Under the pieces are notes generated by a model. That model worked only from the letters and a program-made list of their open reading frames with translations. It searched no databases and had not been told where the DNA came from. A stretch of DNA of 64,000 nucleotides from a virus, in IMG/VR virus record IMGVR_UViG_3300035698_007246, positions 1 through 64,000 of that record; one strand, given 5' to 3'. Shown piece after piece: positions 1-64,000 of the stretch. Both the position numbers and the translations under genes were made by a program. How positions within the stretch are numbered: the first letter of the stretch is position 1; each line of letters starts with the position of its first letter.

Positions 1-85
1 AGTGCTTTTTAAAAGTGCTCAGGATTTTTGTAATTTATATAAATACTTAAATAACAGTAATAATAATAAATTAAGGAGAGGTGAT

Positions 86-1195
86 ATGTCAATATTAGAT
101 AATATGAAAGAATTGTTGGAGAATAAACATTGTTTAAGTGAAAATTATATTATTGAATTGAGTTCAGGTGCTATTAAAAAAGCAATCGCCAAATTTGTTC
201 AACAAGATAATGATGAACAGGAAGTTACTAGTGTGGTAACCAAATTTAATGATTTAGCAAATAGAAAACAAATAAAAGGTGTTGATATATTTCAGATAAA
301 AACATTTGATGAGTTGAAACATATAGTTCAGAAATCTGGGGCGTCAAAATCACGTGGTGAAAAAGAAAAAATAATCAAGGATAAGGAAACAGAGATTGTT
401 TTTAAAAATAATGATGTATTAATTGTTTCTCCAAAAACGAGTGAATCATCAAGAAAATATGGATGTAATACAAAATGGTGTACAGCATCAACAAACCCAA
501 AAATGTGGGATGAATATAGATTAAATGGTGATAAATTATATTATATTATACCAAAAGATGGTGGTGAAAAAACTGCTGTTAAAGTTGAAAGAAATGATGA
601 TATGGAAATTTATGATGAAAAAGATAATGTGAAGGATTACAATTATCTTAAGGGTATTGCAAACCAATATGGTTTTAATGTGGATTTATTTAAACCTCTT
701 GATGACGCAACATATGATAAAATTATAGGTGATATTGAATTAACAGATGAATATTTTAGAAATTTTGTAGTTGATATGCTTCCAACCATAATTCCACCAA
801 CTCACAAAGGATTTGATAATATTGCTAATAAGATGGTTGTTATGATGCAACAAAAATATTATGATATTTTAGATAAACCCAGCAATGAAGAGTTTACTAC
901 GGTTGTAAGGGGTGTGATAGAACAGATTAAAAAAGATACTTCGGGCTTTGAAAATCATATGGATGACGCATTAACTGAATTAAAACGTATGTATGGAATT
1001 GATAATACAAGTGTTAATAATAAAATACATTTAATAGGTGATGTGATAAAAGAAGGTAGTGAGTTATCACATTCAATAAGATATGAACTTGACCCGTGGG
1101 GTATGGAAGATGTTAAAAAACAAATTAAAGATGGTGTGTGGGAAATGATAAGTAATTTAGAATCATTTACAAAACAGTATTATGGAGGTGTTTGA
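86..1195 (+). CDS. hypothetical protein
   Basis: Long ORF. ATG at 86 follows AGGAGAGG RBS. No motif recognised. Confidence 0.5.
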   Translation: MSILDNMKELLENKHCLSENYIIELSSGAIKKAIAKFVQQDNDEQEVTSVVTKFNDLANRKQIKGVDIFQIKTFDELKHIVQKSGASKSRGEKEKIIKDKETEIVFKNNDVLIVSPKTSESSRKYGCNTKWCTASTNPKMWDEYRLNGDKLYYIIPKDGGEKTAVKVERNDDMEIYDEKDNVKDYNYLKGIANQYGFNVDLFKPLDDATYDKIIGDIELTDEYFRNFVVDMLPTIIPPTHKGFDNIANKMVVMMQQKYYDILDKPSNEEFTTVVRGVIEQIKKDTSGFENHMDDALTELKRMYGIDNTSVNNKIHLIGDVIKEGSELSHSIRYELDPWGMEDVKKQIKDGVWEMISNLESFTKQYYGGV

Positions 1196-1320
1196 TAAGT
1201 GATGATGAAGCTAATTCTATAATGGAGTTCTACAAACAATTTGGGGTTGTAGAAAACAAAGATAAAAATCAAGACTTTGAAATAAGTGATAGTATGTATA
1301 GATTACCTAGGAGATAATTA

Positions 1321-1911
1321 ATGAATAAGAATAAGAGTAGAACAATAGCCGATAGAGCGAATCAGTTCTTTTACGAACACATAGTTCATGAGGACTTTAT
1401 AAGTGCCCCACAACCTAAAACGGATTTTGATCCATTCGCACCAAACTATGGCAACACACAACAATCAGTAAAACTACATGTGGGTGATGAAAAGAAACCA
1501 ATGGAAACTGACGTAACAAAGGATGTTGATAATGATATCCCAGACACAGCGGATAAGGATGATTCATCTGAAAAGGGTAATAGAAGTCTTGTTTTAAAAA
1601 TGTATAAAGAAATGGGTACTCTTGTAAAAGAAGTTAATTCTAAATTACGAGTTATTGAAAATAAATTTGTCAAAATAAATAGTGGACTTGATACCGCTCC
1701 GGGTGAAAAAGTTACAGAACTTGATGGAATATCAACTCAACTATATGGTGACATTGAAAAATTTAATGATATTGTTAAAGATGTTGTGGACGCTTTGAAT
1801 TCCGTTGACCTTGGTGGTAAGACTGAAGAACTTCCTACAGAAGTTGTTGACAAAGAAGGTGACCACGAGGAAGAGCAAGAAGAGGACACAGTAGAAGTTG
1901 GAGAAGAATAA
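1321..1911 (+). CDS. hypothetical acidic protein
   Basis: ORF preceded by TAGGAGA RBS. D/E-rich C-terminus. Stop overlaps next start (ATGA junction at 1911). Confidence 0.5.
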   Translation: MNKNKSRTIADRANQFFYEHIVHEDFISAPQPKTDFDPFAPNYGNTQQSVKLHVGDEKKPMETDVTKDVDNDIPDTADKDDSSEKGNRSLVLKMYKEMGTLVKEVNSKLRVIENKFVKINSGLDTAPGEKVTELDGISTQLYGDIEKFNDIVKDVVDALNSVDLGGKTEELPTEVVDKEGDHEEEQEEDTVEVGEE

Positions 1912-3137
1912 TGAGTTTTTATAAACACTATTTTGTTGAAAGAAATCCGAACATTGCGTCATATGAGACGACAGAGGAAATGGTTAAGAAATATAAAGGT
2001 GATGATTATAGTCTTCGTTTTGTTAAGGATTTTGATGATGAATATGGTGATAAAGTTAACAAAGTAGGAGTAAATACTCAGGGGGGGTGGAATAATCCAC
2101 GTGGTATATATGGATATTGGGTTGATGATATTACTGATAACATTGCTGCTGATTATGGTAGAAACTTTTCCAAAGCATATATTTTAAAACGAATTCCTGT
2201 TGGTGAACAAATTATAGATATTGGTAGTTTAGGAAGAGCTGATTATAAAAGATTGAATGAAAAATTGAAAGAATATATAAATGGGTATATGGATGAACAT
2301 AAAATTAAAAATACAAAGGGTGGATTAATCAGTGATGAATTTGAAAAATTTTGGAATAAATTTTTAAAGGACGCTGAATATGCTGCTGATAATAAATCAG
2401 ATGGTGGTATTTTATTTTATAGTATTATATTATTATCTCAAGTGATTGCAAATACAATTGGTAGAAAACCTGATACCATTCAAACTGAGATATGGAGAAA
2501 AGGATTAGGTGTGACTTTTATTGGTGATAAAGGAGCTGGTATAATACATCCTAATGAAAAGGGACAAGTGTTATTTTTATCCCCAAAGGCATATAAAGTT
2601 GTTGATTCCACTGACAATAAGAAAAAATATGATGTATTGAAAGGAACCAATATTAGAGGAGCTATAAGGGCTGCGATATTTAAAGATAATGTTGAATTTT
2701 TTAAAAATATATTTAAAAACTATGGTGAATCAATGGATAATTTTGCACCATCAATAGGAGATATGTATAATAGACATATGAATGGAGTTCTTGACCCAGC
2801 CGAACATCTTATTGATTATTTTATTAAAAATGTAGACAGTAAAGTAGCTAAAAAACAAATATTGCGAAGTGCGATACATTATGGTCGTTTTGAAGATGTT
2901 GAAAAAATTGAAGACCGTATTGGTAAAGTTCGGTGGGGTGGTTCTGAATTAATGTCTGCAATTGATAGTGGTAGCCAAAGCATGATTAATTATGTTATAG
3001 ACAAAGGTGTTCCTATTGATGATGATGTTTTAGATTATGCCATAAATAAAAATACACCACAATTTTTATTAAATTTATTAACTAAAGAAAAAATTAAACA
3101 AGATTTAAAACTGCATAGAAATAAAAAGGATATCTAA
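1911..3137 (+). CDS. hypothetical protein
   Basis: 408-aa ORF translationally coupled to both neighbours. Confidence 0.5.
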   Translation: MSFYKHYFVERNPNIASYETTEEMVKKYKGDDYSLRFVKDFDDEYGDKVNKVGVNTQGGWNNPRGIYGYWVDDITDNIAADYGRNFSKAYILKRIPVGEQIIDIGSLGRADYKRLNEKLKEYINGYMDEHKIKNTKGGLISDEFEKFWNKFLKDAEYAADNKSDGGILFYSIILLSQVIANTIGRKPDTIQTEIWRKGLGVTFIGDKGAGIIHPNEKGQVLFLSPKAYKVVDSTDNKKKYDVLKGTNIRGAIRAAIFKDNVEFFKNIFKNYGESMDNFAPSIGDMYNRHMNGVLDPAEHLIDYFIKNVDSKVAKKQILRSAIHYGRFEDVEKIEDRIGKVRWGGSELMSAIDSGSQSMINYVIDKGVPIDDDVLDYAINKNTPQFLLNLLTKEKIKQDLKLHRNKKDI

Positions 3138-4105
3138 TGAGCAAAGATTTTTATGACCACTATCATGTTGAGGGTGAATGTTGTGAAGATGAAATAGTTT
3201 ATGAAATTGATTTAAATGATTTGACTGGTGAGCAGATGGAATCATTAATTGAAGTTCATAAACGATTCCTCATGACAAAAACAGACCGTGGTAGAATTAA
3301 AAGGGCACGACAAGATATCAGAACTCATCGTAGACAAATACGTTCGAGTGAAGATAGTGAAGGTAATGAAATCATTGAATATGATTTTCGTGCAAATCCA
3401 TCTACTGAATTCCGTAATCATTGGGGATATGTTATTCATGACGGTGATGATATAAAGGAAGTCTTTTGCGATTGTAAAGATTTCTTTTATCGTTTATATG
3501 CTCCAATGGTAAAGAATGGTTTAGCAACGTGGGATATACCTAAAAAATATAAAAAGAGAATGGAAAAATTCATTAAACCACATAATCATGAGTGGACCGA
3601 CAAAACAAACCCGTCAGGAAAGCTTTACATATGCAAGCATTTATATGCTTTGATTCAAGAATTTGTTGGTGAAGGAATTGTAGCTAAACCACTTGCAGGT
3701 GTTAAGATTTCTCCTGAAGTTAAGAAACGTCTTGCTAAAGATAAAGCCACACAAAGAGCTGATGCTGCTAAATCTGACGTAAGTGTTGCAGGTGATGAAC
3801 GTGATGGTGATAAGCATATTGGTACTGATGATGTATTGGATAAGGACGCTATTGCTGCTGATATGGACGTTCACAAAGCCAAAGAAGATGATAAAGCTAA
3901 AGGTGACGAAGAAAACGATAAGGAAGTTGACGCTAAAGCTAATGCTGAAGAGGAAAAGGCTAAAGAAAAAGAAGCCAAGATTAAGGCCAAGGAAAAAGAG
4001 TTAGAAGATAAAGTTAAAGAGAAAGACGCTGAGGAAAAGGAAAAGAAGAAACCGGGTCATGTTAGACGTGCTTGGGATTACATTAAATCCAAATTTAAAA
4101 AATAA
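3137..4105 (+). CDS. SWIM zinc-finger protein with K/E-rich low-complexity tail
   Basis: CxC...CxH pattern (FCDCKDFFYR ... ICKHLYALI) typical of SWIM fingers. C-terminal KAKEKEAKIKAKEKE low-complexity segment. Confidence 0.45.
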   Translation: MSKDFYDHYHVEGECCEDEIVYEIDLNDLTGEQMESLIEVHKRFLMTKTDRGRIKRARQDIRTHRRQIRSSEDSEGNEIIEYDFRANPSTEFRNHWGYVIHDGDDIKEVFCDCKDFFYRLYAPMVKNGLATWDIPKKYKKRMEKFIKPHNHEWTDKTNPSGKLYICKHLYALIQEFVGEGIVAKPLAGVKISPEVKKRLAKDKATQRADAAKSDVSVAGDERDGDKHIGTDDVLDKDAIAADMDVHKAKEDDKAKGDEENDKEVDAKANAEEEKAKEKEAKIKAKEKELEDKVKEKDAEEKEKKKPGHVRRAWDYIKSKFKK

Positions 4106-4147
4106 TGATACTGGATTCTGAATTCATATTAAAAATAATGAAAGATA

Positions 4148-4192
4148 GAGACATCATTTAATGTGATGTCTCTTCTTTTATTGGTATCAAAT
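4148..4192 (+). terminator. rho-independent terminator
   Basis: Inverted repeat AGAGACATCA / TGATGTCTCT followed by TCTTTTATT. Confidence 0.6.
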
Positions 4193-4354
4193 TACCAGAA
4201 CTTCAAAAACTATTTGATGGTGAAATTATTCGTGGGTGGCAAATGATTAAATTGATGAGATTTTTCAAATGCAAGTCTACAATCATATTTAAAATGGAAC
4301 CATCTCCAATAATCCACACCACACCAACCTCAAGAAAATATTTATAAAAAACTG

Positions 4355-4383
4355 TTGACATTGCTTTCCCCATGAACTATATT
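4355..4383 (+). promoter_or_regulatory. sigma70-like promoter (TTGACA-N17-TATATT)
   Basis: TTGACA at 4355-4360, 17-nt spacer, TATATT at 4378-4383. One member of the promoter family repeated through this window. Confidence 0.55.
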
Positions 4384-4409
4384 GTTCTTTTAAAATGATG
4401 GAGAAAATT

Positions 4410-6302
4410 ATGTCTGAAACGTTTAAAGTGTTTAAAGAAGAGTTTGAACTTATTGAATCTATTGACGATAAGATTAAAATTTTAGTAGTTTTTATTGTTG
4501 GGTGTTCCAATGAATATTATGATGATAATTCCAGTCCAGTATCAGATTTTGAATTTGATACAATATGTGAATGGTTAGAAAATATTGACCCCGAAAATGA
4601 AATATTGACCAAGACTGGCTTTGGGTATGAAGTTGGTAAAGATGGAATAAAACATCCATATCATGAAATTGTAGGAATCAGTAATAAAATCAATATCACT
4701 GAGGGGGATATTGTAAATAATGGTGACGCAACAATTAGTTCAAAATATGATGGATGTTCTTTAGAACACTATTATAAGAATAATTATTATTATATGTCAA
4801 TAACCCGTGGTAAAGAAGGTATTGGTAAGGATGTGACCGTTGCTTCACGTAAAAAAGTTCCTCATGAAATTGAAAGATTTCGTGGATATATTCGAGTTGA
4901 AGGAGTTGTCTCTTATACAAATTTCAAGAAATTTCCTGATGGTATGAGAATTCGTAATGCAGTATCTGGTGTTATTGGTGCTAAAACATTGAAACATGAT
5001 TTATTGGAACTCATTGATTTTATTCCTGTTTCTGTTTATAATGCTGATGATGACATTATTTATCATCCAGATACTCAAAAATTTCATGAATATACTAAAG
5101 GGTTTAAGATATGTCCTATTCTACGAGTTGTTGATGGTGATATTAAATTAGATAATGAATTACTTGATAGTATTCGGGAAGATTATGCAGTTGATGGTTT
5201 TGTGTGTTATAAAGACAATGATATTCTTTGTGCTTACAAATACCCAAATGAATATGCTTATCCAAAAGTATTATCAGTTGAATCTAAAACTCAACCAACT
5301 GGTAAAATATTTCCATCTTCTATTCATATTGAACCTACAGAGATATCTGATTGCGTTACTAGTAAGGTGACTGGCAAATCCGGTGAAACTGTTATCAATG
5401 GGAAAATTGGACCTGGTGCTGTGATTGAAATTGTTCGGTCTGGTGAGGTTGTTCCTAATTGGACTAAAAATGTAATTAAAGAATCTGATGATGTGTGGGA
5501 ACCTCATTGTTCTTATGGGTGTGATGATAAATATATCAAGTGGGTTAAAGCAAATTGTTATTGTACGAACCCGGAATGTCCATCTGTTTTTGAAGCGATT
5601 GTTGATAAAACATTACGTCAATTTGCCCCAAAGGGGTTTTCTGATGATATGAGTGATATGGTTATAGAGCATATGAAGAATTGGGTTACAGGTACTGAGT
5701 TGAATGTATTAGAAATGTTTTTAGAATATATGTGTATTCATTATCGTGGATGGGATGGTGGAACTGTTTATCAGAAAAAATTGATTGATGAAACATTTAA
5801 GGTTCTAATTAAAAAAGAAATGACTCTTTATGACCTTGTGACTGTTTGTTCTATTGAAGCATTTGGTAAATCCCTTTCAAGAGATTTGGAACCTAAGTTA
5901 CATGAGTGGACTAAAGGAGCTGGATGTGTTGATAGGGTTAGTTATATATTGATGAATAGAAAGGAATTTACTTCTGACGAAGTGAACAATTCAAAGGCTC
6001 GTGAATCATGGAAGAAAAGACATCACATATTATATAAGATGATGGAAGTTTTTGATATTATTCTTCCCGAAATTAAAGCAGTTGGTAAGAATGGAACTGT
6101 ATGTATTAGTGGAAATCTTCCATCGGGAACGAAGAAGAAAGCGTTTGTCCCTGAAATCGAACAGAGAGGGTACTCTTGGGTCGAATCTCTTAAGAAGGAT
6201 ACCACAATACTTATTTGTGCTAATCTGGCTTCAAATAAGGCTAATAAAGCCAGAAAGAATAAAATAGCTACTATGAGTGAAGAGGAGTTTTTAGCGTTAT
6301 GA
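4410..6302 (+). CDS. ligA: NAD-dependent DNA ligase (LigA-like)
   Basis: KYDGCSL adenylation motif (KxDG). LigA-type zinc finger CYCTNPECP (compare C-TNP-x-CP). C-terminal BRCT-like segment (VCISGNLPSGTKKKAF...ATMSEEEFLAL). Start chosen at ATG after GGAGAAAA RBS, downstream of the promoter. Confidence 0.6.
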   Translation: MSETFKVFKEEFELIESIDDKIKILVVFIVGCSNEYYDDNSSPVSDFEFDTICEWLENIDPENEILTKTGFGYEVGKDGIKHPYHEIVGISNKINITEGDIVNNGDATISSKYDGCSLEHYYKNNYYYMSITRGKEGIGKDVTVASRKKVPHEIERFRGYIRVEGVVSYTNFKKFPDGMRIRNAVSGVIGAKTLKHDLLELIDFIPVSVYNADDDIIYHPDTQKFHEYTKGFKICPILRVVDGDIKLDNELLDSIREDYAVDGFVCYKDNDILCAYKYPNEYAYPKVLSVESKTQPTGKIFPSSIHIEPTEISDCVTSKVTGKSGETVINGKIGPGAVIEIVRSGEVVPNWTKNVIKESDDVWEPHCSYGCDDKYIKWVKANCYCTNPECPSVFEAIVDKTLRQFAPKGFSDDMSDMVIEHMKNWVTGTELNVLEMFLEYMCIHYRGWDGGTVYQKKLIDETFKVLIKKEMTLYDLVTVCSIEAFGKSLSRDLEPKLHEWTKGAGCVDRVSYILMNRKEFTSDEVNNSKARESWKKRHHILYKMMEVFDIILPEIKAVGKNGTVCISGNLPSGTKKKAFVPEIEQRGYSWVESLKKDTTILICANLASNKANKARKNKIATMSEEEFLAL

Positions 6303-6712
6303 AAATGACTAAAAAATATTTAATAGGTATTGTAGTGTGGATTGTTATATCTGCTATTATAATTATTTCAAGTGTTTCAAAACAGGAACCAATTAAAACT
6401 GTTGTGGTGTATGATACAATTAAAGTTGTGTTTGATGATTTGAAATTTGTAGATTTTAAACAAACAGTTGATAGGTTATATTGTCGTTCTGGTAAATTTG
6501 AGATTTTTTCATCCGTGAAGAGTAGGGAATATGACCCATTTAATAATGATTCTATATACCAAATCTATACAATTGTTGTTTTTGAGAAAGGTTCTTGGGT
6601 GAATTATCGTAGTGGTCAATGTAAGAATGGAGAAAAATCAATAATTATTCGAAGACAATTTGATGGTGCAAAGAATTGGTTGAAAACTAAATTGGGGGAC
6701 TATAAAAATTGA
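6299..6712 (+). CDS. membrane-anchored hypothetical protein
   Basis: N-terminal hydrophobic helix (YLIGIVVWIVISAIIIISS). Start overlaps upstream stop. Confidence 0.45.
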   Translation: MKMTKKYLIGIVVWIVISAIIIISSVSKQEPIKTVVVYDTIKVVFDDLKFVDFKQTVDRLYCRSGKFEIFSSVKSREYDPFNNDSIYQIYTIVVFEKGSWVNYRSGQCKNGEKSIIIRRQFDGAKNWLKTKLGDYKN

Positions 6713-7032
6713 AATTAGGTGAGCTGTGCAGACAAGTAGAAGATTTAGAATTGACCGGGGTAGTTTTAATTCCATATAAAAAGACAACTATGTATGTTGA
6801 ACGTATCAGTCAATTCGGTATAATTCCTGTGGTAACAATTAGATTTTCAGAATCTGGTATTGCAACAGGAATTTCTGTCGAAAATTTCCAGGAGGTTATT
6901 CGTGAATTGGTTTCTAATGCTCCGGGTTGGACAAATTATGTTGATATTGAACTTTGGTATGGAGAGGAAAAATGTTATTCGTTAAATGAAACATATCAAG
7001 ACCATGAAAATTTATATTTGTGTATTGGATGA
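6709..7032 (+). CDS. hypothetical protein
   Basis: TTG start overlapping upstream TGA. Translational coupling. Confidence 0.4.
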   Translation: MKLGELCRQVEDLELTGVVLIPYKKTTMYVERISQFGIIPVVTIRFSESGIATGISVENFQEVIRELVSNAPGWTNYVDIELWYGEEKCYSLNETYQDHENLYLCIG

Positions 7033-7047
7033 TGTATAAATATTAGC

Positions 7048-7644
7048 ATGAAAACACAAATATTAAAATTAGACAAACTGAGCAATGTGCTCAAAAAAAG
7101 ACTCGATGATGCAGAGAAAGATATTGAAGCTGGTAACTACAAATCATTTTCTACTGTTGATGAGTTTATGGTAGAAATTACGAGACCGAGACCGTGGCAG
7201 ACACGTCTTAAATGGCGTATGGAACGATACTATGAAGATTGGGTTTCACCAAGCACATGGTATTACAGGTGCCGTAGATTTTATCTATGGTTTTTTAAAT
7301 GGGGATTTGACCCATATGATATCTGGTCATTGGACTATTCAACTGCGAAGTGGATATTACCTCGACTTAAAAAATTAAAAGAAATTAAGTCTGGGGTTCC
7401 TGTGGTTATGTTTGATAATAGAGAATTGTTTAAGGCATATGTGGCAGAACATGGACTCATATATTATAGTGAGGAAGACCGAGCTGAAGTTTTATGGGAG
7501 TTTGTTTTAGATAAAATGATTGAAGGCTTTGAACTCACGATTGAAGATGACTGGGGAAAGTCTGGTGGGTATATCCAACATTGTGAAAAGATTCAGGAAT
7601 GTATGGGTTATTTTGTAAAATATTTTTATTGTTTATGGGATTAA
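7048..7644 (+). CDS. hypothetical protein
   Basis: 198-aa ORF, W/Y-rich, no motif recognised. Confidence 0.45.
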   Translation: MKTQILKLDKLSNVLKKRLDDAEKDIEAGNYKSFSTVDEFMVEITRPRPWQTRLKWRMERYYEDWVSPSTWYYRCRRFYLWFFKWGFDPYDIWSLDYSTAKWILPRLKKLKEIKSGVPVVMFDNRELFKAYVAEHGLIYYSEEDRAEVLWEFVLDKMIEGFELTIEDDWGKSGGYIQHCEKIQECMGYFVKYFYCLWD

Positions 7645-7645
7645 C

Positions 7646-7963
7646 ATGAATTTAAAAGAAGCTAAAATTTTAAATATAAAATCAATGATATTGGAACTTG
7701 GTAAAATCTATCAAAGAATGGGAGATTCTGATTTGAGGAAAGATTTTAAACGGTTCCTTTTCTTCATTCAATCCAACAAAGCCGATTTCAAGTTGGTGTT
7801 GGAGTTTGTAATTAAACGAATAGAAATGTATGGGAAATCTAAAAATACAATTGATGGTCTTGATAATAAAGGGATTATTAATTTTTGGAAAAAGATTAAG
7901 GAATTAATTTTGGGTACATATTTGAAAAATAAAGACATTGATAGGAGTATTGATGGAAGATAA
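7646..7963 (+). CDS. hypothetical protein
   Basis: ORF immediately following previous stop. Confidence 0.4.
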   Translation: MNLKEAKILNIKSMILELGKIYQRMGDSDLRKDFKRFLFFIQSNKADFKLVLEFVIKRIEMYGKSKNTIDGLDNKGIINFWKKIKELILGTYLKNKDIDRSIDGR

Positions 7964-8086
7964 GAAAAAGATTGAAAAGGAAAAAGATGTTAAGTATGAC
8001 ATCAATGGTAAAGAATGTAAAACTCCTAAAAATATTATTTGGGGTAGACGACATAAAAAGTTTGTTAAAAAATAAATTGAGGAGAA

Positions 8087-8689
8087 TTGATGATTACTGT
8101 GTTAATACTGTTGGTTATATTGTTTATTATAATTGGAACTGTTGTTTCTAATTGGAAATATATTGAAGAAAAATATGAATCACACAAAAAGAATTTTGCA
8201 ATAAAGACACATATAAAGAAAAGTCACCAATCTGTTAGAAATAATATTACCAATAGTTTTATTGGTGGTGATGTGGTTGGTGGAAATTCTATAAGCACCA
8301 CACAATCATTTGGCAAGACTACGGTAACTATAAACGGTAAAAAATATACTGGTATGGGTTCTTCTGTTATCAAGAATGGTAACGTTTACATTGGTGGAGA
8401 ACTAATGAATGATGATGATGATGTTGATTTATCAAATCATACCATTTCTGTTGAAGGTGATGTTGCAAGTTTAAGTACTGATTTGTCTGTTGTCGTTAAA
8501 GGTAGAGTTACTGGAGGAATTATTGCAGGTGGTTCTATCACATGTGGTGATGTTGAGGGTGATGTTAATGCACGTGGCGGTTCTGTGAATTGTGATAATG
8601 TCCGTGGGAATGTTGAAGCTCATGGCTCTGTGAATTGTGATAATGTTGGTGGAAATATTGACGCAATGGGGAGTGTGAATCATGGATAA
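8087..8689 (+). CDS. membrane-anchored bactofilin-like (beta-helical G-V/N repeat) protein
   Basis: N-terminal TM helix, then tandem short repeats (GDVEGDVNARGGSVNCDNVRGNVEAHGSVNCDNVGGNID) resembling bactofilin/DUF583-type beta-helix repeats. Confidence 0.4.
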   Translation: MMITVLILLVILFIIIGTVVSNWKYIEEKYESHKKNFAIKTHIKKSHQSVRNNITNSFIGGDVVGGNSISTTQSFGKTTVTINGKKYTGMGSSVIKNGNVYIGGELMNDDDDVDLSNHTISVEGDVASLSTDLSVVVKGRVTGGIIAGGSITCGDVEGDVNARGGSVNCDNVRGNVEAHGSVNCDNVGGNIDAMGSVNHG

Positions 8690-8847
8690 GAGATGTCATA
8701 AATGTACACATAAAAGTGTGTGTTATATACAAATAGAATTTAAAAAGTTTACTATGAAAGTAAGTGATTATTCGATAGCTCGTGGTAATATGAGACGAGC
8801 ATTTGCTGAATTTGCAAAAAATTGTGATAATTATAAGGAGAAAACTG

Positions 8848-9093
8848 ATGAATAATTTTAAGTATTGTTCAAAGTGTGAAGATGAGACTCTTCATGATGG
8901 AGAACAATGTCGTAGATGTATTAATGAACATAAAGTATTTGTGAATATACCAATGGTGGTTCTTGATACTATGGTGCATACATATAAAATGTCAGTGGAT
9001 GAAGCTATTGATGGCATTGTCAAAACTGTTCGTGCGGAAATCAAAAAGAATTATGAACTGTGGTTAGCTGGTAAAGCTAAAGATGATGTGTAA
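8848..9093 (+). CDS. small zinc-ribbon protein
   Basis: CSKCEDE...CRRC four-cysteine ribbon. ATG after AAGGAGAAAA RBS. Confidence 0.45.
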   Translation: MNNFKYCSKCEDETLHDGEQCRRCINEHKVFVNIPMVVLDTMVHTYKMSVDEAIDGIVKTVRAEIKKNYELWLAGKAKDDV

Positions 9094-9096
9094 TGC

Positions 9097-9130
9097 TGAA
9101 GTAAATTGCTTCAGACAATTTTGAAGTAAA
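9097..9130 (+). repeat. intergenic hairpin repeat copy 1 (TGCTTCAG..CAATTTGAAG family)
   Basis: GCTGAAGtaaattGCTTCAGACAATTTTGAAG immediately after a stop codon. Shares its core with three further copies downstream. Confidence 0.5.
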
Positions 9131-9239
9131 TGTTAATAGCAAGAAAGTAAAATAAAGGTTGCCTGGAATAAAGTAGACTTCAGAGCAACCTAAAAATAAC
9201 ACTTAATTTGCAAACTTCAGTTTTGTAGAAAGGATTGTT

Positions 9240-9419
9240 ATGAAAGAAATTTTTAAAAACATATTACAAACAATAGCATGGATGTTGATATTTGATTATT
9301 TCATTTATTTCCAGGCAAAAAGAAAATGTATGAAAAAAGTTGAGAATGTGTTTGATTGGCTTGGTGGTATATTAATGTTACTGTTTATAATATGTGGATT
9401 AATTTGGATTTGGATGTAA
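9240..9419 (+). CDS. small membrane protein (59 aa)
   Basis: Below the ORF-track cutoff. Two hydrophobic segments. Followed by hairpin repeat copy 2. Confidence 0.3.
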   Translation: MKEIFKNILQTIAWMLIFDYFIYFQAKRKCMKKVENVFDWLGGILMLLFIICGLIWIWM

Positions 9420-9423
9420 GATA

Positions 9424-9460
9424 ATGCTGAATTAATTTTCTTCAGAAAAATTGAATGAAA
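9424..9460 (+). repeat. intergenic hairpin repeat copy 2
   Basis: GCTGAATTAATTTTCTTCAGAAAAATTGAATG. Same CTGAA/TTCAG stem and downstream AATTTGAA core. Confidence 0.45.
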
Positions 9461-9468
9461 GGTTATAA

Positions 9469-9620
9469 TGGACCAAGGAACTGTAATAATTAAAAATATT
9501 GAATTACCAGAGAATACAGAAATTTGTATTGATGATATTCATTTTACAGAGGAAACTCTGGCAGAAATTTTGGGACTACAAAGAGATGAAGTTAAAATTG
9601 AATATGATGAAATTGTATAA
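9469..9620 (+). CDS. small hypothetical protein (50 aa)
   Basis: Micro-ORF between repeat copies 2 and 3. RBS AAGGAA upstream. Confidence 0.3.
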
Positions 9621-9656
9621 CCCATGGTTAAACTGCTTCAGTCAGTTTGGAGCGTT
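9621..9656 (+). repeat. intergenic hairpin repeat copy 3
   Basis: CCCATGGTTAAACTGCTTCAGTCAGTTTGGAGCG. Near-identical to copy 4 (CCCATGGTTAAAATGCTTCAGCCAATTTGAAGCA). Confidence 0.55.
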
Positions 9657-9689
9657 TGTTATAAATTTGAAATTAAAGGAAGAGATAAA

Positions 9690-9848
9690 ATGACTTTTGA
9701 AAAATGGTTTAATGAATTGGGCAGCAAAAAGCCGCTAAATAATAGTGAAGATATTAAAGAGATGGCAAAATCAGCTTTTGCAGCTGGGATGATAACAGCA
9801 AAAATACAAGAGATTAATTATCTTTTAGAAAACAAGGGTGATGTATAA
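9690..9848 (+). CDS. small hypothetical protein (52 aa)
   Basis: ATG after AAGGAAGAG RBS. Stop TAA followed directly by repeat copy 4. Confidence 0.35.
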   Translation: MTFEKWFNELGSKKPLNNSEDIKEMAKSAFAAGMITAKIQEINYLLENKGDV

Positions 9849-9883
9849 CCCATGGTTAAAATGCTTCAGCCAATTTGAAGCAA
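9848..9883 (+). repeat. intergenic hairpin repeat copy 4
   Basis: CCCATGGTTAAAATGCTTCAGCCAATTTGAAGCAATGG. Stem TGCTTCA/TGAAGCA. Confidence 0.55.
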
Positions 9884-9918
9884 TGGTTATAATTTAAATT
9901 TAAAAGAAAGTAGGAGAC

Positions 9919-10221
9919 ATGTTTAATTTTTTTGAAATGGGCAATAATTACGAAGAAAGAAAAGTTGCAAATGACAAAGTAAATGGTGCTGTAATAGATA
10001 CTGTCAGTGTTACAGATAGCGATCAGCCTTACGAGACAGGGGTATCACATAAGAAGTATGATAACGGTAGTTGGGTTATTGTTGAAATGCACAATGACCT
10101 AGAAAGTGCTAAAATTGGGCATAAACAATGGTTAGAGATTTTTTCAAAAAAAGAGTTACCAAAAGAACTGCTTGATGTCGGAACCAGTGAAATTGCTAAA
10201 CTTATGAACGTTTTTTGTTAA
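9919..10221 (+). CDS. hypothetical protein
   Basis: ORF after GTAGGAGA RBS. Confidence 0.45.
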   Translation: MFNFFEMGNNYEERKVANDKVNGAVIDTVSVTDSDQPYETGVSHKKYDNGSWVIVEMHNDLESAKIGHKQWLEIFSKKELPKELLDVGTSEIAKLMNVFC

Positions 10222-10278
10222 TTCCTGTATAAGTACAGGTTATGAATATAACAAGTAATTATGTGGAAGGAAATATAA

Positions 10279-11223
10279 ATGAGTTATACAGATGAGTTTG
10301 TAAAGAAAAATAAATTTAAACCCGATGAGTTATTCATCCGGGATAATTTGATTATGGAGTGTGTCATGGGTTCTCAAGCCTATGGTGTTGCTAATAAAGA
10401 TTCTGATATTGACATCATTGGAATCACAATGAATCCACATAAACAATTATTCCCACAGAAATATGGGTATGTTCGTGGGTTTCATGAACCAAAGATGTTT
10501 ACTAATTTAGAAATTAAAGGACCACAGAAACGTATTATTCTTGAGAATGGTATTGATTGTGAAGGTGAATGGCATTCTCTTGTGGATTTTTTTAACCTTG
10601 GGGGGTTGAAAGCCTCTCCGAATGTATTGGAAATTCTTTTTGTTCGAAGACCTTTGGTGACACATGGGTCAAATGTTGCATGGATTCTTAGGGATAATAG
10701 GCGATTGTTTCTTTCAATGAAATGTTTTGATTCATTGAAGAATTATGCACATGCCCAACTTATGCGTATTAAACGTGGGGTTGCTAGATGGGGAAAAGAA
10801 CATACATGTGAAAATTCTAAACGAAAAGAATATTTTGAAAATTTTGGATATGATGTAAAACAGGCTTATCATCCATTGAGATTGCTTGATAATCTTCATC
10901 AGATTCTTACCACTGATGACATTGACCTTATGAAAAACAATAAGGAATGTCAGCGTATGCGTAAGGGTGAACTTTACACATTCACAGAATTCGAACAGTA
11001 TGTTAATGAGAAAATTAACAGTTTGGAAAAAATTGCTGATATGAATAATAGTTTGTCAATCAAGCCACAGAGACAGGCTTTACAACAATTGCTTATTGAT
11101 TGTATCGAAGAGCATTATGGTTCTGAAGAGAATTTTCAGGACAATCAAACTGAATATGTTTCTGTTAAAGAATTGAAAGAACATCTTGATAGAATTGAAA
11201 CTAAAATTGATAAGTTGGGATAG
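10279..11223 (+). CDS. Pol-beta-superfamily nucleotidyltransferase domain protein
   Basis: GSQAYGVANKDSDIDIIG fits the GS-x9-DxD minimal nucleotidyltransferase signature. Long C-terminal extension of unknown function. Confidence 0.45.
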   Translation: MSYTDEFVKKNKFKPDELFIRDNLIMECVMGSQAYGVANKDSDIDIIGITMNPHKQLFPQKYGYVRGFHEPKMFTNLEIKGPQKRIILENGIDCEGEWHSLVDFFNLGGLKASPNVLEILFVRRPLVTHGSNVAWILRDNRRLFLSMKCFDSLKNYAHAQLMRIKRGVARWGKEHTCENSKRKEYFENFGYDVKQAYHPLRLLDNLHQILTTDDIDLMKNNKECQRMRKGELYTFTEFEQYVNEKINSLEKIADMNNSLSIKPQRQALQQLLIDCIEEHYGSEENFQDNQTEYVSVKELKEHLDRIETKIDKLG

Positions 11224-11309
11224 ATATTTATGTTTAACTTTTTATAAATAATAGAGAAGTTTGTAGTAATCGTGAAATTGAGTAGTGTTTGGAAACTTAA
11301 TTTTAGGGG

Positions 11310-11555
11310 GTGCAAATGGATAAACGATTTCAAGAGTTTATTAATGCCGAAATTCAAAAAATTAAAGACGATAAATGGATTGAGGGTGAAAAAATACACC
11401 GTGACCCCGGAGTTGAATATGAAATTGACTGGGTAGATAGATATGCTGAGAATTTTCGCAAAGCATGGAATAAATCAAAGTGTCGGGATTGTATTAAGTG
11501 TGATGAATGTGGTAAGAATACACTGAGTGCATGTGACAATTATGTCGAAAAATAG
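11310..11555 (+). CDS. small Cys-rich protein
   Basis: CRDCIKCDECGKNTLSACDNY cysteine cluster. GGGGG RBS upstream. Confidence 0.4.
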   Translation: MQMDKRFQEFINAEIQKIKDDKWIEGEKIHRDPGVEYEIDWVDRYAENFRKAWNKSKCRDCIKCDECGKNTLSACDNYVEK

Positions 11556-11692
11556 AAAATTGTGGTTTGAAAATATATAAATACTTATATATTTCAATTT
11601 TATAATGAGGAGGACATGGCGTTGCTTCCTTTTTGTGCTACTTCACAAATTACTTCTCATTATCTTTCTTTAACCTAAGTAGGGGTATCAAA

Positions 11693-12613
11693 ATGTCCAA
11701 AAGACGAACTACAAAAGAATTTATTCTCGAAGCGATTATTGTGCATGGTAATAACTATGATTATTCATTAGTCAATTATAAGAATTCTCAATCTAAAGTA
11801 AAAATAATATGTCCTATACATGGTGTTTTTGAACAAAATTCAAATTCACATTTACAGGGTTCTACATGTAAAAAATGTTCAGATTTGATAAAAGGTAAAA
11901 AATGTAGATTGACAACAGAACAGTTTATTGAAAAGGCAAAAAAGATTCATGGTGATAGATATGATTATAGTTTGGTTAAATATGATAATGTTCAGATTAA
12001 GGTGAAGATTATTTGTAAAAAACATGGTGTGTTTGAACAAAAACCAAGAAAGCATCTTTGTGAAAAACAAGGATGTCTTAAATGTAGGATTGATAATACA
12101 AGATGTCCAAATTTTATTGAACAATCAATTAAATTATTTGGTGATAAATTTAATTATGATGATGTTGATTATATTAACACTGATACAAAAGTAAAAATTT
12201 GGTGTAATGAACATAATCAATATTTTTTAAAATCTCCATATAAACATTTAAAAGGCTCAGGTTGCCATAAATGTAGAATGTCTAAAGGGGAACTTAAAAT
12301 TGAAAACTATCTTAAAGAAAATAATATCCAATTCGAAACAGAAAAGAAATTTCTTGATTGTAAAAATATTAAGCCATTACCTTTTGATTTTTATTTACCA
12401 GAAAAAAATGTTTTAATTGAATATGATGGTAATTTACATTTTAAGATAAATGAATATTTTGGTGGTGTTGATGGATTTATTAAAAGAGTTAAAAATGATT
12501 TAATCAAAACTACTTATTGTTTAGATAATGATATTATATTATTAAGAATCCCATATTGGGATTTTAATAAAATTGATGATTTATTATGTGGTATAAATAA
12601 TTTTGTTAAATAA
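11693..12613 (+). CDS. homing-endonuclease-like protein: 3x ~47-aa His/Cys repeat + C-terminal Vsr/DUF559-like PD-(D/E)xK nuclease domain
   Basis: Three tandem repeats (HGxxYDYSLVxYxNxxxKVKIICxxHGVFEQ...C.KC). C-terminal PLPFDFYLP...LIEYDG...H...ILLRIPYWDF resembles Vsr/DUF559-type restriction-endonuclease-fold domains. ATG at 11693 after GGGGTATCAAA. Confidence 0.45.
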   Translation: MSKRRTTKEFILEAIIVHGNNYDYSLVNYKNSQSKVKIICPIHGVFEQNSNSHLQGSTCKKCSDLIKGKKCRLTTEQFIEKAKKIHGDRYDYSLVKYDNVQIKVKIICKKHGVFEQKPRKHLCEKQGCLKCRIDNTRCPNFIEQSIKLFGDKFNYDDVDYINTDTKVKIWCNEHNQYFLKSPYKHLKGSGCHKCRMSKGELKIENYLKENNIQFETEKKFLDCKNIKPLPFDFYLPEKNVLIEYDGNLHFKINEYFGGVDGFIKRVKNDLIKTTYCLDNDIILLRIPYWDFNKIDDLLCGINNFVK

Positions 12614-12644
12614 ATTATTAATTTAATATTATGGAGTGAGTAGT

Positions 12645-13568
12645 ATGAAAACACGAAGAGTGTTATGTCTTAGCGGAGGTGGGTGTCGTGGAATTTCACA
12701 ATTGATTGTTTTAAAAAAATTAGAAGAAGAGTTTGGTAAACCTCTATGTGAAGTTTATGATTTAATTGCAGGAACATCTGTTGGTGCAATAAACGCTGCA
12801 TTGATTGCAAGTGGTAAAATATCGATGGCTGATTTATTAGGTATATATCCTGAAGTTCTTAAGAAAGTTTTCACGAAAAAATGGTATAGACTTAAGAAAC
12901 CTAAGTACCAAAGAAAGTATTTCCGAGAAGAGTGGGATAAGATAGTTGGTAAGGATTTCATGATGTCTGATTCTAAAACTCGATTGATGTTAACATCAGT
13001 TGACCTCGTGAAAGATGAAAATCATTTCTTTAAATCTTGGTATGATGATATGAAAAATGAAAGAATGGTAGATATGGTCTGTCGTTCTTTTGCTGCTCCT
13101 ATGTATTTTGGACATATTGTCGATAATAAAAACAAAAAATGTTGGTCGGATGGTGGCGTTGGTAATGCTAATCTCCCATTAAATGAAGTTAAAACTCAGG
13201 TTGAGTCATTCCAGTGGTATGATAAATGTAGTATATTTGGTGGTAATGATGTGCATATTGACGCTATTGGATGTTTGTATTATGACCCACACCACACATT
13301 CGAAAAAATAAAGAAAAATCGTTGGATAAAACAAATATTTGATTATCTTAATTTAGGTAATGGTGGCTTGGCACGAGCACAAAGTCGTAATGACCAAATC
13401 CGTATGATGAGCTACCTCACCAAAGATAATCACAATATACAGTTTAGATATTGGGATAGAGAAATTCCTAAGAAAATTGATAAGCTCGATGGTGTTAAGT
13501 ATTTGAATGAGTATAAAAAGTATGGAATTGAGATGGCTAAAAAGCCTATGCTTGATTTGACACGATAA
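12645..13568 (+). CDS. patatin-like phospholipase
   Basis: Oxyanion GGGCRG, nucleophile elbow GTSVG, and catalytic DGG (WSDGGVGNANLP). Confidence 0.65.
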   Translation: MKTRRVLCLSGGGCRGISQLIVLKKLEEEFGKPLCEVYDLIAGTSVGAINAALIASGKISMADLLGIYPEVLKKVFTKKWYRLKKPKYQRKYFREEWDKIVGKDFMMSDSKTRLMLTSVDLVKDENHFFKSWYDDMKNERMVDMVCRSFAAPMYFGHIVDNKNKKCWSDGGVGNANLPLNEVKTQVESFQWYDKCSIFGGNDVHIDAIGCLYYDPHHTFEKIKKNRWIKQIFDYLNLGNGGLARAQSRNDQIRMMSYLTKDNHNIQFRYWDREIPKKIDKLDGVKYLNEYKKYGIEMAKKPMLDLTR

Positions 13569-13969
13569 TGAAGGAGAAAGTATTAGTGAATTTGTCTAAA
13601 GAGAGCAACACCCGAAGTAAAGACCAGACTATGAAAACGAGACCGTGCCATTTTCCAGGGTGTAAAGTTGAGTTTTTGGGTCGTGGTAAAACGAAATATT
13701 GTGAAGAACACAGGAAACAAAAATATAAAAAAATATTATATAAAAAAAATGTTAGTGACGGCATTGGGGATTCTAATGTACAAATCAAACATAAAAATTT
13801 AGTCACTACCAAAATAATCAAAGAGTGTGGTTTGGATGGATGTTCTAATGTGTATGGTGTAATATTAATACCTAATCAGTATATTTACTCAAATTATTGT
13901 CACGAACATCGAAATGAATTTAAACGAAAATTATTTCTTAAAAAGAAAGAACATGATGATGAAATATAA
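13568..13969 (+). CDS. Cys/His-rich putative zinc-binding protein
   Basis: CHFPGC...CEEH and CGLDGC...CHEH clusters. Confidence 0.4.
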   Translation: MKEKVLVNLSKESNTRSKDQTMKTRPCHFPGCKVEFLGRGKTKYCEEHRKQKYKKILYKKNVSDGIGDSNVQIKHKNLVTTKIIKECGLDGCSNVYGVILIPNQYIYSNYCHEHRNEFKRKLFLKKKEHDDEI

Positions 13970-14603
13970 AGATTGCATAATTGATTTAGCAAATGCACCG
14001 GGTGATATTGTTACAGCTAATTCGTTAATTAAGCGATTTAAAAAGAAAAATTGCGTTGAGTTTGATTTGAAAATAAATATTGATTATGCTATGAAAGATT
14101 ATGGGATTTATGAAGATGGTGTGCCGGGTGAGATTTCCGTGAATCCTGCTTTAGCGATAGTGGATAATAAGGATTCAAAAGATTTAAATAGTTATCGGGG
14201 TTATACTATTGATTGGACATTATTAGGAGTGACAATGCATGAGTTCGGACATTACTTGTGTTGTGAACTATATGAAGGCATTATCGAAGAGTATACAAAA
14301 GAATTTCCTAAAAATCGACTGTTCTTAGGAGAATATTCTAATGAAAATGTTGATGAAGAGTTAGCTGAGATTATCCGTTTATACATGTTGAATCCTTTAT
14401 TACTTAAATTAGTAGGTGGTGATGTATACAAATATATTAAATCATGGTTTGATTCTCCAAATCCATCATCACAAAAATTTACTGTGTATTTAGTTGAGAA
14501 ATTCCCAGTTTTTATAAAAGAAGATTTGAAACAAACTTGGAATTTGGTTCATGATATTCATTTAAATAAAATTGTAAAGGTGGTAAGTAATGGGAGAAAA
14601 TAA
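13953..14603 (+). CDS. putative HExxH zinc metallopeptidase
   Basis: GVTMHEFGHYLCCELYEG contains HEFGH followed by E. Start uncertain (runs of ATG at 13953-13961). Confidence 0.4.
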   Translation: MMMKYKDCIIDLANAPGDIVTANSLIKRFKKKNCVEFDLKINIDYAMKDYGIYEDGVPGEISVNPALAIVDNKDSKDLNSYRGYTIDWTLLGVTMHEFGHYLCCELYEGIIEEYTKEFPKNRLFLGEYSNENVDEELAEIIRLYMLNPLLLKLVGGDVYKYIKSWFDSPNPSSQKFTVYLVEKFPVFIKEDLKQTWNLVHDIHLNKIVKVVSNGRK

Positions 14604-14859
14604 AGACCTCAACATTTTTAATATATTTATTAAAGATGGAATTCAATTATTTGTTAAACATGATTTGAGGTTGTTTAAAAATGTTAAATCATTAGAACCA
14701 CTATATATGATGGTTGGTATGGTAGAAAAATTTAAACAACAAATATTGGATAGGGTCGAATATATTGAAACCGGTGAAGAAATGGGTGAAGACCTTGATT
14801 TTGATGAGGATATCACTGGATTGTTTGGTGATGGAAACGATAATTGGAATTTAGATTAA
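14590..14859 (+). CDS. hypothetical acidic protein
   Basis: Overlapping start. D/E-rich C-terminus. Confidence 0.4.
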   Translation: MGENKDLNIFNIFIKDGIQLFVKHDLRLFKNVKSLEPLYMMVGMVEKFKQQILDRVEYIETGEEMGEDLDFDEDITGLFGDGNDNWNLD

Positions 14860-14865
14860 AAACTA

Positions 14866-14894
14866 TTGACAAAACCTTTCCCATGTATTATATT
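14866..14894 (+). promoter_or_regulatory. sigma70-like promoter (TTGACA-N17-TATATT)
   Basis: AACTATTGACAAAACCTTTCCCATGTATTATATT. Conserved family member. Confidence 0.55.
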
Positions 14895-14937
14895 ATTTGC
14901 GTATTAATTAAGAGAATGGTTTTTTAAAGGGATGTGA

Positions 14938-15162
14938 ATGCAAGAAGAGCAATTAAGAAAAATAGATATTATCCCCGGGCATATTAATTGGTGTGTTATA
15001 TCTGACGCTATTAAAAAACCAGAAATGCAATTTGAAAATAAAACTGGTGAGACAGCACGTATTGCTGCTATTGTAAGAAGACCAATAGTTGCTAATTATT
15101 TAATAGTTGTGACATTTATTGATGAAAACTGGTCTACAGTTGATGTATTTGAAAAAAAATAA
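14938..15162 (+). CDS. hypothetical protein
   Basis: 74-aa ORF downstream of promoter. Confidence 0.4.
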   Translation: MQEEQLRKIDIIPGHINWCVISDAIKKPEMQFENKTGETARIAAIVRRPIVANYLIVVTFIDENWSTVDVFEKK

Positions 15163-15169
15163 AAAAAGT

Positions 15170-15198
15170 CTTGACAACGAATGTGTCAGGAATTATAT
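15170..15198 (+). promoter_or_regulatory. sigma70-like promoter (TTGACA-N17-TATATT)
   Basis: GTCTTGACAACGAATGTGTCAGGAATTATATT. Confidence 0.5.
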
Positions 15199-15247
15199 TA
15201 AATGGGTCGAAATTAAGGATGTTTAAAAATTTTCAAAGGAGGTGTGC

Positions 15248-15541
15248 ATGATTATTGTTAAATTATTGATGTTTGCTCTTTTCATTTTTCTTGTTATCAA
15301 AGCGATTAAGTTTGGTATTAAAAAAAACAAACAGATTGACCGAGATTTTGATGTTAAAGAACGAATGGAAACTATTCAGGAAGTTGACAAATCAGCAAAA
15401 GAAGTTGATGACTATAAAGTCAAAAATGCTGATACAATTAAAAACCAAAAAGATAACGAAAAAACCATTAATGATTTCAAAAATGGTGTTGTTGATGAAC
15501 CTAAATTGGAACCTGAAGTTGTAAAAGATAAAGTAAGTTAA
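15248..15541 (+). CDS. small membrane-anchored charged protein
   Basis: AAGGAGG RBS then ATG. N-terminal TM helix then K/E/D-rich tail. Confidence 0.45.
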   Translation: MIIVKLLMFALFIFLVIKAIKFGIKKNKQIDRDFDVKERMETIQEVDKSAKEVDDYKVKNADTIKNQKDNEKTINDFKNGVVDEPKLEPEVVKDKVS

Positions 15542-15616
15542 AACACATAGATTTATTGTTAGAGAAGTATTGAACGAAGTATATTAATTGAAGTTAAATT
15601 TATCAAAGGAGTTTTT

Positions 15617-16813
15617 ATGAACTTTAAACAAATTTTGAAAATTGGTGTGTGGGTGGTTATCGGTATAGTGGTAATTGTATTACTCGTTGGCGGGACTTCT
15701 ATGTGGGAGAAAGTCAAAAATACCGAGTATGTAATGCATGAGTCTGCCTTTTCGGGAGAATTGACATCATGGAACACCCCCGGGTGGAAGAAACAGATGT
15801 TTGGTGGTCTTACAAAATACAATAAGACTTATCCAATTTACTTATCTTCAGATAAACTTGATGGTGGTGAAGGTGCCAACGTTCAGGCTGTAAAAGTATT
15901 GTTTCCTGATGGTAATGCCGGTGTAGATATTGCTGGTAGATTCAGATTACCCACAAGCAAAAAATTACAAAAGAAATTACATATTGATTATTCAGGTGAC
16001 CCTGGTGCTGTTGTTTCTATGGTTCGTCAACAATTATTGGAAGCTGCTAAAGCTGCCGGTCCATTGATGTCTTCAGCAGAGGCATACTCTGATAGAAGAG
16101 CTGATTTTATTAAATTCATTCTGGCACAAGCTCATGATGGGATTTACAAAGCGAACAAAACTATCACAACATCTAAGGATAATAATGGTAATGACATTGA
16201 AACTATTACTTATGACGTTGAACGTGATTCTCAACATAACCCAATTATAACTAAACCATCAATTTTGAAGACTTATGGTATTGTGATTTATGAATTTAAT
16301 GTTAAAGACATGGATTTCGACGATAAGACTGAAGCATTGATTAACGCTCGTAAAGAAGCTCAAAAAGCAAAACAGGACGCTATAACGGCAAAGCAGAAGG
16401 GAGAAGCTCTTATCGCAACAGAAAAAGCTACATATGAAGTTGAGAAAATGAGAGAAATTACAATTGCACAAAAAGAAAAAGAAGTTGCGGTATTGAATGC
16501 TCAAAGAGAACGTGATGTTGCTAAATTGAATGCTGATAAAGCAAAACAAGAAGCACTTGGTACGGTAAGAGCTGCTACTGCAAAGAAACAAGAATTGGCT
16601 CTTGCTGATGGTCTGTCAGAACGAGCGAAGTATGAAATTGATAAAAGAACTGAAGCAACTATCGAATCTGCAAAATATTACTCAAAATGGGTAGGACCTC
16701 AAATTGTGGTAAACGGTACAGGTGGTAAAGGTGGAAGTGGACTTGGTGATGTGTTAATGCTTGAAAGATACCAATCTATGTTGGCAAATGGTATTAACGG
16801 GCAAACAAAATAG
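15617..16813 (+). CDS. SPFH/band-7 (flotillin/HflK-like) membrane protein
   Basis: N-terminal TM helix. Long A/E/K-rich coiled region (EAQKAKQDAITAKQKGEALIATEKATYEVEKMREI...) typical of flotillin/HflK C-terminal segments. Confidence 0.5.
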   Translation: MNFKQILKIGVWVVIGIVVIVLLVGGTSMWEKVKNTEYVMHESAFSGELTSWNTPGWKKQMFGGLTKYNKTYPIYLSSDKLDGGEGANVQAVKVLFPDGNAGVDIAGRFRLPTSKKLQKKLHIDYSGDPGAVVSMVRQQLLEAAKAAGPLMSSAEAYSDRRADFIKFILAQAHDGIYKANKTITTSKDNNGNDIETITYDVERDSQHNPIITKPSILKTYGIVIYEFNVKDMDFDDKTEALINARKEAQKAKQDAITAKQKGEALIATEKATYEVEKMREITIAQKEKEVAVLNAQRERDVAKLNADKAKQEALGTVRAATAKKQELALADGLSERAKYEIDKRTEATIESAKYYSKWVGPQIVVNGTGGKGGSGLGDVLMLERYQSMLANGINGQTK

Positions 16814-16838
16814 TGAAATTTCTTAAGAGATAAATATA

Positions 16839-16875
16839 AGAAAAAAGACATAGCTTAGAGCTATGTCTTTTTTGT
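16839..16875 (+). terminator. rho-independent terminator
   Basis: AAGACATAGCT/AGCTATGTCTT palindrome followed by TTTTTTG. Confidence 0.65.
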
Positions 16876-16899
16876 ATTTTAATTTAACAGGAGAATCTG

Positions 16900-17391
16900 T
16901 TGGAAAAGTTTAAATTGTTTTGGGGTGGAGTTTATTCTCAGTGGAATAAGATGAGAATATACGACCCGAAGTTGAAAATGGAATTTAATTGCAATGAGCA
17001 GTGCATGATGTACTTTAAAGCAACATTGTTTGATGATACTGAAATAGCTGATAAGATTATGGGAAGTAGTGATGCCAGACAGCAAAAGAAATACGGAAGA
17101 GAAGTTAAAGATTTTGATGTTGATGTTTGGGAAAAATATGCATTTCTGATTGTTGAAAGAGCAAATTATTTAAAGTTCATGCAGAACAGACTTGCATTAC
17201 AAGAAATGATGGCTGATGTTGACGCAGGATATACTACATTTGTTGAAGCCTCCCCTTTTGATAAGATATGGGGAATTGGATTAGCAGAAGATGACCCGGA
17301 TTGTCTCGATAGAGAAAAATGGCTGGGAAAAAATTGGTTAGGATTGGCAATCACAAGTGTTAAAGATAGAATCATAAAGGAGTTGATGTAA
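16900..17391 (+). CDS. NADAR (YbiA/DUF1768-like) domain protein
   Basis: FWGGVYSQW...FNCNEQCMMYFKATLFDD...SPFDKIWGIGL matches NADAR family landmarks. TTG start after AGGAGA RBS. Confidence 0.55.
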   Translation: MEKFKLFWGGVYSQWNKMRIYDPKLKMEFNCNEQCMMYFKATLFDDTEIADKIMGSSDARQQKKYGREVKDFDVDVWEKYAFLIVERANYLKFMQNRLALQEMMADVDAGYTTFVEASPFDKIWGIGLAEDDPDCLDREKWLGKNWLGLAITSVKDRIIKELM

Positions 17392-18008
17392 TGAAAAAGA
17401 AGGATAAACGTAAAGTCCCCCAAACATCAGATGTGAATTTTGATGATTTGAAAATTGAAGTTACTGATGAAACAAAAAAAGGATTAAAAGGATTACGCAC
17501 ATTTATTGAATATTGGGATAAGGAATTGAAACCATTTCTTATTGAATCTATTCAAGGAGCATTACCGTATTATCTTCACTTATCACAAATATCAGAAAGC
17601 ACTGATAGGTTTGTGGAGCACAATAACATAAATGTCGAATATATAGAAAACGTTCGGCATTATGACACTTACGAAAGTGGAAAACCACTCAAAGATTCTG
17701 ATAAGAAAGTGCTCAATGCTTTCAGAAAACAATCAGATAAAATCTACGATGAAGTAATTGAAAAGAAAATATGTATTGACTTTGGAGGAATCCACGCAAT
17801 AAATACAATGATGTTCGAAGTTGATACTGACATCTCTAATTTCAAAAATCCTGCTTTAAAAATGATTCATGTATTTGGTAATTTCAGTGATGACGAATAT
17901 TACGCTACAGTATTTAAAGGGATTGAAGATTGTAGTGAAGCAAAAACTTATAAAGAAATTGCTAAGAAACTTGAACATGCATTTGGAATACTGAAAGAAG
18001 TTAAATAA
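17391..18008 (+). CDS. hypothetical protein
   Basis: ATGA overlap with upstream stop. Confidence 0.45.
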   Translation: MKKKDKRKVPQTSDVNFDDLKIEVTDETKKGLKGLRTFIEYWDKELKPFLIESIQGALPYYLHLSQISESTDRFVEHNNINVEYIENVRHYDTYESGKPLKDSDKKVLNAFRKQSDKIYDEVIEKKICIDFGGIHAINTMMFEVDTDISNFKNPALKMIHVFGNFSDDEYYATVFKGIEDCSEAKTYKEIAKKLEHAFGILKEVK

Positions 18009-18046
18009 TTTATAATATATTATTTATACAAATTTTGAATTAGGTA

Positions 18047-18075
18047 TTGACTTTTTATAAACAATTAATTATATT
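18047..18075 (+). promoter_or_regulatory. sigma70-like promoter (TTGACT-N17-TATATT)
   Basis: GTATTGACTTTTTATAAACAATTAATTATATT. Confidence 0.5.
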
Positions 18076-18106
18076 TTAAGTTTAATTATTTTGAAAGGTA
18101 ATTTGA

Positions 18107-18607
18107 TTGACTAAAGTAATAAAAATAATCAGTGGGGGGCAATGTGGGTCCGATTCCGGTGGGTTGGCAGCGGCTTATGATTTGGGTATAGAAACAGGTG
18201 GAACTGCTCCTAAAAATTTTAGAACTAAATATGGTTCGAATCCTAAATTGAAAGCTCTGGGGTTGGTTGAACATAAATCATGGGAATACAAACCCAGAAC
18301 TTGGGATAATGTGCAAAATTCTGATGGAACCATTCGTTTTGCGTATGACTTTGAGTCTCCGGGTGAACGGGACACATTGGCAGCAATAATGAAATATACA
18401 AAGCCACATCTTGATATTGATTTAAAAGAACTTGAGATGGGGCATTATCTCCCATTCGACTTCACTGAATTCATAGACGAATATCAAATTTCAGTTCTAA
18501 ACGTTGCTGGTAATGGTGGAAAGGGTAGAGAAGAGTCTTCAAAGATTTTTAGTCTTGTGAGGAGGTATATGAAAATTTGGTTAGGATTTTGTAATAAGGA
18601 TGGATGA
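18107..18607 (+). CDS. SLOG-superfamily (YpsA / putative MoCo-carrier-like) protein
   Basis: IISGGQCGSDSGGLAAAYDLGIETGGTAPKNFRT resembles the GGQTGxD...GGxCPKGR signature of YpsA-like SLOG Rossmann domains. TTG start. Confidence 0.4.
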   Translation: MTKVIKIISGGQCGSDSGGLAAAYDLGIETGGTAPKNFRTKYGSNPKLKALGLVEHKSWEYKPRTWDNVQNSDGTIRFAYDFESPGERDTLAAIMKYTKPHLDIDLKELEMGHYLPFDFTEFIDEYQISVLNVAGNGGKGREESSKIFSLVRRYMKIWLGFCNKDG

Positions 18608-19650
18608 ATATGAAAGTTAGTAGATTTACGGATATAGGGCAATTCCGAAATGTTATTAGAACTATTTGTGATAGAGCAAAATTTGTTGGTTTGGGTGAGG
18701 ATGGTAATCCAATATTGGATGAATCTGCTACAATGCCAATATTAACATTTAAAGGAACTGTAAAACTTCATGGAACAAACGCAAGTGTTGGTTTTAATGA
18801 TGTTGGTATGTATTGTCAAAGCCGAACAGAAATAATAACTATAGACAAAGATAATGCAGGATTTGCATTTTTTGCTGAGTCTAAAAGGGAAATATTTAAA
18901 AATTGGAATAGTACAATTAGACATCACAACAATATAAAAGATTCCACTGTTATGATTTATGGTGAATGGTGTGGTGGTAATATTCAAAAGGGTGTGGCTA
19001 TAAATGGGTTGCCGAAGATGTTTGTAGTGATTGCTATTAAAATAATTCCTGATGATGAAGATGGTGTATCATATTATTTACAACCAAGATATTGGAATGA
19101 TTTAAATTGTCATGAAAAATTAATTTATAACATTTATGATTTTCAGTTGTATCAAATAGATATTGATTTTAATAATCCAAAATTATCACAAAATGAAATT
19201 GTTAAATTGGTTAAATTGGTTGAAGATGAATGTCCTGTTGGAAAATATTTTGGAGTATCTGGTGTTGGTGAGGGGATTGTTTGGGAAGGTTGGTGGAATT
19301 ATGAAAGGTATGTTTTTAAAACTAAAGGTGAAAAACATTCCGTGAGCAAAGTAAAAACAATTGCTGAAGTTGATGTTGAAAAATTAGATTCTATAAATGA
19401 TTTTGTGAAATATTCTGTTACTGATAATCGTCTTAATCAAGCAATTGAGCAGGTGTTTACATGTAAATCATTGAAACCTGATATTAAATACACTGGCGAC
19501 TTTTTACGGTGGTTAGTTAGTGATGTAATAAAAGAAGAGTTTGATACTTTGGTAGAAAATAATTTAGAACCAAAAGATGTTAAAAAAAGTATTAGTGTGT
19601 ATGGTAGAAAATGGTATTTTAAATATTTAAATGATTTGGATATATTATAA
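18604..19650 (+). CDS. RNA ligase, Rnl2-like
   Basis: Nucleotidyltransferase motif I KLHGTN (T4 Rnl2 has KIHGTN). Motif IV-like GEGIVWE. Motif V K-x-K (VFKTKGEKH). Size 348 aa is close to Rnl2. Confidence 0.55.
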   Translation: MNMKVSRFTDIGQFRNVIRTICDRAKFVGLGEDGNPILDESATMPILTFKGTVKLHGTNASVGFNDVGMYCQSRTEIITIDKDNAGFAFFAESKREIFKNWNSTIRHHNNIKDSTVMIYGEWCGGNIQKGVAINGLPKMFVVIAIKIIPDDEDGVSYYLQPRYWNDLNCHEKLIYNIYDFQLYQIDIDFNNPKLSQNEIVKLVKLVEDECPVGKYFGVSGVGEGIVWEGWWNYERYVFKTKGEKHSVSKVKTIAEVDVEKLDSINDFVKYSVTDNRLNQAIEQVFTCKSLKPDIKYTGDFLRWLVSDVIKEEFDTLVENNLEPKDVKKSISVYGRKWYFKYLNDLDIL

Positions 19651-19714
19651 TGGGTAACGAATATGTGTTTAAAGATATTCAAGATGGTGTTTTTGTGGTC
19701 AAGTTTAAAAAGGA

Positions 19715-20197
19715 GTGATGATGGGTGATGGTGACGAAAGAATAGAAGAAGCCTTTGGTTTGAGAGAGTTTTTTAATGAAGTCGCAAAATTAACTAAAAT
19801 ACAACTTGACAGCGGTGATGACCATAATATAATTTACTTTCATATGATGTCTGAGGCAGGTGAAGTTGCCGAGGCTCTTGCTAAGGAAAATGGTAGTTTG
19901 ACTAAGGCTCATAAGGATTTAAGTGAAACTGCTAAAGAAGAGGCTGTTGATGTGATTCAATGTGCTCTTTCTTTATATGTTTCTCTTGGTGGAGATATAA
20001 CACATCTCACCGAGTATGGTAAAAAGAAAAATGCTAAGTGGGAAAAGGCTCAAAAGAAATGTAGAAACATGGAAATGGTCAGTCTTCCGAAACAAGGTAA
20101 AAGTATTGAAGTAACCGAGGAATGGGAAGGCATTGACCCGGAGGAACAATTGCGTCCGATGGATAGTGCTGACCTTAAAGATTATATTATTGAATAG
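19715..20197 (+). CDS. MazG-like nucleotide pyrophosphohydrolase (putative)
   Basis: FHMMSEAGEVAEALAKE resembles the MazG EExxE/EL-EA helix motif. Confidence 0.35.
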   Translation: MMMGDGDERIEEAFGLREFFNEVAKLTKIQLDSGDDHNIIYFHMMSEAGEVAEALAKENGSLTKAHKDLSETAKEEAVDVIQCALSLYVSLGGDITHLTEYGKKKNAKWEKAQKKCRNMEMVSLPKQGKSIEVTEEWEGIDPEEQLRPMDSADLKDYIIE

Positions 20198-20206
20198 GAG
20201 TTTGAT

Positions 20207-20515
20207 ATGTATAGAGGAAACTTAAATATATCATTATTTGTTAATGGTATGGAATTGGATTCTAATAAAAATGTTGAATTGAAAAAAGCTATTTTTGAAA
20301 CTGCTAAAGAAGGTGATGTTATTTCATGGTTTCCTTTTAATCATTTTGGTGATGAAAATTCAGATTTTAAATCTGAATTAGAAGATTATCATGTTAAACC
20401 ACTAAAAATTAAAAAAATAGACCGCAATTATATTGATAGTTGGAATGGTGGTGTTAAAGTTGTGATAAACATTCATTTGGAAATAATTAGAAAGAAAAAA
20501 TGTTCAGTTTGTTAA
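20207..20515 (+). CDS. hypothetical protein
   Basis: ORF with GGAG RBS. Confidence 0.4.
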   Translation: MYRGNLNISLFVNGMELDSNKNVELKKAIFETAKEGDVISWFPFNHFGDENSDFKSELEDYHVKPLKIKKIDRNYIDSWNGGVKVVINIHLEIIRKKKCSVC

Positions 20516-20536
20516 ATTAAAATTTAGGAGTTTATA

Positions 20537-20881
20537 ATGACTTATGTGAGTAAGATGAAAAAATTTAAAGAAAGTCCATTGTTTAATAATTGTTATGACA
20601 AGTTTGTTCGGTTTTTAAAGATGTCTGGACAAACATTTAAATCGAAAGATTTAGAAGTTGTGTTGGGAATACGTGGCACAGAACTTAGACAGCTCGCACA
20701 ACATGCCCGTAGAAGCGGTGTGCTCATTTGTAGTGGTTCATACGGTTATAAGTATGCCAAATCTAAAAATGACGCTGAGAGTACCGTAAAACACCTTAAA
20801 GAGCGTATGAAAAGTCTTCAATCAACAATTAGAGTTATGACACTATCTGACCATTATCAAACTCTAACGAAAGGGAGATAA
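20537..20881 (+). CDS. hypothetical protein
   Basis: ORF after TAGGAG RBS. Confidence 0.45.
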   Translation: MTYVSKMKKFKESPLFNNCYDKFVRFLKMSGQTFKSKDLEVVLGIRGTELRQLAQHARRSGVLICSGSYGYKYAKSKNDAESTVKHLKERMKSLQSTIRVMTLSDHYQTLTKGR

Positions 20882-21309
20882 TGTACACACTTGATGTTAT
20901 TGATAATCGTGATGAAAAAACAATCCAGGGGCAAATTACAAAGTTCAAGGAGGAGCTACTTCAAGAAATTGAATTTTGTCATGATGATAGCAAACTTGAA
21001 ACTAATTTAATTGATTGGATTGTTGCTAATCGTGTTAACCAATCTATTTTGATTGGTGAGCATAAACGTGAAATGGGTTTTGAATCTAATTTAAAAGCGG
21101 ATGATATTTATGATGTCCCGGAATCTGTTATTACTGAATTAGTTTCTCATAGTGAGAAACACAAACATGTTGTTTTTAAATTAACTTATAAACCTCTTGA
21201 TCCTTATGAAGCATGGGTTCGTTATTATAAGAACGGAAAAATGCAACAGTGTGGTGTGGAGATGGTTGTCCCTGATTTTGATGAAAAGAAATTAAAGGTG
21301 ATAGAGTAA
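20881..21309 (+). CDS. hypothetical protein
   Basis: ATGT overlap coupling. Confidence 0.45.
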   Translation: MYTLDVIDNRDEKTIQGQITKFKEELLQEIEFCHDDSKLETNLIDWIVANRVNQSILIGEHKREMGFESNLKADDIYDVPESVITELVSHSEKHKHVVFKLTYKPLDPYEAWVRYYKNGKMQQCGVEMVVPDFDEKKLKVIE

Positions 21310-21322
21310 GATTTAATAGAAG

Positions 21323-21715
21323 ATGAGTTTATTGACTATGTTAAAAATAGGTCTTGATATACATGGTGTTATAGACATCAAACCTAAGATATATTCAAAA
21401 TTATCACGAAGATTGATAGAATTGGGACATCAGGTTCATGTGATTACAGGGCCTCATGTTACAATTGAATTGGTTAAAGAGTTATTTGGATATGGGATTT
21501 CCTATACCCATGTATTTTCTATCTCAGATTACCATAAAATGTGTGATACACCAATGAGATATGATGAAAAAGGCAATCCTTGGATTGATAAAACACTTTG
21601 GAACAAAACCAAAGCCGAATATTGCCATCGGGAAAAAATTGACCTACACATTGATGATAGTGCATACTATGGTCAATACTTCAAATCTACAATTTATTTA
21701 GAAATTAAAAAATAA
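21323..21715 (+). CDS. hypothetical protein (possible HAD-like phosphatase, weak)
   Basis: GLDIHGVIDIKP...IDDSAYY loosely resembles HAD motif I/IV. Not convincing. Confidence 0.3.
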   Translation: MSLLTMLKIGLDIHGVIDIKPKIYSKLSRRLIELGHQVHVITGPHVTIELVKELFGYGISYTHVFSISDYHKMCDTPMRYDEKGNPWIDKTLWNKTKAEYCHREKIDLHIDDSAYYGQYFKSTIYLEIKK

Positions 21716-21718
21716 CTC

Positions 21719-21747
21719 TTGACATCGTTTTCCCCATTAATTATATT
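21719..21747 (+). promoter_or_regulatory. sigma70-like promoter (TTGACA-N17-TATATT)
   Basis: CTCTTGACATCGTTTTCCCCATTAATTATATT. Confidence 0.55.
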
Positions 21748-21790
21748 ATTATAAAATTGAAAGGGTGAAATTTAATTCTGGAGGTTATGT

Positions 21791-22090
21791 GTGAATTTAC
21801 CATTACAACAAAAATTTATAAAAAAAGTTATTGATGAATCTGATTCTTTTATTAAAAGATTACATGTTTATTTTAATAATGGGTATATGATGAGTATAAT
21901 ATATGGGGTAGGAGCATATTCTGATAAGGACAATAACAAATATGAAATTGCGTGTTATGTTAACAACTATATGACTTCTAAATTTTGGTCTGATAAAAGT
22001 GAAGATGTTCTTGAATTTGTAAGTGAAGGTGATGTGATGGGATATATTATGGCTATTGGAAATTCTGAACCTCTACCTGTGGAGATGTAA
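21791..22090 (+). CDS. hypothetical protein
   Basis: GTG start after TGGAGG RBS. Confidence 0.4.
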   Translation: MNLPLQQKFIKKVIDESDSFIKRLHVYFNNGYMMSIIYGVGAYSDKDNNKYEIACYVNNYMTSKFWSDKSEDVLEFVSEGDVMGYIMAIGNSEPLPVEM

Positions 22091-22537
22091 ATGAAAATAA
22101 TAAAAGGTGATTTAATTAAAATGACATTAGATGGTAAATTTGATGTCATCATACATGGCTGCAACTGTTTTGTTGTGATGGGTGGCGGGATAGCCAAGCA
22201 AATTAAAGAAGCATTCCCCGAAGCGTATGCAGCAGACTGTGAAACGGTTAAAGGTGATAAAACGAAATTGGGTATGAATACTTATGCTAAAGTTGGTGAT
22301 GTTATAATTGTTAATGGTTATACTCAATTTACATATCAAAGAAAAGTTAGTGTTGATTATGACGCTATTCGTAGTGTATTCGAGCAGATATATTTTCATT
22401 TTAAAGGAACCACTGCCAGGATTGGGTATCCTCTCATTGGTTGTGGACTTGCTGGTGGTGATTGGGATATTGTTTCTAAAATTATTGATGAGGAATTAAA
22501 AGAACTCGACCATACATTAGTTGAGTGGGATGGTTAA
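22091..22537 (+). CDS. macro domain protein (TARG1/DarG-macro-like ADP-ribose hydrolase)
   Basis: IIHGCNCFVVMGGGIAKQIKEAFPEAY matches the macrodomain Gly-rich ADP-ribose-binding loop. The H-C-x-x-C context resembles the TARG1/OARD1 subfamily. Confidence 0.55.
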   Translation: MKIIKGDLIKMTLDGKFDVIIHGCNCFVVMGGGIAKQIKEAFPEAYAADCETVKGDKTKLGMNTYAKVGDVIIVNGYTQFTYQRKVSVDYDAIRSVFEQIYFHFKGTTARIGYPLIGCGLAGGDWDIVSKIIDEELKELDHTLVEWDG

Positions 22538-22734
22538 ATATGGATATAGTATTTTCTATTCTTTGGTTTGTGTGACTTTTGTTTTCTATAGTTTTGGTGT
22601 TTGAATTTGTTGGATTTTCTGGACTTGTACGTATGTTTCCTGAAGGAAAACGTGTGTGGCATTTTCCAGTTCAATTATTATCATTAGCACATTTTGCATT
22701 GGTAATTTTACTTCATCCATAGGGAGGAAAATAA

Positions 22735-22917
22735 ATGAAAATATTGAAATTCATATTAATGGTTCTTGAAATTTGGGTAGTGTGTACAATATTTATGTGT
22801 TTCAAGTATATTCCAGATTGGGATTTAGCTCAATTTTGTGGTGGGGCGGGGTATGGTGCATATGGAGTAATAAGAATTATCATGTGGAGTAAATATTATA
22901 CGGAGAACAGTAAATGA
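22735..22917 (+). CDS. small membrane protein
   Basis: 60-aa hydrophobic ORF after GGGAGGAAAA RBS. Confidence 0.35.
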   Translation: MKILKFILMVLEIWVVCTIFMCFKYIPDWDLAQFCGGAGYGAYGVIRIIMWSKYYTENSK

Positions 22918-23756
22918 TTTTATTGACTGGGGATACACATAGAAGTGAAGACATACATAAATTGGGAACAAGTTGTTTTCCAGTGGACTGTGATAGACTT
23001 ACAAAAGAAGATTATCTTATTGTGTTGGGTGACTTTGGATTAGTCTGGAGTAGACCGGAATCTAAGTTTTACAAAGAAGAATTATATTGGCAGGGATGGT
23101 TAGCCGATAAGCCGTGGACAACATTGTTTGTTGATGGTAACCATGAGAATCATCCGATGTTGTATGAACTACCTGAAGTGGAAAAGTTTGGTAGCAAGGT
23201 TGGAAAAGTTAATGATTCCATATACCATCTTAAGAGAGGTGAAGTCTATGAAATTGAAGGGCAAACGTTCTTCACAATGGGTGGAGCATTCTCTATTGAT
23301 AGGAATACGAAAGTAAAAGGAGTTAGCTGGTGGGAAGAGGAGATTCCTTCTACTGCTGAGTTCGAATATGGATTGAAAAATCTTGAAGCTCATGGTTGGA
23401 AAGTTGATTACATTTTGGGACATACTTGCCCATATAACATTGGGAGATTATATCTGAAATGTATAACTGACGCAGGTAATAATATACTTCAAAAAATAAA
23501 TATGGATGATGTTGGTGTGTCATTGACAGGTGAACAACTTGCATATTTATCATTTGATGAAGAATATTTTTCTGGAAAATTGGATGGTATTTCAAAATAT
23601 TTTGATACTGTTGTCGAATATACACAGTTTAAAAAGTTTTATTTCGGACATTTTCATGATTCATGGTGTACCAAAGGAGAACGATATATTATGTTGTATG
23701 AAGATATCGTTTTCTTGGATGAAATAAAACCAGAATGGAAATCGGTTTGGGAATAA
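22914..23756 (+). CDS. calcineurin-like metallophosphoesterase
   Basis: GDTHRS (GDxH), LGDFG (GDxxD), DGNHENH (GNHE) motifs in canonical order. Confidence 0.55.
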   Translation: MILLTGDTHRSEDIHKLGTSCFPVDCDRLTKEDYLIVLGDFGLVWSRPESKFYKEELYWQGWLADKPWTTLFVDGNHENHPMLYELPEVEKFGSKVGKVNDSIYHLKRGEVYEIEGQTFFTMGGAFSIDRNTKVKGVSWWEEEIPSTAEFEYGLKNLEAHGWKVDYILGHTCPYNIGRLYLKCITDAGNNILQKINMDDVGVSLTGEQLAYLSFDEEYFSGKLDGISKYFDTVVEYTQFKKFYFGHFHDSWCTKGERYIMLYEDIVFLDEIKPEWKSVWE

Positions 23757-23792
23757 ATAGTAATTTAATTTTTAATTGAAAGGAGATTTGCT

Positions 23793-24617
23793 ATGCAAAA
23801 AAAGGCAATCTTATTAGTAATCGACCCACAGAATGATTTTTGTGACAAGGATAAAGGTTCACTCTATGTAAATGGTGCAGACAAAGATATGGAACGTCTC
23901 GCCACAATGGTAAAAACACATGGTAATGAATTAAAACGTATTGATGTCACTCTCGACTCTCACCATACTGTGCATATTGCACATCCTATTTGGTGGGTGA
24001 ATTCTAAAAATGAACCACCTCCTCCATTTACAGTTATTAGTGTTGAAGATGTGGAAAAGGGTACATGGAGAGCATTGAATCCGGGATTCCAACAATGGAG
24101 TTTGGATTATGTAAAATCTCTTCGTGACAACAAACGTTATGTTCTTTGTATCTGGCCCTATCATTGTAGAATCGGTACTCCTGGTGCAAATGTGTATCCT
24201 GAATTTGAAGCTGCATTGAATGAGTGGGAAATGAAATTTAGAATGGTAAACTATGTTCCAAAAGGAAGTTCAATCTTTACAGAACACTATTCTGCACTTC
24301 GTGCCGATGTTGAGTTTACGGGCTTTCAAGGAATTCCTTCCGACCCAACAACTCAATTGAATACTCCATTTGTTGCGACATTCAAAACAGGTCTTGATAT
24401 TCTTATTGGTGGTGAAGCGATTGATTTTTGCGTTGCTAATACAGCAAGAGATATTGCTAATGAATTTTCAGTTGACCAAATCAAACAAATGGTACTTCTT
24501 GAAGACGCTTCAAGTGCAGTAAATGCACCTGGACTCGAACATCTAAAAGACGATTTCGTTAATGAGATGGTCGGTAAAGGTATGAGAATTTCAAAAACAA
24601 CTGAATATTTTAAATAG
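23793..24617 (+). CDS. pncA: nicotinamidase / isochorismatase-family cysteine hydrolase (PncA-like)
   Basis: LLVIDPQNDFC (catalytic Asp region, DFC as in PncA). GEAIDFCVANTARDIA (nucleophile Cys region). Confidence 0.6.
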   Translation: MQKKAILLVIDPQNDFCDKDKGSLYVNGADKDMERLATMVKTHGNELKRIDVTLDSHHTVHIAHPIWWVNSKNEPPPPFTVISVEDVEKGTWRALNPGFQQWSLDYVKSLRDNKRYVLCIWPYHCRIGTPGANVYPEFEAALNEWEMKFRMVNYVPKGSSIFTEHYSALRADVEFTGFQGIPSDPTTQLNTPFVATFKTGLDILIGGEAIDFCVANTARDIANEFSVDQIKQMVLLEDASSAVNAPGLEHLKDDFVNEMVGKGMRISKTTEYFK

Positions 24618-24621
24618 ACAG

Positions 24622-24662
24622 ATGATTTTAGCAGAGGTGTAATCACAATCCCTCTGCTTGTT
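24622..24662 (+). terminator. rho-independent terminator
   Basis: GCAGAGG...CCTCTGC stem followed by TTGTT. Confidence 0.5.
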
Positions 24663-24698
24663 AATAAAAGTTATAAACAATAATTGAAGGAGAATATA

Positions 24699-25439
24699 AT
24701 GGAAGATAATAATTTCGATATGTCAATGTTCACAACACCAAATAATTTCAAATACTCAGCTATTGAGACTGATAGTCTGAAAGCTGATGGTTATACAATC
24801 GTTAATATCCTTGTTGACACCACAGGAAGTGTGTGGGGAATGGAAAAAGATATTGAAGGATGTATTAAAAAAATAGTTGACTCTTGTAGAAAACATCCAA
24901 GAGCTGAACAATTACTTATCAGGGTTGCATACTTTGATGGTGATAATGGTATTCGTGAAGCTCATGGTTTTACATTAATTTCATCTACACCAGTTGATTA
25001 TAAGATTATTATTGGTGGGATGACACCTTTAATTGATGCTACACTTGATTGTGTAGAAACAATTGAAGGACATTCAAAAACACTTGAAGCTCAAGAGTTC
25101 TCTTCAAATGGTGTATACTTTGTAATTACAGATGGTGGGGAAAATGATTCCAGAATAAAAGACCCTACAAAAATCTTAGACACATTGAAAAGAATCCGCA
25201 AGGAAGAAATTTGTGCAACTATCAAAGGATTTTTGATTGGGCTTAATGATTCTGGTGGTACTGATGTTGAATTACAAGATTTCAAAGAAAAAGCTGGATT
25301 TGAAGAGTACATTTCAATTAATAATGTGACTCCAGGTGCATTAGCAAAGCTCGCACAATGGGTAAGTCAGTCAATCAGTTCGACTTCACAAGCTCTTAAT
25401 TCTGGAGGACCAAGTCAATCAATCGATTTTAATTTGTAA
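24699..25439 (+). CDS. vWA-like domain protein (TerY-like, tentative)
   Basis: VDTTGSV possible MIDAS DxSxS-like motif. Alpha/beta pattern. Sits immediately upstream of the PP2C-like and kinase-like genes. Confidence 0.35.
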   Translation: MEDNNFDMSMFTTPNNFKYSAIETDSLKADGYTIVNILVDTTGSVWGMEKDIEGCIKKIVDSCRKHPRAEQLLIRVAYFDGDNGIREAHGFTLISSTPVDYKIIIGGMTPLIDATLDCVETIEGHSKTLEAQEFSSNGVYFVITDGGENDSRIKDPTKILDTLKRIRKEEICATIKGFLIGLNDSGGTDVELQDFKEKAGFEEYISINNVTPGALAKLAQWVSQSISSTSQALNSGGPSQSIDFNL

Positions 25440-25474
25440 TATTCAGTTTAGATTAATTTTTCAAAGGAGAAAGA

Positions 25475-26359
25475 ATGATAATTAATACTGATTCAATATA
25501 TATTAAAGGGCATAACCATAAGGTATGTGAAGATTATAGTATTGATGGTTCAGTACCAACACTCAATGATAGTTTAGGTGATGTTCATTATGCAATTGTG
25601 TGTGATGGATGTTCGGGTTCTGATGGGTATGTTGATGTTGGTGCACGACTTATTGCACATGGGTTAATTAAATTTCTCAGAAATATGGGAAATTCTGTTC
25701 ATTATTATTACAGAGAACCCACTGGGTTTTATGAAAATTTACAATTTCACATGCAACGAGTAATATATAATTCAGCAGAGAATTTTGGGTTATCAAAACT
25801 TTCATTCGTTGCTACAATACAGGCAATAATTGTTATTAAAGATAAATTATTTCATTTCCATTATGGTGATGGTTCAATAATACATTATTGTGATGGTGAT
25901 ATACATAGGCCATATTATACAGACTTCCCTTCAGGTGCACCATACTATTTTGTAGATAGTTTTGAAGGTCGTGATATGGAAAGATATTGTAAACGATTTG
26001 AAATGAATAAAGTAATTCAGGATGGTGTGGAATTTGATGTTCATGATTATGTTTACGAATGGTCAAATTTCTGGAATGTGATTGATTTGAATACAATGGC
26101 TGATGGAAACAATGTGTTTGCTGTTACCAGTGATGGTATAGAAACGTGTTATTACAATGATGATAACGATAATGGTAAACAAGTTGCTGTTGATTTTGAT
26201 GATACTCTTAATGCAGCATTCTGCTTTAAAAACTTCCAAGGTGAATTTGTTAAACGTAGATTCAATAAGTTTTTCAAGGTAATGGAAGATTCAAAAATTA
26301 AACATTATGATGACATCTCAGTTGCTGCAATCAGTATAAAAAAGGAAGGTGATTTATGA
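25475..26359 (+). CDS. PP2C-family Ser/Thr phosphatase-like protein
   Basis: AIVCDGCSGSDGYVDVGARL (PPM motif 1/2-like DG.GG). HYGDGSIIHY and VTSDGIE (later metal-binding Asp motifs). Confidence 0.45.
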   Translation: MIINTDSIYIKGHNHKVCEDYSIDGSVPTLNDSLGDVHYAIVCDGCSGSDGYVDVGARLIAHGLIKFLRNMGNSVHYYYREPTGFYENLQFHMQRVIYNSAENFGLSKLSFVATIQAIIVIKDKLFHFHYGDGSIIHYCDGDIHRPYYTDFPSGAPYYFVDSFEGRDMERYCKRFEMNKVIQDGVEFDVHDYVYEWSNFWNVIDLNTMADGNNVFAVTSDGIETCYYNDDNDNGKQVAVDFDDTLNAAFCFKNFQGEFVKRRFNKFFKVMEDSKIKHYDDISVAAISIKKEGDL

Positions 26360-26385
26360 TTTTAATAATATTGAATTAACTATTG

Positions 26386-26414
26386 ACATTTATTTGGTCA
26401 TAATTTATATTGGT
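26386..26414 (+). promoter_or_regulatory. sigma70-like promoter (TTGACA-N17-TATATT)
   Basis: ACTATTGACATTTATTTGGTCATAATTTATATT. Confidence 0.5.
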
Positions 26415-26436
26415 TTGAAAATGAAAGGATATAAAA

Positions 26437-28134
26437 ATGAAACCGTTTGATGTTATTCTTGATGGTCGAAATATTAGATTAGATTCTAAGTGTTATTTAA
26501 GTCAAGGTGGACAGGGTGTGATATATTTAAAGAATAATTGTATTTTTAAAATATATCATGACCCAAAGTTATTAATTCCAGAGATGAAAATTGATGAGCT
26601 TCAGGTGTTAAGTGATATGAATAATATAATTATTCCGACAAAATCACTTTACAAAGGACATACCCGAGTTGGATTTGTAATGGAATATGTTCATGATACT
26701 GAGTTTTTGTGTAAAATATTTTCTGGTAATTTTAAAACTAATAATAATATCACACCTCAAATGGTTGTTGATATAATAAAATTTCAACAGGATACTGTTC
26801 AGGGTGTTCATGACCGTGGTGTTATCTTCGGTGATTATAACGAAATGAATCAGCTATTGAGTGCTGATTTCAAAATACCTTATCATATTGATATGGATTC
26901 TGTACAAACCAAGAGTTTTAAATGTAATGCAATTATGGAAAGTGTGCGGGATCGTCAGTTACCGTTTGGTGAATTCAATGAAGGTTCTGATTGGTTCAGT
27001 TGGGCCGTGGTGACATTTCAAATGTATTGTGGAATAAATCCGTACAAAGGCACTCATCCAAAATTCAAAAAATCTGAATGGTCAAAACGGATGGATGCAA
27101 ACATCTCTGTGTTTGATAAAGATGTGAATGTTCCTAAGTTTGTTGATTTCAGTGTGATACCAACCAATCATTTGGAATGGTACAAACAGGTATTTATCAA
27201 TGGTGACCGTTCTATTCCCCCGGCACCAACTGGAGTTTCGAATATTAAAGTTATCAAGAAGATTTATGTTGACGATAAGTCAAGTGTTACTGCTAACCTT
27301 CTTTTCAAATATGATGGGAATATACTGGATGTGGTGTATCGTAATGGCACTTACTTTGTTCTTACATCAGATGGTGTGTATTATGATGATAGAAAAAGAA
27401 TAACTTTTGATAATGAAATTGACAATGGTCATCTCTTGTTCACACCGAATAACGATGTTGTGATTGCAACAAAGGTCGGTGATGAATTTAAAATCTTTGA
27501 TGGTCATAAAACTCAAATTTCAAAATTAACAAGTGGAAAATATTATATATTTAATAACTGTATCTATCTTATTGACAAGAGTGGACTTATTCAATACAGC
27601 TTCGAACGTATAGGAAAGATTAAATGTCTTCCAAGAGTTATCTCTAACGTGAGTTATAACTCAGCAAAAATATATGAAGGTGTTGTATTGCAAGACATCT
27701 TCGGAAAGTATTCAGCACTGATTCCATATGAAATTAATATGTGTAAACGTATTGATATCCTTGAGTTGAGTGGATGTAGAATACTTGACGCAAAGAGACT
27801 TGGGCGTTGGATGTTTGTTGTGTATGAAAAGGCAGGGAAATTCTGTTGTCTTAGTTTGTACTTTGATAAAGAATTTAAATCTTATAAAGCGAATGTTGAA
27901 GAGCATGTTGATTTCAAAAACATCAATGCGATGATAAAAGAAAATAACATGGTTGTCTTTAACAAGGATGATAATACTTTGGAACTGTGTTATGATATGA
28001 GTCAAAGTAAAGTCATGGAGAATACACCAGTGTATAATGACTTGGAACTTGTTTCTGGTAAGGCAACTTGTTTTATGAATGGAAAAGAACTGTATTCATT
28101 GGAGGCGAAAAAAAGTAATGGGAACCAGTATTAG
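26437..28134 (+). CDS. protein-kinase-like domain protein (N-terminal ~220 aa) with large C-terminal domain
   Basis: Gly-rich SQGGQGVIY, then K in KIY, hinge VMEYV. Catalytic-loop-like HDRGVIFGDYNEMNQLL and DMD (DFG-like). Confidence 0.4.
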   Translation: MKPFDVILDGRNIRLDSKCYLSQGGQGVIYLKNNCIFKIYHDPKLLIPEMKIDELQVLSDMNNIIIPTKSLYKGHTRVGFVMEYVHDTEFLCKIFSGNFKTNNNITPQMVVDIIKFQQDTVQGVHDRGVIFGDYNEMNQLLSADFKIPYHIDMDSVQTKSFKCNAIMESVRDRQLPFGEFNEGSDWFSWAVVTFQMYCGINPYKGTHPKFKKSEWSKRMDANISVFDKDVNVPKFVDFSVIPTNHLEWYKQVFINGDRSIPPAPTGVSNIKVIKKIYVDDKSSVTANLLFKYDGNILDVVYRNGTYFVLTSDGVYYDDRKRITFDNEIDNGHLLFTPNNDVVIATKVGDEFKIFDGHKTQISKLTSGKYYIFNNCIYLIDKSGLIQYSFERIGKIKCLPRVISNVSYNSAKIYEGVVLQDIFGKYSALIPYEINMCKRIDILELSGCRILDAKRLGRWMFVVYEKAGKFCCLSLYFDKEFKSYKANVEEHVDFKNINAMIKENNMVVFNKDDNTLELCYDMSQSKVMENTPVYNDLELVSGKATCFMNGKELYSLEAKKSNGNQY

Positions 28135-28192
28135 TGAATGTGTATGTGTGATAACACGAGAAGAGTTGTTGAAGAAACTAATAAAGGGAGTG

Positions 28193-28692
28193 ATGAAATG
28201 ATAAAAGTAATACTGATGATTGGATTACCCGGTAGTGGTAAATCAACAGTGGCTGAGAAAATGTTACTTAGTTCAAAGAAGACAGTGATAGTTAGTCGTG
28301 ACTCTATAAGAGAAATGGTTTGTGGTAAATATAAGAACTACAAATTTACTGACATCAAAGAAGATATGGTAAAGTCAATGGCAACTGCTTGTATTGAAGT
28401 CGCTATTGAACGTGGCTTGAGTGTGATAGTGGATGAAACAAACTTTACAAAGAAGTCCAGAACATACTGGATGAATATGATATCATGCATTTGCGAACGC
28501 AAGGGTGTCAATGTGAAGTACTGTGGTGTGTGGGTTGATACACCAAAGGGTGAGTGTATCAAAAGACGCAAAGCCGACCCTAAAGGAACCAATGATAATT
28601 GGGCTGCCATCATAGGGAATATGTTGAAGTATTGGGATGAACCTGAAGCTGATGAATTTGACAAATTGGAAATTATAACAGACGAGGTATAA
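28193..28692 (+). CDS. polynucleotide 5'-kinase (T4 Pnk kinase-domain-like), no phosphatase domain
   Basis: P-loop ILMIGLPGSGKST, then SRDSIRE and VDETNFTKKSRTYW. Collinear with T4 Pnk kinase domain (ILTIGCPGSGKST...NRDDYRQ...ISDTNLNPERR). Confidence 0.55.
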
Positions 28693-28695
28693 GAG

Positions 28696-29139
28696 ATGTC
28701 TGAACATTTAGAAAAAACTGTAGAAGACGCAATTGTGTTGGCGACACATGCTCTTACTGGACAAAAGGATAAGGTAGGGTTACCAGTAATCCTTCATTCT
28801 ATGAGAGTCATGCTTGCATGTAACACACCAAAACAAATGATGGTTGCTGCTTTACATGATGTGGTAGAAGATTCAACGATTAGTGTTGAAGACCTTCGTA
28901 AAGATGGATATCCAAAAGATGTTTGTGACGCTGTAGACGCAATGAGCAGACGTAATGATGAAACATGGGAAGTATTTATTGAACGTTGTTCTAAGAATTC
29001 ATTGGGAGCTACTGTGAAGCGAATTGACATCTCTGATAACAATAGTCCAATCAGACAGATTGGGTTACCATTGGAGAAACGTGAAAAACTCAGAGCTAAG
29101 TATCAGAAAGCAATCAAATTTTTGGATGGTGTTGAATGA
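28696..29139 (+). CDS. HD-domain phosphohydrolase
   Basis: H...(ILHSMRV)...ALHDVVED...D pattern of HD superfamily. Coupled to the Pnk-like gene. Confidence 0.45.
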   Translation: MSEHLEKTVEDAIVLATHALTGQKDKVGLPVILHSMRVMLACNTPKQMMVAALHDVVEDSTISVEDLRKDGYPKDVCDAVDAMSRRNDETWEVFIERCSKNSLGATVKRIDISDNNSPIRQIGLPLEKREKLRAKYQKAIKFLDGVE

Positions 29140-29486
29140 AAATATTAATACTTGATGATAGTGTATCAAGACAACGCCAATTCAAAAGAAAATATATTGG
29201 GCATGAAGTGACACAGGTTTATACTGCACTTGCATGTGTTCATGCATTACAAACAGATATGTATGACGCAATATTTCTTGACCATGACTTAGGTGGACAA
29301 CAAATGGTTTCATCAGGTCCTGGAACTGGATTTGAAGTTGCTGAGTACTTAAGTAAGAATACAAATCGAGCACCGGAGATTATATTTTTACATTCATTGA
29401 ATACTCCGGGTACTGAAAATATGAAAAAAATACTGGCTACGGCTGGTTTAAATGGAGTTAAAGAACCTTTTTTATGGAAAGAGTGA
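29136..29486 (+). CDS. stand-alone response-regulator receiver (CheY-like) domain protein
   Basis: MKILILDDS (acidic pocket). AIFLDHDLGG (phospho-acceptor Asp position). About 116 aa. Confidence 0.4.
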   Translation: MKILILDDSVSRQRQFKRKYIGHEVTQVYTALACVHALQTDMYDAIFLDHDLGGQQMVSSGPGTGFEVAEYLSKNTNRAPEIIFLHSLNTPGTENMKKILATAGLNGVKEPFLWKE

Positions 29487-29493
29487 GGGAAAT

Positions 29494-29895
29494 ATGTTAA
29501 GTGGAATTTTAATTGTTTGTGGTTTGTGGTTTTTATTTTGGTTTAGTAATTATCTTCATACAAAATTACCTTCAAAATATATGGACGTTTGTTTTCTTGT
29601 GATGTGGGTATTGTTTATAGCTGGTTTGATGTTTACATTTGCAGTACCTTTGAATTATTATACTGCAATTGATAGAAAAATTGAAATGGAAACAACTCAG
29701 AAAGTGTTTGATGAATCAAGAGAACGATTTAAGAATAATGAAAGTCCTGCTGTGTGTTTAGAAGCTGTTGGTATCACTGAGAAGATTGCTGAATTGAATT
29801 CGAAATTAGCAAAATCTCAGTACTATGCAACTGAATCATTCTGGAGATTTTTCATGAATGTTGATGTGGTGATGTCAACAAAACCTATTAATTGA
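29494..29895 (+). CDS. membrane protein
   Basis: Two N-terminal TM helices. Start chosen after GAGGGAAAT RBS. Confidence 0.4.
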   Translation: MLSGILIVCGLWFLFWFSNYLHTKLPSKYMDVCFLVMWVLFIAGLMFTFAVPLNYYTAIDRKIEMETTQKVFDESRERFKNNESPAVCLEAVGITEKIAELNSKLAKSQYYATESFWRFFMNVDVVMSTKPIN

Positions 29896-30012
29896 GGATA
29901 TGATGATTTTTGAATTTGGTTTGACGTTGTGTCAGGTGTGGGTATTTTATATAGCATTACCTGTATTGGTTATATTTGGAACATTATATGTTCTTAGGAA
30001 AAGGAAAACAAA

Positions 30013-30828
30013 ATGAAAATTAATTTTTTAGGTGCTGGTTCTGCATTTACTATGAAGGGATTCCAAACGAATTTCCTCATACAAGAAAACGGAAAGAATT
30101 TATTGATTGACGCTGGTGGAGATATACGATTCTCCTTGGCTAAACAGGGATTATCATATAAAGATATTGATGCTCTGTATTTAAGTCATGAACACGGTGA
30201 CCATTGTGGTGGGGTAGAAACTCTTGCGTCCTGTACATACTTTGACCCAACTGTCAAGGATACTATTCAACTGTTTGGAAATACCAAACTGTTGAGAAAT
30301 ATGTGGAAGAGTACACTATCTGGTGGTTTGAAATCAATTCAAGGTAAGGTAATGGGGTTGGATGATTACTTTGATGTTAATATGATTCCACCTAACAAAC
30401 AGTTTATTTGGGAAGATATAAAATTTGAAATTGTACAATCCGTTCATGTTATGAATGGTCGTGAGATTGTACCATCATATGGGTTAATGATGACTACACC
30501 GGAAAAGGTGAAGGTATATTTCACAGGTGATACCCAATTCAATCCTAATCAGATTATAGATTTCTATGAGGAAGCTGATTTTATTATTCAGGATTGTGAA
30601 ACATATCCTTTTAAGTCTGGTGTTCATGCTCATGTTGAAGAGTTAAAGACATTACCAAAACACATAAAAGAAAAGATGTTGCTTGTTCATATCAATGATA
30701 ATGTCCTTGATGATAATGGTGTTGTAAGTGCTGATTTTATGAACAAGGTCAGTGACTTTTATAGCGTTGCTTGTACAGGATTTGAAGTTGAAATGGCTAT
30801 TATAAAAAAAATAAAAGATAAGTCTTGA
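30013..30828 (+). CDS. metallo-beta-lactamase-fold hydrolase (possible phosphodiesterase)
   Basis: SHEHGDHCGG (HxHxDH). Later H and D residues in MBL order. Confidence 0.5.
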   Translation: MKINFLGAGSAFTMKGFQTNFLIQENGKNLLIDAGGDIRFSLAKQGLSYKDIDALYLSHEHGDHCGGVETLASCTYFDPTVKDTIQLFGNTKLLRNMWKSTLSGGLKSIQGKVMGLDDYFDVNMIPPNKQFIWEDIKFEIVQSVHVMNGREIVPSYGLMMTTPEKVKVYFTGDTQFNPNQIIDFYEEADFIIQDCETYPFKSGVHAHVEELKTLPKHIKEKMLLVHINDNVLDDNGVVSADFMNKVSDFYSVACTGFEVEMAIIKKIKDKS

Positions 30829-30853
30829 CATCACATTTCCCATTAGCTATATT
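30825..30853 (+). promoter_or_regulatory. sigma70-like promoter (TTGACA-N17-TATATT)
   Basis: GTCTTGACATCACATTTCCCATTAGCTATATT. The -35 box overlaps the upstream stop codon. Confidence 0.55.
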
Positions 30854-30918
30854 GGGTTCGTAATAAAAAAGTTACAATTAAGTGACAAATTTTTAAAATT
30901 TTTTGATGGAGGTCGTTT

Positions 30919-31338
30919 ATGACAAATAAAACAATAGTAAGTAATGTATTTCTCGGTGGAACATGTGCAACCAGTCATTGGAGAGAGGACCTAATTCCAA
31001 TGCTTACTAAATCATATTTCAATCCTGTTGTTGATGATTGGACATCGGAATGTCAAGCTGAAGAAATCCGGCAACGTGAAACAGCAAACTTTTGTTTGTT
31101 TGTAATCACTCCTAATCTTGAAGGTTTCTTTTCAATTGCAGAAGTAATTGATGATAGCAACAAACATCCAGAGAAAACAATCTTCTGTGTTCTTCAATCT
31201 GATAGTAAACATGGTGAAGCAACTGAATTCAATGTAAAACAATTAAAATCATTACAAGCTGTTGGAGAGATGGTTCTACGTAATGGTGGTATATGGTGTA
31301 AGAATTTAGAAGAAGTTGCAGCTTGTTTAAATACATAA
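30919..31338 (+). CDS. hypothetical protein
   Basis: 139-aa ORF after GGAGG RBS. No clear motif. Confidence 0.4.
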   Translation: MTNKTIVSNVFLGGTCATSHWREDLIPMLTKSYFNPVVDDWTSECQAEEIRQRETANFCLFVITPNLEGFFSIAEVIDDSNKHPEKTIFCVLQSDSKHGEATEFNVKQLKSLQAVGEMVLRNGGIWCKNLEEVAACLNT

Positions 31339-31400
31339 AATTTTAGGGGAGAAATCCCCAACACCGGAAGGTAAGATGGAAAAAAAGAAAGAGGATTATT

Positions 31401-31715
31401 GTGCGAGAACTACTTGATGAATTGAATTTGCTTGAAGCTGAAGCAAATGAAGACAAGTTGATATGTGATGGGTGTAATGATGTACATCCAGAACTATTTA
31501 CATTGACGGTTAAAGAGAAAACTATTCTTATATGTGAACAGTGTAAAGAAAGTTTATCAGGAATAATAGATAATGAAAACAAAGAAACTGTTCATCAAAT
31601 AGCTTCTGATATGTTTAATGATATTTTTAATTCAAGAATACAAAATAACAGTTCTGGTGATGGTGGTTCTGGATATGATACTGCCCGGTACACTGAAGAC
31701 CATATGGATTGTTAG
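31401..31715 (+). CDS. zinc-ribbon protein
   Basis: CDGCNDVHP...CEQCKE cysteine pairs. GTG start after AAGAGGA RBS. Confidence 0.35.
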   Translation: MRELLDELNLLEAEANEDKLICDGCNDVHPELFTLTVKEKTILICEQCKESLSGIIDNENKETVHQIASDMFNDIFNSRIQNNSSGDGGSGYDTARYTEDHMDC

Positions 31716-31799
31716 GAGAATAAATGATTGAAGATTTAACAACAGATGATTTAGTTGTAATTAGAGATACACCTGTAAAAATAAAAAGAAAACGGAATA

Positions 31800-32426
31800 A
31801 TGGTAACTAAAAAGAATATATGGTATATTGCGGATTTACACTGGGACCACAGACGAATCATTGATTTAAGTGATAGACCATTTCATGATTTAAACCATAT
31901 GCAACATACCATTATTGATAACTGGAATAAAGTCGTTAATGATAGAGATGATGTATATGTGTTGGGTGATACGTGTTTTAGGGTTGATATGTTATTGAAA
32001 TTATTAGGAAAGTTAAATGGACATATTCATTTACTTAGAGGGAATCATGATTATGATGCGGTATCTAAACTTGATAAAGAGTATAAATTTGATAATATAA
32101 TAATTCATCAACAAGATATTGTTATTATAAAAGATGGTAATCGTGGAGTTGTCTTATGTCATTATCCAATTTTTGAATGGATTAAGTGGTATAATGGATA
32201 TTATCATATATTTGCCCACATTCATGGTAATATTAATGGTAATGAAAATAAATCACGAAGTTTTAGACTAAGAGCATATGATGCTGGTGTTGATGTTAAT
32301 AATTATACACCAACAACATTAGATGAATTTATAAATAGAAAATTAACATGTAGTGAATGTATGCATTTTTCTGTTTGTAAATATTCAGATGAAATCAATA
32401 GACATCAGTGTACGTATTTGAAATAG
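31800..32426 (+). CDS. metallophosphoesterase (calcineurin-like)
   Basis: ADLHWDH, LGDTCF (GDxx), RGNHD (GNHD/E). Confidence 0.5.
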   Translation: MVTKKNIWYIADLHWDHRRIIDLSDRPFHDLNHMQHTIIDNWNKVVNDRDDVYVLGDTCFRVDMLLKLLGKLNGHIHLLRGNHDYDAVSKLDKEYKFDNIIIHQQDIVIIKDGNRGVVLCHYPIFEWIKWYNGYYHIFAHIHGNINGNENKSRSFRLRAYDAGVDVNNYTPTTLDEFINRKLTCSECMHFSVCKYSDEINRHQCTYLK

Positions 32427-32486
32427 AAAGGTATTTTGGTGGTTGGAATTGGTATAATTGTAAGAATGTAATTAAGGAGAAAAGAA

Positions 32487-32822
32487 ATGATTTTAGAAAT
32501 TGACCCGGATAGACCGGAAATGTTTGATGAGAAGGTATTAACTGTGGAGTTTGCTATTGTAGATTTCCACGCTTCTTGGTGTGCCCCATGTAAGATATTT
32601 AAAAAGATATTTATTAGGTTTGCAGAAAAATTAAAAGCATATCCACAGATTAAGTTATTCACTATCAACAGTGATAAACACCCGGAGATTTGCTACAAGT
32701 ATAATGTTGCTTCCGTACCAACGCTTATATATTTTAAAAATGGTCGTGTGTTTAAATCCGTTTCAGGGATACAAACTGAAGAGCAGATGGTTGTTGCTAT
32801 TAATGAAATGAAAAAGTCTTAG
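32487..32822 (+). CDS. trx: thioredoxin
   Basis: WCAPCK active-site motif (WCxPC). Size 111 aa. AAGGAGAAAAG RBS. Confidence 0.7.
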   Translation: MILEIDPDRPEMFDEKVLTVEFAIVDFHASWCAPCKIFKKIFIRFAEKLKAYPQIKLFTINSDKHPEICYKYNVASVPTLIYFKNGRVFKSVSGIQTEEQMVVAINEMKKS

Positions 32823-32837
32823 AAAGAGTGGATTGAT

Positions 32838-33470
32838 ATGAAAGCTGCATTGATTCCTTGGAGTGGTGGATTGGACTCAACATATTCAGTGTTGACATAT
32901 CTTAAAAAAGGATACCGAGTTGACGCCCCATATTTCACCATTCAAAACAATGACAGAAAAGTTAAATGTGAAATAGAAACCATTAAAAGATTCAGAGATA
33001 TGGAACCATTCAAAACATATATCGACAATGGTAAATTGTGTGTGTATGAAAGTTCATCAGTTGAAATTTTAACAGACAGTGATTGTGTTGTTGAATTAAC
33101 TCAACCTCCTATATGGTTACTTGCTTCATTTTTTTGTGTTGGGTGGAGAAAACCTGTTGATGAATTGGTGATATCATATGTTTTGAATGATTGTGCCGTT
33201 TCATATGTTGATGATTTGAGACGTGTGTGGGAATCGTTGAGAGGGTTTGTTGGAATTGAAAATAGAAAACATTACCCGGAATTAAAATTTCCATTATTGA
33301 AAACGAATAAATTGAATATCATAGATGGTTATATAAATCAATTTGATAATGGGCATGATATATTGAATAATGTTTGGTGGTGTGAAAATCCAGAGGATGG
33401 AAAACTTTGTGGTTCTTGCACTCCTTGTAAAAGATATAAGGAAATATCTTACTTTGATGATAAATTTTAG
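32838..33470 (+). CDS. PP-loop ATP pyrophosphatase, QueC-like (7-cyano-7-deazaguanine synthase family, tentative)
   Basis: SGGLDST PP-loop near N-terminus. C-terminal Cys cluster CGSCTPC as in QueC zinc site. Confidence 0.4.
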   Translation: MKAALIPWSGGLDSTYSVLTYLKKGYRVDAPYFTIQNNDRKVKCEIETIKRFRDMEPFKTYIDNGKLCVYESSSVEILTDSDCVVELTQPPIWLLASFFCVGWRKPVDELVISYVLNDCAVSYVDDLRRVWESLRGFVGIENRKHYPELKFPLLKTNKLNIIDGYINQFDNGHDILNNVWWCENPEDGKLCGSCTPCKRYKEISYFDDKF

Positions 33471-33510
33471 TTTTCTTTAAAAAGAATTTAAATTTTAATT
33501 AAAAAAACTC

Positions 33511-33539
33511 TTGACTTCGATATGAACATAACATATCTT
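33511..33539 (+). promoter_or_regulatory. sigma70-like promoter (TTGACT, weaker -10)
   Basis: CTCTTGACTTCGATATGAACATAACATATCTT. Confidence 0.4.
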
Positions 33540-33581
33540 TAAAGCGTAATTAAAATTTAAATTCTTTCAAGGGAGATTCAA

Positions 33582-34451
33582 ATGAATAACAACACAAAAG
33601 TAAAATTCGAAGACCGTATAGACACTGCACAAGAAGCACTTGAAGCTGCTGGTTTGAATTATACTGTTGCACAAGCTGAAATTATGAACACTACTACTGG
33701 TACTGTTTCTGATAAATGTAAGTCTTTGTATCGCACTGATACAAATCAAGAGCTTGGTATTGTTGGTAAAAAATATGAACCGGTTCAAAACCACAAAGCA
33801 TTCTCCTACTTCGACACTATTTGTGAAATGCATGGTGCTCGATATTCTGAAGCAATCTCTTTCAATGGTGGAGAGAAAGTAATCCTCAAAGCTGAATTCC
33901 CCCGTCCAGAAGTTGTTGGTCGCAATGATGAGATTAAGAAACAATTCTGTCTTATCAATGGTTTCAATGGTGGTGTTGGAGTCATGGCTACATTTATGGT
34001 CAATAGGCTTATATGTTCTAACGGTCTTCGTGGTACGGTTCGTGACGCAAAGAATTCATTTCGATTCAAACATACTACTAATGTAAATTTTCGTATGGAA
34101 GAGGCTCTCAAGGTACTTGCTGCTGGAACTGATTATTTTAATCAATTCATACGTATGGCAAATGAATTGACACAGAAACAAATTGATTCTGCAATGGTTG
34201 ATAAGTTTTTGGTAAGTGTATTTGGTGACCCTCAATCAACACGTGGTGCAAATAAACAGGAAGAGATTAAAGGGTACATTGAAAGTGGTATTGGTAACTC
34301 TGGAAGCACTGCATGGGATTTATATAATGGTGTAACTGAGTATGTGAGTCATCATCATGGCAAAGATGAAATGAAACGTCTTGAGTATGCTAACTTTGGT
34401 GCTGGTGTTCAACTTTCTGAAACTGCATTTAAAGTTGCGTATAATCTTTAA
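33582..34451 (+). CDS. hypothetical protein
   Basis: 289-aa ORF with strong GGGAGA RBS. Own promoter and terminator, which suggests high expression. Confidence 0.5.
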   Translation: MNNNTKVKFEDRIDTAQEALEAAGLNYTVAQAEIMNTTTGTVSDKCKSLYRTDTNQELGIVGKKYEPVQNHKAFSYFDTICEMHGARYSEAISFNGGEKVILKAEFPRPEVVGRNDEIKKQFCLINGFNGGVGVMATFMVNRLICSNGLRGTVRDAKNSFRFKHTTNVNFRMEEALKVLAAGTDYFNQFIRMANELTQKQIDSAMVDKFLVSVFGDPQSTRGANKQEEIKGYIESGIGNSGSTAWDLYNGVTEYVSHHHGKDEMKRLEYANFGAGVQLSETAFKVAYNL

Positions 34452-34455
34452 TTCA

Positions 34456-34480
34456 AAGGGGAGCAATCCCCTATTTTAAT
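34456..34480 (+). terminator. rho-independent terminator
   Basis: AGGGGAGCAATCCCCT followed by ATTTT. Confidence 0.5.
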
Positions 34481-34528
34481 TGGGAGGTGCAATATGTCAA
34501 ATTTTTTAAAAACATTGGAACCATTATT

Positions 34529-34714
34529 ATGAAAAGAAAAAAATTATTAAATACAAAAATTAAATGCAATTCCTGTAAAAAGGAATTCGCGTATACTGGT
34601 AAGACTGGTGATATTCAATTTAGACCGTATCCATATATGGTAGAAATAGAAGGTGATAACACCAAATTTTGGTTATGTGATGATTGTTGTAATAGAAATG
34701 CTGAGGAAATATGA
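34529..34714 (+). CDS. small zinc-ribbon protein
   Basis: CNSCKKE...CDDCC cysteine pairs. Confidence 0.35.
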   Translation: MKRKKLLNTKIKCNSCKKEFAYTGKTGDIQFRPYPYMVEIEGDNTKFWLCDDCCNRNAEEI

Positions 34715-34995
34715 AAAAACACACAATAGAATGTACTCGAATTATAGTTATGTTAATATCATTGATATTTTATTTGGTTGTGATTGCGTGGAGAATGGAT
34801 GGTGTTGACTTATCAATGATGAATTTGGCATGTGGGGCACCAACGATGTTCTACTTGATGTTTGTGGTAACAAAGAATCGGGAACCGTATCATATATTTT
34901 CTTGTCTGTTAGGGATTCCGTTGTTTATGTTTATGGTAATTGATGTTTTAATTTTAACAATAACAGGTAGTTGGAAAACTACATTGGGGGTGTAA
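34711..34995 (+). CDS. membrane protein
   Basis: Three hydrophobic helices. ATGA coupling. Confidence 0.4.
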   Translation: MKKHTIECTRIIVMLISLIFYLVVIAWRMDGVDLSMMNLACGAPTMFYLMFVVTKNREPYHIFSCLLGIPLFMFMVIDVLILTITGSWKTTLGV

Positions 34996-34999
34996 AGAT

Positions 35000-35209
35000 A
35001 TGAGTAAATTAAATGAAAATGAATTTAAAGAAGTAACTAAAACATTTATAAACAGATTGAGTAATGAAATGTCAACCGCAGGGTGTAATGATTTGGATGA
35101 TGATGAATTTCCTACAACTGTTTGTGAGAAGTTTGATTCTGATTTTGAGTTATTATACGAGTGGAGTAGTATGATAGTTAAACAAAAGGAATTAAAAGAT
35201 GAAAAATGA
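35000..35209 (+). CDS. small acidic protein
   Basis: 69-aa ORF. Confidence 0.35.
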   Translation: MSKLNENEFKEVTKTFINRLSNEMSTAGCNDLDDDEFPTTVCEKFDSDFELLYEWSSMIVKQKELKDEK

Positions 35210-35942
35210 TAGTTTAGGTGATAGAATGAAGGGATATGAACACATATCCAGAATATTATTAACTCGTAGAATGCCACTCATCATCCGTGTGGATGGAAAA
35301 GCGTTCCACTCATTGACAAAGAAAATGGATAAACCATATGATATCACGTTTAGTCACTGCATGATGAGGACTGCACGTTTTCTTCTTGAGAACATTATGG
35401 GTGCAAAGCTCGCTTATGTTCAATCAGATGAGATTTCTGTATTGTTGACAGACTACGATTCATTGTCAACAGAGCCTTGGTTTCAAAAGAATATACAGAA
35501 AATCGTTAGTGTGTCTGCAAGTATGGCGACCATGAAATTTAATGAGTTGTATCGTACACATGTTCATTCATCAAAGAAAGTCAAAGATTATGGATTGTTT
35601 GATTCCAGAGTATTTGTTATTCCGAAGGAAGAGGTGTGTAATTATTTTATTTTTCGACAGCAAGACGCTGTTCGTAATTCCATTCAGGGATTAGGGCAAG
35701 CTCATTTCTCTCACAAAGAACTTCAAGGAAAGTCTTGTAATGCGATTCAGGATATGCTGATGGTTGATAAGAAAATCAATTGGAATGATATAAGCCCATA
35801 TTTTAAACGTGGTGGGTGTTTCTATCGCAACTTAAGCATTGATACTGATGAAAATACAAACAATGTTGTTACTGATGTTGCACCTCCGACATTCACACAA
35901 GACCGTGATTATATTGAGAAGTATTTGTTTCTCGAAAAATAA
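35199..35942 (+). CDS. Thg1-like protein (tRNA-His guanylyltransferase family, 3'-5' nucleotidyltransferase)
   Basis: N-terminal GYEHISRILLTRRMPLIIRVDGKAFHSLTKKMDKPYD ... AYVQSDEISVLL matches the Thg1/TLP palm-domain landmarks (RIDG+FH, carboxylate-bearing SDE). Confidence 0.55.
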   Translation: MKNDSLGDRMKGYEHISRILLTRRMPLIIRVDGKAFHSLTKKMDKPYDITFSHCMMRTARFLLENIMGAKLAYVQSDEISVLLTDYDSLSTEPWFQKNIQKIVSVSASMATMKFNELYRTHVHSSKKVKDYGLFDSRVFVIPKEEVCNYFIFRQQDAVRNSIQGLGQAHFSHKELQGKSCNAIQDMLMVDKKINWNDISPYFKRGGCFYRNLSIDTDENTNNVVTDVAPPTFTQDRDYIEKYLFLEK

Positions 35943-35945
35943 CAC

Positions 35946-35974
35946 TTGACAAGACTTGTACCATTAATTATATT
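35946..35974 (+). promoter_or_regulatory. sigma70-like promoter (TTGACA-N17-TATATT)
   Basis: CACTTGACAAGACTTGTACCATTAATTATATT. Confidence 0.55.
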
Positions 35975-36005
35975 GGTAGGGTAAATTAAATTGAAAGGAA
36001 TTATT

Positions 36006-36338
36006 ATGAATAAAAAGTTATTAGGGTTTTACATTTTTTTGGCGTTGGTTATTTTGAATGCTTCATATAAATCATTCATGGCTCCATCTTTAAATGAAAT
36101 ATCAATCACAAATTTAACAAAAGAATTGAAAGAATTGAAAGAAACAGTTGTTACTATTAAAAAAGAAGCACATGTTATTAAAGAGATGTCTTACTTTGAA
36201 GGTCAACGTGACGCTATTACTGGAGATATTCGTATTGAGGAAATTGAAAAAGGAACCGGGAAATATAAATGGGGTAAATCACCGTGGGATAGCGGTGAAA
36301 GTCCAGTATATAAAATAGATGAGAAATTAACTAATTAA
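36006..36338 (+). CDS. membrane-anchored protein
   Basis: AAAGGA RBS. N-terminal TM helix. Confidence 0.4.
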   Translation: MNKKLLGFYIFLALVILNASYKSFMAPSLNEISITNLTKELKELKETVVTIKKEAHVIKEMSYFEGQRDAITGDIRIEEIEKGTGKYKWGKSPWDSGESPVYKIDEKLTN

Positions 36339-36362
36339 ATAAATTAACAACGGAGGTTCTTT

Positions 36363-36989
36363 ATGAGACCAATTGTTTGGGTAGTTGATACTCAAAAAGA
36401 TTTTATTGATGAAGACGGAAAATTATCTGTGCCTGGTGCAGTTGATATAAGACAAAATATTCTTTCTACACTTTTGACAGCAGAAAAGTTTGATGTTTCT
36501 ATTTATGGAAGCGTGGACGCACATGAAAAAAATGATGTGGAATTTTTAGATTATCCAGTTCATTGTGTGATTGATACAGATGGTCAAAAGAATATACCTG
36601 AAAGTATTATCAGTCACCCGGATAACGTATACTATGTCCCAAACAATGGGCAGGGAGTTGACATGTCTTCGTTTGAAGGGGCACGTCAAGTGTACTTTGA
36701 GAAGCAGTGTGTCAATATATGGGATAAGTGTAAAGGACAGCCCGACAATATTCAAACGCTTCTCCGTATGACTGACATCACTGATGTGTATGTTGTTGGT
36801 GTGGCTACAGAACTATGTGTTCTTGAAGCTGTATTGGGTTTTCTTGCTCGTGACTATAACGTATTCGTTGTTGAAGACGCAACAAAAGGATTAAGTGTTG
36901 ACGGTGAAGTACAAGCTAAAGATAAAATGGCGTCTTTTGGAGCTGAGTTTATCACAACAAAACAATTAGAATGTATGTTTGACAAATAG
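36363..36989 (+). CDS. isochorismatase-family cysteine hydrolase (second copy)
   Basis: VWVVDTQKDFIDEDG (DxQxDF). VVGVATELCVLEA (nucleophile Cys). Confidence 0.5.
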   Translation: MRPIVWVVDTQKDFIDEDGKLSVPGAVDIRQNILSTLLTAEKFDVSIYGSVDAHEKNDVEFLDYPVHCVIDTDGQKNIPESIISHPDNVYYVPNNGQGVDMSSFEGARQVYFEKQCVNIWDKCKGQPDNIQTLLRMTDITDVYVVGVATELCVLEAVLGFLARDYNVFVVEDATKGLSVDGEVQAKDKMASFGAEFITTKQLECMFDK

Positions 36990-37015
36990 TGATAACTTTT
37001 TCAAAGGAGTATTAA

Positions 37016-37864
37016 ATGGATTATAAAAAAGTATATGAAAATATTCAAAATAATTTTAGACAGTATCTATTTAAGTCTGGATTGAAAGCCGTAGTCATTG
37101 GTGAGAGTGGTGGTCTTGATAGTGGTGCGATTAGTGCACTTGCTCGTCCGGTATGCGATGAGCTTGGTGTGAAACTTATTGGTAGATACATTGGAATTGA
37201 AACCAATGGTGATGACGAGTTAGAACGTGCTAATGCTATTGGTAAAGCCTTTTGTCATGATTATAAAGTAATTGATATGTCCCACATCTCTGTAGATTTG
37301 CGTACTTTCGTAGAAGAGATGGAAGGAATGGAAACTGATTTTAAAGCAATACCAAGAAAAATACGTAATGGTAATACTAAAGCCAGACTTCGTATGATTT
37401 ATCTTTACAATCTTGCTCAGTTACATGGTGGAATGGTTCTCAGTACAGATAATTTGACAGAGTTTATGTTAGGGTTTTGGACATTACATGGTGATGTTGG
37501 GGATTATGGGATGATTCAATATCTTAAGAAGACTGATGTGTTTGGTCTTGTTAAGTGGATTGCATTAAATGTCTGTGGTGGCACAGGTAGTGTTTGTCGC
37601 AATGTTTTACTTGCATGTTATGACGCAATACCAAAAGATGGTCTTGGTATTAGTAAATCTGATGTGGAGCAATTAGGTGCAGAAGATTATTATGAAGTTG
37701 ATGACGTTCTATATGGTTTTATTGACGCTGTGATTGATGATGACCTTGGTACGGCAGAGAAGTTGAAACCACATCCTGTTGTCCAAAGACATTTTGCGTC
37801 TCAATTCAAAAGGAGTAATCCATATAATATTCCAGAGGGTGAGCTTACACGGGGGGCAACATAA
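37016..37864 (+). CDS. nadE: NH3-dependent NAD+ synthetase (NadE-like)
   Basis: AVVIGESGGLDSGAISALA PP-loop in the NadE position. Length 282 aa. Confidence 0.55.
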   Translation: MDYKKVYENIQNNFRQYLFKSGLKAVVIGESGGLDSGAISALARPVCDELGVKLIGRYIGIETNGDDELERANAIGKAFCHDYKVIDMSHISVDLRTFVEEMEGMETDFKAIPRKIRNGNTKARLRMIYLYNLAQLHGGMVLSTDNLTEFMLGFWTLHGDVGDYGMIQYLKKTDVFGLVKWIALNVCGGTGSVCRNVLLACYDAIPKDGLGISKSDVEQLGAEDYYEVDDVLYGFIDAVIDDDLGTAEKLKPHPVVQRHFASQFKRSNPYNIPEGELTRGAT

Positions 37865-38034
37865 TGGGGAGAATTGGATTATACGGTGGGTCTTCAACAA
37901 TGATTCGTGAAGCAGTCTGGAACATGGAAACGAAGGGACTCCCACCAAAATTCTTTGATTGGTGTGATGTTAATGTGTTTACTCAAATTTATAACGAAAA
38001 ATTATATACACCTTGTAGTTAGGAAGTGGAAGAG

Positions 38035-39537
38035 ATGTCTGATTTGAAACAAGAAAAAAATGATGTGAGTGCAGTTGAAGCTGAAGCGGTTACAATGACT
38101 GAAGAAAAGATTGTAGTACCGAAGAAGATGTTTAAAAGAGACAGTCTTTTTAAACATCTCTATGACTCATATGGAAACATTTCAAATGTGTTGGGTCTTA
38201 TCGACATGTTATTTAAAAATGGTGAGAATGAAAATGGAGTTTATAAAGCGGTAAAACGATACACACCGTTTGCGTTATTCGGATATGACCTCGGTGGTCG
38301 TATAAAAGATTTTTACAAAAACCAAAACAGAGATGTTTCCGATGATAGGAGCGACAGAATTAGAGCCATTTTGGAAATTGAGCAAACTAATAATTACTGG
38401 ACGCATGATGATGATGGATGTAAATTAAATTCAGAAATTCTTGAATGGTTACTTAAGTCTCCTTTAGTACACAAATTTAAAATATTAAAATATGTTGAGC
38501 TTAATGAAAACAAAGTGATGAGCTATGTTGGTTCTGTAGAGAACTTTTCTGAGATATCAATGGTGATTGAATACAAAGAAGTTAAGATTTTAATAAATTG
38601 CAATGTGTCAGGCGGCAATGATAGTATCAAAAGAAAATTTTGTTCGTTTAATGGTTTATGTGTCGAACGTTCAGTAAAGTTTAATAGATTTGAATTTTTG
38701 AAATCAATCTATCTTGAATACCTTGAGACTCTCAATTTTAGAGAGAACGTATTATCATATGACCATGATATTAAAAAACGTTCTCGTATTAAAGATTGTG
38801 ATTTTGATTTTCAAACATTGAATTTCAAGAAATTGAAGAGTGAAATAATCACCACTCTTGATAATGGGGAACGTAGAGGTTATATTCTTGCTGGGAATCC
38901 CGGAACAGGTAAGACTTCTGTTCTGTTGAGATTGGAAAAGGAATTAACAAAATACCCAATTCTGTATGTGGCTCCTCATAATTTACAGAGTGACAACACA
39001 ATTAGTATTCTTTTCTCGTTTCTAAAAACAATCAGTCCTTGTCTCGTGGTTTTGGAAGACATGGATAGTTATGCACTGAATGATAAGAATGAACGTACTG
39101 GTGCGTTGTTATCTTATATTGATAACAGTAAGGACCCTATCGAGGTAGTGTTCATTGCAACTATTAATGACAGTTGTAAGTTGAATTATTCTATTGTACG
39201 TCCGGGACGTTTTGATGAAATAATTGATGTACAAGAGCCGAAGTTCAATGGAGAAATTTATAATGTGATGAAGACACATTACAATAAACAGAAATTGAAA
39301 AATAAACATTATGCTGATAAAGAGTTTATAAAACAAAGTAAAATTTCTTGGATGACATTCTGGAGACTAAAGAAATATAAATTCACTCAAGCTGAGTATT
39401 GTGAAATAGCTCAGAAAATAATGTTACAAAAATGGAATTTCAATAATAAAACTTTTATTAACAGTCGTGATAAGTTATTGGATTCTCGTAAATCAATTAA
39501 GAAATATAAAAGAGAAAATAACAAAGGTAGAGGTTAA
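38035..39537 (+). CDS. AAA+ ATPase (classic AAA clade)
   Basis: Walker A GNPGTGKT, Walker B VVLEDMD, second-region-of-homology RPGRFDE. Confidence 0.55.
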   Translation: MSDLKQEKNDVSAVEAEAVTMTEEKIVVPKKMFKRDSLFKHLYDSYGNISNVLGLIDMLFKNGENENGVYKAVKRYTPFALFGYDLGGRIKDFYKNQNRDVSDDRSDRIRAILEIEQTNNYWTHDDDGCKLNSEILEWLLKSPLVHKFKILKYVELNENKVMSYVGSVENFSEISMVIEYKEVKILINCNVSGGNDSIKRKFCSFNGLCVERSVKFNRFEFLKSIYLEYLETLNFRENVLSYDHDIKKRSRIKDCDFDFQTLNFKKLKSEIITTLDNGERRGYILAGNPGTGKTSVLLRLEKELTKYPILYVAPHNLQSDNTISILFSFLKTISPCLVVLEDMDSYALNDKNERTGALLSYIDNSKDPIEVVFIATINDSCKLNYSIVRPGRFDEIIDVQEPKFNGEIYNVMKTHYNKQKLKNKHYADKEFIKQSKISWMTFWRLKKYKFTQAEYCEIAQKIMLQKWNFNNKTFINSRDKLLDSRKSIKKYKRENNKGRG

Positions 39538-39832
39538 TGGATGTTAAACAAGTAATTGTTAGGTGACTTGTGATAATATTGATGTTATGTTAGAAAAATC
39601 AGTGTATGGTATTCTAATTAAGTTAATATTATTTTTTAAACAGAATTCATTTTTTATTTTATCATTATGTTGATGTAATTATTTTCAAAGTTTGGGAGGT
39701 TGTGATGTATAAAGGAATTGCTGGTGCTATTAAAATATTGTTTATTATTTGTTGTATAAGGAAATTAGTTGAGATAGCAATATGGTTATTTAACCATGTA
39801 AGTATAAATTGGAAATAAAGGAGTAACAAACA

Positions 39833-40312
39833 ATGATTCAAGAAGCTGTGAACACAATTGTTGAAAAGATTGCAGATGCAGAAGTAAAAGCTGCTGTTAA
39901 AGAAAAAGTTGATAACAGAATTGACTCTTTGGTAACAACTCAAATCAATAAGGTTTTGGAAAAAGGTATTGCAGGTGCAATTGAAAAGACCCTCACTAAA
40001 AAGTTCAACCCAATCTTGAAACAGATTGAGAAAATAGATGTTACGTCTATTGTTGCTAATATTGCTAAAATTAGTCTTGGTGATGAAATTGATGGGATGA
40101 TTACAGAGTTGAGTGGCATTATCAAATTAAAAATCAAAACTGGTATTGAACAAGCAAAACTCATTGAAGTTGACGTATCCTCTGTGAACGTGAAAGCCAA
40201 TGAAATAATTGCGGAAGAGATTGAAGACATCCTTGATGATGATGACGATGTTAAAGATGTGATTCAAAGGGGTGTGGTGAATCATCTTAAAGAAAAATTG
40301 AAGGTGGAATAG
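39833..40312 (+). CDS. hypothetical protein (amphipathic/coiled)
   Basis: GGAG RBS. I/K/E-rich. Confidence 0.45.
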   Translation: MIQEAVNTIVEKIADAEVKAAVKEKVDNRIDSLVTTQINKVLEKGIAGAIEKTLTKKFNPILKQIEKIDVTSIVANIAKISLGDEIDGMITELSGIIKLKIKTGIEQAKLIEVDVSSVNVKANEIIAEEIEDILDDDDDVKDVIQRGVVNHLKEKLKVE

Positions 40313-40314
40313 TT

Positions 40315-40737
40315 ATGGGTTATAAAACATCCTTTAGTGGGTCATTTAAATTAAATAAACAACTTTCAGTAGAACATCTCAAGAAGTACAGAGACTTTTG
40401 TAACACCCGACATGAGAATGAATGGACTGCAAAGGTAGGTTCTATGTATTGTCAGTGGATAGCAAACGAAGATGGTACTGAGATTGAAGCTGAAGGTCAA
40501 ATATTTTATGAGTTTCAGAAATGGATTAAGTTTTTGATTGCTAATTTCTTTACCACTCATGGATATTCTTTAACAGGGATTGTTAAGTGGCAAGGTGAAG
40601 AGATTGGTGATATTGGAATAATTGCAATAAAAGATAATGAAGTAAAGATACTATTCTTTGATTTGTTTGAAAAGTCGGATGATAAAATCTTTGCTTCGAT
40701 GTTTCCCGACCCTGTTACTATTGAAAATAAAAAATAA
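40315..40737 (+). CDS. hypothetical protein
   Basis: Starts 3 nt after previous stop. Confidence 0.45.
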   Translation: MGYKTSFSGSFKLNKQLSVEHLKKYRDFCNTRHENEWTAKVGSMYCQWIANEDGTEIEAEGQIFYEFQKWIKFLIANFFTTHGYSLTGIVKWQGEEIGDIGIIAIKDNEVKILFFDLFEKSDDKIFASMFPDPVTIENKK

Positions 40738-40749
40738 ACATTGACATTG

Positions 40750-40788
40750 AAATCCCCCTGAATTAATTTTAGGGGGATTTCTTTTTAT
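40750..40788 (+). terminator. rho-independent terminator
   Basis: AAATCCCCCT...AGGGGGATTT followed by CTTTTT. Confidence 0.7.
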
Positions 40789-40815
40789 GGTGGTCAAATA
40801 AAAATAAAATAAGTC

Positions 40816-40844
40816 TTGACATTGATTTGACCAAATATTATATT
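40816..40844 (+). promoter_or_regulatory. sigma70-like promoter (TTGACA-N17-TATATT)
   Basis: GTCTTGACATTGATTTGACCAAATATTATATT. Confidence 0.55.
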
Positions 40845-40883
40845 AAGTTTGAAATTTTAAAGTACTTGAAAGTTGGTGGAATA

Positions 40884-41936
40884 ATGAGTCTTTGGTATGA
40901 TGATGTAGTTGAAATTGAAAAACGTTTTAATGATGGTCGTAATAAGCTACAGTTCTTAAATGACCTATTTGATGAAAGAAATATTGCTGGTTATGACCGT
41001 GAAGAAAGACTATCTGAGTTTTATATATTGTATCAATGGAGTTTAGATACATGTGGTAATGCGTTGAAAATTACTAATTATGATAGAATGATTTTGGGTA
41101 AGCCGGATTTTGGATTACCTGATATTTTAATTCAAACAAGAGAGCAGATATTTGAAGAGTTAAAAGCTCATGGGATTGATAGTGTTTGTGCTGAAAGTAG
41201 TTCAGATTTACCTGCACATGATATCCAGTGTTCAGTGTGTGGTGATATGTGGAACATCGACAACTGCACAGACGTTCATGTTGGTAGTGATTATGAGATG
41301 TTTGATTTGAAAGACTATGTTGGGAAACCAATTAGCTTTGTTCAGGAAGAATTAAAAAAGAAACGAAACGCGGAATATAGATTGTTCTGGGGTGACAGCA
41401 ATACCAGTATTAAAAATACAAAATATATTGATTTGACTCCTGAATATAAAAACCCGAAAAGTGATTATCAAAAACGATGTGTCTTGAATAAAAATGGATG
41501 GATTGGTAAAAAATACGCTGATGAACATTTCGAAGGTGAATATATTATTCAGGGGGGTGATGAAGCCAATATCATTATTTATAAGTACAGACACAAAAAA
41601 TGCAAACGTAATAGTATGGTGGAAAACAATTTAGAATTCTTTAAAGAAATTTTCAAAGAAGCAGGAATAGAAATTGTTAAAATAGCAAACATTCGGAATC
41701 AATATTGTGATTGTATTGAATGCTCACCGTGGTTAACTGTTACAACTAAAAAGGGTGATATCACTCTTGGGTGGAGAAAACGAGTAATCAATATAGATTT
41801 TGGTGCTATGAATGATACAGTTGATATACCGACTGTGTTTGCAAAGGAAGACGTGACAACAAGTTCTAATTCTATTCATGCATGGGGTAAAGACAAATGC
41901 GTTGAATATTTGAAGACATTTTATAATTTAATATAA
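40884..41936 (+). CDS. hypothetical Cys-rich protein
   Basis: ATG after GGTGGA RBS, downstream of the promoter. The ATG at 40827 lies inside the promoter. Confidence 0.45.
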   Translation: MSLWYDDVVEIEKRFNDGRNKLQFLNDLFDERNIAGYDREERLSEFYILYQWSLDTCGNALKITNYDRMILGKPDFGLPDILIQTREQIFEELKAHGIDSVCAESSSDLPAHDIQCSVCGDMWNIDNCTDVHVGSDYEMFDLKDYVGKPISFVQEELKKKRNAEYRLFWGDSNTSIKNTKYIDLTPEYKNPKSDYQKRCVLNKNGWIGKKYADEHFEGEYIIQGGDEANIIIYKYRHKKCKRNSMVENNLEFFKEIFKEAGIEIVKIANIRNQYCDCIECSPWLTVTTKKGDITLGWRKRVINIDFGAMNDTVDIPTVFAKEDVTTSSNSIHAWGKDKCVEYLKTFYNLI

Positions 41937-41964
41937 TTCAAAAATCTTTTTCAAAGGGGGATGT

Positions 41965-42477
41965 ATGAATAATAGTTGGTTAATGTATTGGATATTAATA
42001 CTGGTTATAATGTTTGGTGCATTTGATTCTGATGGTGCAACATTTTCAGGAAACAATTATCCAGACTCACTTAAATTGTATGAACCAATTAAAAGTGATT
42101 ATCAAAATAAGCATAGACCGTTCATTGATGTGGACTTCTATCTTAAGGGTAAAGTAATTGAGTCAAAAGAGACAACAATTTCTGATGATTATGTGCCTGT
42201 GACATACTATTGGTTGTTTGTTAATACAAAAAAGGGAATTGCTAATTGTAAAGTTGTTGATAGTATTTATAACAAATATGATGTTGGTAATAAAATTGGT
42301 GTGGATACAGCAAAACCTAAAGCCGAAATAAATCAGGGAAATTCTGACAATACACAACCACCACAAGATGATGATGTCCGTGGTTATGGTATCATAGTAA
42401 CTATATTTATTGCGTTTATAAGTGCTGTGTTATTATTTGGAATAATTACATTTTTTATATCAATGTTGGAGGCGTAA
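41965..42477 (+). CDS. membrane protein (N- and C-terminal TM helices)
   Basis: GGGGGA RBS. Hydrophobic termini. Confidence 0.4.
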   Translation: MNNSWLMYWILILVIMFGAFDSDGATFSGNNYPDSLKLYEPIKSDYQNKHRPFIDVDFYLKGKVIESKETTISDDYVPVTYYWLFVNTKKGIANCKVVDSIYNKYDVGNKIGVDTAKPKAEINQGNSDNTQPPQDDDVRGYGIIVTIFIAFISAVLLFGIITFFISMLEA

Positions 42478-42478
42478 T

Positions 42479-43699
42479 ATGAAATTATTTAGGAAACATT
42501 GTATTGAATCATTAGCGGATACAGATTTATATAAATTAACTATGTTGTATGTATTCTGGAAAAAATATAGAGACCATAAAGGTACATATAAATACACTTG
42601 TCGTAGTGACCATAATTTGATACCTTATAAATCAGAAATATTTAAAGAAATTCATCACCTATCTACATTAAAATTTCAAAAAACAGAATTGGAATACATT
42701 AAAAATCTTGGTTTATTTAATAATGATTTTATGGAATATTTAAAGACATTTCAATTGAATATTAAAGATTTAAATATATTTGAACATAATGGTAAATTAC
42801 AAATAGAAGTAACAGGAAATGTTATAAATTCTATGATGTATGAAGTATACATTTTAGCAATCGTATCTGAAGTATATAATAGAAATGTGTATGACGGTAT
42901 AGATATAACTGAAGGTGAGAAAAGATTAAAGACTAAAGTTGAAACTATACATAGTTCTAATATTGTTGGAATATATGCAAAATATGTTGATATGGGAACT
43001 CGTAGACGATTTTCTCATTTGTGGCAAGAATATACTATTAAATATCAATTAGATTACATTAAAAATCTTGGTTTATTTAATAATGATTTTATTGGCACAA
43101 GTAATGTATATTTTGCTATGAAATTTGGGTGTAAATGTTACGGAAGTCAGGCTCATGAAATTCAAAGTTTTTATCAATCCATGTGTCATGTTAAAGATTC
43201 ATTAAAAAAATGTTTTGATGATTGGATTGATGTGTATGGAGCTACGTTAGGAACTGTATTGTCTGATACATTAACAGTTGATGTGTTTTTAAAAAATTTT
43301 GATAAAAAATATGCAATATTATTTAATTCTGTCAGAGAAGATTCTGCTAATAATTTGGAAGAGTTTGTGGACAAAATAATAAATCATTATAAAAAATTGG
43401 ATATTGTCCCAACAACAAAATCTATAATATTTAGTAATAGTTTAAATTTTAATAAAGCAATACATATTGCAACCTATTGTAATGGTAAAATAGGATGTTC
43501 GTTTGGAATAGGGACAAATCTTACTAATGATATGGGTGATGATGTTACTCCAGTACAAAGTGTAATGAAACTTATTTTTGCAGGTAAAGAATTTAATGAT
43601 ATGAGACCTGTTTGTAAACTTTCGGATATATCAGAAAAAAGTTGTGGTGGCTCTCAACAACAAATTGATTATGTTAAGCATGAACTTGGATTAATTTAG
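42479..43699 (+). CDS. pncB: type II phosphoribosyltransferase, nicotinate/nicotinamide PRTase family (PncB-like)
   Basis: N-terminal LADTDLYKLTM (compare PncB LDTDAYKLHM), GTRRRFS, GTSNVYFA...GSQAHE in PncB order. 406 aa. Contains a 37-nt perfect internal direct repeat. Confidence 0.55.
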   Translation: MKLFRKHCIESLADTDLYKLTMLYVFWKKYRDHKGTYKYTCRSDHNLIPYKSEIFKEIHHLSTLKFQKTELEYIKNLGLFNNDFMEYLKTFQLNIKDLNIFEHNGKLQIEVTGNVINSMMYEVYILAIVSEVYNRNVYDGIDITEGEKRLKTKVETIHSSNIVGIYAKYVDMGTRRRFSHLWQEYTIKYQLDYIKNLGLFNNDFIGTSNVYFAMKFGCKCYGSQAHEIQSFYQSMCHVKDSLKKCFDDWIDVYGATLGTVLSDTLTVDVFLKNFDKKYAILFNSVREDSANNLEEFVDKIINHYKKLDIVPTTKSIIFSNSLNFNKAIHIATYCNGKIGCSFGIGTNLTNDMGDDVTPVQSVMKLIFAGKEFNDMRPVCKLSDISEKSCGGSQQQIDYVKHELGLI

Positions 43700-43744
43700 T
43701 AATATGTTTTTTAAAATATCATTTATGTTATTAAAATTTCAATA

Positions 43745-43753
43745 TGGTATAAT
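43745..43753 (+). promoter_or_regulatory. extended -10 promoter (TGGTATAAT)
   Basis: TGnTATAAT 36 nt upstream of the next ATG. No -35 needed. Confidence 0.4.
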
Positions 43754-43788
43754 ATATATTTGTTTAAAAATGAATAGGAGATATAATT

Positions 43789-44043
43789 ATGATAACTGTA
43801 TTAACAAAGGAAGAATGCATACAATTTAATTGTGAGAGTTATGCTAAAGAAAAGAAGTTTCTTGAGGTATTAGATTATCATAAAACTAATAACACTGGGA
43901 AAACATTAAAAGTTTCATCAGAGCAATTCGATTTGGGTGAAAAGAAAATAGACCCAATGGATGTGGACTTTATTGAACAAGAAAATCGAAAGTATTATTC
44001 TGAAGTGGGTACTGCTATCAAAAATTTGATTGGAGATTTGTAA
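43789..44043 (+). CDS. hypothetical protein
   Basis: TAGGAGA RBS. Confidence 0.4.
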   Translation: MITVLTKEECIQFNCESYAKEKKFLEVLDYHKTNNTGKTLKVSSEQFDLGEKKIDPMDVDFIEQENRKYYSEVGTAIKNLIGDL

Positions 44044-44627
44044 TGGTTAAGAATTTACATACAGCAAATGTCAGGAACAAATTGTCTCCGTTACAATTGG
44101 TTATTGATTTGCTTACAAATAAAGATTCTAAAGTGACTCTTGAATTTATACAAGAAGTTGCTAAGCAGGGGAAGACATCAATCCTTGGGATTTTAAAAGA
44201 GCTTGATGGAATAGAAGCTCATGGTAATGAGGTTATCGAGAATCCCCTTATTGAAAAGGCTACTGATAGAATATTGCCTACCAATCTCGAAGATGTGCTT
44301 ATTGATATAATGAGAACTGCTACTCCAGAATCTTGTACGAAATTTAAAAATGTCCCTGAAGACATGTGTGGTGATGGTGGGTATGTTTTCAATGGTCGTG
44401 CTATGAGAAATAATTATGACCTGTGGATTAAATCTGATATTACAAAATGGTTTGCCGAACGCAATGTATTTTATGCTGATGACTCATGTGTTATTATTTT
44501 CAGGGCATTGTGGTATAAGTTAAATGGGAAAGAATATGATATGGAACCTGATGTTAAAAGATTTCAAGCACATTGGGATTCACTTAATCATGATATTAAA
44601 AAAGAATATAACGAAAGGAATATATAA
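44043..44627 (+). CDS. hypothetical protein
   Basis: ATGG overlap coupling. Confidence 0.4.
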   Translation: MVKNLHTANVRNKLSPLQLVIDLLTNKDSKVTLEFIQEVAKQGKTSILGILKELDGIEAHGNEVIENPLIEKATDRILPTNLEDVLIDIMRTATPESCTKFKNVPEDMCGDGGYVFNGRAMRNNYDLWIKSDITKWFAERNVFYADDSCVIIFRALWYKLNGKEYDMEPDVKRFQAHWDSLNHDIKKEYNERNI

Positions 44628-44663
44628 TTATGAGTCATTTTTGCAGTATTAGTAGTTGGAGAT

Positions 44664-45335
44664 ATGATGTTTAAATATTTGGGAATTACAGGGGCACCTG
44701 CCTGTGGTAAAAGTTATTTCAGCAAAATGGTTGTTGAAGTATGTAAAGAATATTTCATAGAAGTTCATCACATTGATTTTGATAAACTCGCTCATGATAT
44801 ATACGTTGATGATTATATGGGAGTGTGTTATAAAATTAAAGAACAATGGAATGGTGTTGTTAAAGTTAATAATCTCAACACATGGATTCAATCAGCTACT
44901 GTTGACAGAAAGAAACTCGGTGAGATTGTTTTTAATAATCCTGGTTGTCTTAGTACGTTAGATGATATTATGAAGGAACCAATGAAATGTAAAATAAAAG
45001 AAACTCTTAAAGATAAGACTGGTCTTATTCTTATGGATTGTGCTTTAATGGCGGAACATAAGTTGTTTGATTATTGTGGTGGTAAATGTGTTGTGATTGA
45101 TGTTCCAAAAGAAATTCAACACAAACGATTAAAAGAGCGTGGGCTTTCTGATGATTTCATTGAAAATATGTTGGGTAGCCAATTGCTTAGTAAAGGTAAA
45201 ATGAAAAGGTTGGTAGATAATGATGTTAATGTTTGGTATGAAGATTTATATCATAAAAGGAAACCAACGGTTCAGAAATTAGTTATAAGAAATATATTAA
45301 GAAATTTGGTTTTTAATGAAGGGGACTTGTTGTAA
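44664..45335 (+). CDS. P-loop nucleotide/nucleoside kinase-like protein
   Basis: LGITGAPACGKSYFSK Walker A at extreme N-terminus (dephospho-CoA kinase / nucleoside kinase-like architecture). Confidence 0.35.
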   Translation: MMFKYLGITGAPACGKSYFSKMVVEVCKEYFIEVHHIDFDKLAHDIYVDDYMGVCYKIKEQWNGVVKVNNLNTWIQSATVDRKKLGEIVFNNPGCLSTLDDIMKEPMKCKIKETLKDKTGLILMDCALMAEHKLFDYCGGKCVVIDVPKEIQHKRLKERGLSDDFIENMLGSQLLSKGKMKRLVDNDVNVWYEDLYHKRKPTVQKLVIRNILRNLVFNEGDLL

Positions 45336-46820
45336 ATGGAACAAATCATATGGACTGATGAACAGGAAGCAATCATCGGAAGCGAAGGAGACATCAAAGT
45401 GAATGCGATAGCTGGGTCAGGTAAGACATCAGTGTTGGTTGAATACTGTAGAAGACGACCGGATGTAAAGTTTTTATATCTGGTATTCAATGCTTCAGCC
45501 AAAGCAGACGCTATTATTAAATTTAAAAATGCAGGTGTTAGTAATGTGGAAGTGTACACTGCACATTCATTAGCATATCGAAAAATTGTATTCCTACATG
45601 GATACAAGGTTAAGAACACTTATAATGCTTACGAAATTAAAAATATTTTAGGACTTGAAGGTATTGGATATTTTGGTTTCATTTTAGCGACTCATGTAAG
45701 CCGTTTGATGGAGCTTTACTTTAATTCAACATATGAGTCCCCTGATGAATTAAAAGACCGTTATAAACATGCTCTGTCGTCTGAGGAGGCAGTGGTATTC
45801 TATACAGCTAATAAAGATATTATTATGAGTGGTGTTAAGGAATTAATAAATCGAATGGATGATGGTGACATGCCTGTGACCCATTCATTTTATCTTAAGA
45901 AATATCAATTGGGTAATCCTAAATTACCGTATGATTGTGTACTCTATGATGAAATGCAAGATAGTTCAGGTGTTATGATTGATATTTTCATGAAACAAAA
46001 ATGTCAAAAAATCTGTGTTGGGGATGATAATCAGGCAATATATGGATGGAGAGGTGCTGTAAATGCTTTAAAGGGTATACATTTTAAAGAATTACCATTA
46101 ACATATAGTTTCAGATTCAATCAGAACATTGCTGATAAAGCAATGAGGTGTCTTGATTTGAAAAAGATTGTTAATCCTAAGTTTGAAAGGTCTGATATTG
46201 TTGGGACTAATACTAATCCTTCAAAAGAAAATTCAGCAACGGCTGTGCTTGCCAGAACAAATCTTTTATTATTTGAGGAAGCTATGTGTGTTGTGGTTAA
46301 TGATGATACTAAAAAGATTTATTTTGAAGGTGATTTAAAAAGTTATACATTCATGAATGGAATATCTATTTATGATGTGTATAATTTACATTATGGTAAC
46401 AAGTCTTACATTAGAAATCCTCTTATAAAAATGATGAAGAAACCGTCTGACTTGGATGATTATATTAAAAAAACTGAGGATAAAAACTTAGAGATGTTGG
46501 TGAAGATTGTAAACAAATATGGTAAAAGTTTACCATCGAAGTTCAAAAGATTGGGTGAAATCAATCTTCCAAAAGATAAACGACATGAAGCAGATATAGT
46601 GTTTACTACAATTCATAAGGCCAAGGGCTTAGAATACCACACTGTCAAGCTAATGGATGATTTCATCACAAAGGCAAGTATTTATGAGAAAAAGAAAAAG
46701 AAAACAGATAAAATTAATATTGCTGGGATTATAGAAGAATGTAATATACTTTACGTTGCAATTACCCGTGTTAAAAATGAATTAATTTTACCTGAATCTT
46801 TAGAATTTTTAAATGAATAG
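45336..46820 (+). CDS. SF1 UvrD/PcrA-like DNA helicase
   Basis: Walker A AIAGSGKTS after EQEAII (motif I). Motif VI TIHKAKGLEYHTVKL. Confidence 0.5.
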   Translation: MEQIIWTDEQEAIIGSEGDIKVNAIAGSGKTSVLVEYCRRRPDVKFLYLVFNASAKADAIIKFKNAGVSNVEVYTAHSLAYRKIVFLHGYKVKNTYNAYEIKNILGLEGIGYFGFILATHVSRLMELYFNSTYESPDELKDRYKHALSSEEAVVFYTANKDIIMSGVKELINRMDDGDMPVTHSFYLKKYQLGNPKLPYDCVLYDEMQDSSGVMIDIFMKQKCQKICVGDDNQAIYGWRGAVNALKGIHFKELPLTYSFRFNQNIADKAMRCLDLKKIVNPKFERSDIVGTNTNPSKENSATAVLARTNLLLFEEAMCVVVNDDTKKIYFEGDLKSYTFMNGISIYDVYNLHYGNKSYIRNPLIKMMKKPSDLDDYIKKTEDKNLEMLVKIVNKYGKSLPSKFKRLGEINLPKDKRHEADIVFTTIHKAKGLEYHTVKLMDDFITKASIYEKKKKKTDKINIAGIIEECNILYVAITRVKNELILPESLEFLNE

Positions 46821-46869
46821 ATAATTATCTATATGTGACACATTATCATTTCTTGAATTATGAATTAAT

Positions 46870-46990
46870 TTAATGATTAGATTTAATTAAATTTTCTTCT
46901 GCGGTTAAAATTTGTAAATTAGAATAATGAAAACAATGTTGTTGCTCTTCAGGCTTTGATAAATTAAAAGAAGTACATGGTTTAACGTGG
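46870..46990 (-). pseudogene. C-terminal fragment of HNH homing endonuclease
   Basis: Encodes only IDHVKPCTSFNLSKPEEQQHCFHYSNLQILTAEENLIKSNH. About 80% nt identity to the 3' end of the HNH pseudogene at 59966-60544. Confidence 0.45.
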
Positions 46991-47240
46991 TCAATATAAT
47001 ACAAAAGGAGAAGTTGATAAATGGAAACGGAAACAGAAAAATTAAAAGAAAATGATTGCAAGTTAACCGACGCTAAAGGAGTAGTTGTGAAAACATTTAG
47101 ATTGCAGAAAATATTGGGAATATTTGGAAATGCTTTAATGATTTATTTGTTGCTTGGGTTTGTGGAACCAAATCGAATGTTTCAAGTTGCATTAATGTTG
47201 GGATGTTTTGGATATGTTAATGCAACGATTTGGAGAAATT

Positions 47241-48230
47241 ATGGATAAATCAATTTTAATTACAGGTGGATGTGGATTCATTGGAAGTAATCTCGTAAGG
47301 ATGGTTGCTAACCGATTTCCTACATCAAGTTTAATTGTTGTAGATAGTTTGACATATGCCGGAGATAGAAAAAATATTGAAGGTGTTGATGTTATATTTC
47401 ATCAGTTTGATATTACAAATTCTGTTGAAATGGAATTCTTGTTTGCTAATTATGACATTAGGATGGTGTTTCATTTGGCAGCGGAAAGTTTTGTAGATAA
47501 TTCAATTGATTCATCTAATGTGTTTGCGAAAACAAATGTTCTTGGTACTCATACATTGATTGATGTTTCTAATAGATATTGGAAAAAGATTGATTATGGT
47601 GAATGTAAATTTATTCATGTGTCTACAGATGAAGTATATGGTGCATTAGGTAAATATGATGAGTCATGGACGGAAGAGTCTCCATATTTACCAAACAATC
47701 CATATTCAGCGTCAAAAGCTGCGTCTGATATGTTTGTTAGAGCATATGTTAATACATATGGGTTTCCAGCTATCATTACACATTGTAGTAATAATTATGG
47801 CATTTATCAACATACCGAAAAATTAATACCAACAGTTATTGAACGTATATATAATGATGAACCTATTCCAGTGTATGGACAAGGATTACAAATACGAGAT
47901 TGGATTCCGGTTGATAAACACTGTGATGCATTAATATTCATTGCTAATAAAGGACGTGATGGGGAAGTTTATAATATTGGTGCAGATAATGAAGTGACTA
48001 ATATTGATTTGGTTAAAAAGATATGTGAGATTATGGGAAGAGAACCTGAAACTCTAATATCATATGTCAAAGACCGCCTTGGGCATGATTTTAGATACTC
48101 TATAAATAGTTCGAAGTTACAGGGGCTTGGGTGGAAACCTTGTGTTGAATTTAAATTAGGATTGGAAGAAACTGTTAAATGGTATGTTGATAAATTAAAT
48201 AAGGAGTGTAGTGATGGGACCAACGTATAA
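47241..48230 (+). CDS. NAD-dependent sugar-nucleotide epimerase/dehydratase (RmlB-like dTDP-glucose 4,6-dehydratase family)
   Basis: ILITGGCGFIGSNL Rossmann motif and YSASKAASD (YxxxK) catalytic motif. Start at ATG after GGAGAAA. Confidence 0.6.
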   Translation: MDKSILITGGCGFIGSNLVRMVANRFPTSSLIVVDSLTYAGDRKNIEGVDVIFHQFDITNSVEMEFLFANYDIRMVFHLAAESFVDNSIDSSNVFAKTNVLGTHTLIDVSNRYWKKIDYGECKFIHVSTDEVYGALGKYDESWTEESPYLPNNPYSASKAASDMFVRAYVNTYGFPAIITHCSNNYGIYQHTEKLIPTVIERIYNDEPIPVYGQGLQIRDWIPVDKHCDALIFIANKGRDGEVYNIGADNEVTNIDLVKKICEIMGREPETLISYVKDRLGHDFRYSINSSKLQGLGWKPCVEFKLGLEETVKWYVDKLNKECSDGTNV

Positions 48231-48630
48231 AGAAGCTGATGTACAATGGAAGTTGCTAACTGATAGGATTGCAACTATTAAGAGAAGTGTGGGATATCTA
48301 ATTAAAGAACATATCTTGTATAGTGTGGTTCAAGAAAGTGTTGACCACATTGATGAGATATTAAATGATTTGATTACGTTCACTGAAAAACAAATCGGTG
48401 AAGATTTCAATGTTGTGTTGACTGATGTTGGTATTAAAACGATTCAAGTAATAAAATTAGTGAGAGAGCTTACTGGTAAAGGATTACGTGATTCTAAAGA
48501 GATTGTTGATAACGTTAATTTTGGTGATAGCCCAATGTGTATTGGTACTTTTAAATTGTGTGTGGCTTCTGATATTAGAGATAGATTTATCAAAGTTGGT
48601 GCAACTGTTTCAATTGAGGGGGTTAAGTGA
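48211..48630 (+). CDS. protein with ribosomal bL12 (L7/L12) C-terminal-domain-like fold
   Basis: VIKLVRELTGKGLRDSKEIVD closely parallels the bL12 CTD helix VIKAVRxxTGLGLKEAKDLVE. The C-terminal beta-alpha segment (KVGATVSIEG) also fits. Confidence 0.45.
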   Translation: MMGPTYKEADVQWKLLTDRIATIKRSVGYLIKEHILYSVVQESVDHIDEILNDLITFTEKQIGEDFNVVLTDVGIKTIQVIKLVRELTGKGLRDSKEIVDNVNFGDSPMCIGTFKLCVASDIRDRFIKVGATVSIEGVK

Positions 48631-48884
48631 TTATGAACATAATTGGAATTATATTAATAATAATGTTTTTGGTGACATGTATCACTATGTGGGTTTTCAT
48701 TGCAAAGATTTGTGCAGTACTAAGAACATTGAAAGCTATCCAGTCTGGTGTTGCAGTGTCAGTACGAGGTGTTGGAACAATAGTTGATGGTAAACTTAAG
48801 GACTATAAGTTATCAGGGTTTGATGTTGTAAAGGGTATTGTAAAAGGAAAAGATTTTTTGAAAGGGAAGATGAAAAATGATTGA
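48627..48884 (+). CDS. small membrane protein
   Basis: N-terminal TM helix. Confidence 0.4.
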   Translation: MIMNIIGIILIIMFLVTCITMWVFIAKICAVLRTLKAIQSGVAVSVRGVGTIVDGKLKDYKLSGFDVVKGIVKGKDFLKGKMKND

Positions 48885-49371
48885 AATATTAAAGAGTGAG
48901 ATTAAAGACGCAATGCGAAGCAGTCAATCTATCAGATTAAAATTGTTGAGAATGGTGATGTCCGAAATACAAAAGGTTGCCATCTCAGAGAAGCGTAAAG
49001 ACATCACTGAGGATGATTTAATCAAAGCGGTGACTTCTGGTATCTCTGAAAGAAAGAATGCTATTCTTAAATTCGATAAAGGTATTGCTGACATCATTAC
49101 AAAGAATGGTAGTATTGATAAAGAAACTGAAGATAAATCTAATCAAGGTATTGCAAAAATCAATGCTGAGATTGAGGTGTACAAAGAATTCCTTCCATTA
49201 CAATTGACTGATGATGAAGTTGAAGTATTGGTTGACAAGGCTATAGCTGGCACAGGTGCGACTTTAAGGAAAGAAATGGGACGTATAATATGTCGGGTTA
49301 AAACTGAAATACAATCTGGTGCTTATGAAATGAAGAGGTTATCGAAGATGGTGATGTCAAAACTTAATTAG
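48877..49371 (+). CDS. GatB/YqeY-domain protein
   Basis: LKSEIKDAMRSSQSIRLKLLRMVMSEIQK resembles the YqeY/GatB-C helical domain signature (LKxAMKAKDKxRLxVLRMLLSAIQ). Confidence 0.45.
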   Translation: MIEILKSEIKDAMRSSQSIRLKLLRMVMSEIQKVAISEKRKDITEDDLIKAVTSGISERKNAILKFDKGIADIITKNGSIDKETEDKSNQGIAKINAEIEVYKEFLPLQLTDDEVEVLVDKAIAGTGATLRKEMGRIICRVKTEIQSGAYEMKRLSKMVMSKLN

Positions 49372-49379
49372 GAGCAAGT

Positions 49380-49964
49380 ATGAAAGAAGAATTACGTTAT
49401 GATGAAAACACTAAGAAAGTGGTTACTCAAGATGAGTATGTCAAACAATATTTAAACAAGGAAGAAGACTCTGTTGAGAAGTTTAAAGGGTTGCCAATTG
49501 CAATTATTGGGTTTGATAGTGAAGCTGAAACCCTTAAGCATATCAAACGGGTTAATGATTTATTGTTAATGATGTCAAAGAAGTTAATTGACAGAGCAAG
49601 TGCTCATGATGCTTCAAAACTTAAGACTCAGGAGAAGGAACTCTTTGATATGTATACTCCTCGGTTAAAGGATGTGAAGTTTAATGATGATAATGAAGAG
49701 TATAATGAGCAGAAGAAAGATTTGGAACCTGCATTAAAACATCACTATCAAAATAATAGACATCACCCAGAGTATCATAAAGATGGTGTCAATGATATGA
49801 CATTGATTGATTTGGTTGAAATGCTTGTTGATTGGAAGGCAACAAATGAACGTCAACCCGATGGTAATGTGTTGAATTCAATTGATACATTAAAAGAGAC
49901 ATTTAAATTAACTAAACAGTTGGCTGACATTCTTAAGAATACAGTCAAGGATTATTTACAATAA
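49380..49964 (+). CDS. hypothetical protein
   Basis: 194 aa. His-rich patch HHYQNNRHHPEYH. Confidence 0.4.
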   Translation: MKEELRYDENTKKVVTQDEYVKQYLNKEEDSVEKFKGLPIAIIGFDSEAETLKHIKRVNDLLLMMSKKLIDRASAHDASKLKTQEKELFDMYTPRLKDVKFNDDNEEYNEQKKDLEPALKHHYQNNRHHPEYHKDGVNDMTLIDLVEMLVDWKATNERQPDGNVLNSIDTLKETFKLTKQLADILKNTVKDYLQ

Positions 49965-49974
49965 GGTTGAATAA

Positions 49975-50172
49975 ATGTTAGAAATTATTGGAGTAATTGC
50001 AATTATCATCTTGTTCTGTGTTATAGCTGTTGCTGCATGTGCGGTTTTAATGTTGGGTGGGTTTACAGATGACCGGGGGGTTATCTTGATTGGTCTTGGA
50101 TTAGCAGTGATTGATATATTAATGCTGTGGTTTGCAGTGGGTGATAGAATTGTTTTATTTTTTACAGGTTAA
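49975..50172 (+). CDS. small membrane protein
   Basis: Two TM helices. Confidence 0.4.
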   Translation: MLEIIGVIAIIILFCVIAVAACAVLMLGGFTDDRGVILIGLGLAVIDILMLWFAVGDRIVLFFTG

Positions 50173-50206
50173 GGGGAAAACGTTGAAAGAGTGAAAGAGG
50201 GATAAC

Positions 50207-50611
50207 ATGAAGAAGTCTACAGGACTTGAAGTAAGAAAGTTAGAGAATCAAATTGCCAGCATTGATTCAAAGATTGGTATTCTTCAAAACGATGTGGTAG
50301 TAAAAATAACTGAGCTTAAAATTCTACGGAGTAGACGACAGGCTTATCAAGATAGATTAAATCAAATCAACAATGTTGAGTTGACAGTATCAGACCATGC
50401 GTTGATTAGATATATGGAAAGGGTTCTGGGGTATGATGTTGAATCACTTCGACAGGAAATACAGAGAAGTGCCAATCCATTGTTTAGTCAGTTGAAGGTT
50501 GACTGTCAAATCCCAACAAGAAATGAGCATGGAAAATTCAAAGTTATAATAAAACATAATAATATAGTCTCGGTTATTCCGGGGATAGGAAGTAAACATG
50601 AAAAAAAGTAA
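50207..50611 (+). CDS. hypothetical coiled-coil protein
   Basis: GAGGGA RBS. Heptad-like N-terminus. Confidence 0.4.
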   Translation: MKKSTGLEVRKLENQIASIDSKIGILQNDVVVKITELKILRSRRQAYQDRLNQINNVELTVSDHALIRYMERVLGYDVESLRQEIQRSANPLFSQLKVDCQIPTRNEHGKFKVIIKHNNIVSVIPGIGSKHEKK

Positions 50612-50769
50612 GTTATATTTTTTAAGCGTAATGCCTTTTGGGTTGGTTATAATGCCATTTATGTTATTAATTGGTGGAACACTTGGGTGGATACTGTTAG
50701 GTATTCAGCTTACACTGTTGGCTGTGCAGTTATGTGCAGCAATTCTTTATGCGAAATCTTAAAAAATCC

Positions 50770-50798
50770 TTGACTTGGATTTAAGAAAATATTAAATT
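50770..50798 (+). promoter_or_regulatory. sigma70-like promoter (TTGACT, -10 TAAATT)
   Basis: TCCTTGACTTGGATTTAAGAAAATATTAAATT. Confidence 0.4.
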
Positions 50799-50813
50799 AT
50801 AATTATTTAAAAA

Positions 50814-52991
50814 ATGGAGATTGATGTGAAATATATCAAATTTGGTAATGGTTATCTTGTTCAGCAAGAAGTACAAAGCCAAGCAACAACAACTAAGAAG
50901 GTTAAAGAAAAAACGAACCATATTTGGATTTATGATAGAAGTTATTCAATGTCATATGAATTACCCAATATGATTAATCAGTTGGTTACATTGTCGGAGA
51001 ACCTTCCAAAAGGTGATACTATTACTCTTGGCTACTTTTCCAGTGAAGGTGAGTACAAGTTTATCATCAAGGGTTTTAAAATCACTAACAAGGCTGATTA
51101 TGCTTTTCTTGAAGCAACAATCAGAAAGAACTCTCGTCCTATTGGGTGCACATGTTTTAGTGAGATTATTAATGAAACTGATGAAGTCATCGAAGACTTG
51201 TCCTTGTTCTCAAAGACATTCAGTTTTGCTTTCTTTACAGATGGGTATCCTGTGGTTCACAATTACCAAAAAGAGATTGACAATATCAGAATTGGTATTG
51301 ACAAAATCAAAGGTAAGCTCACCACAGCAATGTTTATTGGGTGTGGTCATTTTTACAACAAACCGTTGATGACAAAGATGGCAGAACGTATTGGTGGAAT
51401 GCTCATCCATAATGATTCCATTAAAGAGTTCACTCCTACCATCACTCGTCTTGTTCAACTGTCTGAATCGTCAGAACCTAAGATTGAAGTGAAGTCACCG
51501 TTTGAAAAACCTGTTGCGGTTTACACAGTGACAGACCAAGGTGTCGTACTTAATGATATCGAAGATGGTAAGCTATCAGTTTCACCTGAAACTGGTAAGT
51601 CAGTGAAGTTATACTACATCGTTGATGATGTGAGTGGTCTCGCTGCAAAAAAGGTTACTCCAGTGGAACTTGGAGTTGAAGCTGTTTATGGTGGAACGTT
51701 GGTGTTATGTCAACAGATGAAGACTGATAAGGCAATGGAACTTGTTGGTATTGTTGGTGATAAGTATTTCATTGACAAACTTACAAATGCATTCGTGATT
51801 GACGAATACGGTAAAGTTGAAAATGAATTGAATGATGCTATTCATAACGAAGACGAACGTTTTAAGAATGGTGCTGATAAGAATTATCTCCCTAAGTCTG
51901 ATGCTTTTAATGTTTTTGAGTTACTTAATATATTAAAAGATGATGATAATTCAGTTTTTTATCCTTATGACAAGCGTTTTAAGTATGAAAAGATTTCTAA
52001 GGGAACTGTGCTTGAAGATGGCTATTCAAAATTTAAACCATCTTCTGATAACGAATGTTCTTTTAATGAATTGGTGTGGCATAAGTCAAGACTGAATTTA
52101 TCAGTCAGAATTACATCAAAGGGAACTATTGAGTTACAAGAACGTGATGGTAAGAATGCAGGGGATTATGGTTTTACCCAGATTTTTCCAACATGGGTAT
52201 ATCGAAATTATAGTTTTGTGAAAGATGGTAGACCTAATATTAAAAAGTTTTATGTTGGTACTTCTAAAGAAACGTATGAAACATTGAAGAGTCATGGTAT
52301 TGTAGTTGATGATACATTTAAAAAGAATGGTATTTATGGATTAGATATTTCAAACTTACCTTCTATGAATCGTGGTATGGCAAATGGTAATACAAATGGT
52401 ACTGAACTTTGTAGAAATGTTTATTCTGAATTAGATTTGATGGCTCAATTAAAAGTGTATAAATGGTTTCTTAAAGAAGAATTTCCAGATGATGATAAAG
52501 ACCCAACATCATTTTCAGAAGAGCAGAAAGGATTTCTTGAAGCTAATGGAATTTTGGTTGACAAAGGAGGAGTATATGCACCACCTGTGAAATCTGGAAT
52601 AGAAAGTTTTGATTATTATATGGTTAAGCGTTTCGAAATTAAAGTTAAAAGTTTAACCAGTTTACCATCTTTGAATGCAGTGTACAAGAAATTGAACTCT
52701 GGTAAGAAGTTGACATTATCTGAATCATTATTAAATGAGTCTATTGAAAAGTATGATTCATATAAAGATGACAATGATAGTTTACTTGAAAGGAAAAAGT
52801 ATCTTGAGGATACGATTACTCAATTGAAAATTAAATTGAAACCGATTAGGAATGATATTCAAAAATGTAAATTTGCTATCATACTTGGGAGACAGTGGTT
52901 TCAAGAATTTTCAAGTCGAGAACAAACTCAACTTGAAGTTGATGGTAATACATTTAATTTTCTTTTAAGTGACGAAAAGGTTAAGATATAG
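50814..52991 (+). CDS. large vWA-domain protein
   Basis: N-terminal IWIYDRSYSMS (MIDAS DxSxS) followed by about 500 aa without recognised motif. Confidence 0.4.
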   Translation: MEIDVKYIKFGNGYLVQQEVQSQATTTKKVKEKTNHIWIYDRSYSMSYELPNMINQLVTLSENLPKGDTITLGYFSSEGEYKFIIKGFKITNKADYAFLEATIRKNSRPIGCTCFSEIINETDEVIEDLSLFSKTFSFAFFTDGYPVVHNYQKEIDNIRIGIDKIKGKLTTAMFIGCGHFYNKPLMTKMAERIGGMLIHNDSIKEFTPTITRLVQLSESSEPKIEVKSPFEKPVAVYTVTDQGVVLNDIEDGKLSVSPETGKSVKLYYIVDDVSGLAAKKVTPVELGVEAVYGGTLVLCQQMKTDKAMELVGIVGDKYFIDKLTNAFVIDEYGKVENELNDAIHNEDERFKNGADKNYLPKSDAFNVFELLNILKDDDNSVFYPYDKRFKYEKISKGTVLEDGYSKFKPSSDNECSFNELVWHKSRLNLSVRITSKGTIELQERDGKNAGDYGFTQIFPTWVYRNYSFVKDGRPNIKKFYVGTSKETYETLKSHGIVVDDTFKKNGIYGLDISNLPSMNRGMANGNTNGTELCRNVYSELDLMAQLKVYKWFLKEEFPDDDKDPTSFSEEQKGFLEANGILVDKGGVYAPPVKSGIESFDYYMVKRFEIKVKSLTSLPSLNAVYKKLNSGKKLTLSESLLNESIEKYDSYKDDNDSLLERKKYLEDTITQLKIKLKPIRNDIQKCKFAIILGRQWFQEFSSREQTQLEVDGNTFNFLLSDEKVKI

Positions 52992-53235
52992 ATTCGTTTA
53001 AAATTGATTCAATGTTTTTGAATTTATGATATGGAATTCTGATAAGCTGGATATTGTTTTGTTTACAATATTCAGTTTTGATTTTATCATTATGTTGTGT
53101 TTCTCCACCAAATTGGATAATTGATTTATAATGTTGCACACCGTCATATTCAATGAGTGTACCGTGTTGTAGTAAATAGAAATCAAATGGGAGAGTGGAT
53201 TTATTTTTTACAACCTCTAAATTAACTATTGACAT
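52981..53235 (-). pseudogene. truncated PD-(D/E)xK (Vsr/DUF559-like) homing-endonuclease remnant
   Basis: LPFDFYL...LIEYDGVQH...LIRIPY is homologous to the C-terminal domain of the 11693-12613 product. Lone minus-strand ORF. Its 5' end runs into the + strand promoter. Confidence 0.4.
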
Positions 53236-53257
53236 CACCTATACCATTAATTATATT
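53229..53257 (+). promoter_or_regulatory. sigma70-like promoter (TTGACA-N17-TATATT)
   Basis: ACTATTGACATCACCTATACCATTAATTATATT. Confidence 0.55.
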
Positions 53258-53280
53258 CTTTTGGATAGGAGGAATATATT

Positions 53281-53793
53281 ATGAAATATTGTGACTGTGG
53301 TGCAGAGTTACCAACAAATAGACATCGTGTTTGTGATGATTGTAAGAAAAAAAAGAGACGAGAATATGTGGTTGATTATCGTAAAAAGAATATTGATAAA
53401 ATTCGAGAACGAACCAAAGAATATAGTGTTGTGTATTATAAGAAAAATAAAGATAAAATATCAGAATGTGCTAAAAAATATTATGAGAAAAATAAAGATA
53501 AATTTAAAGAATATAGTGATGATTATTATGAGAAAAATAAAGATAAAATATTAGAACGTGATAAAAAATATTATGAGAAAAATAAAGATAAAAAATTAGA
53601 ACGTGTTAAAAAATATTATAAAGACAATAAAGATAAAAAAATAGATTATGATAAAGAATATTATAATAACAATAAAGATAAAATAATAGAACATCATAAA
53701 GAATATCGTAGATTAAAATCAGTCCCATCAAAAGAATATTGGGATTTGAAGGATGAAATAGATTTAACAAAGGAGATGATTAAAAATGGCTAA
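53281..53793 (+). CDS. zinc-ribbon protein with tandem 15-aa KEYYxxNKDKIxERxK repeats (copy 1)
   Basis: N-terminal CDCG...CDDC ribbon, then about 8 tandem 45-nt repeats. C-terminal RRLKSVPSKEYWDL. Paralog of 54005-54595. Confidence 0.5.
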   Translation: MKYCDCGAELPTNRHRVCDDCKKKKRREYVVDYRKKNIDKIRERTKEYSVVYYKKNKDKISECAKKYYEKNKDKFKEYSDDYYEKNKDKILERDKKYYEKNKDKKLERVKKYYKDNKDKKIDYDKEYYNNNKDKIIEHHKEYRRLKSVPSKEYWDLKDEIDLTKEMIKNG

Positions 53794-53795
53794 GA

Positions 53796-53969
53796 AGTTT
53801 TCATTATATAATGAAGCTACAGAATCAATAGAAGCATTGTCCGAAGCAAGAGAATAATTTCGTAAATGTGATATTTCTGTTAACGAAATCAAACAGCATG
53901 TGAATGTTACTAATACTATGAGTAAAGCGATTAAAGCTAAAATTGATGTTGAAAAATTACAACAGGGAT
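53796..53969 (+). pseudogene. disrupted paralog of small gene 54588-54773
   Basis: MAKKFSLYNEATESIEALSEARE then a premature TAA. The downstream homolog segment (ISVNEIKQHVNVTNTMSKAIKAKIDVEKLQQG) is in another frame. Confidence 0.4.
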
Positions 53970-54004
53970 AATTTAAGATAGAGATTGATGTCGGGGAATA
54001 TATT

Positions 54005-54595
54005 ATGAAATATTGTGACTGTGGTGCAGAGTTACCATCAATAAGACATCACATTTGTAGTGATTGTAAGAAAAAAAAGAGGCAACAATATATAGTTGAT
54101 TATCGTAAAAAGAATATTGATAAAATATCAGAATGTGGTAAAGAATATTATAAAAACAATAAAGATAAAATAACAGAACGTCATAAAGGATATTGTGAAA
54201 ACAATAAAGATAAAATATCAAAATGTCATAAAGAATATCGTAATAACAATAAAGATAAAATATCAGAATGTGGTAAAGAATATTATAAAAACAATAAGGG
54301 CGAAATAGTAGAACGAAGTAAAGAATATTATAATAACAATAAAGATAAAATAACAGAACGTAATAAAGGATATCGTGAAAACAATAAAGATAAAATAGCA
54401 GAACGTAATAAAGGATATCGTGAAAACAATAAAGATAAAATAGCAGAACGTAGTAAAGAATATTATAATAACAATAAAGATAAAATAACAGAACGTCATA
54501 AAGGACGTCGTAGATTAAAATCAGTTCCAGTAAAAGAATATTGGGATTTAATAGATGAAATAAATTTAACAAAGGAGTTAATTAAAAATGGCTAA
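54005..54595 (+). CDS. zinc-ribbon protein with tandem 15-aa NKDKI repeats (copy 2)
   Basis: Same architecture as 53281-53793 with about 9 repeats. Confidence 0.5.
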   Translation: MKYCDCGAELPSIRHHICSDCKKKKRQQYIVDYRKKNIDKISECGKEYYKNNKDKITERHKGYCENNKDKISKCHKEYRNNNKDKISECGKEYYKNNKGEIVERSKEYYNNNKDKITERNKGYRENNKDKIAERNKGYRENNKDKIAERSKEYYNNNKDKITERHKGRRRLKSVPVKEYWDLIDEINLTKELIKNG

Positions 54596-54773
54596 GAAAT
54601 TTTCAATAAGTAAAGAATCTGAATTATCAATCCAAGCACTGTCTGAAGCAAGAGAAATGTTTCGTAATGATGAGCTTGATGTTAATCAAGTTAAGCAACA
54701 TATAAATCTTGCGAATGCTATGAGTAAAGCACTAAAGGCAAATGTTGAAATTGAAAAATTGAAACAAGTTTAA
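54588..54773 (+). CDS. small hypothetical protein (intact copy)
   Basis: MAKKFSISKESELSIQALSEAREMF... Overlaps previous stop (ATGGCTAAG within ...AATGGCTAAG). Confidence 0.4.
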   Translation: MAKKFSISKESELSIQALSEAREMFRNDELDVNQVKQHINLANAMSKALKANVEIEKLKQV

Positions 54774-54789
54774 ATTGTTGACTTGCTCG

Positions 54790-54816
54790 GTGACTTGCCC
54801 GGGCAAGTCAGTTTAA
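54790..54816 (+). terminator. rho-independent terminator
   Basis: GACTTGCCCGGGCAAGTC perfect palindrome then AGTTT. Confidence 0.55.
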
Positions 54817-54833
54817 AATAAAAAGGATTTAAT

Positions 54834-55079
54834 ATGGAAATTAGAGATACCGATGGACACCAACATACAGTACATGATTTGAAGTTAATGTATAACAGCA
54901 ATGAAATAGGTAGAAGAAATATGATATCATATTTAAATGATTATCATAATGGTATTAATGAAATACTTGACGATGTGTGCTCTTCTGATGAACAGTTATT
55001 GAAAATAAAGGTATTGAATGATACATTGCATGGCTTTTACAAACATAGATGTGAAGAGCAAACGGAGATGAAAGTATGA
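54834..55079 (+). CDS. hypothetical protein
   Basis: AAAGGA RBS. Confidence 0.4.
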   Translation: MEIRDTDGHQHTVHDLKLMYNSNEIGRRNMISYLNDYHNGINEILDDVCSSDEQLLKIKVLNDTLHGFYKHRCEEQTEMKV

Positions 55080-55242
55080 AAAAAGGCTTGATGCATGTAC
55101 ATGGAATTATTAGAAATATCCCTGTAACTATTGTTAATGAAACTGATGAGTACTGGGAATATACTTCAGACCATGATAAGAATACAAAAAGGGTTTATAA
55201 AAAAGATAACCCATATAGTTCTATTGATATACAGGAGTAATT

Positions 55243-55494
55243 ATGAACAAAGAACAAGAACATGTGTTTAATGATATTCTTCAGTTGGCACATACTGTTG
55301 TGAGATTAGGTTCATGGTTTCAAAATGATTTTCAAACCATGCTTAATAACGGAGATGCAAATATAAATGATTTGAAACTCACTAGAACTAAAATGGAACA
55401 TCACTTTGATAGTGTGGTTGGTGAGATAAACAAATTAAAAGAACGTGGTGTTGATGTAATGGATGGTATTATTGTGGTGGAGGAAAAAAGATGA
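55243..55494 (+). CDS. hypothetical protein
   Basis: CAGGAG RBS. Confidence 0.4.
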   Translation: MNKEQEHVFNDILQLAHTVVRLGSWFQNDFQTMLNNGDANINDLKLTRTKMEHHFDSVVGEINKLKERGVDVMDGIIVVEEKR

Positions 55495-56255
55495 GCTGGA
55501 TTTTAACAGATGGATATATCAGAGATACAATAGGACTTGGTGAGTCTGCTGTATGTCAATTTAGAAATACACCAGAACTTCATGGGGAAGACTTTGATAA
55601 AAAGGTTTACAAAATTGTAACTGATAATGACGAGGTGTTTAACTTCTTTAATTGTTTGTTTATGAAAAATAAAAAACATAGAATAGAAACATTAATCCTT
55701 GATAATAAAACATGGTTTAAAGAAAAAACATATATTAATGGACTTGCTAAAGAAAAAGTCACGAATATAAAAGGTCCTGATTTAGAATCAAAGTATCTAT
55801 ACATCTATAATTCTCAAACAAAATTGGCAACCATCATGCGGAATGGTCATCTTGATAAACATTATATGTATTATGATGATGGTAAACTGTTTAAATTGAT
55901 AGATTCGGATGTGGTTATTGGTTATGAGTATGATGACAAAGGGAATTTAATAATAAAGAGATTCGAATACAAACAGGGAAAAAATATATTATATTATCAT
56001 GTGTATGATGATGATAACAATTTAGTTGCAATGACAACCACCAATGGTGGGTGGGCACACTATACATATAATAATAAGGGGAGTGTGTTGACACATACTA
56101 ATTCTACACAACGTTTTGAATATACATATGCTGCTGATGGTGTGACAAAGATTGGAATGGTCAAAGGATATGATAGATGGGATTACATTAAAGGTACAAA
56201 GAATGGAAAGCTATTAAAATTTGATGTATCAAAGACAATAATACATAGGAGATAG
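55491..56255 (+). CDS. hypothetical protein
   Basis: ATGA coupling. Y/D-rich. Confidence 0.45.
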   Translation: MSWILTDGYIRDTIGLGESAVCQFRNTPELHGEDFDKKVYKIVTDNDEVFNFFNCLFMKNKKHRIETLILDNKTWFKEKTYINGLAKEKVTNIKGPDLESKYLYIYNSQTKLATIMRNGHLDKHYMYYDDGKLFKLIDSDVVIGYEYDDKGNLIIKRFEYKQGKNILYYHVYDDDNNLVAMTTTNGGWAHYTYNNKGSVLTHTNSTQRFEYTYAADGVTKIGMVKGYDRWDYIKGTKNGKLLKFDVSKTIIHRR

Positions 56256-56455
56256 TGGTGGAACATATACCAGACCCGTTAGAAATGATGGAAGAGTTAA
56301 TGGAAAGACACATGGCTATGGTTGATGAGAATAATACATATCCATGTTATCATTGTGGTAAACGTTTTGATATTGATGATATGCTTACGATTAATGAACG
56401 ACCGGATTCACCATTAACATGTGTAAACTGTTGTGAACACAAAAGAATTAAGTGA
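56255..56455 (+). CDS. small zinc-ribbon protein
   Basis: CYHCGKRF...CVNCCEH. GTG start. Confidence 0.35.
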   Translation: MVEHIPDPLEMMEELMERHMAMVDENNTYPCYHCGKRFDIDDMLTINERPDSPLTCVNCCEHKRIK

Positions 56456-57087
56456 TGGATATAAGAAAGACTCGGAACTATTCTTTTTATGTTCGAGACA
56501 ATGTAGAAGTTAGATGTTATCCTGTTAAAATTGCATTGACATTAAATACGTATGAGTTTAAATATAATACAGACGCATTGATTTGTTTTGCGTCAAATCA
56601 AGATATACTTCCTAAGCTCTATGATGTTTATCATTTGGATACATTTTTGCAGAATGGGTTTCAAGCAGTGGCAGGAATGAAACGTGGGTATGTTGGTATT
56701 GATAAATCGGATGGCCTTACCAATGATACAATTGGTAAATTATATGATAATAGTATTAATTCATTTAAACATAATTATGATGGTGCGAATCTTATCTGGG
56801 GAACTAAAATACTACACGATGGGTGTATAGAGATGATACCGGGATATGCTAAAGGTGTTGATATGATACATAATTACTTTGTGTTCAGATACCTCTACCA
56901 TAATCTGTATAGTGAAGGGTGTGGTCGTAGACGGGAGATATCTATCATCCTTGAAAAACGATTTCAACATTTAGAAAGCTGTGGTGTTTTACGATATGAA
57001 ATATCACGTCATGATTTCCATACTAAATTTGATTTTAAATTTATAAATGAAATCACAACCTATATAATAAACATAGGAGATGAATAA
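56452..57087 (+). CDS. hypothetical protein
   Basis: Coupled ORF. Confidence 0.4.
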   Translation: MMDIRKTRNYSFYVRDNVEVRCYPVKIALTLNTYEFKYNTDALICFASNQDILPKLYDVYHLDTFLQNGFQAVAGMKRGYVGIDKSDGLTNDTIGKLYDNSINSFKHNYDGANLIWGTKILHDGCIEMIPGYAKGVDMIHNYFVFRYLYHNLYSEGCGRRREISIILEKRFQHLESCGVLRYEISRHDFHTKFDFKFINEITTYIINIGDE

Positions 57088-57090
57088 AAT

Positions 57091-57735
57091 ATGCCAATAA
57101 AAATGCAGTGCTTTCAATGTGAGATTGAACACAAGTGTAAAAACAAACCACAGTCTGAATGTGTGGATTATAATTTGTTTTCTTCTGGTGGTGTGAAGGA
57201 ACTTCCAAATGCTGAACAAAAGAAGGCTCTTGCTGCACGTGGAGTTGAAGTTGATGAATATGGAATCGTAAAACTGAATGACAACTTTTCAATGGGGGAA
57301 TGTCATTTCTGTCATCGTGTTGACCACACGTTGATGTATCAGTATCTTGGTGAGAACATTTATTGTTGTAATGAATGTAAAGAAAAGATGGTTGCTAACA
57401 ATGATGACGCAACAATGAAACTCATTGATATGATATTTGCTGCTGAAAAGTTTGCGAAATATGAAAGGGTCGAACGTGGGATAGAAAGTATTGTGTGCGT
57501 GTTTGCAGGTGCGATACGTAAGTTCATGATGGGTGATACTAAACCACTACTTGATATGTGTAACATCACACAGGCAGTTGGTACAAAAGCAGGTGTGGTA
57601 GAATTAATTGATAGCGGTCTACTGAATAAGAAAGAATTAGATTATCTTAAAGCAGACATTGAAGCTCAAGGTGACCGTATTGAATACGAGCAGTCTCTTA
57701 AGTTAACAGATGAGAGTGGGGATGATGATGACTAA
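57091..57735 (+). CDS. Cys-rich protein (paralog A)
   Basis: CFQCEIEHKC and CHFCHRV...CCNECKEK clusters. C-terminal region similar to the next ORF (LLDMCNITQAVG versus LVDMANMSQALI). Confidence 0.4.
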   Translation: MPIKMQCFQCEIEHKCKNKPQSECVDYNLFSSGGVKELPNAEQKKALAARGVEVDEYGIVKLNDNFSMGECHFCHRVDHTLMYQYLGENIYCCNECKEKMVANNDDATMKLIDMIFAAEKFAKYERVERGIESIVCVFAGAIRKFMMGDTKPLLDMCNITQAVGTKAGVVELIDSGLLNKKELDYLKADIEAQGDRIEYEQSLKLTDESGDDDD

Positions 57736-58105
57736 AGAAGGTGTGTGTGATTTCTGTGGTGAATTTAAAGATGTTAATAGATTAAATACAGGACAGGTTA
57801 TTTGTGCCGACTGTATTAAAACTGAAGTTGGGTATAGTGTACAGAACACAACAAAGGTATCCGATGATATAATGCAATTGGCGGTGTTTAGTATTGAGGG
57901 AGATATAAACCCCACACTTAAAGTTATCATGGCTACATTGGGAGAAGCTCTTCGTTTGATGATATTAAAGAATAATATAGAACCATTGGTTGACATGGCA
58001 AATATGTCACAGGCTTTGATAGATAGACATTTCCCGTATGTGACCGACCCTAACTTGAAATCTGATGATAAGGATAGTAATGACAAATTACAAGACAAGA
58101 ATTAA
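57710..58105 (+). CDS. Cys-rich protein (paralog B)
   Basis: CDFCGEF...CADCIK. Overlaps upstream gene end. Confidence 0.4.
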   Translation: MRVGMMMTKEGVCDFCGEFKDVNRLNTGQVICADCIKTEVGYSVQNTTKVSDDIMQLAVFSIEGDINPTLKVIMATLGEALRLMILKNNIEPLVDMANMSQALIDRHFPYVTDPNLKSDDKDSNDKLQDKN

Positions 58106-58856
58106 GATTAAACATGATGGGGTAAAGAAGTACAATTTCTATACAAAGTCTGGTGAACAGGTTGCGATTGGTTATAACCGAATAGTATTTGGTGGTAGGG
58201 GTCCTTATATGGAGTTTACAAGAGAACAAATGATAAACTCTGCTATACATATTCCTAAAAGTAAAAAATGGAAGATGGAAGCTAAACATAAGGATACCGT
58301 CTTTTACTTTGAATTGAGAACCAACAAGGATGATGTGAAGGTTTACTATCAGAGAAGGTGTGTTGACTATGCTGATTACAAAGTAAACTATTTCTACATC
58401 TCCTCTTTTGATTTGTATGATAGTCATGAGAATGTTTTAATAGAACCATTACAACCAAAAACAATTCTTAACCCAAAGCCTAAGCGTGACCGTATCACTA
58501 AAGCACAACGTGATGGTTGTTATGATACAATCCATGAAGCGTTGACTGAACGGTTTGCAAAGCAGGATAAAATAAATAAAGACATGGTTAAGTTTTACTC
58601 CGGGAAGAAAAGTATCTTAGGTCACAAGTTAAAAGAAAAGGACAAGGTACTCAGTGTTTGTGTAATCCATACTGATAATATTATGTGTGAAGATTCTTAT
58701 GTGTCAGTTAGTTTTAAAAGTGTATTGTTGAGTGAGATTGATAGTATCAGTAAGAAATATTATCTTGTGACTAATGATAGAGATGATGTGGTGATTGTTG
58801 AATTTGAATATATGTTTATGGAAATATCTAAGAAGAAAATATTACAGGAGTATTAA
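58065..58856 (+). CDS. hypothetical protein
   Basis: 263-aa ORF overlapping the upstream gene. Confidence 0.4.
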   Translation: MIRIVMTNYKTRIKIKHDGVKKYNFYTKSGEQVAIGYNRIVFGGRGPYMEFTREQMINSAIHIPKSKKWKMEAKHKDTVFYFELRTNKDDVKVYYQRRCVDYADYKVNYFYISSFDLYDSHENVLIEPLQPKTILNPKPKRDRITKAQRDGCYDTIHEALTERFAKQDKINKDMVKFYSGKKSILGHKLKEKDKVLSVCVIHTDNIMCEDSYVSVSFKSVLLSEIDSISKKYYLVTNDRDDVVIVEFEYMFMEISKKKILQEY

Positions 58857-58857
58857 G

Positions 58858-59514
58858 ATGGAACAGTTAAAGAAAAGTGAAATGTATATCACACAAGAAG
58901 TCAGAGTTGTGCGGGTGGGTGATGGTAAAAATTTTTATGGAAAACTACGTGCACTAAGTGTAAAGAAAATTAAGATTATAAATAATGGATGTGTGCGTGA
59001 TTGGTTCTGGGGGGAGGTTGAAGTTTACAAAGCCGAACCTGATATATATATATATTATTGTGATGTTGATGGATGTAAAGCGAAAGCTGATTACTTTTAT
59101 GAGAAGGATGGTAAAGACTTTCATATTTGTGAACACCATAAAAATGAATCTGAAGATATAGATGAAGGCAAACTTTATATTCTTGAACAAACGGAATTAA
59201 AATTGGTGGAGAAGAAAACAGAACGTGGTTTTTCTACCATCGAATTCAAAGATAGATACAATGATAAGTGTAGTTTACAGAAGAGTAGTCTTGCAACAGA
59301 GAATGCTATCTGGTTTGGGATTGCTGACCCGAACCCACAGATAATGGCAAGTAAGACACCACAGGGTGGAACTGGATGGGTTTCATACAAAATACCAAGT
59401 GATGTGATGTTGTCAACTCGAATGCATTTATCACAGCTTCAGGTGAGACAATTGTTGCCAGTGCTTAAACATTTTGCAGAAACCGGAGAGGTTGATGGCA
59501 ATCCGAAAAGTTAA
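58858..59514 (+). CDS. hypothetical protein
   Basis: ATG one nt after upstream TAA. CDVDGC...CEHH cluster. Confidence 0.4.
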   Translation: MEQLKKSEMYITQEVRVVRVGDGKNFYGKLRALSVKKIKIINNGCVRDWFWGEVEVYKAEPDIYIYYCDVDGCKAKADYFYEKDGKDFHICEHHKNESEDIDEGKLYILEQTELKLVEKKTERGFSTIEFKDRYNDKCSLQKSSLATENAIWFGIADPNPQIMASKTPQGGTGWVSYKIPSDVMLSTRMHLSQLQVRQLLPVLKHFAETGEVDGNPKS

Positions 59515-59992
59515 AAAACAAAAGAAATTAAAAACAATAGATATTGAACTTGCGATAGTAAATTCTTTATTTAAAGTTAGGCGGTATTTAGTTACTCCTA
59601 ATGTATATTGGGGATTAAATTTTCACTATGAACTTGATATGGTTGTCGTTACGGGTGCTCGTTATGCATATGAGATAGAAATCAAAACAAGTAAAGCTGA
59701 TACTATAAGAGATAAAAAGAAGGCACATCAGCACATATCAAACAAAATCAAGTATCTTTACTTTGCTATACCCGACTATGGTGAAGATTGGATAGAACAT
59801 ATCCCGGAACGAGCTGGGATTATTTTAATTAAAAAGAAAAATAATGGTCATTTATTTGGTGAAATTGTTAGAAAACCTAAAATGAATAAAGGATGTCGAA
59901 AATTAACCGACCAAGAATATATGAAACTTGGTCAGCTAAATTCAATGAGATTATGGAATTTGAAGAAAAAATTAAAGAAGTTGAGTATCTGA
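59495..59992 (+). CDS. PD-(D/E)xK nuclease-fold protein (putative)
   Basis: ELDMVVV ... AYEIEIKTSKAD provides D...E-x-K in the usual spacing. Confidence 0.35.
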   Translation: MAIRKVKKQKKLKTIDIELAIVNSLFKVRRYLVTPNVYWGLNFHYELDMVVVTGARYAYEIEIKTSKADTIRDKKKAHQHISNKIKYLYFAIPDYGEDWIEHIPERAGIILIKKKNNGHLFGEIVRKPKMNKGCRKLTDQEYMKLGQLNSMRLWNLKKKLKKLSI

Positions 59993-60544
59993 TTTAATTA
60001 AGTTGTCTTGAGCTGATAATATCTGAAGATTGGAATAGTGGAAGCATTGTTCCTGCTCTTCAGGTTTAGATAAATCAAAAGAAATACATGGTTTGATATG
60101 GTCAACATGAAATTCTTGACCTGTATAGTTATTAATATCAAAGTCAGTGTATCCATTATCAATTGCGGTTTGTTGGAGATGTTCTTTGAGGTATTCAATT
60201 GAACAGCCTAACAGTTTAATTGTTGAATTTGATTTGTTTTTGCCTTCAAGGGCATACCATATTCTATTTCTTAAATTACATTTTAATTTGTAATTAATAT
60301 CTGACTTACGTTTTTTAATGTTTCTTTTTGATTGCTTTTGATTTAACTTTGTTTTATTTTTATTGTAGTATTGTTTATTGGTGTTTAAAATTTTATTTTT
60401 GTTTTCAACATAATTTTGTTTATGCCAATCTTTTCTACATATTTTGCAGTGGTTTCAATAACCATCTTTAGACGCTTTTCTTTTGTAAAATTCAGAAATG
60501 GGTTTAGTTTGATTGCACTTGGTGCATGTTTTTGTAGTAATCAT
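59966..60544 (-). pseudogene. HNH homing endonuclease with in-frame nonsense codon
   Basis: Minus-strand reading: MITTKTCTKCNQTKPISEFYKRKASKDGY-stop-NHCKICRK...FHVDHIKPCISFDLSKPEEQEQCFHYSNLQILSAQDNLIKSD. TGA where TGG is expected (DGYWNHC). Only non-+ gene of this size. Confidence 0.5.
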
Positions 60545-60665
60545 TGTAGATACTCCCTAATTAAGTTAAAAATAAATGAGAAGTAATCTTTTGAATTAGG
60601 CAAAAGAAATGGCTTGCAATCCACTGTCCTTCTCATATAATTATTTATACAAATTCAAATTAACT

Positions 60666-60695
60666 ATTGACATCATTTACACAATTAATTATATT
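60666..60695 (+). promoter_or_regulatory. sigma70-like promoter (TTGACA-N18-TATATT)
   Basis: ACTATTGACATCATTTACACAATTAATTATATT. Confidence 0.5.
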
Positions 60696-60722
60696 TTTTA
60701 TTTTAGAAAGGAGAGTTAGTTA

Positions 60723-61367
60723 GTGGTAGCAAAATGTTCGTATGTGATGCCATACAAAGAAATAACTAAAAAAAAAGAGCATGAATTAATATCAAATATA
60801 AAAACTGGATGTAAAGAATCTGAAAAGGAATTGTTTAATAATAAAATCAATCTTATTATAAAACTCATACAAAAATATTCTTTAAATAGTAATTGGATTG
60901 AAATGAATGACTTAATTCACGAGGCATATTTTGGGTTTAGGAAAGCTGTTGATAAATATAATGGGGAGTTTGCATTCAATACATATCTTCGTCAATGGGT
61001 TATCGCCAAAGCTCAAATGTTTTACCATAGAATCAAAGGTGGTATGAGCAATAAGACTCCGTATGTTAATAAACAGGTGTATATATTTGTTGGTGGGGAT
61101 ACTGGATATGATTTAATGTATTCTGATTACGATACAGAACCTGGATGGATGAGAGAACCTGACCCCATTGATTTTAATAGGTTCACTGAATTAACTAAAG
61201 GTGAACGGAGAGCTATTGATTTATATATTAATAAAAAGAAAACTGTGATTCAGATGGCAAAGGATAGGGGTGTGACGAAACAAGCTATATTTGGTGCGGT
61301 GTTGCGAGCCAAAACTAAATTAAAGAAACATTTTTTAAAAAATGTATTGACATACCCATCCCCATAA
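60723..61367 (+). CDS. sigma-70-family RNA polymerase sigma factor (regions 2 and 4)
   Basis: Region 2-like DLIHEAYFGFRKAVDKYNGEFAFNTYLRQWVIAKAQ. Region 4 HTH-like LTKGERRAIDLYINKKKTVIQMAKDRGVTKQAIFGAVLRAKTKLKK. AGGAGA RBS. Confidence 0.5.
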   Translation: MVAKCSYVMPYKEITKKKEHELISNIKTGCKESEKELFNNKINLIIKLIQKYSLNSNWIEMNDLIHEAYFGFRKAVDKYNGEFAFNTYLRQWVIAKAQMFYHRIKGGMSNKTPYVNKQVYIFVGGDTGYDLMYSDYDTEPGWMREPDPIDFNRFTELTKGERRAIDLYINKKKTVIQMAKDRGVTKQAIFGAVLRAKTKLKKHFLKNVLTYPSP

Positions 61368-61420
61368 CATATCTTTTAATGCGTATTGATTATTGTTGAA
61401 ATTTTAACAAAGGTGGTTCG

Positions 61421-61765
61421 ATGAGTTTTGTTGATAAAGATGGTAATGAAATTGAAACAGGTGATGTAGTTTATAGTATTTCATCTCCAAAGGTTCTTCG
61501 AGTTATTTCTAATGTTGAAGATGACCTTATTGGATTGTCTGATACTATGGATGTGAAAGGTATTCCATTTACCCAGAAAGCATTTCTTAATACAAAATGG
61601 CGTAAAAGGTTATCAACTTTCTTAGACGCTGACGGATATCCAGTATCGGTAAGCGACATCATTTATAATAAACAATTACCCAAATGTGAGAAAATAGTTA
61701 CTATATCATTTGATGATTCTATTATCATTGATGATAATACTACATTGTCTTCAGACCCACATTGA
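61421..61765 (+). CDS. hypothetical protein
   Basis: AAAGGTGG RBS. Confidence 0.4.
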   Translation: MSFVDKDGNEIETGDVVYSISSPKVLRVISNVEDDLIGLSDTMDVKGIPFTQKAFLNTKWRKRLSTFLDADGYPVSVSDIIYNKQLPKCEKIVTISFDDSIIIDDNTTLSSDPH

Positions 61766-61888
61766 TACAATCAAACAGAATTTAAAACATCTCAATGGAG
61801 AAAGAAGTTATATGAATAAATGTCCTGTATGTGGTGAACAATCCGAAGTAACATGTAAATGTCCTGCAAGTGAAAGTGACATGGTAAA

Positions 61889-62119
61889 ATGAAATTAAGA
61901 ACTCATAAAGGTAAATTCGTAACAATGTTCTTTGTGTGGGTGTATGCTATGGTGATGGTATTGCTTGCTCCAAACGGGTACTATGCTATGCGTAAAATAA
62001 TACATAATGATGGGTGGGTGTTAATTGGAGTTATTATTTCCGCGATTCATATAGTAACATTTGGAGTTTTAATTGTCTTCTTAATTATATGTGTTGTAAA
62101 ATGGTATACAAAATTATAA
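61889..62119 (+). CDS. small membrane protein
   Basis: Two TM helices. Confidence 0.4.
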   Translation: MKLRTHKGKFVTMFFVWVYAMVMVLLAPNGYYAMRKIIHNDGWVLIGVIISAIHIVTFGVLIVFLIICVVKWYTKL

Positions 62120-62127
62120 AATAACTA

Positions 62128-62156
62128 TTGACGTCACTTGTGTCATTAATTATATT
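62128..62156 (+). promoter_or_regulatory. sigma70-like promoter (TTGACG-N17-TATATT)
   Basis: ACTATTGACGTCACTTGTGTCATTAATTATATT. Confidence 0.5.
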
Positions 62157-62196
62157 GATGTATAAATTAATTAAACGTTTTCAAAGGAATTTAAAT

Positions 62197-62643
62197 ATGA
62201 AACAAAGAATTTATTTTATTAGTGGTCATCGAAAATTTAACGGTGACGATATTACAGGTGAAAAGTTTTTGGAACACTATCAAGAACAACTTGATAAGGC
62301 ATTAGAGAATCCTAATGCAAGGTTTGTTGTTGGAGACTGTAGCGGGATTGACTCATTTGCTCAATACTACTTAAAGTCTGCTGGTGCAGAGAATGTTGTT
62401 GTGTTCCACATGGGTGAAGACCCACGTAACAATGTTGGCTTTCCAACTATTAGTGGATTTAAAACTGATGAGAGCAGAGACAGTGCAATGACGGATGTTT
62501 CTGATGAAGACATCCTTTGGGTTGCTCCGAGTGCAGAAAATTCTGGTACAGACCAGAATCGTGTTCGTAGATTAAATCCTGCTAATACTTACATGCAGAA
62601 ATGTGTTAGACGCAATCATGAGATTGTTGTTGCAGGTCGATAG
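62197..62643 (+). CDS. hypothetical protein (possible SLOG/Rossmann-like, weak)
   Basis: IYFISGHRK ... FVVGDCSGIDSFAQ pattern. ATG after AAAGGAA RBS downstream of the promoter. Confidence 0.3.
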   Translation: MKQRIYFISGHRKFNGDDITGEKFLEHYQEQLDKALENPNARFVVGDCSGIDSFAQYYLKSAGAENVVVFHMGEDPRNNVGFPTISGFKTDESRDSAMTDVSDEDILWVAPSAENSGTDQNRVRRLNPANTYMQKCVRRNHEIVVAGR

Positions 62644-62992
62644 GTCGATAATGAATAAATCAAATATAATTAGATTGTTAATAGCGTTCGTGTTATTTAT
62701 TTTAATGATAACAATTGAGATTGATATCATTCAAGTTATATGTTTCTTCGGTGTGATATTTTTAAATGTCGAACCCTTATGGTATGGGTTAGTTCAAATA
62801 TTTAAAAGGAAGTAACATGGCAAGACGTAAGTGTGGTATTGAAAGTTGTGATGAGTTAGCAGAGTTCATAGATGATATGGATAACTATGTCTGTGAAGAC
62901 CACATGGAACAATCCATTGAGGAAGATGGAAAGGAAGCAGGGGATTTCGATTCGTTGTCTTCATTACCAGAGGAGTTTAGATATGAAATTTA

Positions 62993-63417
62993 AATCAAAT
63001 GTTGATTGGGGAGATTATGATTTGTGTAATGGGTATGCAAATCATAATATAACAACTGATGTTCATGGTAGTAAAGAAACTGCGTTCGCTATTTGTAAAA
63101 TGCTAAAGCGTGATGGTTTTGGTGGTCAGAAGGAACACTTCCCTAAGAAAGTATGGGTGAGTTGTATCTGTGATAAAGCAGAGGTGCGTGAGATTGTTGA
63201 GTATCAAAAACAATATGGTCTTGGGTATGCCGACGAATATAAACAAGTTAGTGATTGGTTAGAATCATTTGGTGATGAGTTTGAGTATGATTTTTTCTTA
63301 TGTAAAGTTGGTGAGATGAGGTCTTGTAAACTGGCATGTAGTGTTGGTAGATTCATTAATCCATTCTTACTTAGGATGAAGAAATATAGAAAAGGAAAAG
63401 ACTGGAAGGTCATTTAA
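62993..63417 (+). CDS. hypothetical Cys-rich protein
   Basis: ATG after AGGAG RBS. Preceded by a 58-aa Cys-containing micro-ORF (62817-62993). Confidence 0.35.
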
Positions 63418-63439
63418 ATTTAACAAAGGAGTAAAAGTT

Positions 63440-64000
63440 ATGGTCAACTTATTAGTTGGGGTTATTGTAGTAATCTTGTTGTATGTATTCAGAAAACAAA
63501 TACAAGCTATGTTCATTACAGGACAGAAGTTTGTGGATGCCCGCACTGATACATCAGTGAAAATTGAACAAGCAATCCGTATGCTTGCAAAGAAAAAAGA
63601 TAGTCTTATGACGACACATAAGTCAGTCAATGTTCAGATTGGGAAGTTAAAGATTCAGTGTTATAAGGAAATGGATACTGCAATGCAGACTGGTGGATTT
63701 AAAGTTGTTGCAATAGAAGACTGTACAAGTCCTCACCATGCAAATGAATTTATTGTTAAAGGTCGGGAATATGTTGTAGAGAAATTTTCTAAAGACGATA
63801 TGAAATATTATTCCTTTAAAGGATTTAAAACAAACTTTAGTATTAATATATTCGATATCGTAACTGAAAGCAAACATTTGAAACGCCAGAAGAGTTTGGT
63901 GAATCTTGTTAGTAAATACGAAAAACGATGTGGTGATGTTGTTTCAACAGTTAAAAAAATCAAAGGCCAGATTAGTTCACTTGAAGCTGATAAAGCATAC
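63440..64000 (+). CDS. membrane-anchored protein (3' partial, runs off window)
   Basis: AAGGAG RBS. N-terminal TM helix. No stop before the window end. Confidence 0.4.
   Translation, partial: MVNLLVGVIVVILLYVFRKQIQAMFITGQKFVDARTDTSVKIEQAIRMLAKKKDSLMTTHKSVNVQIGKLKIQCYKEMDTAMQTGGFKVVAIEDCTSPHHANEFIVKGREYVVEKFSKDDMKYYSFKGFKTNFSINIFDIVTESKHLKRQKSLVNLVSKYEKRCGDVVSTVKKIKGQISSLEADKAY

What the first reader, a model, noticed from the sequence alone, without database searches (positions are those of the whole stretch)
23793..43699. Phage-encoded Preiss-Handler NAD+ re-synthesis set (PncA, PncB-like PRTase, NadE, second isochorismatase-family hydrolase)
Within 20 kb the phage carries three of the four steps from nicotinamide to NAD+: nicotinamidase (23793-24617), a nicotinate/nicotinamide phosphoribosyltransferase (42479-43699) and NAD synthetase (37016-37864). 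There is also a second cysteine hydrolase (36363-36989) and an NAD-dependent ligase (4410-6302). The NaMN adenylyltransferase step (NadD) was not identified and may be host-supplied or hidden among the unknown ORFs. Phage NAD+ reconstitution pathways described so far use different enzymes (ADPR-PP synthetase/Namat or NadV/NatV). A deamidated-route variant would be a distinct solution to NAD-depleting immunity (TIR/SIR2/SEFIR effectors of Thoeris, CBASS, DSR and others). The enzyme assignments rest on short motifs only. The link to NAD-depleting immunity is inference from the gene combination.
Basis: partly seen in the sequence, partly recalled or inferred. Interest (0 to 1): 0.8.

Follow-up and report, generated by a model that had tools for sequence, protein, structure and literature searches.

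The report
Phage nicotinamide-to-NAD salvage genes, nadD deleted
An uncultured large phage carries genes for rebuilding NAD+ from nicotinamide by the deamidated (Preiss-Handler) route, a gene set already reported in jumbo phages; here one step (NadD) has been deleted, and the first enzyme belongs to a widespread, undescribed four-gene cassette with a vWA protein, a phosphatase and a kinase.

Summary
42479-43699 is PncB and passes NCBIfam's curated cut-offs. 37016-37864 is an NH3-dependent NadE. Both isochorismatase-family ORFs (23793-24617 and 36363-36989) keep the nicotinamidase Asp/Lys/Cys triad and Asp/His/His metal site, and their AlphaFold models match solved nicotinamidases best.

NadD is not hidden. 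A 52-codon ORF (37864-38022) is an in-frame remnant of nadD after a deletion of about 459 nt. Two syntenic relatives carry intact nadD in that slot. This phage would therefore need host NadD.

pncB-nadD-nadE clusters in jumbo phages were described from annotation by Li et al. 2024 (PMC11662467). No experiment links them to counter-defence, and the experimentally tested routes NARP1-3 use other enzymes.

One result is not in the literature I could search. The 274-aa nicotinamidase-like gene is the first gene of a conserved cassette, PncA-like, vWA, PP2C, Ser/Thr kinase (23793-28134). The cassette occurs in many large phages and several bacterial phyla. It is often interleaved with pncB, nadE and nadD, or flanked by pncB and NrtR.

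The counter-defence role remains inference. Interest is moderate.

The parts
23793..24617 (+). PncA-like nicotinamidase-family cysteine hydrolase (274 aa); first gene of the four-gene cassette
   Evidence: The family has 770 hits. D11/K157/C213 and D55/H57/H124 are invariant. AF2 pLDDT is 95.4, and the top Foldseek PDB hits are nicotinamidases 2wta (2e-14), 2h0r and 3r2j. Pfam PF00857 is below threshold.
24684..25439 (+). vWA (TerY-like) protein with a MIDAS motif and a conserved Ser-rich C-terminal tail
   Evidence: There is no Pfam hit. The family alignment conserves D45xS/T47xS49, T114 and D150, plus S228/S230/S232/S235. It lies immediately downstream of the PncA-like gene in 67 of 76 viral loci and 43 of 46 bacterial loci.
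25475..26359 (+). PP2C-family protein phosphatase
   Evidence: PF13672 25.2 bits against a cut-off of 24. The metal-binding D20, D44-G45, D132-G133, D220-G221 and D279-D280 are conserved across 132 sequences.
26437..28134 (+). Protein kinase (N-terminal kinase domain plus about 330 aa of C-terminal region with no assigned domain)
   Evidence: PF00069 24.7 bits, below the 31.7-bit cut-off. Catalytic K38, E54, D133, N138 and D152 are conserved across 136 sequences.
36363..36989 (+). Second nicotinamidase-like isochorismatase-family hydrolase (208 aa), directly upstream of nadE
   Evidence: PF00857 71 bits. D9/K114/C152 and D52/H54/H67 are invariant. AF2 pLDDT is 93.7, and the top PDB hits are nicotinamidases 3o93 (1.6e-14), 5zn8 and 1ilw. 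The pairing with nadE is conserved in L008 and L010.
37016..37864 (+). NH3-dependent NAD synthetase NadE
   Evidence: PF02540 108.8 bits; TIGR00552 108 against 63.65. SGGLDS PP-loop. Best PDB matches are 2e18, 3p52 and 3fiu.
37864..38022 (+). nadD remnant: a 52-codon in-frame fusion of the NadD N-terminus (about 10 aa) to its C-terminus (about 42 aa); the HxGH motif and Rossmann core are deleted
   Evidence: Intact NadD (216 and 212 aa, PF01467) occupies this slot in the syntenic relatives L008 and L010. tblastn aligns L008 NadD residues 166-216 to 37858-38010 (E=0.003). The flanking DNA aligns to the 5' and 3' ends of L010 nadD, implying a deletion of about 459 nt. A NadD HMM hits this ORF at E=2.5e-9.
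38026..39537 (+). AAA+ ATPase conserved inside the nadE-nadD...pncB cluster of this phage lineage; its role is unknown
   Evidence: PF00004 50.2 bits. It occupies the same position in L008 and L010.
42479..43699 (+). Nicotinate phosphoribosyltransferase PncB, carrying a genome-specific in-frame 46-nt internal repeat
   Evidence: NF003704 383 against 379; TIGR01514 342 against 269.55. 2im5 E=1e-56. The repeat is at 42687-42732 and 43047-43092, and the second copy is absent from relatives.

Best explanation
The window comes from an uncultured large, probably jumbo, phage. Its lineage carries a Preiss-Handler nicotinamide-to-NAD+ salvage module.

The proposed steps are as follows. A nicotinamidase deamidates nicotinamide to nicotinate; there are two candidates, the 274-aa cassette-linked PncA-like protein and the 208-aa protein next to nadE. 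PncB, coupled to ATP, converts nicotinate and PRPP to NaMN. NadD adenylates NaMN to NaAD. NH3-dependent NadE amidates NaAD to NAD+.

In this genome nadD has been destroyed by an in-frame deletion of about 153 codons. The adenylylation step must therefore come from the host's NadD, and the phage contributes only the entry steps and the last step.

The 274-aa nicotinamidase-like gene is the first gene of a conserved cassette with a vWA (MIDAS) protein, a PP2C phosphatase and a Ser/Thr kinase. I infer that this triad is a phosphorylation switch controlling the nicotinamide entry step.

Shown by sequence: the family, residue and fold assignments; the nadD deletion; the synteny; and the cassette linkage.

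Inferred: enzymatic activity; dependence on host NadD; the regulatory role of the triad; and any benefit against NAD-depleting defence.
For: PncB and NadE pass curated cut-offs and align to solved enzymes.

Both isochorismatase-family proteins keep the triad and metal ligands and match nicotinamidases best by fold.

The syntenic relatives L008 (218-kb contig) and L010 have Iso-NadE-NadD-AAA...PncB with intact NadD. The window holds a 52-codon remnant there.

Cassette census anchored on the PncA-like gene: the full vWA+PP2C+kinase set lies downstream in 53 of 76 viral loci and 31 of 46 bacterial loci.

Reciprocal census anchored on the vWA family: 61 of 64 loci have the PncA-like gene, 59 have PP2C and 56 have the kinase. 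Among 15 loci with only generic vWA matches, none has any of the three.

Interleaved operons of the form PncA-like, vWA, PncB, NadE, PP2C, NadD, kinase occur in L106, L109, L138, L164 and L204.

In bacteria the cassette is flanked by pncB and an NrtR-type Nudix regulator.

The kinase and PP2C catalytic residues are conserved.

Phage origin: the 725-aa ORF matches phrog_2426 at 1.8e-121 and has homologs in 504 phage records, and an Apyc1-like gene is present.
Against: No activity has been measured for any of these proteins.

Both nicotinamidase-like proteins score far below NCBIfam's PncA equivalog cut-off (25.7 and 43.4 bits against 174).

The pathway is genetically incomplete here.

pncB carries an unusual internal repeat just before the GTSN motif that relatives lack, and this could impair it.

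The nadD deletion rests on a single assembly: L001 is 100% identical to the window.

Only 64 kb plus 8.6 kb upstream were examined, so another adenylyltransferase could lie elsewhere in the genome.

NadE could be a Francisella-type NaMN amidase; sequence does not decide this.

The host is unknown.
Confidence: 0.7

Rival explanations
1. The gene set is a dedicated counter-defence. It re-synthesises NAD+ from the nicotinamide released by TIR, SIR2 or SEFIR NADases, which would make it functionally a further NARP by the deamidated route.
For: The window is dense in NAD/ADP-ribose and anti-signalling genes: NADAR, Macro, cpYpsA SLOG, an Apyc1-like gene and Nuc_deoxyri_tr2. Experimentally proven phage NAD reconstitution pathways exist, so the selective pressure is real. 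Nicotinamide is a product of these NADases.
Against: No experiment supports it. The route needs PRPP plus three ATP-consuming steps. It is incomplete here, since nadD is deleted. Most bacteria already encode NadD and NadE. Li et al. interpret such clusters as general NAD supply. Nothing in the sequence separates this reading from metabolic boosting.
Confidence: 0.35
2. The genes are auxiliary metabolic genes. They raise the NAD+ supply for the phage's own NAD-consuming enzymes (NAD-dependent ligase, RNA repair, ADP-ribose chemistry) independently of host immunity.
For: A LigA-like ligase is present, along with an RNA ligase, Thg1, RlaP and a cREC RNA-repair-like set. Li et al. 2024 propose this for NAD-jumbo phages. 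Bacterial copies of the cassette sit in an NrtR-type NAD regulon, which is a housekeeping context.
Against: This reading is not mutually exclusive with counter-defence. It does not explain why the nicotinamidase needs a kinase/phosphatase/vWA switch.
Confidence: 0.4
3. The module is decaying in this genome and is no longer functional as a pathway. With nadD deleted and pncB altered by an intragenic duplication, the remaining genes are relics or have other roles.
For: nadD is an in-frame deletion remnant. The pncB internal repeat is unique to this genome. The Nudix gene present in L008 is absent here.
Against: pncB, nadE and both nicotinamidase-like ORFs are intact, full-length and keep all catalytic residues. 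PncB still passes the equivalog cut-off. Host NadD is near-universal in bacteria (established knowledge), so losing nadD need not break the flux. Of the viral loci with pncB and nadE, 6 of 66 also lack nadD within 10 kb.
Confidence: 0.15
4. The PncA-like, vWA, PP2C, kinase cassette is a conflict system in its own right, in the manner of TerY-P defence modules, with the amidase acting on a substrate other than nicotinamide. Its proximity to NAD genes would be secondary.
For: TerY-P-like triads act as stand-alone defence systems and associate with restriction-like systems (PMC10542128). The PncA-like protein has an insert of about 60 aa relative to canonical PncA (TM-score normalised to the query is about 0.62) and scores poorly against PncA HMMs.
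Against: None of the PncA-like, vWA or PP2C proteins hits a PADLOC model. The nicotinamidase-specific metal site and the WPxHC motif are invariant. The cassette is recurrently interleaved with pncB, nadE and nadD, and flanked by NrtR.
Confidence: 0.12

Closest known systems
Preiss-Handler NAD+ gene clusters of 'NAD-jumbo phages' (Li et al., Microbiome 2024, PMC11662467)
   Same: These are phage-encoded pncB, nadD and nadE clustered together (for example Kuafu_71), with phage pncA also mentioned. They occur in large uncultured phages that also carry many NAD-consuming genes.
   Different: That work is annotation-level and reports complete pathways. Here nadD is an internal-deletion remnant, there are two nicotinamidase-like genes, and one of them is embedded in a vWA/PP2C/kinase cassette that the paper does not describe.
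NARP1 (Adps+Namat), NARP2 (NadV+NMNAT) and NARP3 (PnuC+NadR) phage NAD+ reconstitution pathways
   Same: The proposed purpose is the same: rebuilding NAD+ during infection. NARP1 and NARP2 also start from nicotinamide.
   Different: The enzymes and intermediates differ entirely. NARP1-3 use amidated routes or ADPR-PP; this set uses the deamidated route through nicotinate, NaMN and NaAD. NARP1-3 have been shown experimentally to counter defence, and this set has not. No Adps, Namat, NadV, NadM, NadR or PnuC homolog was found in the window.
Bacterial PncA-PncB-NadD-NadE salvage under NrtR control
   Same: The chemistry and protein families are the same. Bacterial homologs of the cassette lie between pncB and an NrtR-type Nudix regulator.
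   Different: The genes are phage-borne. The nicotinamidases are divergent, far below the PncA equivalog cut-off. nadD has been lost, and a signalling triad is attached.
TerY-P triad (vWA + PP2C + Ser/Thr kinase; Anantharaman et al. 2012; defence version in Gao et al. 2020, both as cited in PMC10542128)
   Same: The three-component architecture is the same: a MIDAS-containing vWA protein, a PP2C phosphatase and a protein kinase, encoded consecutively and predicted to form a phosphorylation switch.
   Different: Here the triad is linked to a nicotinamidase-like enzyme and to NAD salvage genes, not to tellurite resistance or restriction systems. The vWA and PP2C proteins do not match PADLOC models. 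No zinc ribbon or OB fold was identified on the kinase.

Membership tests
Nicotinate phosphoribosyltransferase PncB (42479-43699) | NAPRTase N-terminal and catalytic domains, scoring above the curated family cut-offs | tested here: met
   PF17767 104 bits and PF04095 148 bits; NF003704 383.2 against 379; TIGR01514 342.3 against 269.55.
Nicotinate phosphoribosyltransferase PncB (42479-43699) | Conserved autophosphorylated His that couples ATP hydrolysis (the 'HE' motif), and the GTSN motif | tested here: met
   GSQAHE aligns with GTHPHE of 2im5, and GTSN is present. The role of this His comes from established knowledge of Salmonella and yeast NAPRTase.
Nicotinate phosphoribosyltransferase PncB (42479-43699) | Catalysis of nicotinate + PRPP to NaMN, with preference for nicotinate over nicotinamide | not testable with these tools
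   This needs an enzyme assay. The internal repeat before GTSN is a caveat.
NH3-dependent NAD synthetase NadE (37016-37864) | PP-loop SGGxDS ATP pyrophosphatase domain scoring above the cut-off, with no glutaminase domain | tested here: met
   PF02540 108.8 bits; TIGR00552 108 against 63.65; SGGLDS motif; 282 aa with no CN_hydrolase domain.
NH3-dependent NAD synthetase NadE (37016-37864) | Substrate is NaAD rather than NaMN (the latter in Francisella-type NMN synthetase) | tested here: inconclusive
   PDB matches 2e18, 3p52 and 3fiu (Francisella) score similarly, at 60, 53 and 52 bits.
Nicotinamidase PncA (23793-24617) | Asp-Lys-Cys catalytic triad and Asp/His/His metal site in the isochorismatase fold | tested here: met
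   D11/K157/C213 and D55/H57/H124 are invariant in 36 sequences. The top fold matches are nicotinamidases.
Nicotinamidase PncA (23793-24617) | Score above the curated PncA equivalog cut-off (NF008623) | tested here: not met
   25.7 bits against 174; Pfam PF00857 22.7 against 27. It is a divergent subfamily with an insert of about 60 aa.
Nicotinamidase PncA (36363-36989) | Asp-Lys-Cys catalytic triad and Asp/His/His metal site in the isochorismatase fold | tested here: met
   D9/K114/C152 and D52/H54/H67 are invariant in 12 sequences. The top fold matches are S. pneumoniae and B. subtilis nicotinamidases.
Nicotinamidase PncA (36363-36989) | Score above the curated PncA equivalog cut-off (NF008623) | tested here: not met
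   43.4 bits against 174, although PF00857 gives 71 bits against 27.
Nicotinamidase PncA (both ORFs) | Hydrolysis of nicotinamide to nicotinate and NH3 | not testable with these tools
   This needs an enzyme assay.
NaMN adenylyltransferase NadD (37864-38022) | (H/T)xGH motif and Rossmann-type nucleotidyltransferase core of about 190-215 aa | tested here: not met
   Only 52 codons remain. No (H/T)xGH motif is present here or in any frame of the window. The relatives' NadD proteins are 212-216 aa.
Complete phage Preiss-Handler pathway ('NAD-jumbo phage' sensu Li et al. 2024) | All steps (pncB, nadD, nadE) encoded by the phage | tested here: not met
   nadD is deleted within the window. The rest of the genome was not available.
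NARP1 / NARP2 / NARP3 | Presence of Adps+Namat, or NadV+NMNAT, or PnuC+NadR | tested here: not met
   Pfam scans of nearly all ORFs of 100 aa or more found none. No HIGH-motif nucleotidyltransferase is present.
TerY-P triad | Consecutive genes for a MIDAS-containing vWA protein, a PP2C phosphatase and a Ser/Thr kinase | tested here: met
   The MIDAS motif DxSxS...T...D is conserved. The PP2C and kinase catalytic residues are conserved. The gene order is conserved in more than 100 loci.
TerY-P triad | Sequence membership in the described TerY-P defence families (PADLOC models) | tested here: not met
   The vWA and PP2C proteins have no PADLOC hits. The kinase matches only PD-T4-6, weakly, at 9e-6.

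The most novel reading that the evidence does not exclude
The conserved cassette PncA-like, vWA, PP2C, Ser/Thr kinase is an undescribed phosphorylation-gated nicotinamidase module. It controls entry of nicotinamide into Preiss-Handler NAD+ salvage and is shared between several bacterial phyla, where it lies in NrtR-type NAD regulons, and many large phages. In phages it lets NAD+ re-synthesis be switched on in response to an infection or NAD-depletion cue. Together with pncB, nadD and nadE it would form a regulated, deamidated-route NAD+ reconstitution pathway that counters NADase immunity.
Probability: 0.3. Interest if true: 0.75.

Novelty: new variant of a known kind. Interest (0 to 1): 0.5.

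Why it matters
NAD+ depletion is a major bacterial anti-phage strategy. Three phage NAD+ reconstitution pathways have been proven, and none uses the deamidated route. Preiss-Handler genes in jumbo phages have so far only been catalogued.

This locus and its relatives give concrete constructs to test: relatives with intact nadD against this natural nadD-deletion variant. They also reveal that the nicotinamidase step is genetically tied to a kinase/phosphatase/vWA triad in more than 100 phage and bacterial loci. That points to an unrecognised regulatory layer on NAD salvage.

If the triad proves to gate nicotinamidase activity, it would be a new control point in NAD homeostasis and in phage-host conflict. 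If it does not, the locus is one more, partly degraded, example of a known class of phage auxiliary metabolic genes.

Tried and rejected
1. I looked for a hidden NadD, NadM or NadR. Pfam scans of nearly all ORFs of 100 aa or more and a six-frame (H/T)xGH and ISSTxxR motif scan found none. The idea that NadD is hidden among the unknown ORFs is rejected, and the deletion remnant explains its absence.

2. I considered whether 41965-42477, immediately upstream of pncB, could be NadD. It is a predicted membrane protein with no nucleotidyltransferase motif, and it is homologous to a conserved unknown ORF in L008. Rejected.

3. I considered a YcaC-type or other non-nicotinamidase hydrolase for the two isochorismatase-family ORFs. 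This is rejected as the best reading, because the metal ligands and the WPxHC motif are conserved and nicotinamidases rank first by fold.

4. I tried to identify the phage by DNA similarity and found no megablast match in 50,697 phage records. PncB gave no IMG/VR match.

5. I tried to extend the window. The 3' end protein is not on record. The 5' end extends 8.6 kb (L009) with no NAD genes.

6. I tested whether the ENA contigs are independent evidence for the deletion. They are 100% identical to the window, so they are not.

7. I tried to decide NadE substrate specificity from its PDB neighbours. The result is inconclusive.

8. A profile of the vWA family against PDB sequences gave no hit.

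9. PADLOC gave no hit for the cassette.

10. There are no tRNAs in the window.

11. Literature searches for a described link between the TerY-P triad and nicotinamidase or Preiss-Handler genes, and for experimental tests of phage nicotinamidases, found nothing.

Full report
OBSERVATION.

The window has about 32% G+C. Nearly all ORFs lie on the + strand and are tightly packed.

- ORF 42479-43699 (406 aa) is a nicotinate phosphoribosyltransferase. It has both NAPRTase Pfam domains and scores above NCBIfam's curated cut-offs: NF003704 383.2 bits against 379, and TIGR01514 342.3 against 269.55. It aligns end to end with solved NAPRTases (2im5, E=1e-56), and the histidine of the 'QAHE' motif is retained.
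- ORF 37016-37864 (282 aa) is an NH3-dependent NAD synthetase. It scores 108 bits against TIGR00552's 63.65, has an SGGLDS PP-loop, and has no glutaminase domain.
- ORF 36363-36989 (208 aa) is a clear isochorismatase-family protein (PF00857, 71 bits). Its best NCBIfam and PDB sequence matches are nicotinamidases.
- ORF 23793-24617 (274 aa) gives only a sub-threshold Pfam hit at its N-terminus. It nevertheless belongs to a large, well-conserved family: 770 hits at 50-85% identity, which some sources call 'nicotinamidase-related amidase'.

In a 36-sequence alignment of the 274-aa family, the nicotinamidase triad (D11, K157, C213) and the metal ligands (D55, H57, H124) are invariant. The 208-aa family likewise keeps D9, K114 and C152 and D52, H54 and H67. 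AlphaFold2 models of both are confident, with pLDDT of 95.4 and 93.7. Foldseek against the PDB ranks characterised nicotinamidases first for both. For the 274-aa protein these are A. baumannii PncA, yeast Pnc1 and Leishmania PnC1. For the 208-aa protein they are the S. pneumoniae, B. subtilis and P. horikoshii enzymes.

The ligase ORF (4395-6302) is a divergent LigA-like protein with only weak matches.

WHERE NadD WENT.

No ORF of 100 aa or more in the window matches the cytidylyltransferase-like family. No (H/T)xGH motif occurs in a plausible context in any of the six frames.

Two diverged but syntenic relatives settle the question.

- L008 is part of a 218,578-bp metagenomic contig. Its order is Thg1, isochorismatase, NadE, NadD (216 aa, PF01467), AAA, a small ORF, NUDIX, then further on PncB and UvrD.
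- L010 and L011 are closer relatives, at about 71-75% nucleotide identity. Their order is isochorismatase, NadE, NadD (212 aa), AAA, then PncB, an 84-aa ORF, DUF6794, two unannotated ORFs, CoaE and UvrD.

In the window, the slot between nadE and the AAA gene holds only a 52-codon ORF (37864-38022). Its first ten residues, MGRIGLYGGS, match the NadD N-terminus (MKERIGIYGGS in L010). The remainder, SSTMIREAVWNMETKGLPPKFFDWCDVNVFTQIYNEKLY, matches the NadD C-terminus (SSTMIRNAVRDMHKDGLPPDFFKWCDPYVFAIIYNEGLY).

At the DNA level, window 37784-37894 aligns to the 5' end of L010 nadD (72% identity, E=1e-13). Window 37890-38008 aligns to its 3' end (69%, E=6.5e-10). This implies an in-frame deletion of about 459 nt, with a 5-nt overlap between the two alignments at the junction. 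tblastn with L008 NadD (E=0.003) and a 23-sequence NadD HMM (E=2.5e-9) independently hit this ORF.

The nucleotide-binding motif and the Rossmann core are gone, so the remnant cannot be an adenylyltransferase.

There are two caveats. The only other copies of this sequence (L001, L009) are 100% identical to the window, so they come from the same assembly. And only 64 kb plus 8.6 kb upstream of what is probably a genome of more than 200 kb could be examined.

IS IT A PHAGE?

No structural genes lie in the window, but several lines point to a phage.

- The 725-aa ORF (50814-52991) matches phrog_2426 at 1.8e-121. It has full-length homologs in 504 phage records, including PBS1/AR9 jumbo phages and Ackermannviridae.
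- An Apyc1-like anti-Pycsar gene passes its Pfam cut-off.
- The relatives sit on contigs of up to 218 kb made of short co-directional ORFs.
- Members of the 274-aa family are on at least 108 IMG/VR contigs, many of 200-480 kb.

The host is unknown.

THE CASSETTE.

Following the 274-aa family into other contigs showed that it is the first gene of a conserved four-gene unit: the PncA-like gene, a protein of about 250 aa, a PP2C phosphatase, and a protein kinase of about 560 aa. In the window this unit spans 23793-28134.

The protein of about 250 aa has no Pfam hit. Its family nevertheless conserves a complete MIDAS motif (D45-x-S/T47-x-S49, T114, D150), so it is a vWA protein. It also has a conserved Ser-rich C-terminal tail. 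The kinase family conserves K38, E54, D133, N138 and D152. The PP2C family conserves its metal-binding Asp/Gly motifs. Both are therefore predicted to be active enzymes.

I ran two censuses of gene neighbourhoods.

- Anchored on the PncA-like gene (80 bacterial and 80 viral loci): all three partners lie immediately downstream in 53 of 76 viral loci and 31 of 46 bacterial loci that had enough flank.
- Anchored on the vWA family in IMG/VR: of 64 strong matches, 61 have the PncA-like gene, 59 have PP2C and 56 have the kinase. None of 15 loci with only generic vWA matches has any of the three.

The cassette is tied to Preiss-Handler genes.

- pncB lies within 10 kb in 29 of 66 viral loci, and pncB+nadE+nadD together in 11 of 66.
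- In several phage contigs the genes are interleaved as PncA-like, vWA, PncB, NadE, PP2C, NadD, kinase (L106, L109, L138, L164, L204).
- In bacteria (Acidobacteriota, Armatimonadota, Desulfobacterales, Spirochaetota and others; at least 534 species-representative genomes) the cassette is flanked by pncB, sometimes nadE, and a Nudix protein with an NrtR winged-helix domain.

The architecture is that of a TerY-P triad. That triad is described as a predicted phosphorylation switch, and in another form as a stand-alone defence system (PMC10542128). However, the vWA and PP2C proteins here match no PADLOC model. I found no paper linking such a triad to nicotinamidase or to NAD salvage.

MECHANISM.

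The best-supported reading is that this phage lineage carries a deamidated nicotinamide-to-NAD+ salvage module. A nicotinamidase converts nicotinamide to nicotinate. PncB converts nicotinate to NaMN. NadD converts NaMN to NaAD. NadE converts NaAD to NAD+. These steps follow the established Preiss-Handler pathway.

This genome has lost the NadD step and must rely on the host enzyme. From established knowledge, NadD is near-universal and essential in bacteria.

The family assignments, the residue conservation, the synteny and the deletion are shown by sequence. Activity, flux and the use of host NadD are inferred.

The vWA/PP2C/kinase triad most plausibly gates the nicotinamidase step, with the Ser-rich tail of the vWA protein as a candidate phospho-acceptor. 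This rests on gene linkage only.

Why there are two nicotinamidase-like genes is unexplained. The 208-aa type is confined to this lineage and is always directly upstream of nadE. The ammonia it would release is exactly what an NH3-dependent NadE consumes, but any functional link is speculation.

Whether NadE prefers NaAD or NaMN, as the Francisella-type enzyme does, cannot be decided from sequence.

COMPARISON WITH WHAT IS KNOWN.

NARP1 (Adps+Namat) and NARP2 (NadV+NMNAT) were shown experimentally by Osterman et al. That paper does not mention PncA, PncB or NadE. NARP3 is PnuC+NadR. The Aravind-lab surveys of phage NAD systems cover only NadV, NadM and NadR.

Li et al. (Microbiome 2024, PMC11662467) reported that 174 of 668 gut jumbo phages encode complete salvage or Preiss-Handler pathways. 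They describe a pncB-nadD-nadE cluster in Kuafu_71 and mention phage pncA. A phage-encoded Preiss-Handler set is therefore a known kind at annotation level.

No paper in the searchable library tests one experimentally or ties it to defence evasion.

What this analysis adds is threefold: the natural nadD-deletion variant, the duplicated nicotinamidase step, and the cassette linkage.

VERDICT.

The enzyme calls are right, the novelty is overstated, the pathway is incomplete here, and the counter-defence role is untested.

I rate it a new variant of a known kind, with moderate interest (0.5). That interest comes mainly from the undescribed and statistically robust coupling of the nicotinamidase to a kinase/phosphatase/vWA triad, and from the ready-made comparison between relatives with and without nadD.

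Noticed in passing
window 42687-42732 and 43047-43092 (inside pncB): There is an in-frame 46-nt direct repeat, 44 of 46 identical and 360 nt apart, that encodes YIKNLGLFNNDF twice. The second copy sits just before the GTSN motif and is absent from the PncB proteins of four relatives, so it is an intragenic ectopic duplication unique to this genome. Its effect on activity is unknown.
   Followed up: partly
window 30013-30828: This is an Apyc1-like metallo-beta-lactamase-fold protein (PF23023, 102.7 bits against a cut-off of 50). It is a candidate anti-Pycsar cyclic-nucleotide phosphodiesterase.
   Followed up: no
window 10279-23756 and 28138-35942: There is a dense block of ADP-ribose-processing and RNA-repair-like genes: RlaP nucleotidyltransferase (10279-11223), NADAR (16900-17391), cpYpsA SLOG (18107-18607), RNA ligase (18604-19650), Macro (22091-22537), metallophosphoesterase (22914-23756), AAA_33 P-loop kinase (28138-28692), cREC_REC (29136-29486), Nuc_deoxyri_tr2 (30919-31338) and Thg1-like (35199-35942). 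NADAR, cpYpsA and the metallophosphoesterase are also upstream of the cassette in relative L002.
   Followed up: no
window 12636-13568: This phage-encoded patatin-like phospholipase matches a PADLOC model labelled 'Effector / Phospholipase' (PDLC00758, E=1.2e-37). Patatin-like phospholipases are known as defence-system effectors, so finding one in a phage is unexpected.
   Followed up: no
window 38026-39537: This AAA+ ATPase (503 aa, with about 270 aa of N-terminal region of unknown function) is conserved between nadD and pncB in all three members of this phage lineage (window, L008, L010). Its role in or beside the NAD cluster is unknown.
   Followed up: partly
window 48211-49371: A protein with a ribosomal L7/L12 C-terminal domain (48211-48630) and a YqeY-like protein (48877-49371) are encoded by the phage.
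   Followed up: no
window 32838-33470: This is a QueC-like PP-loop ATPase (SGGLDS motif and a C-terminal CxxCxxC cluster) with only a weak QueC Pfam match. It is conserved in the same place in the 30-kb ENA contig.
   Followed up: no
window 44664-45335: This CoaE-like P-loop kinase just passes the dephospho-CoA kinase equivalog cut-off (TIGR00152, 66.7 against 65.55). It is conserved next to the UvrD-like helicase in relative L010.
   Followed up: no
L008 13874-14416 compared with window 39538-39832: The more distant relative L008 has a NUDIX gene after the AAA ATPase. The window has no match to it and has a 295-bp non-coding gap at that place. The closer relative L010 also lacks the NUDIX gene.
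   Followed up: partly
window 50814-52991: This 725-aa protein (phrog_2426, E=1.8e-121) is conserved across 504 phage records from PBS1/AR9 to Ackermannviridae. It is annotated in AR9 as a vWA-domain protein. Its function is unknown.
   Followed up: partly
window 60723-61367: This 214-aa protein has a sigma-70 region 2 match (PF04542, 27 bits against 24). It is a possible phage sigma factor.
   Followed up: no

What the first reader, a model, noticed from the sequence alone, without database searches (positions are those of the whole stretch)
35199..35942. Thg1-like 3'-5' nucleotidyltransferase in a phage
The RIDG..FH and SDE landmarks of the Thg1 family are visible by eye. Thg1-like proteins are typical of eukaryotes, archaea and a few bacteria. 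A phage copy implies 5'-end tRNA editing or repair during infection, a rarely reported phage function.
Basis: partly seen in the sequence, partly recalled or inferred. Interest (0 to 1): 0.7.

Follow-up and report, generated by a model that had tools for sequence, protein, structure and literature searches.

The report
Thg1-like tRNA 5'-end repair enzyme, phage copy
The gene is a genuine, apparently active Thg1-like 3'-5' RNA polymerase in a large uncultivated phage, most likely one tool in a tRNA-repair kit, but such phage genes are already catalogued and discussed in the literature, so it is an ordinary new member of a known kind.

Summary
The ORF at 35199..35942 (+, 247 aa) is real and is a Thg1-family enzyme. 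It scores 109 bits on Pfam PF04446 (cut-off 29), E 1.6e-91 on PHROG 4717 "tRNA-His guanylyltransferase", and 48% identity over its full length to the crystallised Bacillus thuringiensis Thg1-like protein (BtTLP). The AlphaFold model (pLDDT 90.8) has only Thg1/TLP structures as its 32 significant PDB matches. All catalytic residues are kept. The eukaryote-specific HINNLYN anticodon-reading motif is replaced by the TLP-type AVRNSIQG, so this is a BtTLP-type enzyme, not a dedicated tRNA-His G-1 adder. The literal motif is RVDGKAFH, not RIDG.

The host sequence is a large uncultivated phage of at least about 120 kb. The same genome encodes a CCA-adding enzyme, an RlaP nucleotidyltransferase, an RNA ligase, a polynucleotide-kinase-like kinase and two metallophosphoesterases. 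That fits templated 5'-end tRNA repair within a scattered RNA-repair toolkit. No tRNA gene lies in the 78.5 kb examined.

Phage Thg1-like genes are not new. 164 GenBank phage records carry one, usually annotated, and papers from 2013, 2018 and 2021 discuss them, including as RNA-repair components. No experimental test of a phage copy was found.

Verdict: observation confirmed, interpretation supported, novelty low.

The parts
35199..35942 (+). Thg1-like protein (TLP) gene, 247 aa, 3'-5' nucleotidyltransferase
   Evidence: ORF; PF04446 109 bits; phrog_4717 1.6e-91; PDB 4kgk 3.9e-71; 48% identity to BtTLP; AF2 pLDDT 90.8; Foldseek top hits all Thg1/TLP
35286..35309 (+). R30-VDGKAF-H37 motif. D32 is the first metal-binding carboxylate (BtTLP D30) and R30 corresponds to BtTLP R28 (NTP triphosphate contact)
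   Evidence: Alignment to 4kgk; R30, D32, G33 and F36 invariant in 41 homologues; residue roles from PMC3701042
35424..35432 (+). S76-D77-E78 motif: second metal carboxylate D77 (BtTLP D75), third carboxylate E78 (BtTLP E76), activation-step serine S76
   Evidence: roles from PMC3701042
35655..35690 (+). R153-QQDAVRNSIQ-G164: the TLP-type version of the segment that is RQADCHINNLYN in human Thg1. N160 is kept; the anticodon-stacking His of HINNLYN is replaced by V158
   Evidence: phmmer alignment to human THG1 3otb and to BtTLP; HINNLYN/H154 role from PMC6471195
31800..32426 (+). Calcineurin-like metallophosphoesterase; a recurrent neighbour of TLP genes in other viral contigs (possible partner, inferred)
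   Evidence: phrog_547 6.8e-36; PDB 1xm7 1.3e-8; homologue within 10 kb of the TLP in 11/57 IMG/VR loci, adjacent in 3 lineages
28138..28692 (+). P-loop kinase of polynucleotide-kinase type (possible RNA 5'-end healing; inferred toolkit member)
   Evidence: phrog_505 'polynucleotide kinase' 1.2e-28; AAA_33 1.2e-18
22914..23756 (+). Second metallophosphoesterase (possible 3'-end healing; inferred toolkit member)
   Evidence: PF00149 1.3e-7; phrog_1649 1e-30
18604..19650 (+). RNA ligase (sealing enzyme of the RNA-repair toolkit); its start overlaps the end of a cpYpsA SLOG-domain gene (18107..18607)
   Evidence: phrog_548 8.6e-56; PF09414 6e-12 and PF12694 3.8e-23
10279..11223 (+). RlaP-family Pol-beta nucleotidyltransferase (adds 1-2 nt to damaged RNA 3' ends in characterised members)
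   Evidence: PF10127 4.6e-8, 33.5 bits vs cut-off 23; phrog_388 6.1e-37; biochemistry in PMC12776372

Best explanation
The gene encodes an active bacterial-type Thg1-like protein (TLP), a palm-domain, two-metal 3'-5' RNA polymerase. By analogy with BtTLP, it would activate the 5'-monophosphate of a tRNA that has lost one or more 5' nucleotides, using ATP or GTP. It would then add the missing nucleotides one at a time, templated by Watson-Crick pairing with the 3' strand of the acceptor stem, and so restore a full acceptor stem. In this large phage it most likely acts during infection as the 5'-end restoring member of a dispersed tRNA/RNA-repair toolkit. The other members would be a CCA-adding enzyme for 3' ends, an RlaP nucleotidyltransferase, a PNK-like kinase, phosphoesterases and an RNA ligase. 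Together they would keep the host tRNA pool usable when host nucleases or defence systems damage it. Shown here: family membership, intact active site, fold, TLP-type rather than Thg1-type specificity motif, phage setting, and co-occurrence with other RNA-repair genes. Inferred: the substrate (tRNA 5' ends), cooperation with the other enzymes, and the counter-defence purpose. The confidence of 0.6 refers to this in-vivo role; that the protein is a Thg1/TLP-family enzyme is about 0.98 certain.
For: Family and fold. Active site: D32, D77, E78, R30, E14, R137, K101, S76 and N160 are invariant in 41 homologues; K45 is K in 34 and R in 7; they map onto the BtTLP and hTHG1 catalytic residues described in PMC3701042. 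TLP type: AVRNSIQG stands in place of HINNLYN (PMC6471195). The closest characterised enzyme, BtTLP, adds all four nucleotides to 5'-truncated tRNAs far more efficiently than N-1 to tRNA-His, and also acts on tRNA-Phe (PMC3061083). Same genome: tRNA nucleotidyltransferase (PF01743 and PF12627; phrog_2244 9.1e-62) on a contig 100% identical to the window; RlaP; RNA ligase; PNK-like kinase; two metallophosphoesterases. In other viral contigs the TLP gene lies within 10 kb of tRNA genes in 16/57 loci, and tRNA genes lie on both sides of it in six, linking it to tRNA biology. Iyer et al. 2021 independently place phage Thg1 in RNA repair (PMC7824862).
Against: No experiment on any phage TLP was found. 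The repair genes here are scattered over about 40 kb, not an operon. Across 57 viral loci no repair gene is a constant neighbour: RNA ligase 1, RlaP 3, CCA enzyme 3, kinase 4. No host nuclease that trims tRNA 5' ends as a phage defence was identified. No tRNA genes are present in the 78.5 kb examined, so the substrate cannot be read from this genome.
Confidence: 0.6

Rival explanations
1. It performs the name-giving reaction: adding or restoring G-1 on tRNA-His (host or phage-encoded), templated by C73, so that histidyl-tRNA synthetase can still charge it during infection.
For: Database annotations all say 'tRNA-His guanylyltransferase'. BtTLP adds G-1 opposite C73 with kcat/KM equal to yeast Thg1 and complements yeast thg1-delta (PMC3061083). 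Loss of G-1 is simply the one-nucleotide case of 5' truncation, so this overlaps the main explanation.
Against: The HINNLYN anticodon-recognition motif is absent (PMC6471195). In Bacteria G-1 is genome-encoded (PMC3061083). Both tRNA-His genes found beside TLP genes in viral contigs already encode G at -1 (L003, L049). Phage BM10 has a TLP and 17 tRNAs, none of them tRNA-His (PMC6292376). No tRNA-His gene lies in the 78.5 kb examined here.
Confidence: 0.2
2. It completes a mitochondrion-like 5'-editing pathway for phage-encoded tRNAs whose genes carry mismatches in the first three acceptor-stem pairs.
For: This is the proven role of Dictyostelium TLP3 (PMC6471195). TLP genes often sit inside phage tRNA arrays.
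Against: Of 130 tRNAs within 10 kb of TLP genes in viral contigs, only 8 showed a mismatch at pairs 1-3, and most of those look like register errors of my parsing or doubtful ARAGORN calls. This phage shows no tRNA genes in 78.5 kb.
Confidence: 0.04
3. It acts on a non-tRNA substrate, for example extending or activating (App-/Gpp-) the 5' ends of other phage or host RNAs, or priming. Its tRNA annotation would then be misleading for the phage context.
For: TLPs recognise RNA broadly and one Dictyostelium TLP has non-tRNA roles (PMC6471195, PMC5041481 abstract). BtTLP accumulates App- and Gpp-activated 5' ends. In 41/57 viral loci, and here, no tRNA gene is nearby. A metallophosphoesterase is a recurrent neighbour.
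Against: No positive evidence for any particular alternative substrate. Strong sequence conservation with BtTLP extends to the C-terminal region, which forms a tRNA-binding domain in Thg1 by my recollection; no call tested that. The association with tRNA arrays in a quarter of loci also argues against it.
Confidence: 0.12

Closest known systems
Bacillus thuringiensis Thg1-like protein, BtTLP (PDB 4KGK/4KGM)
   Same: 48% identity over 242 residues with only a 4-residue gap. Same length class (247 vs about 245 aa). All catalytic and NTP-binding residues match. Same fold (TM 0.84/0.90). Same TLP-type RQQDAxxNSI segment.
   Different: Encoded by a phage rather than a bacterial chromosome. BtTLP M158, which stacks on the purine, is G164 here; in 41 homologues that column is G in 23 and M in 12. 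The loop at 120-130 and the 211-222 segment differ and are the least confident parts of the model. Biochemistry untested.
Phage 'tRNA-His guanylyltransferase' family, PHROG 4717 (e.g. Bacillus phages Bc431v3 gp143, BM10 gp154, Eldridge gp158, PK-3; Fusobacterium phage Fnu1; Lak megaphages; jumbo phages)
   Same: Full-length profile match, E 1.6e-91. 164 GenBank phage records carry a homologue at 29-53% identity. It is a stand-alone gene among early/metabolic genes of large phages.
   Different: No close relative among cultured phages: best 52.7% at protein level, and no nucleotide match. Many of those phages carry tRNA arrays, whereas none is seen in 78.5 kb here.
Eukaryotic Thg1 (human THG1, yeast and Candida Thg1; PDB 3OTB, 3WC1, 7CV1)
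   Same: Same palm fold and two-metal active site (E about 1e-8 by sequence).
   Different: Only about 20% identity. Lacks the HINNLYN motif that reads the GUG anticodon (PMC6471195), so non-templated G-1 addition specific to tRNA-His is not expected.
Phage T4 Pnk/Rnl1 and bacterial Pnkp/Hen1, RtcB, RlaP RNA-repair systems
   Same: Functional logic: phage enzymes that reverse nuclease damage to tRNAs. This genome has the ligase, kinase, phosphoesterase, RlaP and CCA-adding parts.
   Different: Those systems heal and seal anticodon-loop breaks or restore 3' ends. The TLP would restore 5'-terminal nucleotides, a step none of them performs. Here the genes are dispersed, not an operon.

Membership tests
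Thg1/TLP superfamily (Pfam PF04446) | Match to the family profile above the curated threshold over the whole catalytic domain | tested here: met
   109.4 bits vs cut-off 29.2, profile positions 2-130 of 130. The C-terminal domain PF14413 scores only 18.8 bits, below its 26.3 cut-off.
Thg1/TLP superfamily (Pfam PF04446) | Three conserved carboxylates (hTHG1 D29/D76/E77 = BtTLP D30/D75/E76) | tested here: met
   D32, D77 and E78 align to them and are invariant in 41 homologues. Roles from PMC3701042.
Thg1/TLP superfamily (Pfam PF04446) | Activation and nucleotidyl-transfer residues (hTHG1 K43, S74, N158; R27, K95, R130; BtTLP E12, R28, R131) | tested here: met
   K45, S76, N160, R30, K101, R137 and E14 are present. 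All are invariant in the alignment except K45 (K in 34, R in 7).
Thg1/TLP superfamily (Pfam PF04446) | Polymerase-like palm fold | tested here: met
   AF2 pLDDT 90.8, pTM 0.89. All 32 PDB matches with E<=0.001 are Thg1/TLP chains. The next, non-significant matches include GGDEF and Cas10 palm proteins.
Thg1/TLP superfamily (Pfam PF04446) | 3'-5' nucleotide addition activity; tetrameric assembly | not testable with these tools
   Needs biochemistry; no multimer model was run.
Bona fide (eukaryote-type) Thg1, the tRNA-His G-1 adding enzyme | HINNLYN motif with the His that stacks on anticodon base G36 | tested here: not met
   The aligned segment is AVRNSIQG, with V158 in place of the His. Motif role from PMC6471195.
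Bona fide (eukaryote-type) Thg1, the tRNA-His G-1 adding enzyme | Non-templated G-1 addition opposite A73 | not testable with these tools
   BtTLP does this only weakly (kcat/KM 108 vs 5500 M-1 s-1; PMC3061083).
Bacterial/archaeal-type TLP (BtTLP-like 5'-end repair enzymes) | Closer to TLPs than to Thg1 in sequence and structure; TLP-type RQQDAxxNSI segment | tested here: met
   4kgk E 3.9e-71 vs human, yeast and Candida Thg1 at 1e-8 to 1e-7. Foldseek 2.5e-30 vs about 1e-15.
Bacterial/archaeal-type TLP (BtTLP-like 5'-end repair enzymes) | Kinetic preference for templated repair of 5'-truncated tRNAs of any identity | not testable with these tools
   Inferred from BtTLP only (PMC3061083).
PHROG 4717 (phage tRNA-His guanylyltransferase) | Full-length profile match, encoded in a phage genome | tested here: met
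   E 1.6e-91, residues 3-244 on profile positions 2-240 of 250. Phage context.

The most novel reading that the evidence does not exclude
Phage TLPs, often paired with a small calcineurin-like phosphoesterase, are dedicated counter-defence enzymes. They would reverse a still-undescribed bacterial immunity mechanism that disables translation by trimming tRNA 5' ends. In this phage they would complete an 'all-ends' tRNA repair kit: 5' end by the TLP, 3' end by the CCA-adding enzyme and RlaP, internal breaks by kinase, phosphoesterase and ligase.
Probability: 0.15. Interest if true: 0.65.

Novelty: new member of a known kind. Interest (0 to 1): 0.2.

Why it matters
In itself it matters little. 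It adds one more divergent sequence to a catalogued phage gene family whose presence in large phages has been noted since 2013 and interpreted as RNA repair since 2021.

The open point is general rather than specific to this window. No phage TLP has been tested, and no host process that produces 5'-truncated tRNAs during infection is known. This genome could serve as a model for asking whether phages repair every kind of tRNA end damage, because it combines the TLP with a CCA-adding enzyme, RlaP, RNA ligase, a PNK-like kinase and phosphoesterases, and also carries NAD-salvage, Apyc1-like and NADAR genes. That would make it a reasonable candidate for a biochemical or genetic test of the idea.

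Tried and rejected
- **Nucleotide search against GenBank phages.** Megablast of 33-39 kb found no match. The phage has no cultured close relative, so no annotation could be transferred.
- **NCBIfam scan of the TLP.** No hit; this is uninformative.
- **tRNA genes as candidate substrates.** None were found in the window or in the flanking contig sequence. The substrate question could not be settled from this genome.
- **5'-editing hypothesis.** I tested it on 130 tRNAs beside TLP genes in IMG/VR loci. Acceptor stems are normally paired, so I rejected it.
- **tRNA-His G-1 hypothesis.** Only two tRNA-His genes were available, and both encode G-1. Phage Eldridge has no tRNA-His in its first 50 kb. 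BM10 has none among its 17 tRNAs. I downgraded the hypothesis but did not exclude it.
- **Conserved operon partner.** I looked across 57 viral loci and 3 cultured phages. There is none, apart from a loose and partly adjacent link with a metallophosphoesterase.
- **Promoter and terminator scan.** Counts were not above the shuffled expectation. I used it only as a weak hint of transcription-unit boundaries.
- **Walking to the genome ends.** This failed because only window-encoded proteins can be looked up. One end protein was not on record.

Full report
**Observation.**
- The window holds an ATG-started ORF at exactly 35199..35942 on the + strand, 247 codons plus stop. AAGGA lies about 8 nt upstream, and the ORF overlaps the preceding small ORF by 11 nt.
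Residues 30-37 read RVDGKAFH (nt 35286-35309), not literally RIDG..FH. Residues 76-78 read SDE (nt 35424-35432).
- The short minus-strand ORFs overlapping this region are almost certainly spurious. Nearly every ORF of 100 aa or more in the 64-kb window lies on the + strand, and the few minus-strand ones overlap + strand ORFs. The window has 32% G+C and a strong, uniform GC skew of about +0.3.

**Family, active site and fold.**
- The protein matches Pfam PF04446 (Thg1) at E 1.5e-31, 109.4 bits against a gathering cut-off of 29.2, over the entire profile.
- It matches PHROG 4717 "tRNA-His guanylyltransferase" at E 1.6e-91 over its full length.
- Among solved structures the best match is the Bacillus thuringiensis Thg1-like protein BtTLP (4KGK/4KGM), E 3.9e-71, with 48% identity over 242 residues and a single 4-residue gap.
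- The archaeal TLP (5AXK) and the human, yeast and Candida Thg1 proteins follow at E 1e-11 to 1e-7.
- I mapped the residues that Hyde et al. describe for BtTLP and human THG1 (PMC3701042) through that alignment:
  - the three carboxylates are D32, D77 and E78;
  - the NTP-contacting and structural residues are R30, R137 and E14;
  - the activation-step residues are K45, S76 and N160;
  - the transfer-step lysine is K101.
- All of these are invariant in an alignment with 40 homologues of 53-79% identity, except K45, which is K in 34 sequences and R in 7.
- An AlphaFold2 model built on that alignment has mean pLDDT 90.8 and pTM 0.89.
- Foldseek against the PDB returns 32 significant matches, every one a Thg1 or TLP chain. 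The best is BtTLP at E 2.5e-30 with TM 0.84/0.90. The next, non-significant matches include GGDEF cyclases and Cas10, which are other palm-domain enzymes.

**Which kind of Thg1-family enzyme.**
- Eukaryotic Thg1 carries the motif HINNLYN. Its histidine stacks on anticodon base G36, which makes the enzyme specific for tRNA-His (PMC6471195).
- In the alignment to human THG1 this segment is AVRNSIQG, and BtTLP has ASKNSISM. The phage protein is therefore a TLP, not a bona fide Thg1.
- BtTLP adds nucleotides strictly by Watson-Crick templating. It repairs tRNAs lacking 5' nucleotides much more efficiently than it adds N-1 to tRNA-His. It also works on tRNA-Phe, and it uses ATP or GTP for 5' activation (PMC3061083).
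- That is the basis for the mechanism I propose. It rests on homology, not on a test.

**Setting.**
- The window has no nucleotide-level relative among 50,697 GenBank phage records.
- Its proteins do hit phage families:
  - NAD-dependent DNA ligase, a UvrD-type helicase, an RNA ligase, and phrog_2426, which tblastn finds in 504 phage records including PBS1/AR9;
  - an HNH homing endonuclease and phrog_388;
  - a phage-family sigma factor.
- ENA metagenome contigs (analysis ERZ27316532, the identifier given in the tool's sample column) are 100% identical to the window and extend it on both sides.
- About 7 kb beyond the right end lies a virion structural protein (phrog_1383, 4.3e-31).
- The right-hand contig is 67.6 kb and overlaps the window by only 4.5 kb. 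The genome is therefore at least about 120-135 kb. It is a large, uncultivated phage.

**RNA-repair context.**
- The left-hand contig runs 6.7 kb past the window start. Between about 2.1 and 0.6 kb upstream of the start it encodes a 495-aa tRNA nucleotidyltransferase, a CCA-adding / poly(A) polymerase family protein (PF01743 and PF12627; phrog_2244 9.1e-62).
- Inside the window are the following:
  - an RlaP-family nucleotidyltransferase (10279..11223), whose characterised members add one or two nucleotides to damaged RNA 3' ends (PMC12776372);
  - an RNA ligase (18604..19650), whose start overlaps the end of a cpYpsA SLOG-domain gene;
  - a polynucleotide-kinase-like P-loop kinase (28138..28692);
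  - two calcineurin-like phosphoesterases (22914..23756 and 31800..32426).
- Together with the TLP these cover the 5' end, the 3' end and internal breaks of a damaged tRNA.
- The genes are dispersed over about 40 kb, so cooperation between them is inferred.
- A terminator-like hairpin at 34457-34472 and an 11/12 sigma-70-like promoter at 35946-35974 bracket the TLP and three small upstream ORFs. However, such consensus sites are no more frequent here than in shuffled sequence.

**Comparative evidence on function.**
- A pattern scan of IMG/VR returned 57 viral loci encoding relatives of 42-58% identity.
- In 16 of them tRNA genes lie within 10 kb. In six the TLP gene has tRNA genes on both sides, including amber-suppressor tRNA(CUA) genes. 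This ties the family to tRNA biology.
- The acceptor stems of the 130 neighbouring tRNAs are normally paired. Only 8 show a mismatch at pairs 1-3, mostly from register errors in my parsing or doubtful ARAGORN calls. A mitochondrion-like 5'-editing role is therefore unlikely.
- Both neighbouring tRNA-His genes already encode G at -1, one with C73 and one with A73.
- Phage BM10 has a TLP and 17 tRNAs, none of them tRNA-His (PMC6292376).
- The present genome shows no tRNA gene in 78.5 kb.
- Maturation of a phage-encoded tRNA-His is therefore not the general role. Restoration of G-1 on host tRNA-His remains a special case of 5' repair.
- No RNA-repair gene is a constant neighbour within 10 kb: RNA ligase 1/57, RlaP 3/57, CCA enzyme 3/57, kinase 4/57. 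Three cultured phages show the TLP as a stand-alone gene among hypothetical proteins.
- The neighbours found most often within 10 kb, in 11/57 loci each, are homologues of the NAD-dependent DNA ligase and of the 31800..32426 phosphoesterase. Only the phosphoesterase is ever immediately adjacent. Its 11 loci represent about six or seven lineages, and it sits 9-237 nt from the TLP gene in three of them.

**Novelty.**
- The family is large: 5,656 clusters at 50% identity with E<=1e-3, and 1,363 with E<=1e-30, in a library of 1.84 billion representatives.
- 164 GenBank phage records carry a homologue, mostly annotated as tRNA-His guanylyltransferase. They include Bacillus Herelleviridae, Lak megaphages, Caulobacter, Mycobacterium and many jumbo phages.
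- The gene was singled out in phage Bc431v3 in 2013 (PMC3601020) and in BM10 in 2018.
- Iyer et al. 2021 list Thg1 among the end-restoring nucleotidyltransferases of jumbo-phage RNA repair (PMC7824862).
- My literature searches found no experimental study of a phage TLP.
- This finding is therefore a correct identification of a new, divergent member of a known kind. The closest sequence anywhere is 79% identical, and the closest in a cultured phage is 53%.

**Verdict.**
- Interest is 0.2.

Noticed in passing
window 31800..32426 (+); L007:9438-9992, L011:9453-9992, L051:11018-11464, L059:760-1257: A small calcineurin-like metallophosphoesterase (phrog_547) recurs near TLP genes. It lies within 10 kb in 11/57 IMG/VR loci (about 6-7 lineages) and 9-237 nt from the TLP gene in three lineages. 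Here it is 2.8 kb upstream. It is absent near the TLP in three cultured phages checked. It may be a functional partner (5'-end or pyrophosphate processing?).
   Followed up: partly
L066:4692-6179 (about 2.1-0.6 kb upstream of window position 1, on ENA contig k141_1175258, which matches window 1-11911 at 100%): A 495-aa tRNA nucleotidyltransferase (CCA-adding / poly(A) polymerase family; PF01743 and PF12627; phrog_2244 9e-62) sits just outside the window. The phage therefore has both 3'-end and 5'-end tRNA-restoring enzymes.
   Followed up: partly
window 36363..36989, 37016..37864, 42479..43699, 4395..6302: A Preiss-Handler-type NAD salvage set: isochorismatase/nicotinamidase-like protein, NAD synthase NadE and nicotinate phosphoribosyltransferase, plus an NAD-dependent DNA ligase. 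I saw no NaMN adenylyltransferase. It could counter NAD-depleting host defences.
   Followed up: no
window 30013..30828; 16900..17391; 12636..13568: An Apyc1-like metallo-beta-lactamase (anti-Pycsar family PF23023, 102.7 bits vs cut-off 50), a NADAR domain protein (128 bits) and a patatin-like phospholipase. These are candidate anti-defence or conflict genes in the same early-gene region.
   Followed up: no
window 18107..18607 and 18604..19650: A circularly permuted YpsA SLOG-domain gene (PF12694, 3.8e-23) overlaps the start of the RNA ligase gene by 4 nt, which suggests translational coupling of a nucleotide-binding or sensor domain with the ligase.
   Followed up: no
window 32838..33470 and 33582..34451: A QueC-like protein (weak Pfam hit; phrog_1550 3.1e-23) lies next to a DUF932 protein. 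This may relate to 7-deazaguanine modification; I did not examine it.
   Followed up: no
window 1..64000: Nearly all ORFs of 100 aa or more are on the + strand, G+C is 28-34%, and GC skew is uniformly strong and positive (+0.21 to +0.33 in every 4-kb bin). No tRNA gene was found in the window or in 14.5 kb of flanks.
   Followed up: partly
window 53281..53793 and 54005..54595: Two neighbouring paralogous ORFs hit the same PHROGs (17714, 36724), and DNA segments around 53449-54458 are 79-86% identical to each other. This looks like a local tandem duplication of a small gene of unknown function.
   Followed up: no
L024, L029, L030, L032, L034, L044, L049 (IMG/VR loci): TLP genes in several large viral contigs sit inside or next to tRNA arrays that include one or two tRNA(CUA) amber-suppressor genes (called 'Pyl' by ARAGORN). 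This suggests stop-codon-recoded phages that also carry a TLP.
   Followed up: no
L003:9872-9947: A viral tRNA-His gene 8.7 kb from a TLP gene has an encoded G at -1 but an A73 discriminator (eukaryote-like), so G-1 would be unpaired. Whether RNase P would retain it is unclear.
   Followed up: no

What the first reader, a model, noticed from the sequence alone, without database searches (positions are those of the whole stretch)
42695..43091. 37-nt perfect direct repeat inside the PncB-like gene encoding a duplicated YIKNLGLFNNDF peptide
TACATTAAAAATCTTGGTTTATTTAATAATGATTTTA occurs at 42695-42731 and again at 43055-43091, 360 nt apart and in frame. The phosphoribosyltransferase therefore contains the same 12-aa peptide twice. 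Typical PncB/NAMPT proteins have this segment once. This could be an internal duplication/insertion, a recombination scar that might toggle the gene by deletion between repeats (loss of 360 nt keeps the frame), or an assembly artefact.
Basis: seen in the sequence. Interest (0 to 1): 0.5.

Follow-up and report, generated by a model that had tools for sequence, protein, structure and literature searches.

The report
Short copied patch inside phage PncB
A phage nicotinate phosphoribosyltransferase gene carries a recent 38-46 base copy of one of its own segments pasted into a surface loop 360 bases downstream; this is a real but ordinary mutational footprint, not an inserted domain or a genetic switch.

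Summary
The repeat is real. It is 38 nt perfect (42695-42732 = 43055-43092), or 46 nt at 44/46, spaced 360 nt in frame, and is the only dispersed exact repeat of 20 nt or more in the window outside tandem arrays.

It lies in an intact 406-aa PncB gene (both Pfam domains; AF2 pLDDT 95.9; TM about 0.9 to PncB crystal structures).

- **Copy 1** (aa 73-84) is the native, family-conserved segment of the N domain.
- **Copy 2** (aa 193-204) sits in the helix-to-strand loop before the GTSN motif. There this protein is 5 aa longer than its 63%-identical syntenic relative and longer than all 120 closest homologues.
- **The 120 aa in between** are core PncB, including GTRRRFS, not an insertion.

Best reading: a recent intragenic template switch or short-patch conversion, probably seeded by microhomology. 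It adds about one helix turn at a loop that varies from 21 to 36 aa in other phage PncBs.

- **Assembly artefact:** unlikely, but no reads were available.
- **Deletion between the copies:** it would give an in-frame but dead enzyme, and it is irreversible, so it is not a toggle. No such allele was found.
- **In passing:** the neighbouring NadD gene has been reduced to a 52-aa in-frame remnant.

Low interest.

The parts
42479..43699 (+). Intact 406-aa nicotinate phosphoribosyltransferase (PncB) gene that contains both repeat copies
   Evidence: ORF. Pfam NAPRTase_N 7e-30 and NAPRTase 6e-43. PDB 2im5 E=1e-56. AF2 pLDDT 95.9. Foldseek TM 0.89-0.91 to 3os4, 2im5 and 1yir.
42687..42732 (+). Copy 1, the donor and native segment. 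The perfect 38 nt are 42695-42732 and encode Y73-F84, at the conserved ELxYLxxLxFxxxDF segment of the N domain.
   Evidence: The segment length here (17 aa between E70 and L88) equals that of 116 of 121 family members. The model shows the end of helix 68-76, a loop, and the start of helix 82-89.
43047..43092 (+). Copy 2, the recipient and derived patch. The perfect 38 nt are 43055-43092 and encode Y193-F204, in the loop between helix 180-197 and the strand that carries GTSN.
   Evidence: The window has 29 aa between R176 and G206, against 21-27 in 120 homologues. In the codon alignment with L002, the identical flanks CAA TTA GAT and ACA AGT AAT enclose 21 nt in L002 and 36 nt here. pLDDT for block 191-200 is 86, against 97 in the P0001 model.
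42733..43046 (+). Sequence between the copies: core PncB (rest of the N domain, linker helices, the GTRRRFS strand/loop and the start of the barrel). It is not an insertion.
   Evidence: It aligns without unusual gaps to all homologues and to PDB 2im5 and 1yir. The invariant residues E122, G173, R175 and R176 lie here.
37864..38022 (+). Context: 52-aa in-frame remnant of a NadD-like (CTP_transf_like) gene in the same NAD module
   Evidence: The syntenic relative L062 has a 212-aa NadD in this slot. The remnant joins about the first 10 aa to about the last 42 aa, at a G-TCT-T microhomology.
36363..37864 (+). Context: PncA-like isochorismatase (36363-36989) and NadE NAD synthase (37016-37864), the other Preiss-Handler genes
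   Evidence: Precomputed Pfam on the identical contig L001.

Best explanation
The second copy is the footprint of one recent, small, illegitimate DNA event inside an otherwise normal phage PncB gene. About 38 nt of the native N-domain segment (site 1, 42695-42732) were copied into a loop-coding position 360 nt downstream (site 2). The mechanism was a replication template switch or a short-patch ectopic gene conversion. The patch replaced about 21 nt with 36 nt, a net gain of 15 nt or 5 aa. Islands of pre-existing similarity probably guided it: AATT-GA- on the left, AATCTT inside, and TTT-T on the right. The patch is in frame and falls in a naturally length-variable surface loop at the N-terminal end of the GTSN strand, so it only lengthens a helix by about one turn. 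The enzyme is most likely still active. Shown: the repeat, which copy is native, the +5 aa anomaly, the intact fold prediction, and the conserved catalytic residues. Inferred: the mechanism, the microhomology (from a 63%-identical outgroup), the recency, and retained activity.
For: - **DNA-level copy:** the 38-nt identity cannot be chance or convergence.
- **Site 1 is native:** it fits the family in pattern and length (17 aa, as in 116 of 121 members). Site 2 is the longest of 121 (29 aa against 21-27).
- **Outgroup comparison:** the nearest relative P0001/L002 (63% identical; the ORFs flanking PncB correspond in position and size, and the downstream 84-aa ORF is homologous) has nucleotide-identical left flank AAA TAT CAA TTA GAT and near-identical right flank (GGA vs GGC, then ACA AGT AAT). 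Between them it has AAT CTT TCT CGT TCT GTG TTT CTT. This shares AATCTT and TTT with the patch.
- **Left edge:** the 46-nt pair has 2 mismatches only at its 5' edge (ELE against QLD), and QLD is also the state in L002. The left boundary therefore lies in pre-existing similarity.
- **No other case:** none of 120 homologues has an internal repeated 6-mer, and the longest exact intragenic repeat in 55 viral PncB genes is 13 nt or less.
- **Tolerant loop:** it is 21-36 aa long in other phage PncBs.
- **Structure models:** helix 180-197 and loop 198-203 here, against helix 182-195 and loop 196-200 in P0001. All other elements come in the same order, and the fold matches PncB crystal structures at TM about 0.9.
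- **Conserved residues:** all 22 family-invariant residues are present, including H226 in the AHE motif.
- **Same class of event nearby:** a microhomology-mediated event has hit the neighbouring NadD gene.
- **Known process:** short template switches and microhomology-mediated templated insertions are established (PMC7954356, PMC8421209).
Against: - No reads and no close strain variants were available, so neither the ancestral allele nor the exact breakpoints are observed. The microhomology is inferred from a relative with only 63% protein identity.
- The left microhomology is imperfect (6 of 8).
- Activity of the enzyme with the longer loop is untested. Local model confidence drops to 86.
- The only other public record of the gene is 100% identical over 15.9 kb and may derive from the same sample. 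Independent confirmation is therefore weak.
Confidence: 0.75

Rival explanations
1. Assembly or sequencing artefact: the second copy does not exist in the phage DNA and was created by mis-assembly or chimeric reads.
For: The sequence comes from a metagenome. The only other record (ENA ERZ27316532 k141_228561) is 100% identical over 15,879 nt and may be the same data. No reads could be examined.
Against: A 38-nt repeat is far shorter than the final k of 141 implied by the contig name (MEGAHIT naming, own knowledge). The 141-mers spanning left flank, copy and right flank must therefore exist in reads. Mis-assembly at repeats joins existing sequences; it does not write a new in-frame copy into a loop while keeping both flanks collinear with homologues. 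The ORF stays open and the fold prediction is intact.
Confidence: 0.05
2. Functional recombination substrate: the direct repeats exist to delete 360 nt at useful frequency and so switch PncB off in part of the population.
For: 38-nt perfect direct repeats 360 nt apart are a plausible substrate for slippage or single-strand annealing (own knowledge). The deletion would stay in frame. An in-frame microhomology deletion has already occurred in the adjacent NadD gene.
Against: Deletion is irreversible, so it cannot toggle. The product would lack aa 85-204, including GTRRRFS, and so would be a null, not a variant enzyme. The exact 286-aa product is absent from 15 billion proteins. No relative of any allele was found in the viral, JGI or GTDB collections. 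No homologue shows a comparable arrangement. The in-frame spacing is already explained by survivorship of an in-frame patch.
Confidence: 0.05
3. Selected neofunctional duplication: the YIKNLGLFNNDF peptide was recruited at site 2 because it provides a second copy of an interaction surface, for example for oligomerisation or a partner protein.
For: In both contexts the first nine or so residues are modelled alike, as a helix C-terminus followed by a loop. The patch has been retained in an intact gene.
Against: The case is unique among 121 homologues and 55 viral genes. Zero substitutions indicate a very recent event with no time for selection to be visible. The other long loops at this site in phage PncBs are unrelated in sequence. 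Local confidence is lower.
Confidence: 0.08
4. Diversity-generating retroelement or mobile-element signature: a template/variable repeat pair, or target-site duplications flanking an inserted element.
For: It is a pair of near-identical direct repeats with 2 mismatches.
Against: No reverse transcriptase was detected among the window ORFs scanned: about 40 ORFs of 120 aa or more by Pfam, plus the precomputed Pfam for 32479-48357. The mismatches (G/A and A/T) lie outside the perfect core and match the outgroup's native flank. The 46-nt length is far below typical DGR repeats (own knowledge). The DNA between the repeats is core PncB, not a foreign element.
Confidence: 0.01

Closest known systems
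Bacterial nicotinate phosphoribosyltransferase PncB (PDB 3os4 Yersinia pestis, 2im5 Porphyromonas gingivalis, 1yir Pseudomonas aeruginosa)
   Same: Same two-domain architecture (NAPRTase_N plus NAPRTase). TM 0.89-0.91 and 30-32% identity. The invariant GTRRR, GTSN, AHE (H226) and SFGIGT motifs are present.
   Different: It has a 5-6 aa longer helix/loop before GTSN, made from a copy of its own residues 73-84. The window/P0001 clade deviates at several near-invariant positions, for example REDSA instead of RHDSG and FSNSL instead of FSDGL.
pncB-nadD-nadE (Preiss-Handler) gene clusters of 'NAD-jumbo phages' (Li et al., Microbiome 2024, PMC11662467)
   Same: It is a large-phage-like, single-strand gene array that encodes PncA-like, NadE and PncB close together, alongside NAD-consuming or ADP-ribose-related genes such as a weak sub-threshold match to NAD-dependent DNA ligase and a NADAR domain.
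   Different: NadD is reduced here to a 52-aa remnant. The genome size is unknown because only 64 kb were seen. There is no close relative in INPHARED or IMG/VR.
Short-range template switching and microhomology-mediated templated insertions (PMC7954356; PMC8421209)
   Same: A short stretch identical to a nearby donor appears at a second site. It replaces a few bases, the junctions show microhomology, and the donor is unchanged.
   Different: Many described short template switches are inverted (copied from the opposite strand), whereas this one is direct and 360 nt away. The event is inferred from a single sequence plus a distant outgroup; it was not observed as a polymorphism.
Deletion between short direct repeats in phage and bacterial genomes (slippage or single-strand annealing; own knowledge)
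   Same: The repeat pair is a potential substrate. The neighbouring NadD remnant shows the outcome of such an event at a 6-nt microhomology.
   Different: No deletion allele of PncB was found. The repeat is a by-product, not evidence of a programmed mechanism.

Membership tests
PncB / NAPRTase (type II phosphoribosyltransferase) | Both Pfam domains (NAPRTase_N PF17767 and NAPRTase PF04095) score above the gathering threshold | tested here: met
   104.3 bits against a cut-off of 32.6, and 147.7 bits against 20.8
PncB / NAPRTase (type II phosphoribosyltransferase) | Fold superposes on solved PncB structures | tested here: met
   AF2 pLDDT 95.9. Foldseek TM 0.89-0.91 and rmsd 1.8-2.1 A to 3os4, 2im5 and 1yir.
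PncB / NAPRTase (type II phosphoribosyltransferase) | Conserved catalytic and PRPP-binding motifs, including the His of the AHE motif (the phosphohistidine of enteric PncB, own knowledge) | tested here: met
   All 22 columns invariant in 121 sequences are present: R175, R176, G206, S208, H226, R286, D288, S289, G345, T346, K364 and the rest
PncB / NAPRTase (type II phosphoribosyltransferase) | Nicotinate plus PRPP gives NaMN (enzymatic activity) | not testable with these tools
   Needs an enzyme assay of the 406-aa protein and of a loop-restored variant
Templated insertion / short template switch | The inserted sequence is identical to a nearby donor that stays unchanged | tested here: met
   38 of 38 nt identical. 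The donor site has the canonical family length and pattern.
Templated insertion / short template switch | Microhomology between donor and recipient at the switch points | tested here: inconclusive
   AATT-GA- (6 of 8) on the left. AATCTT and TTT are shared with the outgroup's recipient site. The true ancestral recipient sequence is unknown.
Segmental (tandem) duplication or inserted domain of 360 nt / 120 aa | The intervening sequence is extra relative to homologues or is itself duplicated | tested here: not met
   The intervening 108 aa align to core PncB in all homologues and PDB chains. Only 46 nt are repeated.
Diversity-generating retroelement (TR/VR pair) | A nearby reverse transcriptase and adenine-specific mismatches over a repeat of about 100 nt or more | tested here: not met
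   No RT domain in the ORFs scanned. The repeat is 46 nt, and its 2 mismatches lie at the edge and match the native flank.
Phage Preiss-Handler NAD module (NAD-jumbo phage type) | Complete set pncB plus nadD plus nadE (with or without pncA) encoded by the phage | tested here: not met
   PncA-like, NadE and PncB are present. NadD is only a 52-aa remnant inside the window. The genome outside the 64 kb was not seen.

The most novel reading that the evidence does not exclude
The repeat pair is not a neutral scar but part of an ongoing, population-level dismantling or modulation of the phage's NAD salvage module. NadD has already been lost by an in-frame microhomology deletion. The 38-nt repeats would make PncB throw off in-frame 360-nt deletion nulls at appreciable frequency, giving heterogeneous phage populations with and without NaMN synthesis. 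Alternatively, the duplicated peptide provides a new interaction surface.
Probability: 0.06. Interest if true: 0.45.

Novelty: new member of a known kind. Interest (0 to 1): 0.15.

Why it matters
It matters little on its own. It is a clean natural example of a short intragenic templated insertion that lengthens an enzyme loop without breaking the gene. It sits in a phage NAD-salvage module, next to a NadD gene that a microhomology deletion has destroyed. Together the two events show how small illegitimate recombination remodels auxiliary metabolic genes in large phages. They also warn annotators that 'complete' phage NAD pathways should be checked gene by gene. No new biology follows unless population data show a polymorphism or a functional effect.

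Tried and rejected
**Searches for close relatives or alternative alleles all came back empty.**
- INPHARED blastn gave only two hits, each about 150 nt at around 70% identity.
- IMG/VR, JGI metagenomes and GTDB genomes, searched with 8-aa peptide patterns, returned nothing.
- The protein's 90% cluster contains only the protein itself and an unrelated 54-aa fragment.
- An exact look-up of the hypothetical 286-aa deletion product found nothing.

**Interpretations rejected.**
- Inserted 120-aa domain, tandem duplication, and mobile element with target-site duplication: the intervening DNA is core PncB.
- DGR: no reverse transcriptase, and the geometry is wrong.
- Convergence at the peptide level: the codons are identical, with a probability of about 1e-3.
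- Reverse direction of copying (site 2 to site 1): site 1 has the canonical length and pattern, and site 2 is the outlier.
- RNA pairing: the 14-nt AT-rich inverted matches of the repeat with 43381-43394 (I7/I8) were judged to be chance.

**Limits.**
The distance of the loop from the active site is therefore inferred from barrel topology, not measured.

Full report
**Observation.** The reported 37-mer occurs exactly twice on the + strand, at 42695-42731 and 43055-43091. There are no additional matches at up to three mismatches and none in 100 shuffles. The perfect identity is in fact 38 nt (to 42732 and 43092). It extends upstream as a 46-nt pair, 42687-42732 and 43047-43092, with two mismatches. 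The spacing is 360 nt. Both copies begin on codon boundaries (codons 73 and 193) of ORF 42479-43699 and encode YIKNLGLFNNDF.

A census of all maximal exact repeats of 16 nt or more shows that every other repeat of 20 nt or more lies in 45-nt tandem arrays (53271-54625 and 8582-8646). The PncB pair is therefore the only dispersed one. About 5e-12 chance pairs of this length are expected. Even given the same peptide, identical codon choice has a probability of about 1e-3.

**The gene.** The ORF encodes a 406-aa protein with both NAPRTase domains well above Pfam thresholds.
- It matches PncB chains in the PDB at E=1e-56 (2im5).
- It gives a confident AlphaFold2 model (pLDDT 95.9, pTM 0.94).
- The model superposes on PncB crystal structures at TM 0.89-0.91.
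- All 22 columns invariant across 121 family members are present, including R175/R176 of GTRRR, G206/S208 of GTSN and H226 of AHE.

It is an intact PncB.

**Which copy is native, and what lies between.** In alignments with 20 and with 120 homologues, copy 1 occupies the conserved ELxYLxxLxFxxxDF segment of the N domain. Its length is canonical: 17 aa between E70 and L88, as in 116 of 121 sequences.

Copy 2 lies between the RRRFS helix and the GTSN strand. There the window protein has 29 aa between R176 and G206, whereas the 120 homologues have 21-27, with a mode of 23-24. No other homologue has any internal repeated hexapeptide. In 55 PncB genes from IMG/VR viral contigs the longest exact intragenic repeat is 13 nt or less.

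The 108 residues between the copies align to core PncB, including GTRRRFS, in every homologue and in the PDB chains. Only the short patch at site 2 is extra.

**Nearest relative and mechanism.** The closest protein, P0001 (63% identity), lies on a phage-like contig, L002. The upstream 158-170 aa ORF corresponds in position and size, and the downstream 84-aa ORF is homologous (49% identity, E=3e-22). Other NAD and CoaE-type genes are nearby.

A codon alignment shows that the site-2 left flank is nucleotide-identical (AAA TAT CAA TTA GAT) and the right flank differs at one third-codon base (GGA vs GGC, then ACA AGT AAT). Between the flanks:
- L002 has AAT CTT TCT CGT TCT GTG TTT CTT.
- The window has TAC ATT AAA AAT CTT GGT TTA TTT AAT AAT GAT TTT ATT.

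The window therefore carries a net +15 nt. The outgroup's recipient site shares AATCTT and TTT with the patch. The two mismatches at the 5' edge of the 46-nt pair (ELE against QLD) are the native state of each site. The left boundary thus lies in a pre-existing 6-of-8 similarity, AATT-GA-.

The simplest account is one templated event from site 1 to site 2, seeded by microhomology. It could be a replication template switch or a short-patch ectopic conversion. This is a known class of mutation (PMC7954356, PMC8421209). The perfect identity implies that the event is recent relative to the split from L002. The mechanism and the microhomologies are inferred, because the true ancestral allele was not observed.

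**Structural consequence.**
- In the window model, copy 2 forms the last turn of helix 180-197, loop 198-203 and the first residue of strand 204-207.
- In the P0001 model the equivalent elements are helix 182-195, loop 196-200 and strand 201-204.
- The patch therefore adds about four helical residues and one loop residue.
- All other secondary-structure elements follow in the same order.
- Mean pLDDT for residues 191-200 is 86, against 97 in P0001.

The loop precedes a barrel strand. By general alpha/beta-barrel topology (own knowledge) it should face away from the active site, which lies at the C-terminal strand ends.

The same loop is naturally variable in phage PncBs, at 21-36 aa, with unrelated insertions of up to +12 aa (L041, L048, L051, L053, L054). 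Retained activity is therefore likely, but untested.

One minor point: the first nine or so residues of the peptide adopt the same helix-end-plus-loop conformation in both contexts. The final residues are helical in copy 1 and strand in copy 2.

**Artefact?** The exact protein is on record on ENA contig ERZ27316532:k141_228561 (29,952 bp), which is 100% identical to window 32479-48357. This may be the same sample, so it is weak independent support.

However, a 38-nt repeat is far below k=141. Mis-assembly also does not create an in-frame copy that keeps both flanks collinear with homologues. I rate an artefact at about 5%. Read mapping remains the decisive test.

**Toggle or deletion?** Recombination between the copies would delete codons 85-204 or an equivalent set. 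It would remove half of the N domain and the GTRRR loop, leaving an in-frame but dead 286-aa product. It cannot revert, so 'toggle' is the wrong word.
- The exact deletion product is absent from the 15-billion-protein collection.
- No close relative of any allele exists in the IMG/VR, JGI or GTDB scans.
- The in-frame spacing is explained by survivorship, because only an in-frame patch leaves an open gene.

**Context, and a by-product.** The window is a single-strand gene array with about 32% GC and a GC skew of +0.3. Domains found include:
- NADAR, Apyc1, Thg1, RNA ligase and RlaP;
- patatin, PP2C, and a weak sub-threshold match to a protein kinase domain;
- a weak sub-threshold match to NAD-dependent DNA ligase domains, a UvrD helicase and a sigma-70-like factor;
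- a Preiss-Handler set: PncA-like 36363-36989, NadE 37016-37864 and PncB.

This resembles the pncB-nadD-nadE clusters described for NAD-jumbo phages (PMC11662467).

A syntenic relative, L062, has the order PncA - NadE - NadD (212 aa) - AAA - ... - PncB - 84 aa - DUF6794 - ... - CoaE - UvrD - epimerase. In the window the NadD slot holds only a 52-aa ORF (37864-38022). It joins about the first 10 residues of NadD (MGRIGLYGGS) in frame to about the last 42. The nucleotidyltransferase core, including PPTxxH, is missing. The junction lies at a G-TCT-T microhomology that is present at both sites in L062.

So this module has already suffered an in-frame microhomology deletion. Illegitimate small-scale events clearly occur here. 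The phage-encoded pathway is also incomplete within the window.

**Verdict.** It is not a switch and probably not an artefact. It is a new instance of a known mutational process in a known type of phage auxiliary gene. Interest is low, at about 0.15.

The most novel reading still open has a probability of about 6%. In that reading the repeats drive a real PncB-null polymorphism in a decaying or modulated NAD module, or the duplicated peptide has acquired a function.

Noticed in passing
window 37864-38022 (+): A 52-aa ORF between NadE and the AAA ATPase is an in-frame remnant of a NadD-like nucleotidyltransferase. It joins about the first 10 aa to about the last 42 aa, with about 155 aa (including the PPTxxH motif) deleted at a G-TCT-T microhomology. 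The syntenic relative L062 has the full 212-aa gene. No other CTP_transf_like gene was found in the window.
   Followed up: yes
window 53281-53793 and 54005-54595 (+): Two paralogous ORFs (170 and 196 aa) share a Cys-rich N-terminus (MKYCDCGAELP...C.DCKKKKR) and a C-terminus (RRLKSVP.KEYWDL...). Their middles consist of 5 to 8 or more tandem 15-aa units, (K/E)YY.NNKDKI.ER.K, with a 45-nt period and exact repeats up to 54 nt. No Pfam match.
   Followed up: partly
window 4330, 14841, 15146, 18022, 21694, 26358, 30800, 35921, 40716, 40791, 53204, 60642, 62103 (+): Thirteen copies of an extended promoter-like motif (A-rich, AACT(A/C)TTGACA, then 17 nt often containing CCCAT, then AATTATATT) lie upstream of + strand genes. 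They are probably a phage promoter class read by a sigma-70-type factor (family D2). A sigma70_r2 protein is encoded at 60723-61367.
   Followed up: no
window 16900-17391, 30013-30828, 35199-35942, 18604-19650, 10279-11223, 12636-13568: There is a dense set of counter-defence and RNA-repair-type domains: NADAR, anti-Pycsar Apyc1, Thg1, RNA ligase, RlaP and patatin. A cpYpsA SLOG domain, PP2C, a weak sub-threshold kinase-domain match and an AAA_33 kinase are also present.
   Followed up: no
window 42479-43699 and L002 1790-3001: The window/P0001 PncB clade shares derived residues at positions that are 90% or more conserved in the family: DMGTRRR instead of DFGTRRR, REDSA instead of RHDSG, FSNSL instead of FSDGL, and VYGA instead of EYRG. 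This points to a divergent but conserved phage subfamily. Altered kinetics or specificity were not examined.
   Followed up: no
window 9614-9682 and 9842-9910: A 69-nt direct repeat, 80% identical and 228 nt apart, lies in what looks like a non-coding stretch (family D7). It could be a repeated small RNA or a regulatory element.
   Followed up: no
L061 3602-5908: In the contig that carries P0006 (PncB 45% identical), the UvrD-type helicase next to PncB is 768 aa and carries intein-splicing and HNH domains. It is an intein-containing version of the helicase found at window 45336-46820.
   Followed up: no
window 1-64000: All ORFs of 120 aa or more that look genuine are on the + strand. GC is 0.28-0.34, and GC skew is uniformly about +0.3 across the whole 64 kb.
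   Followed up: no
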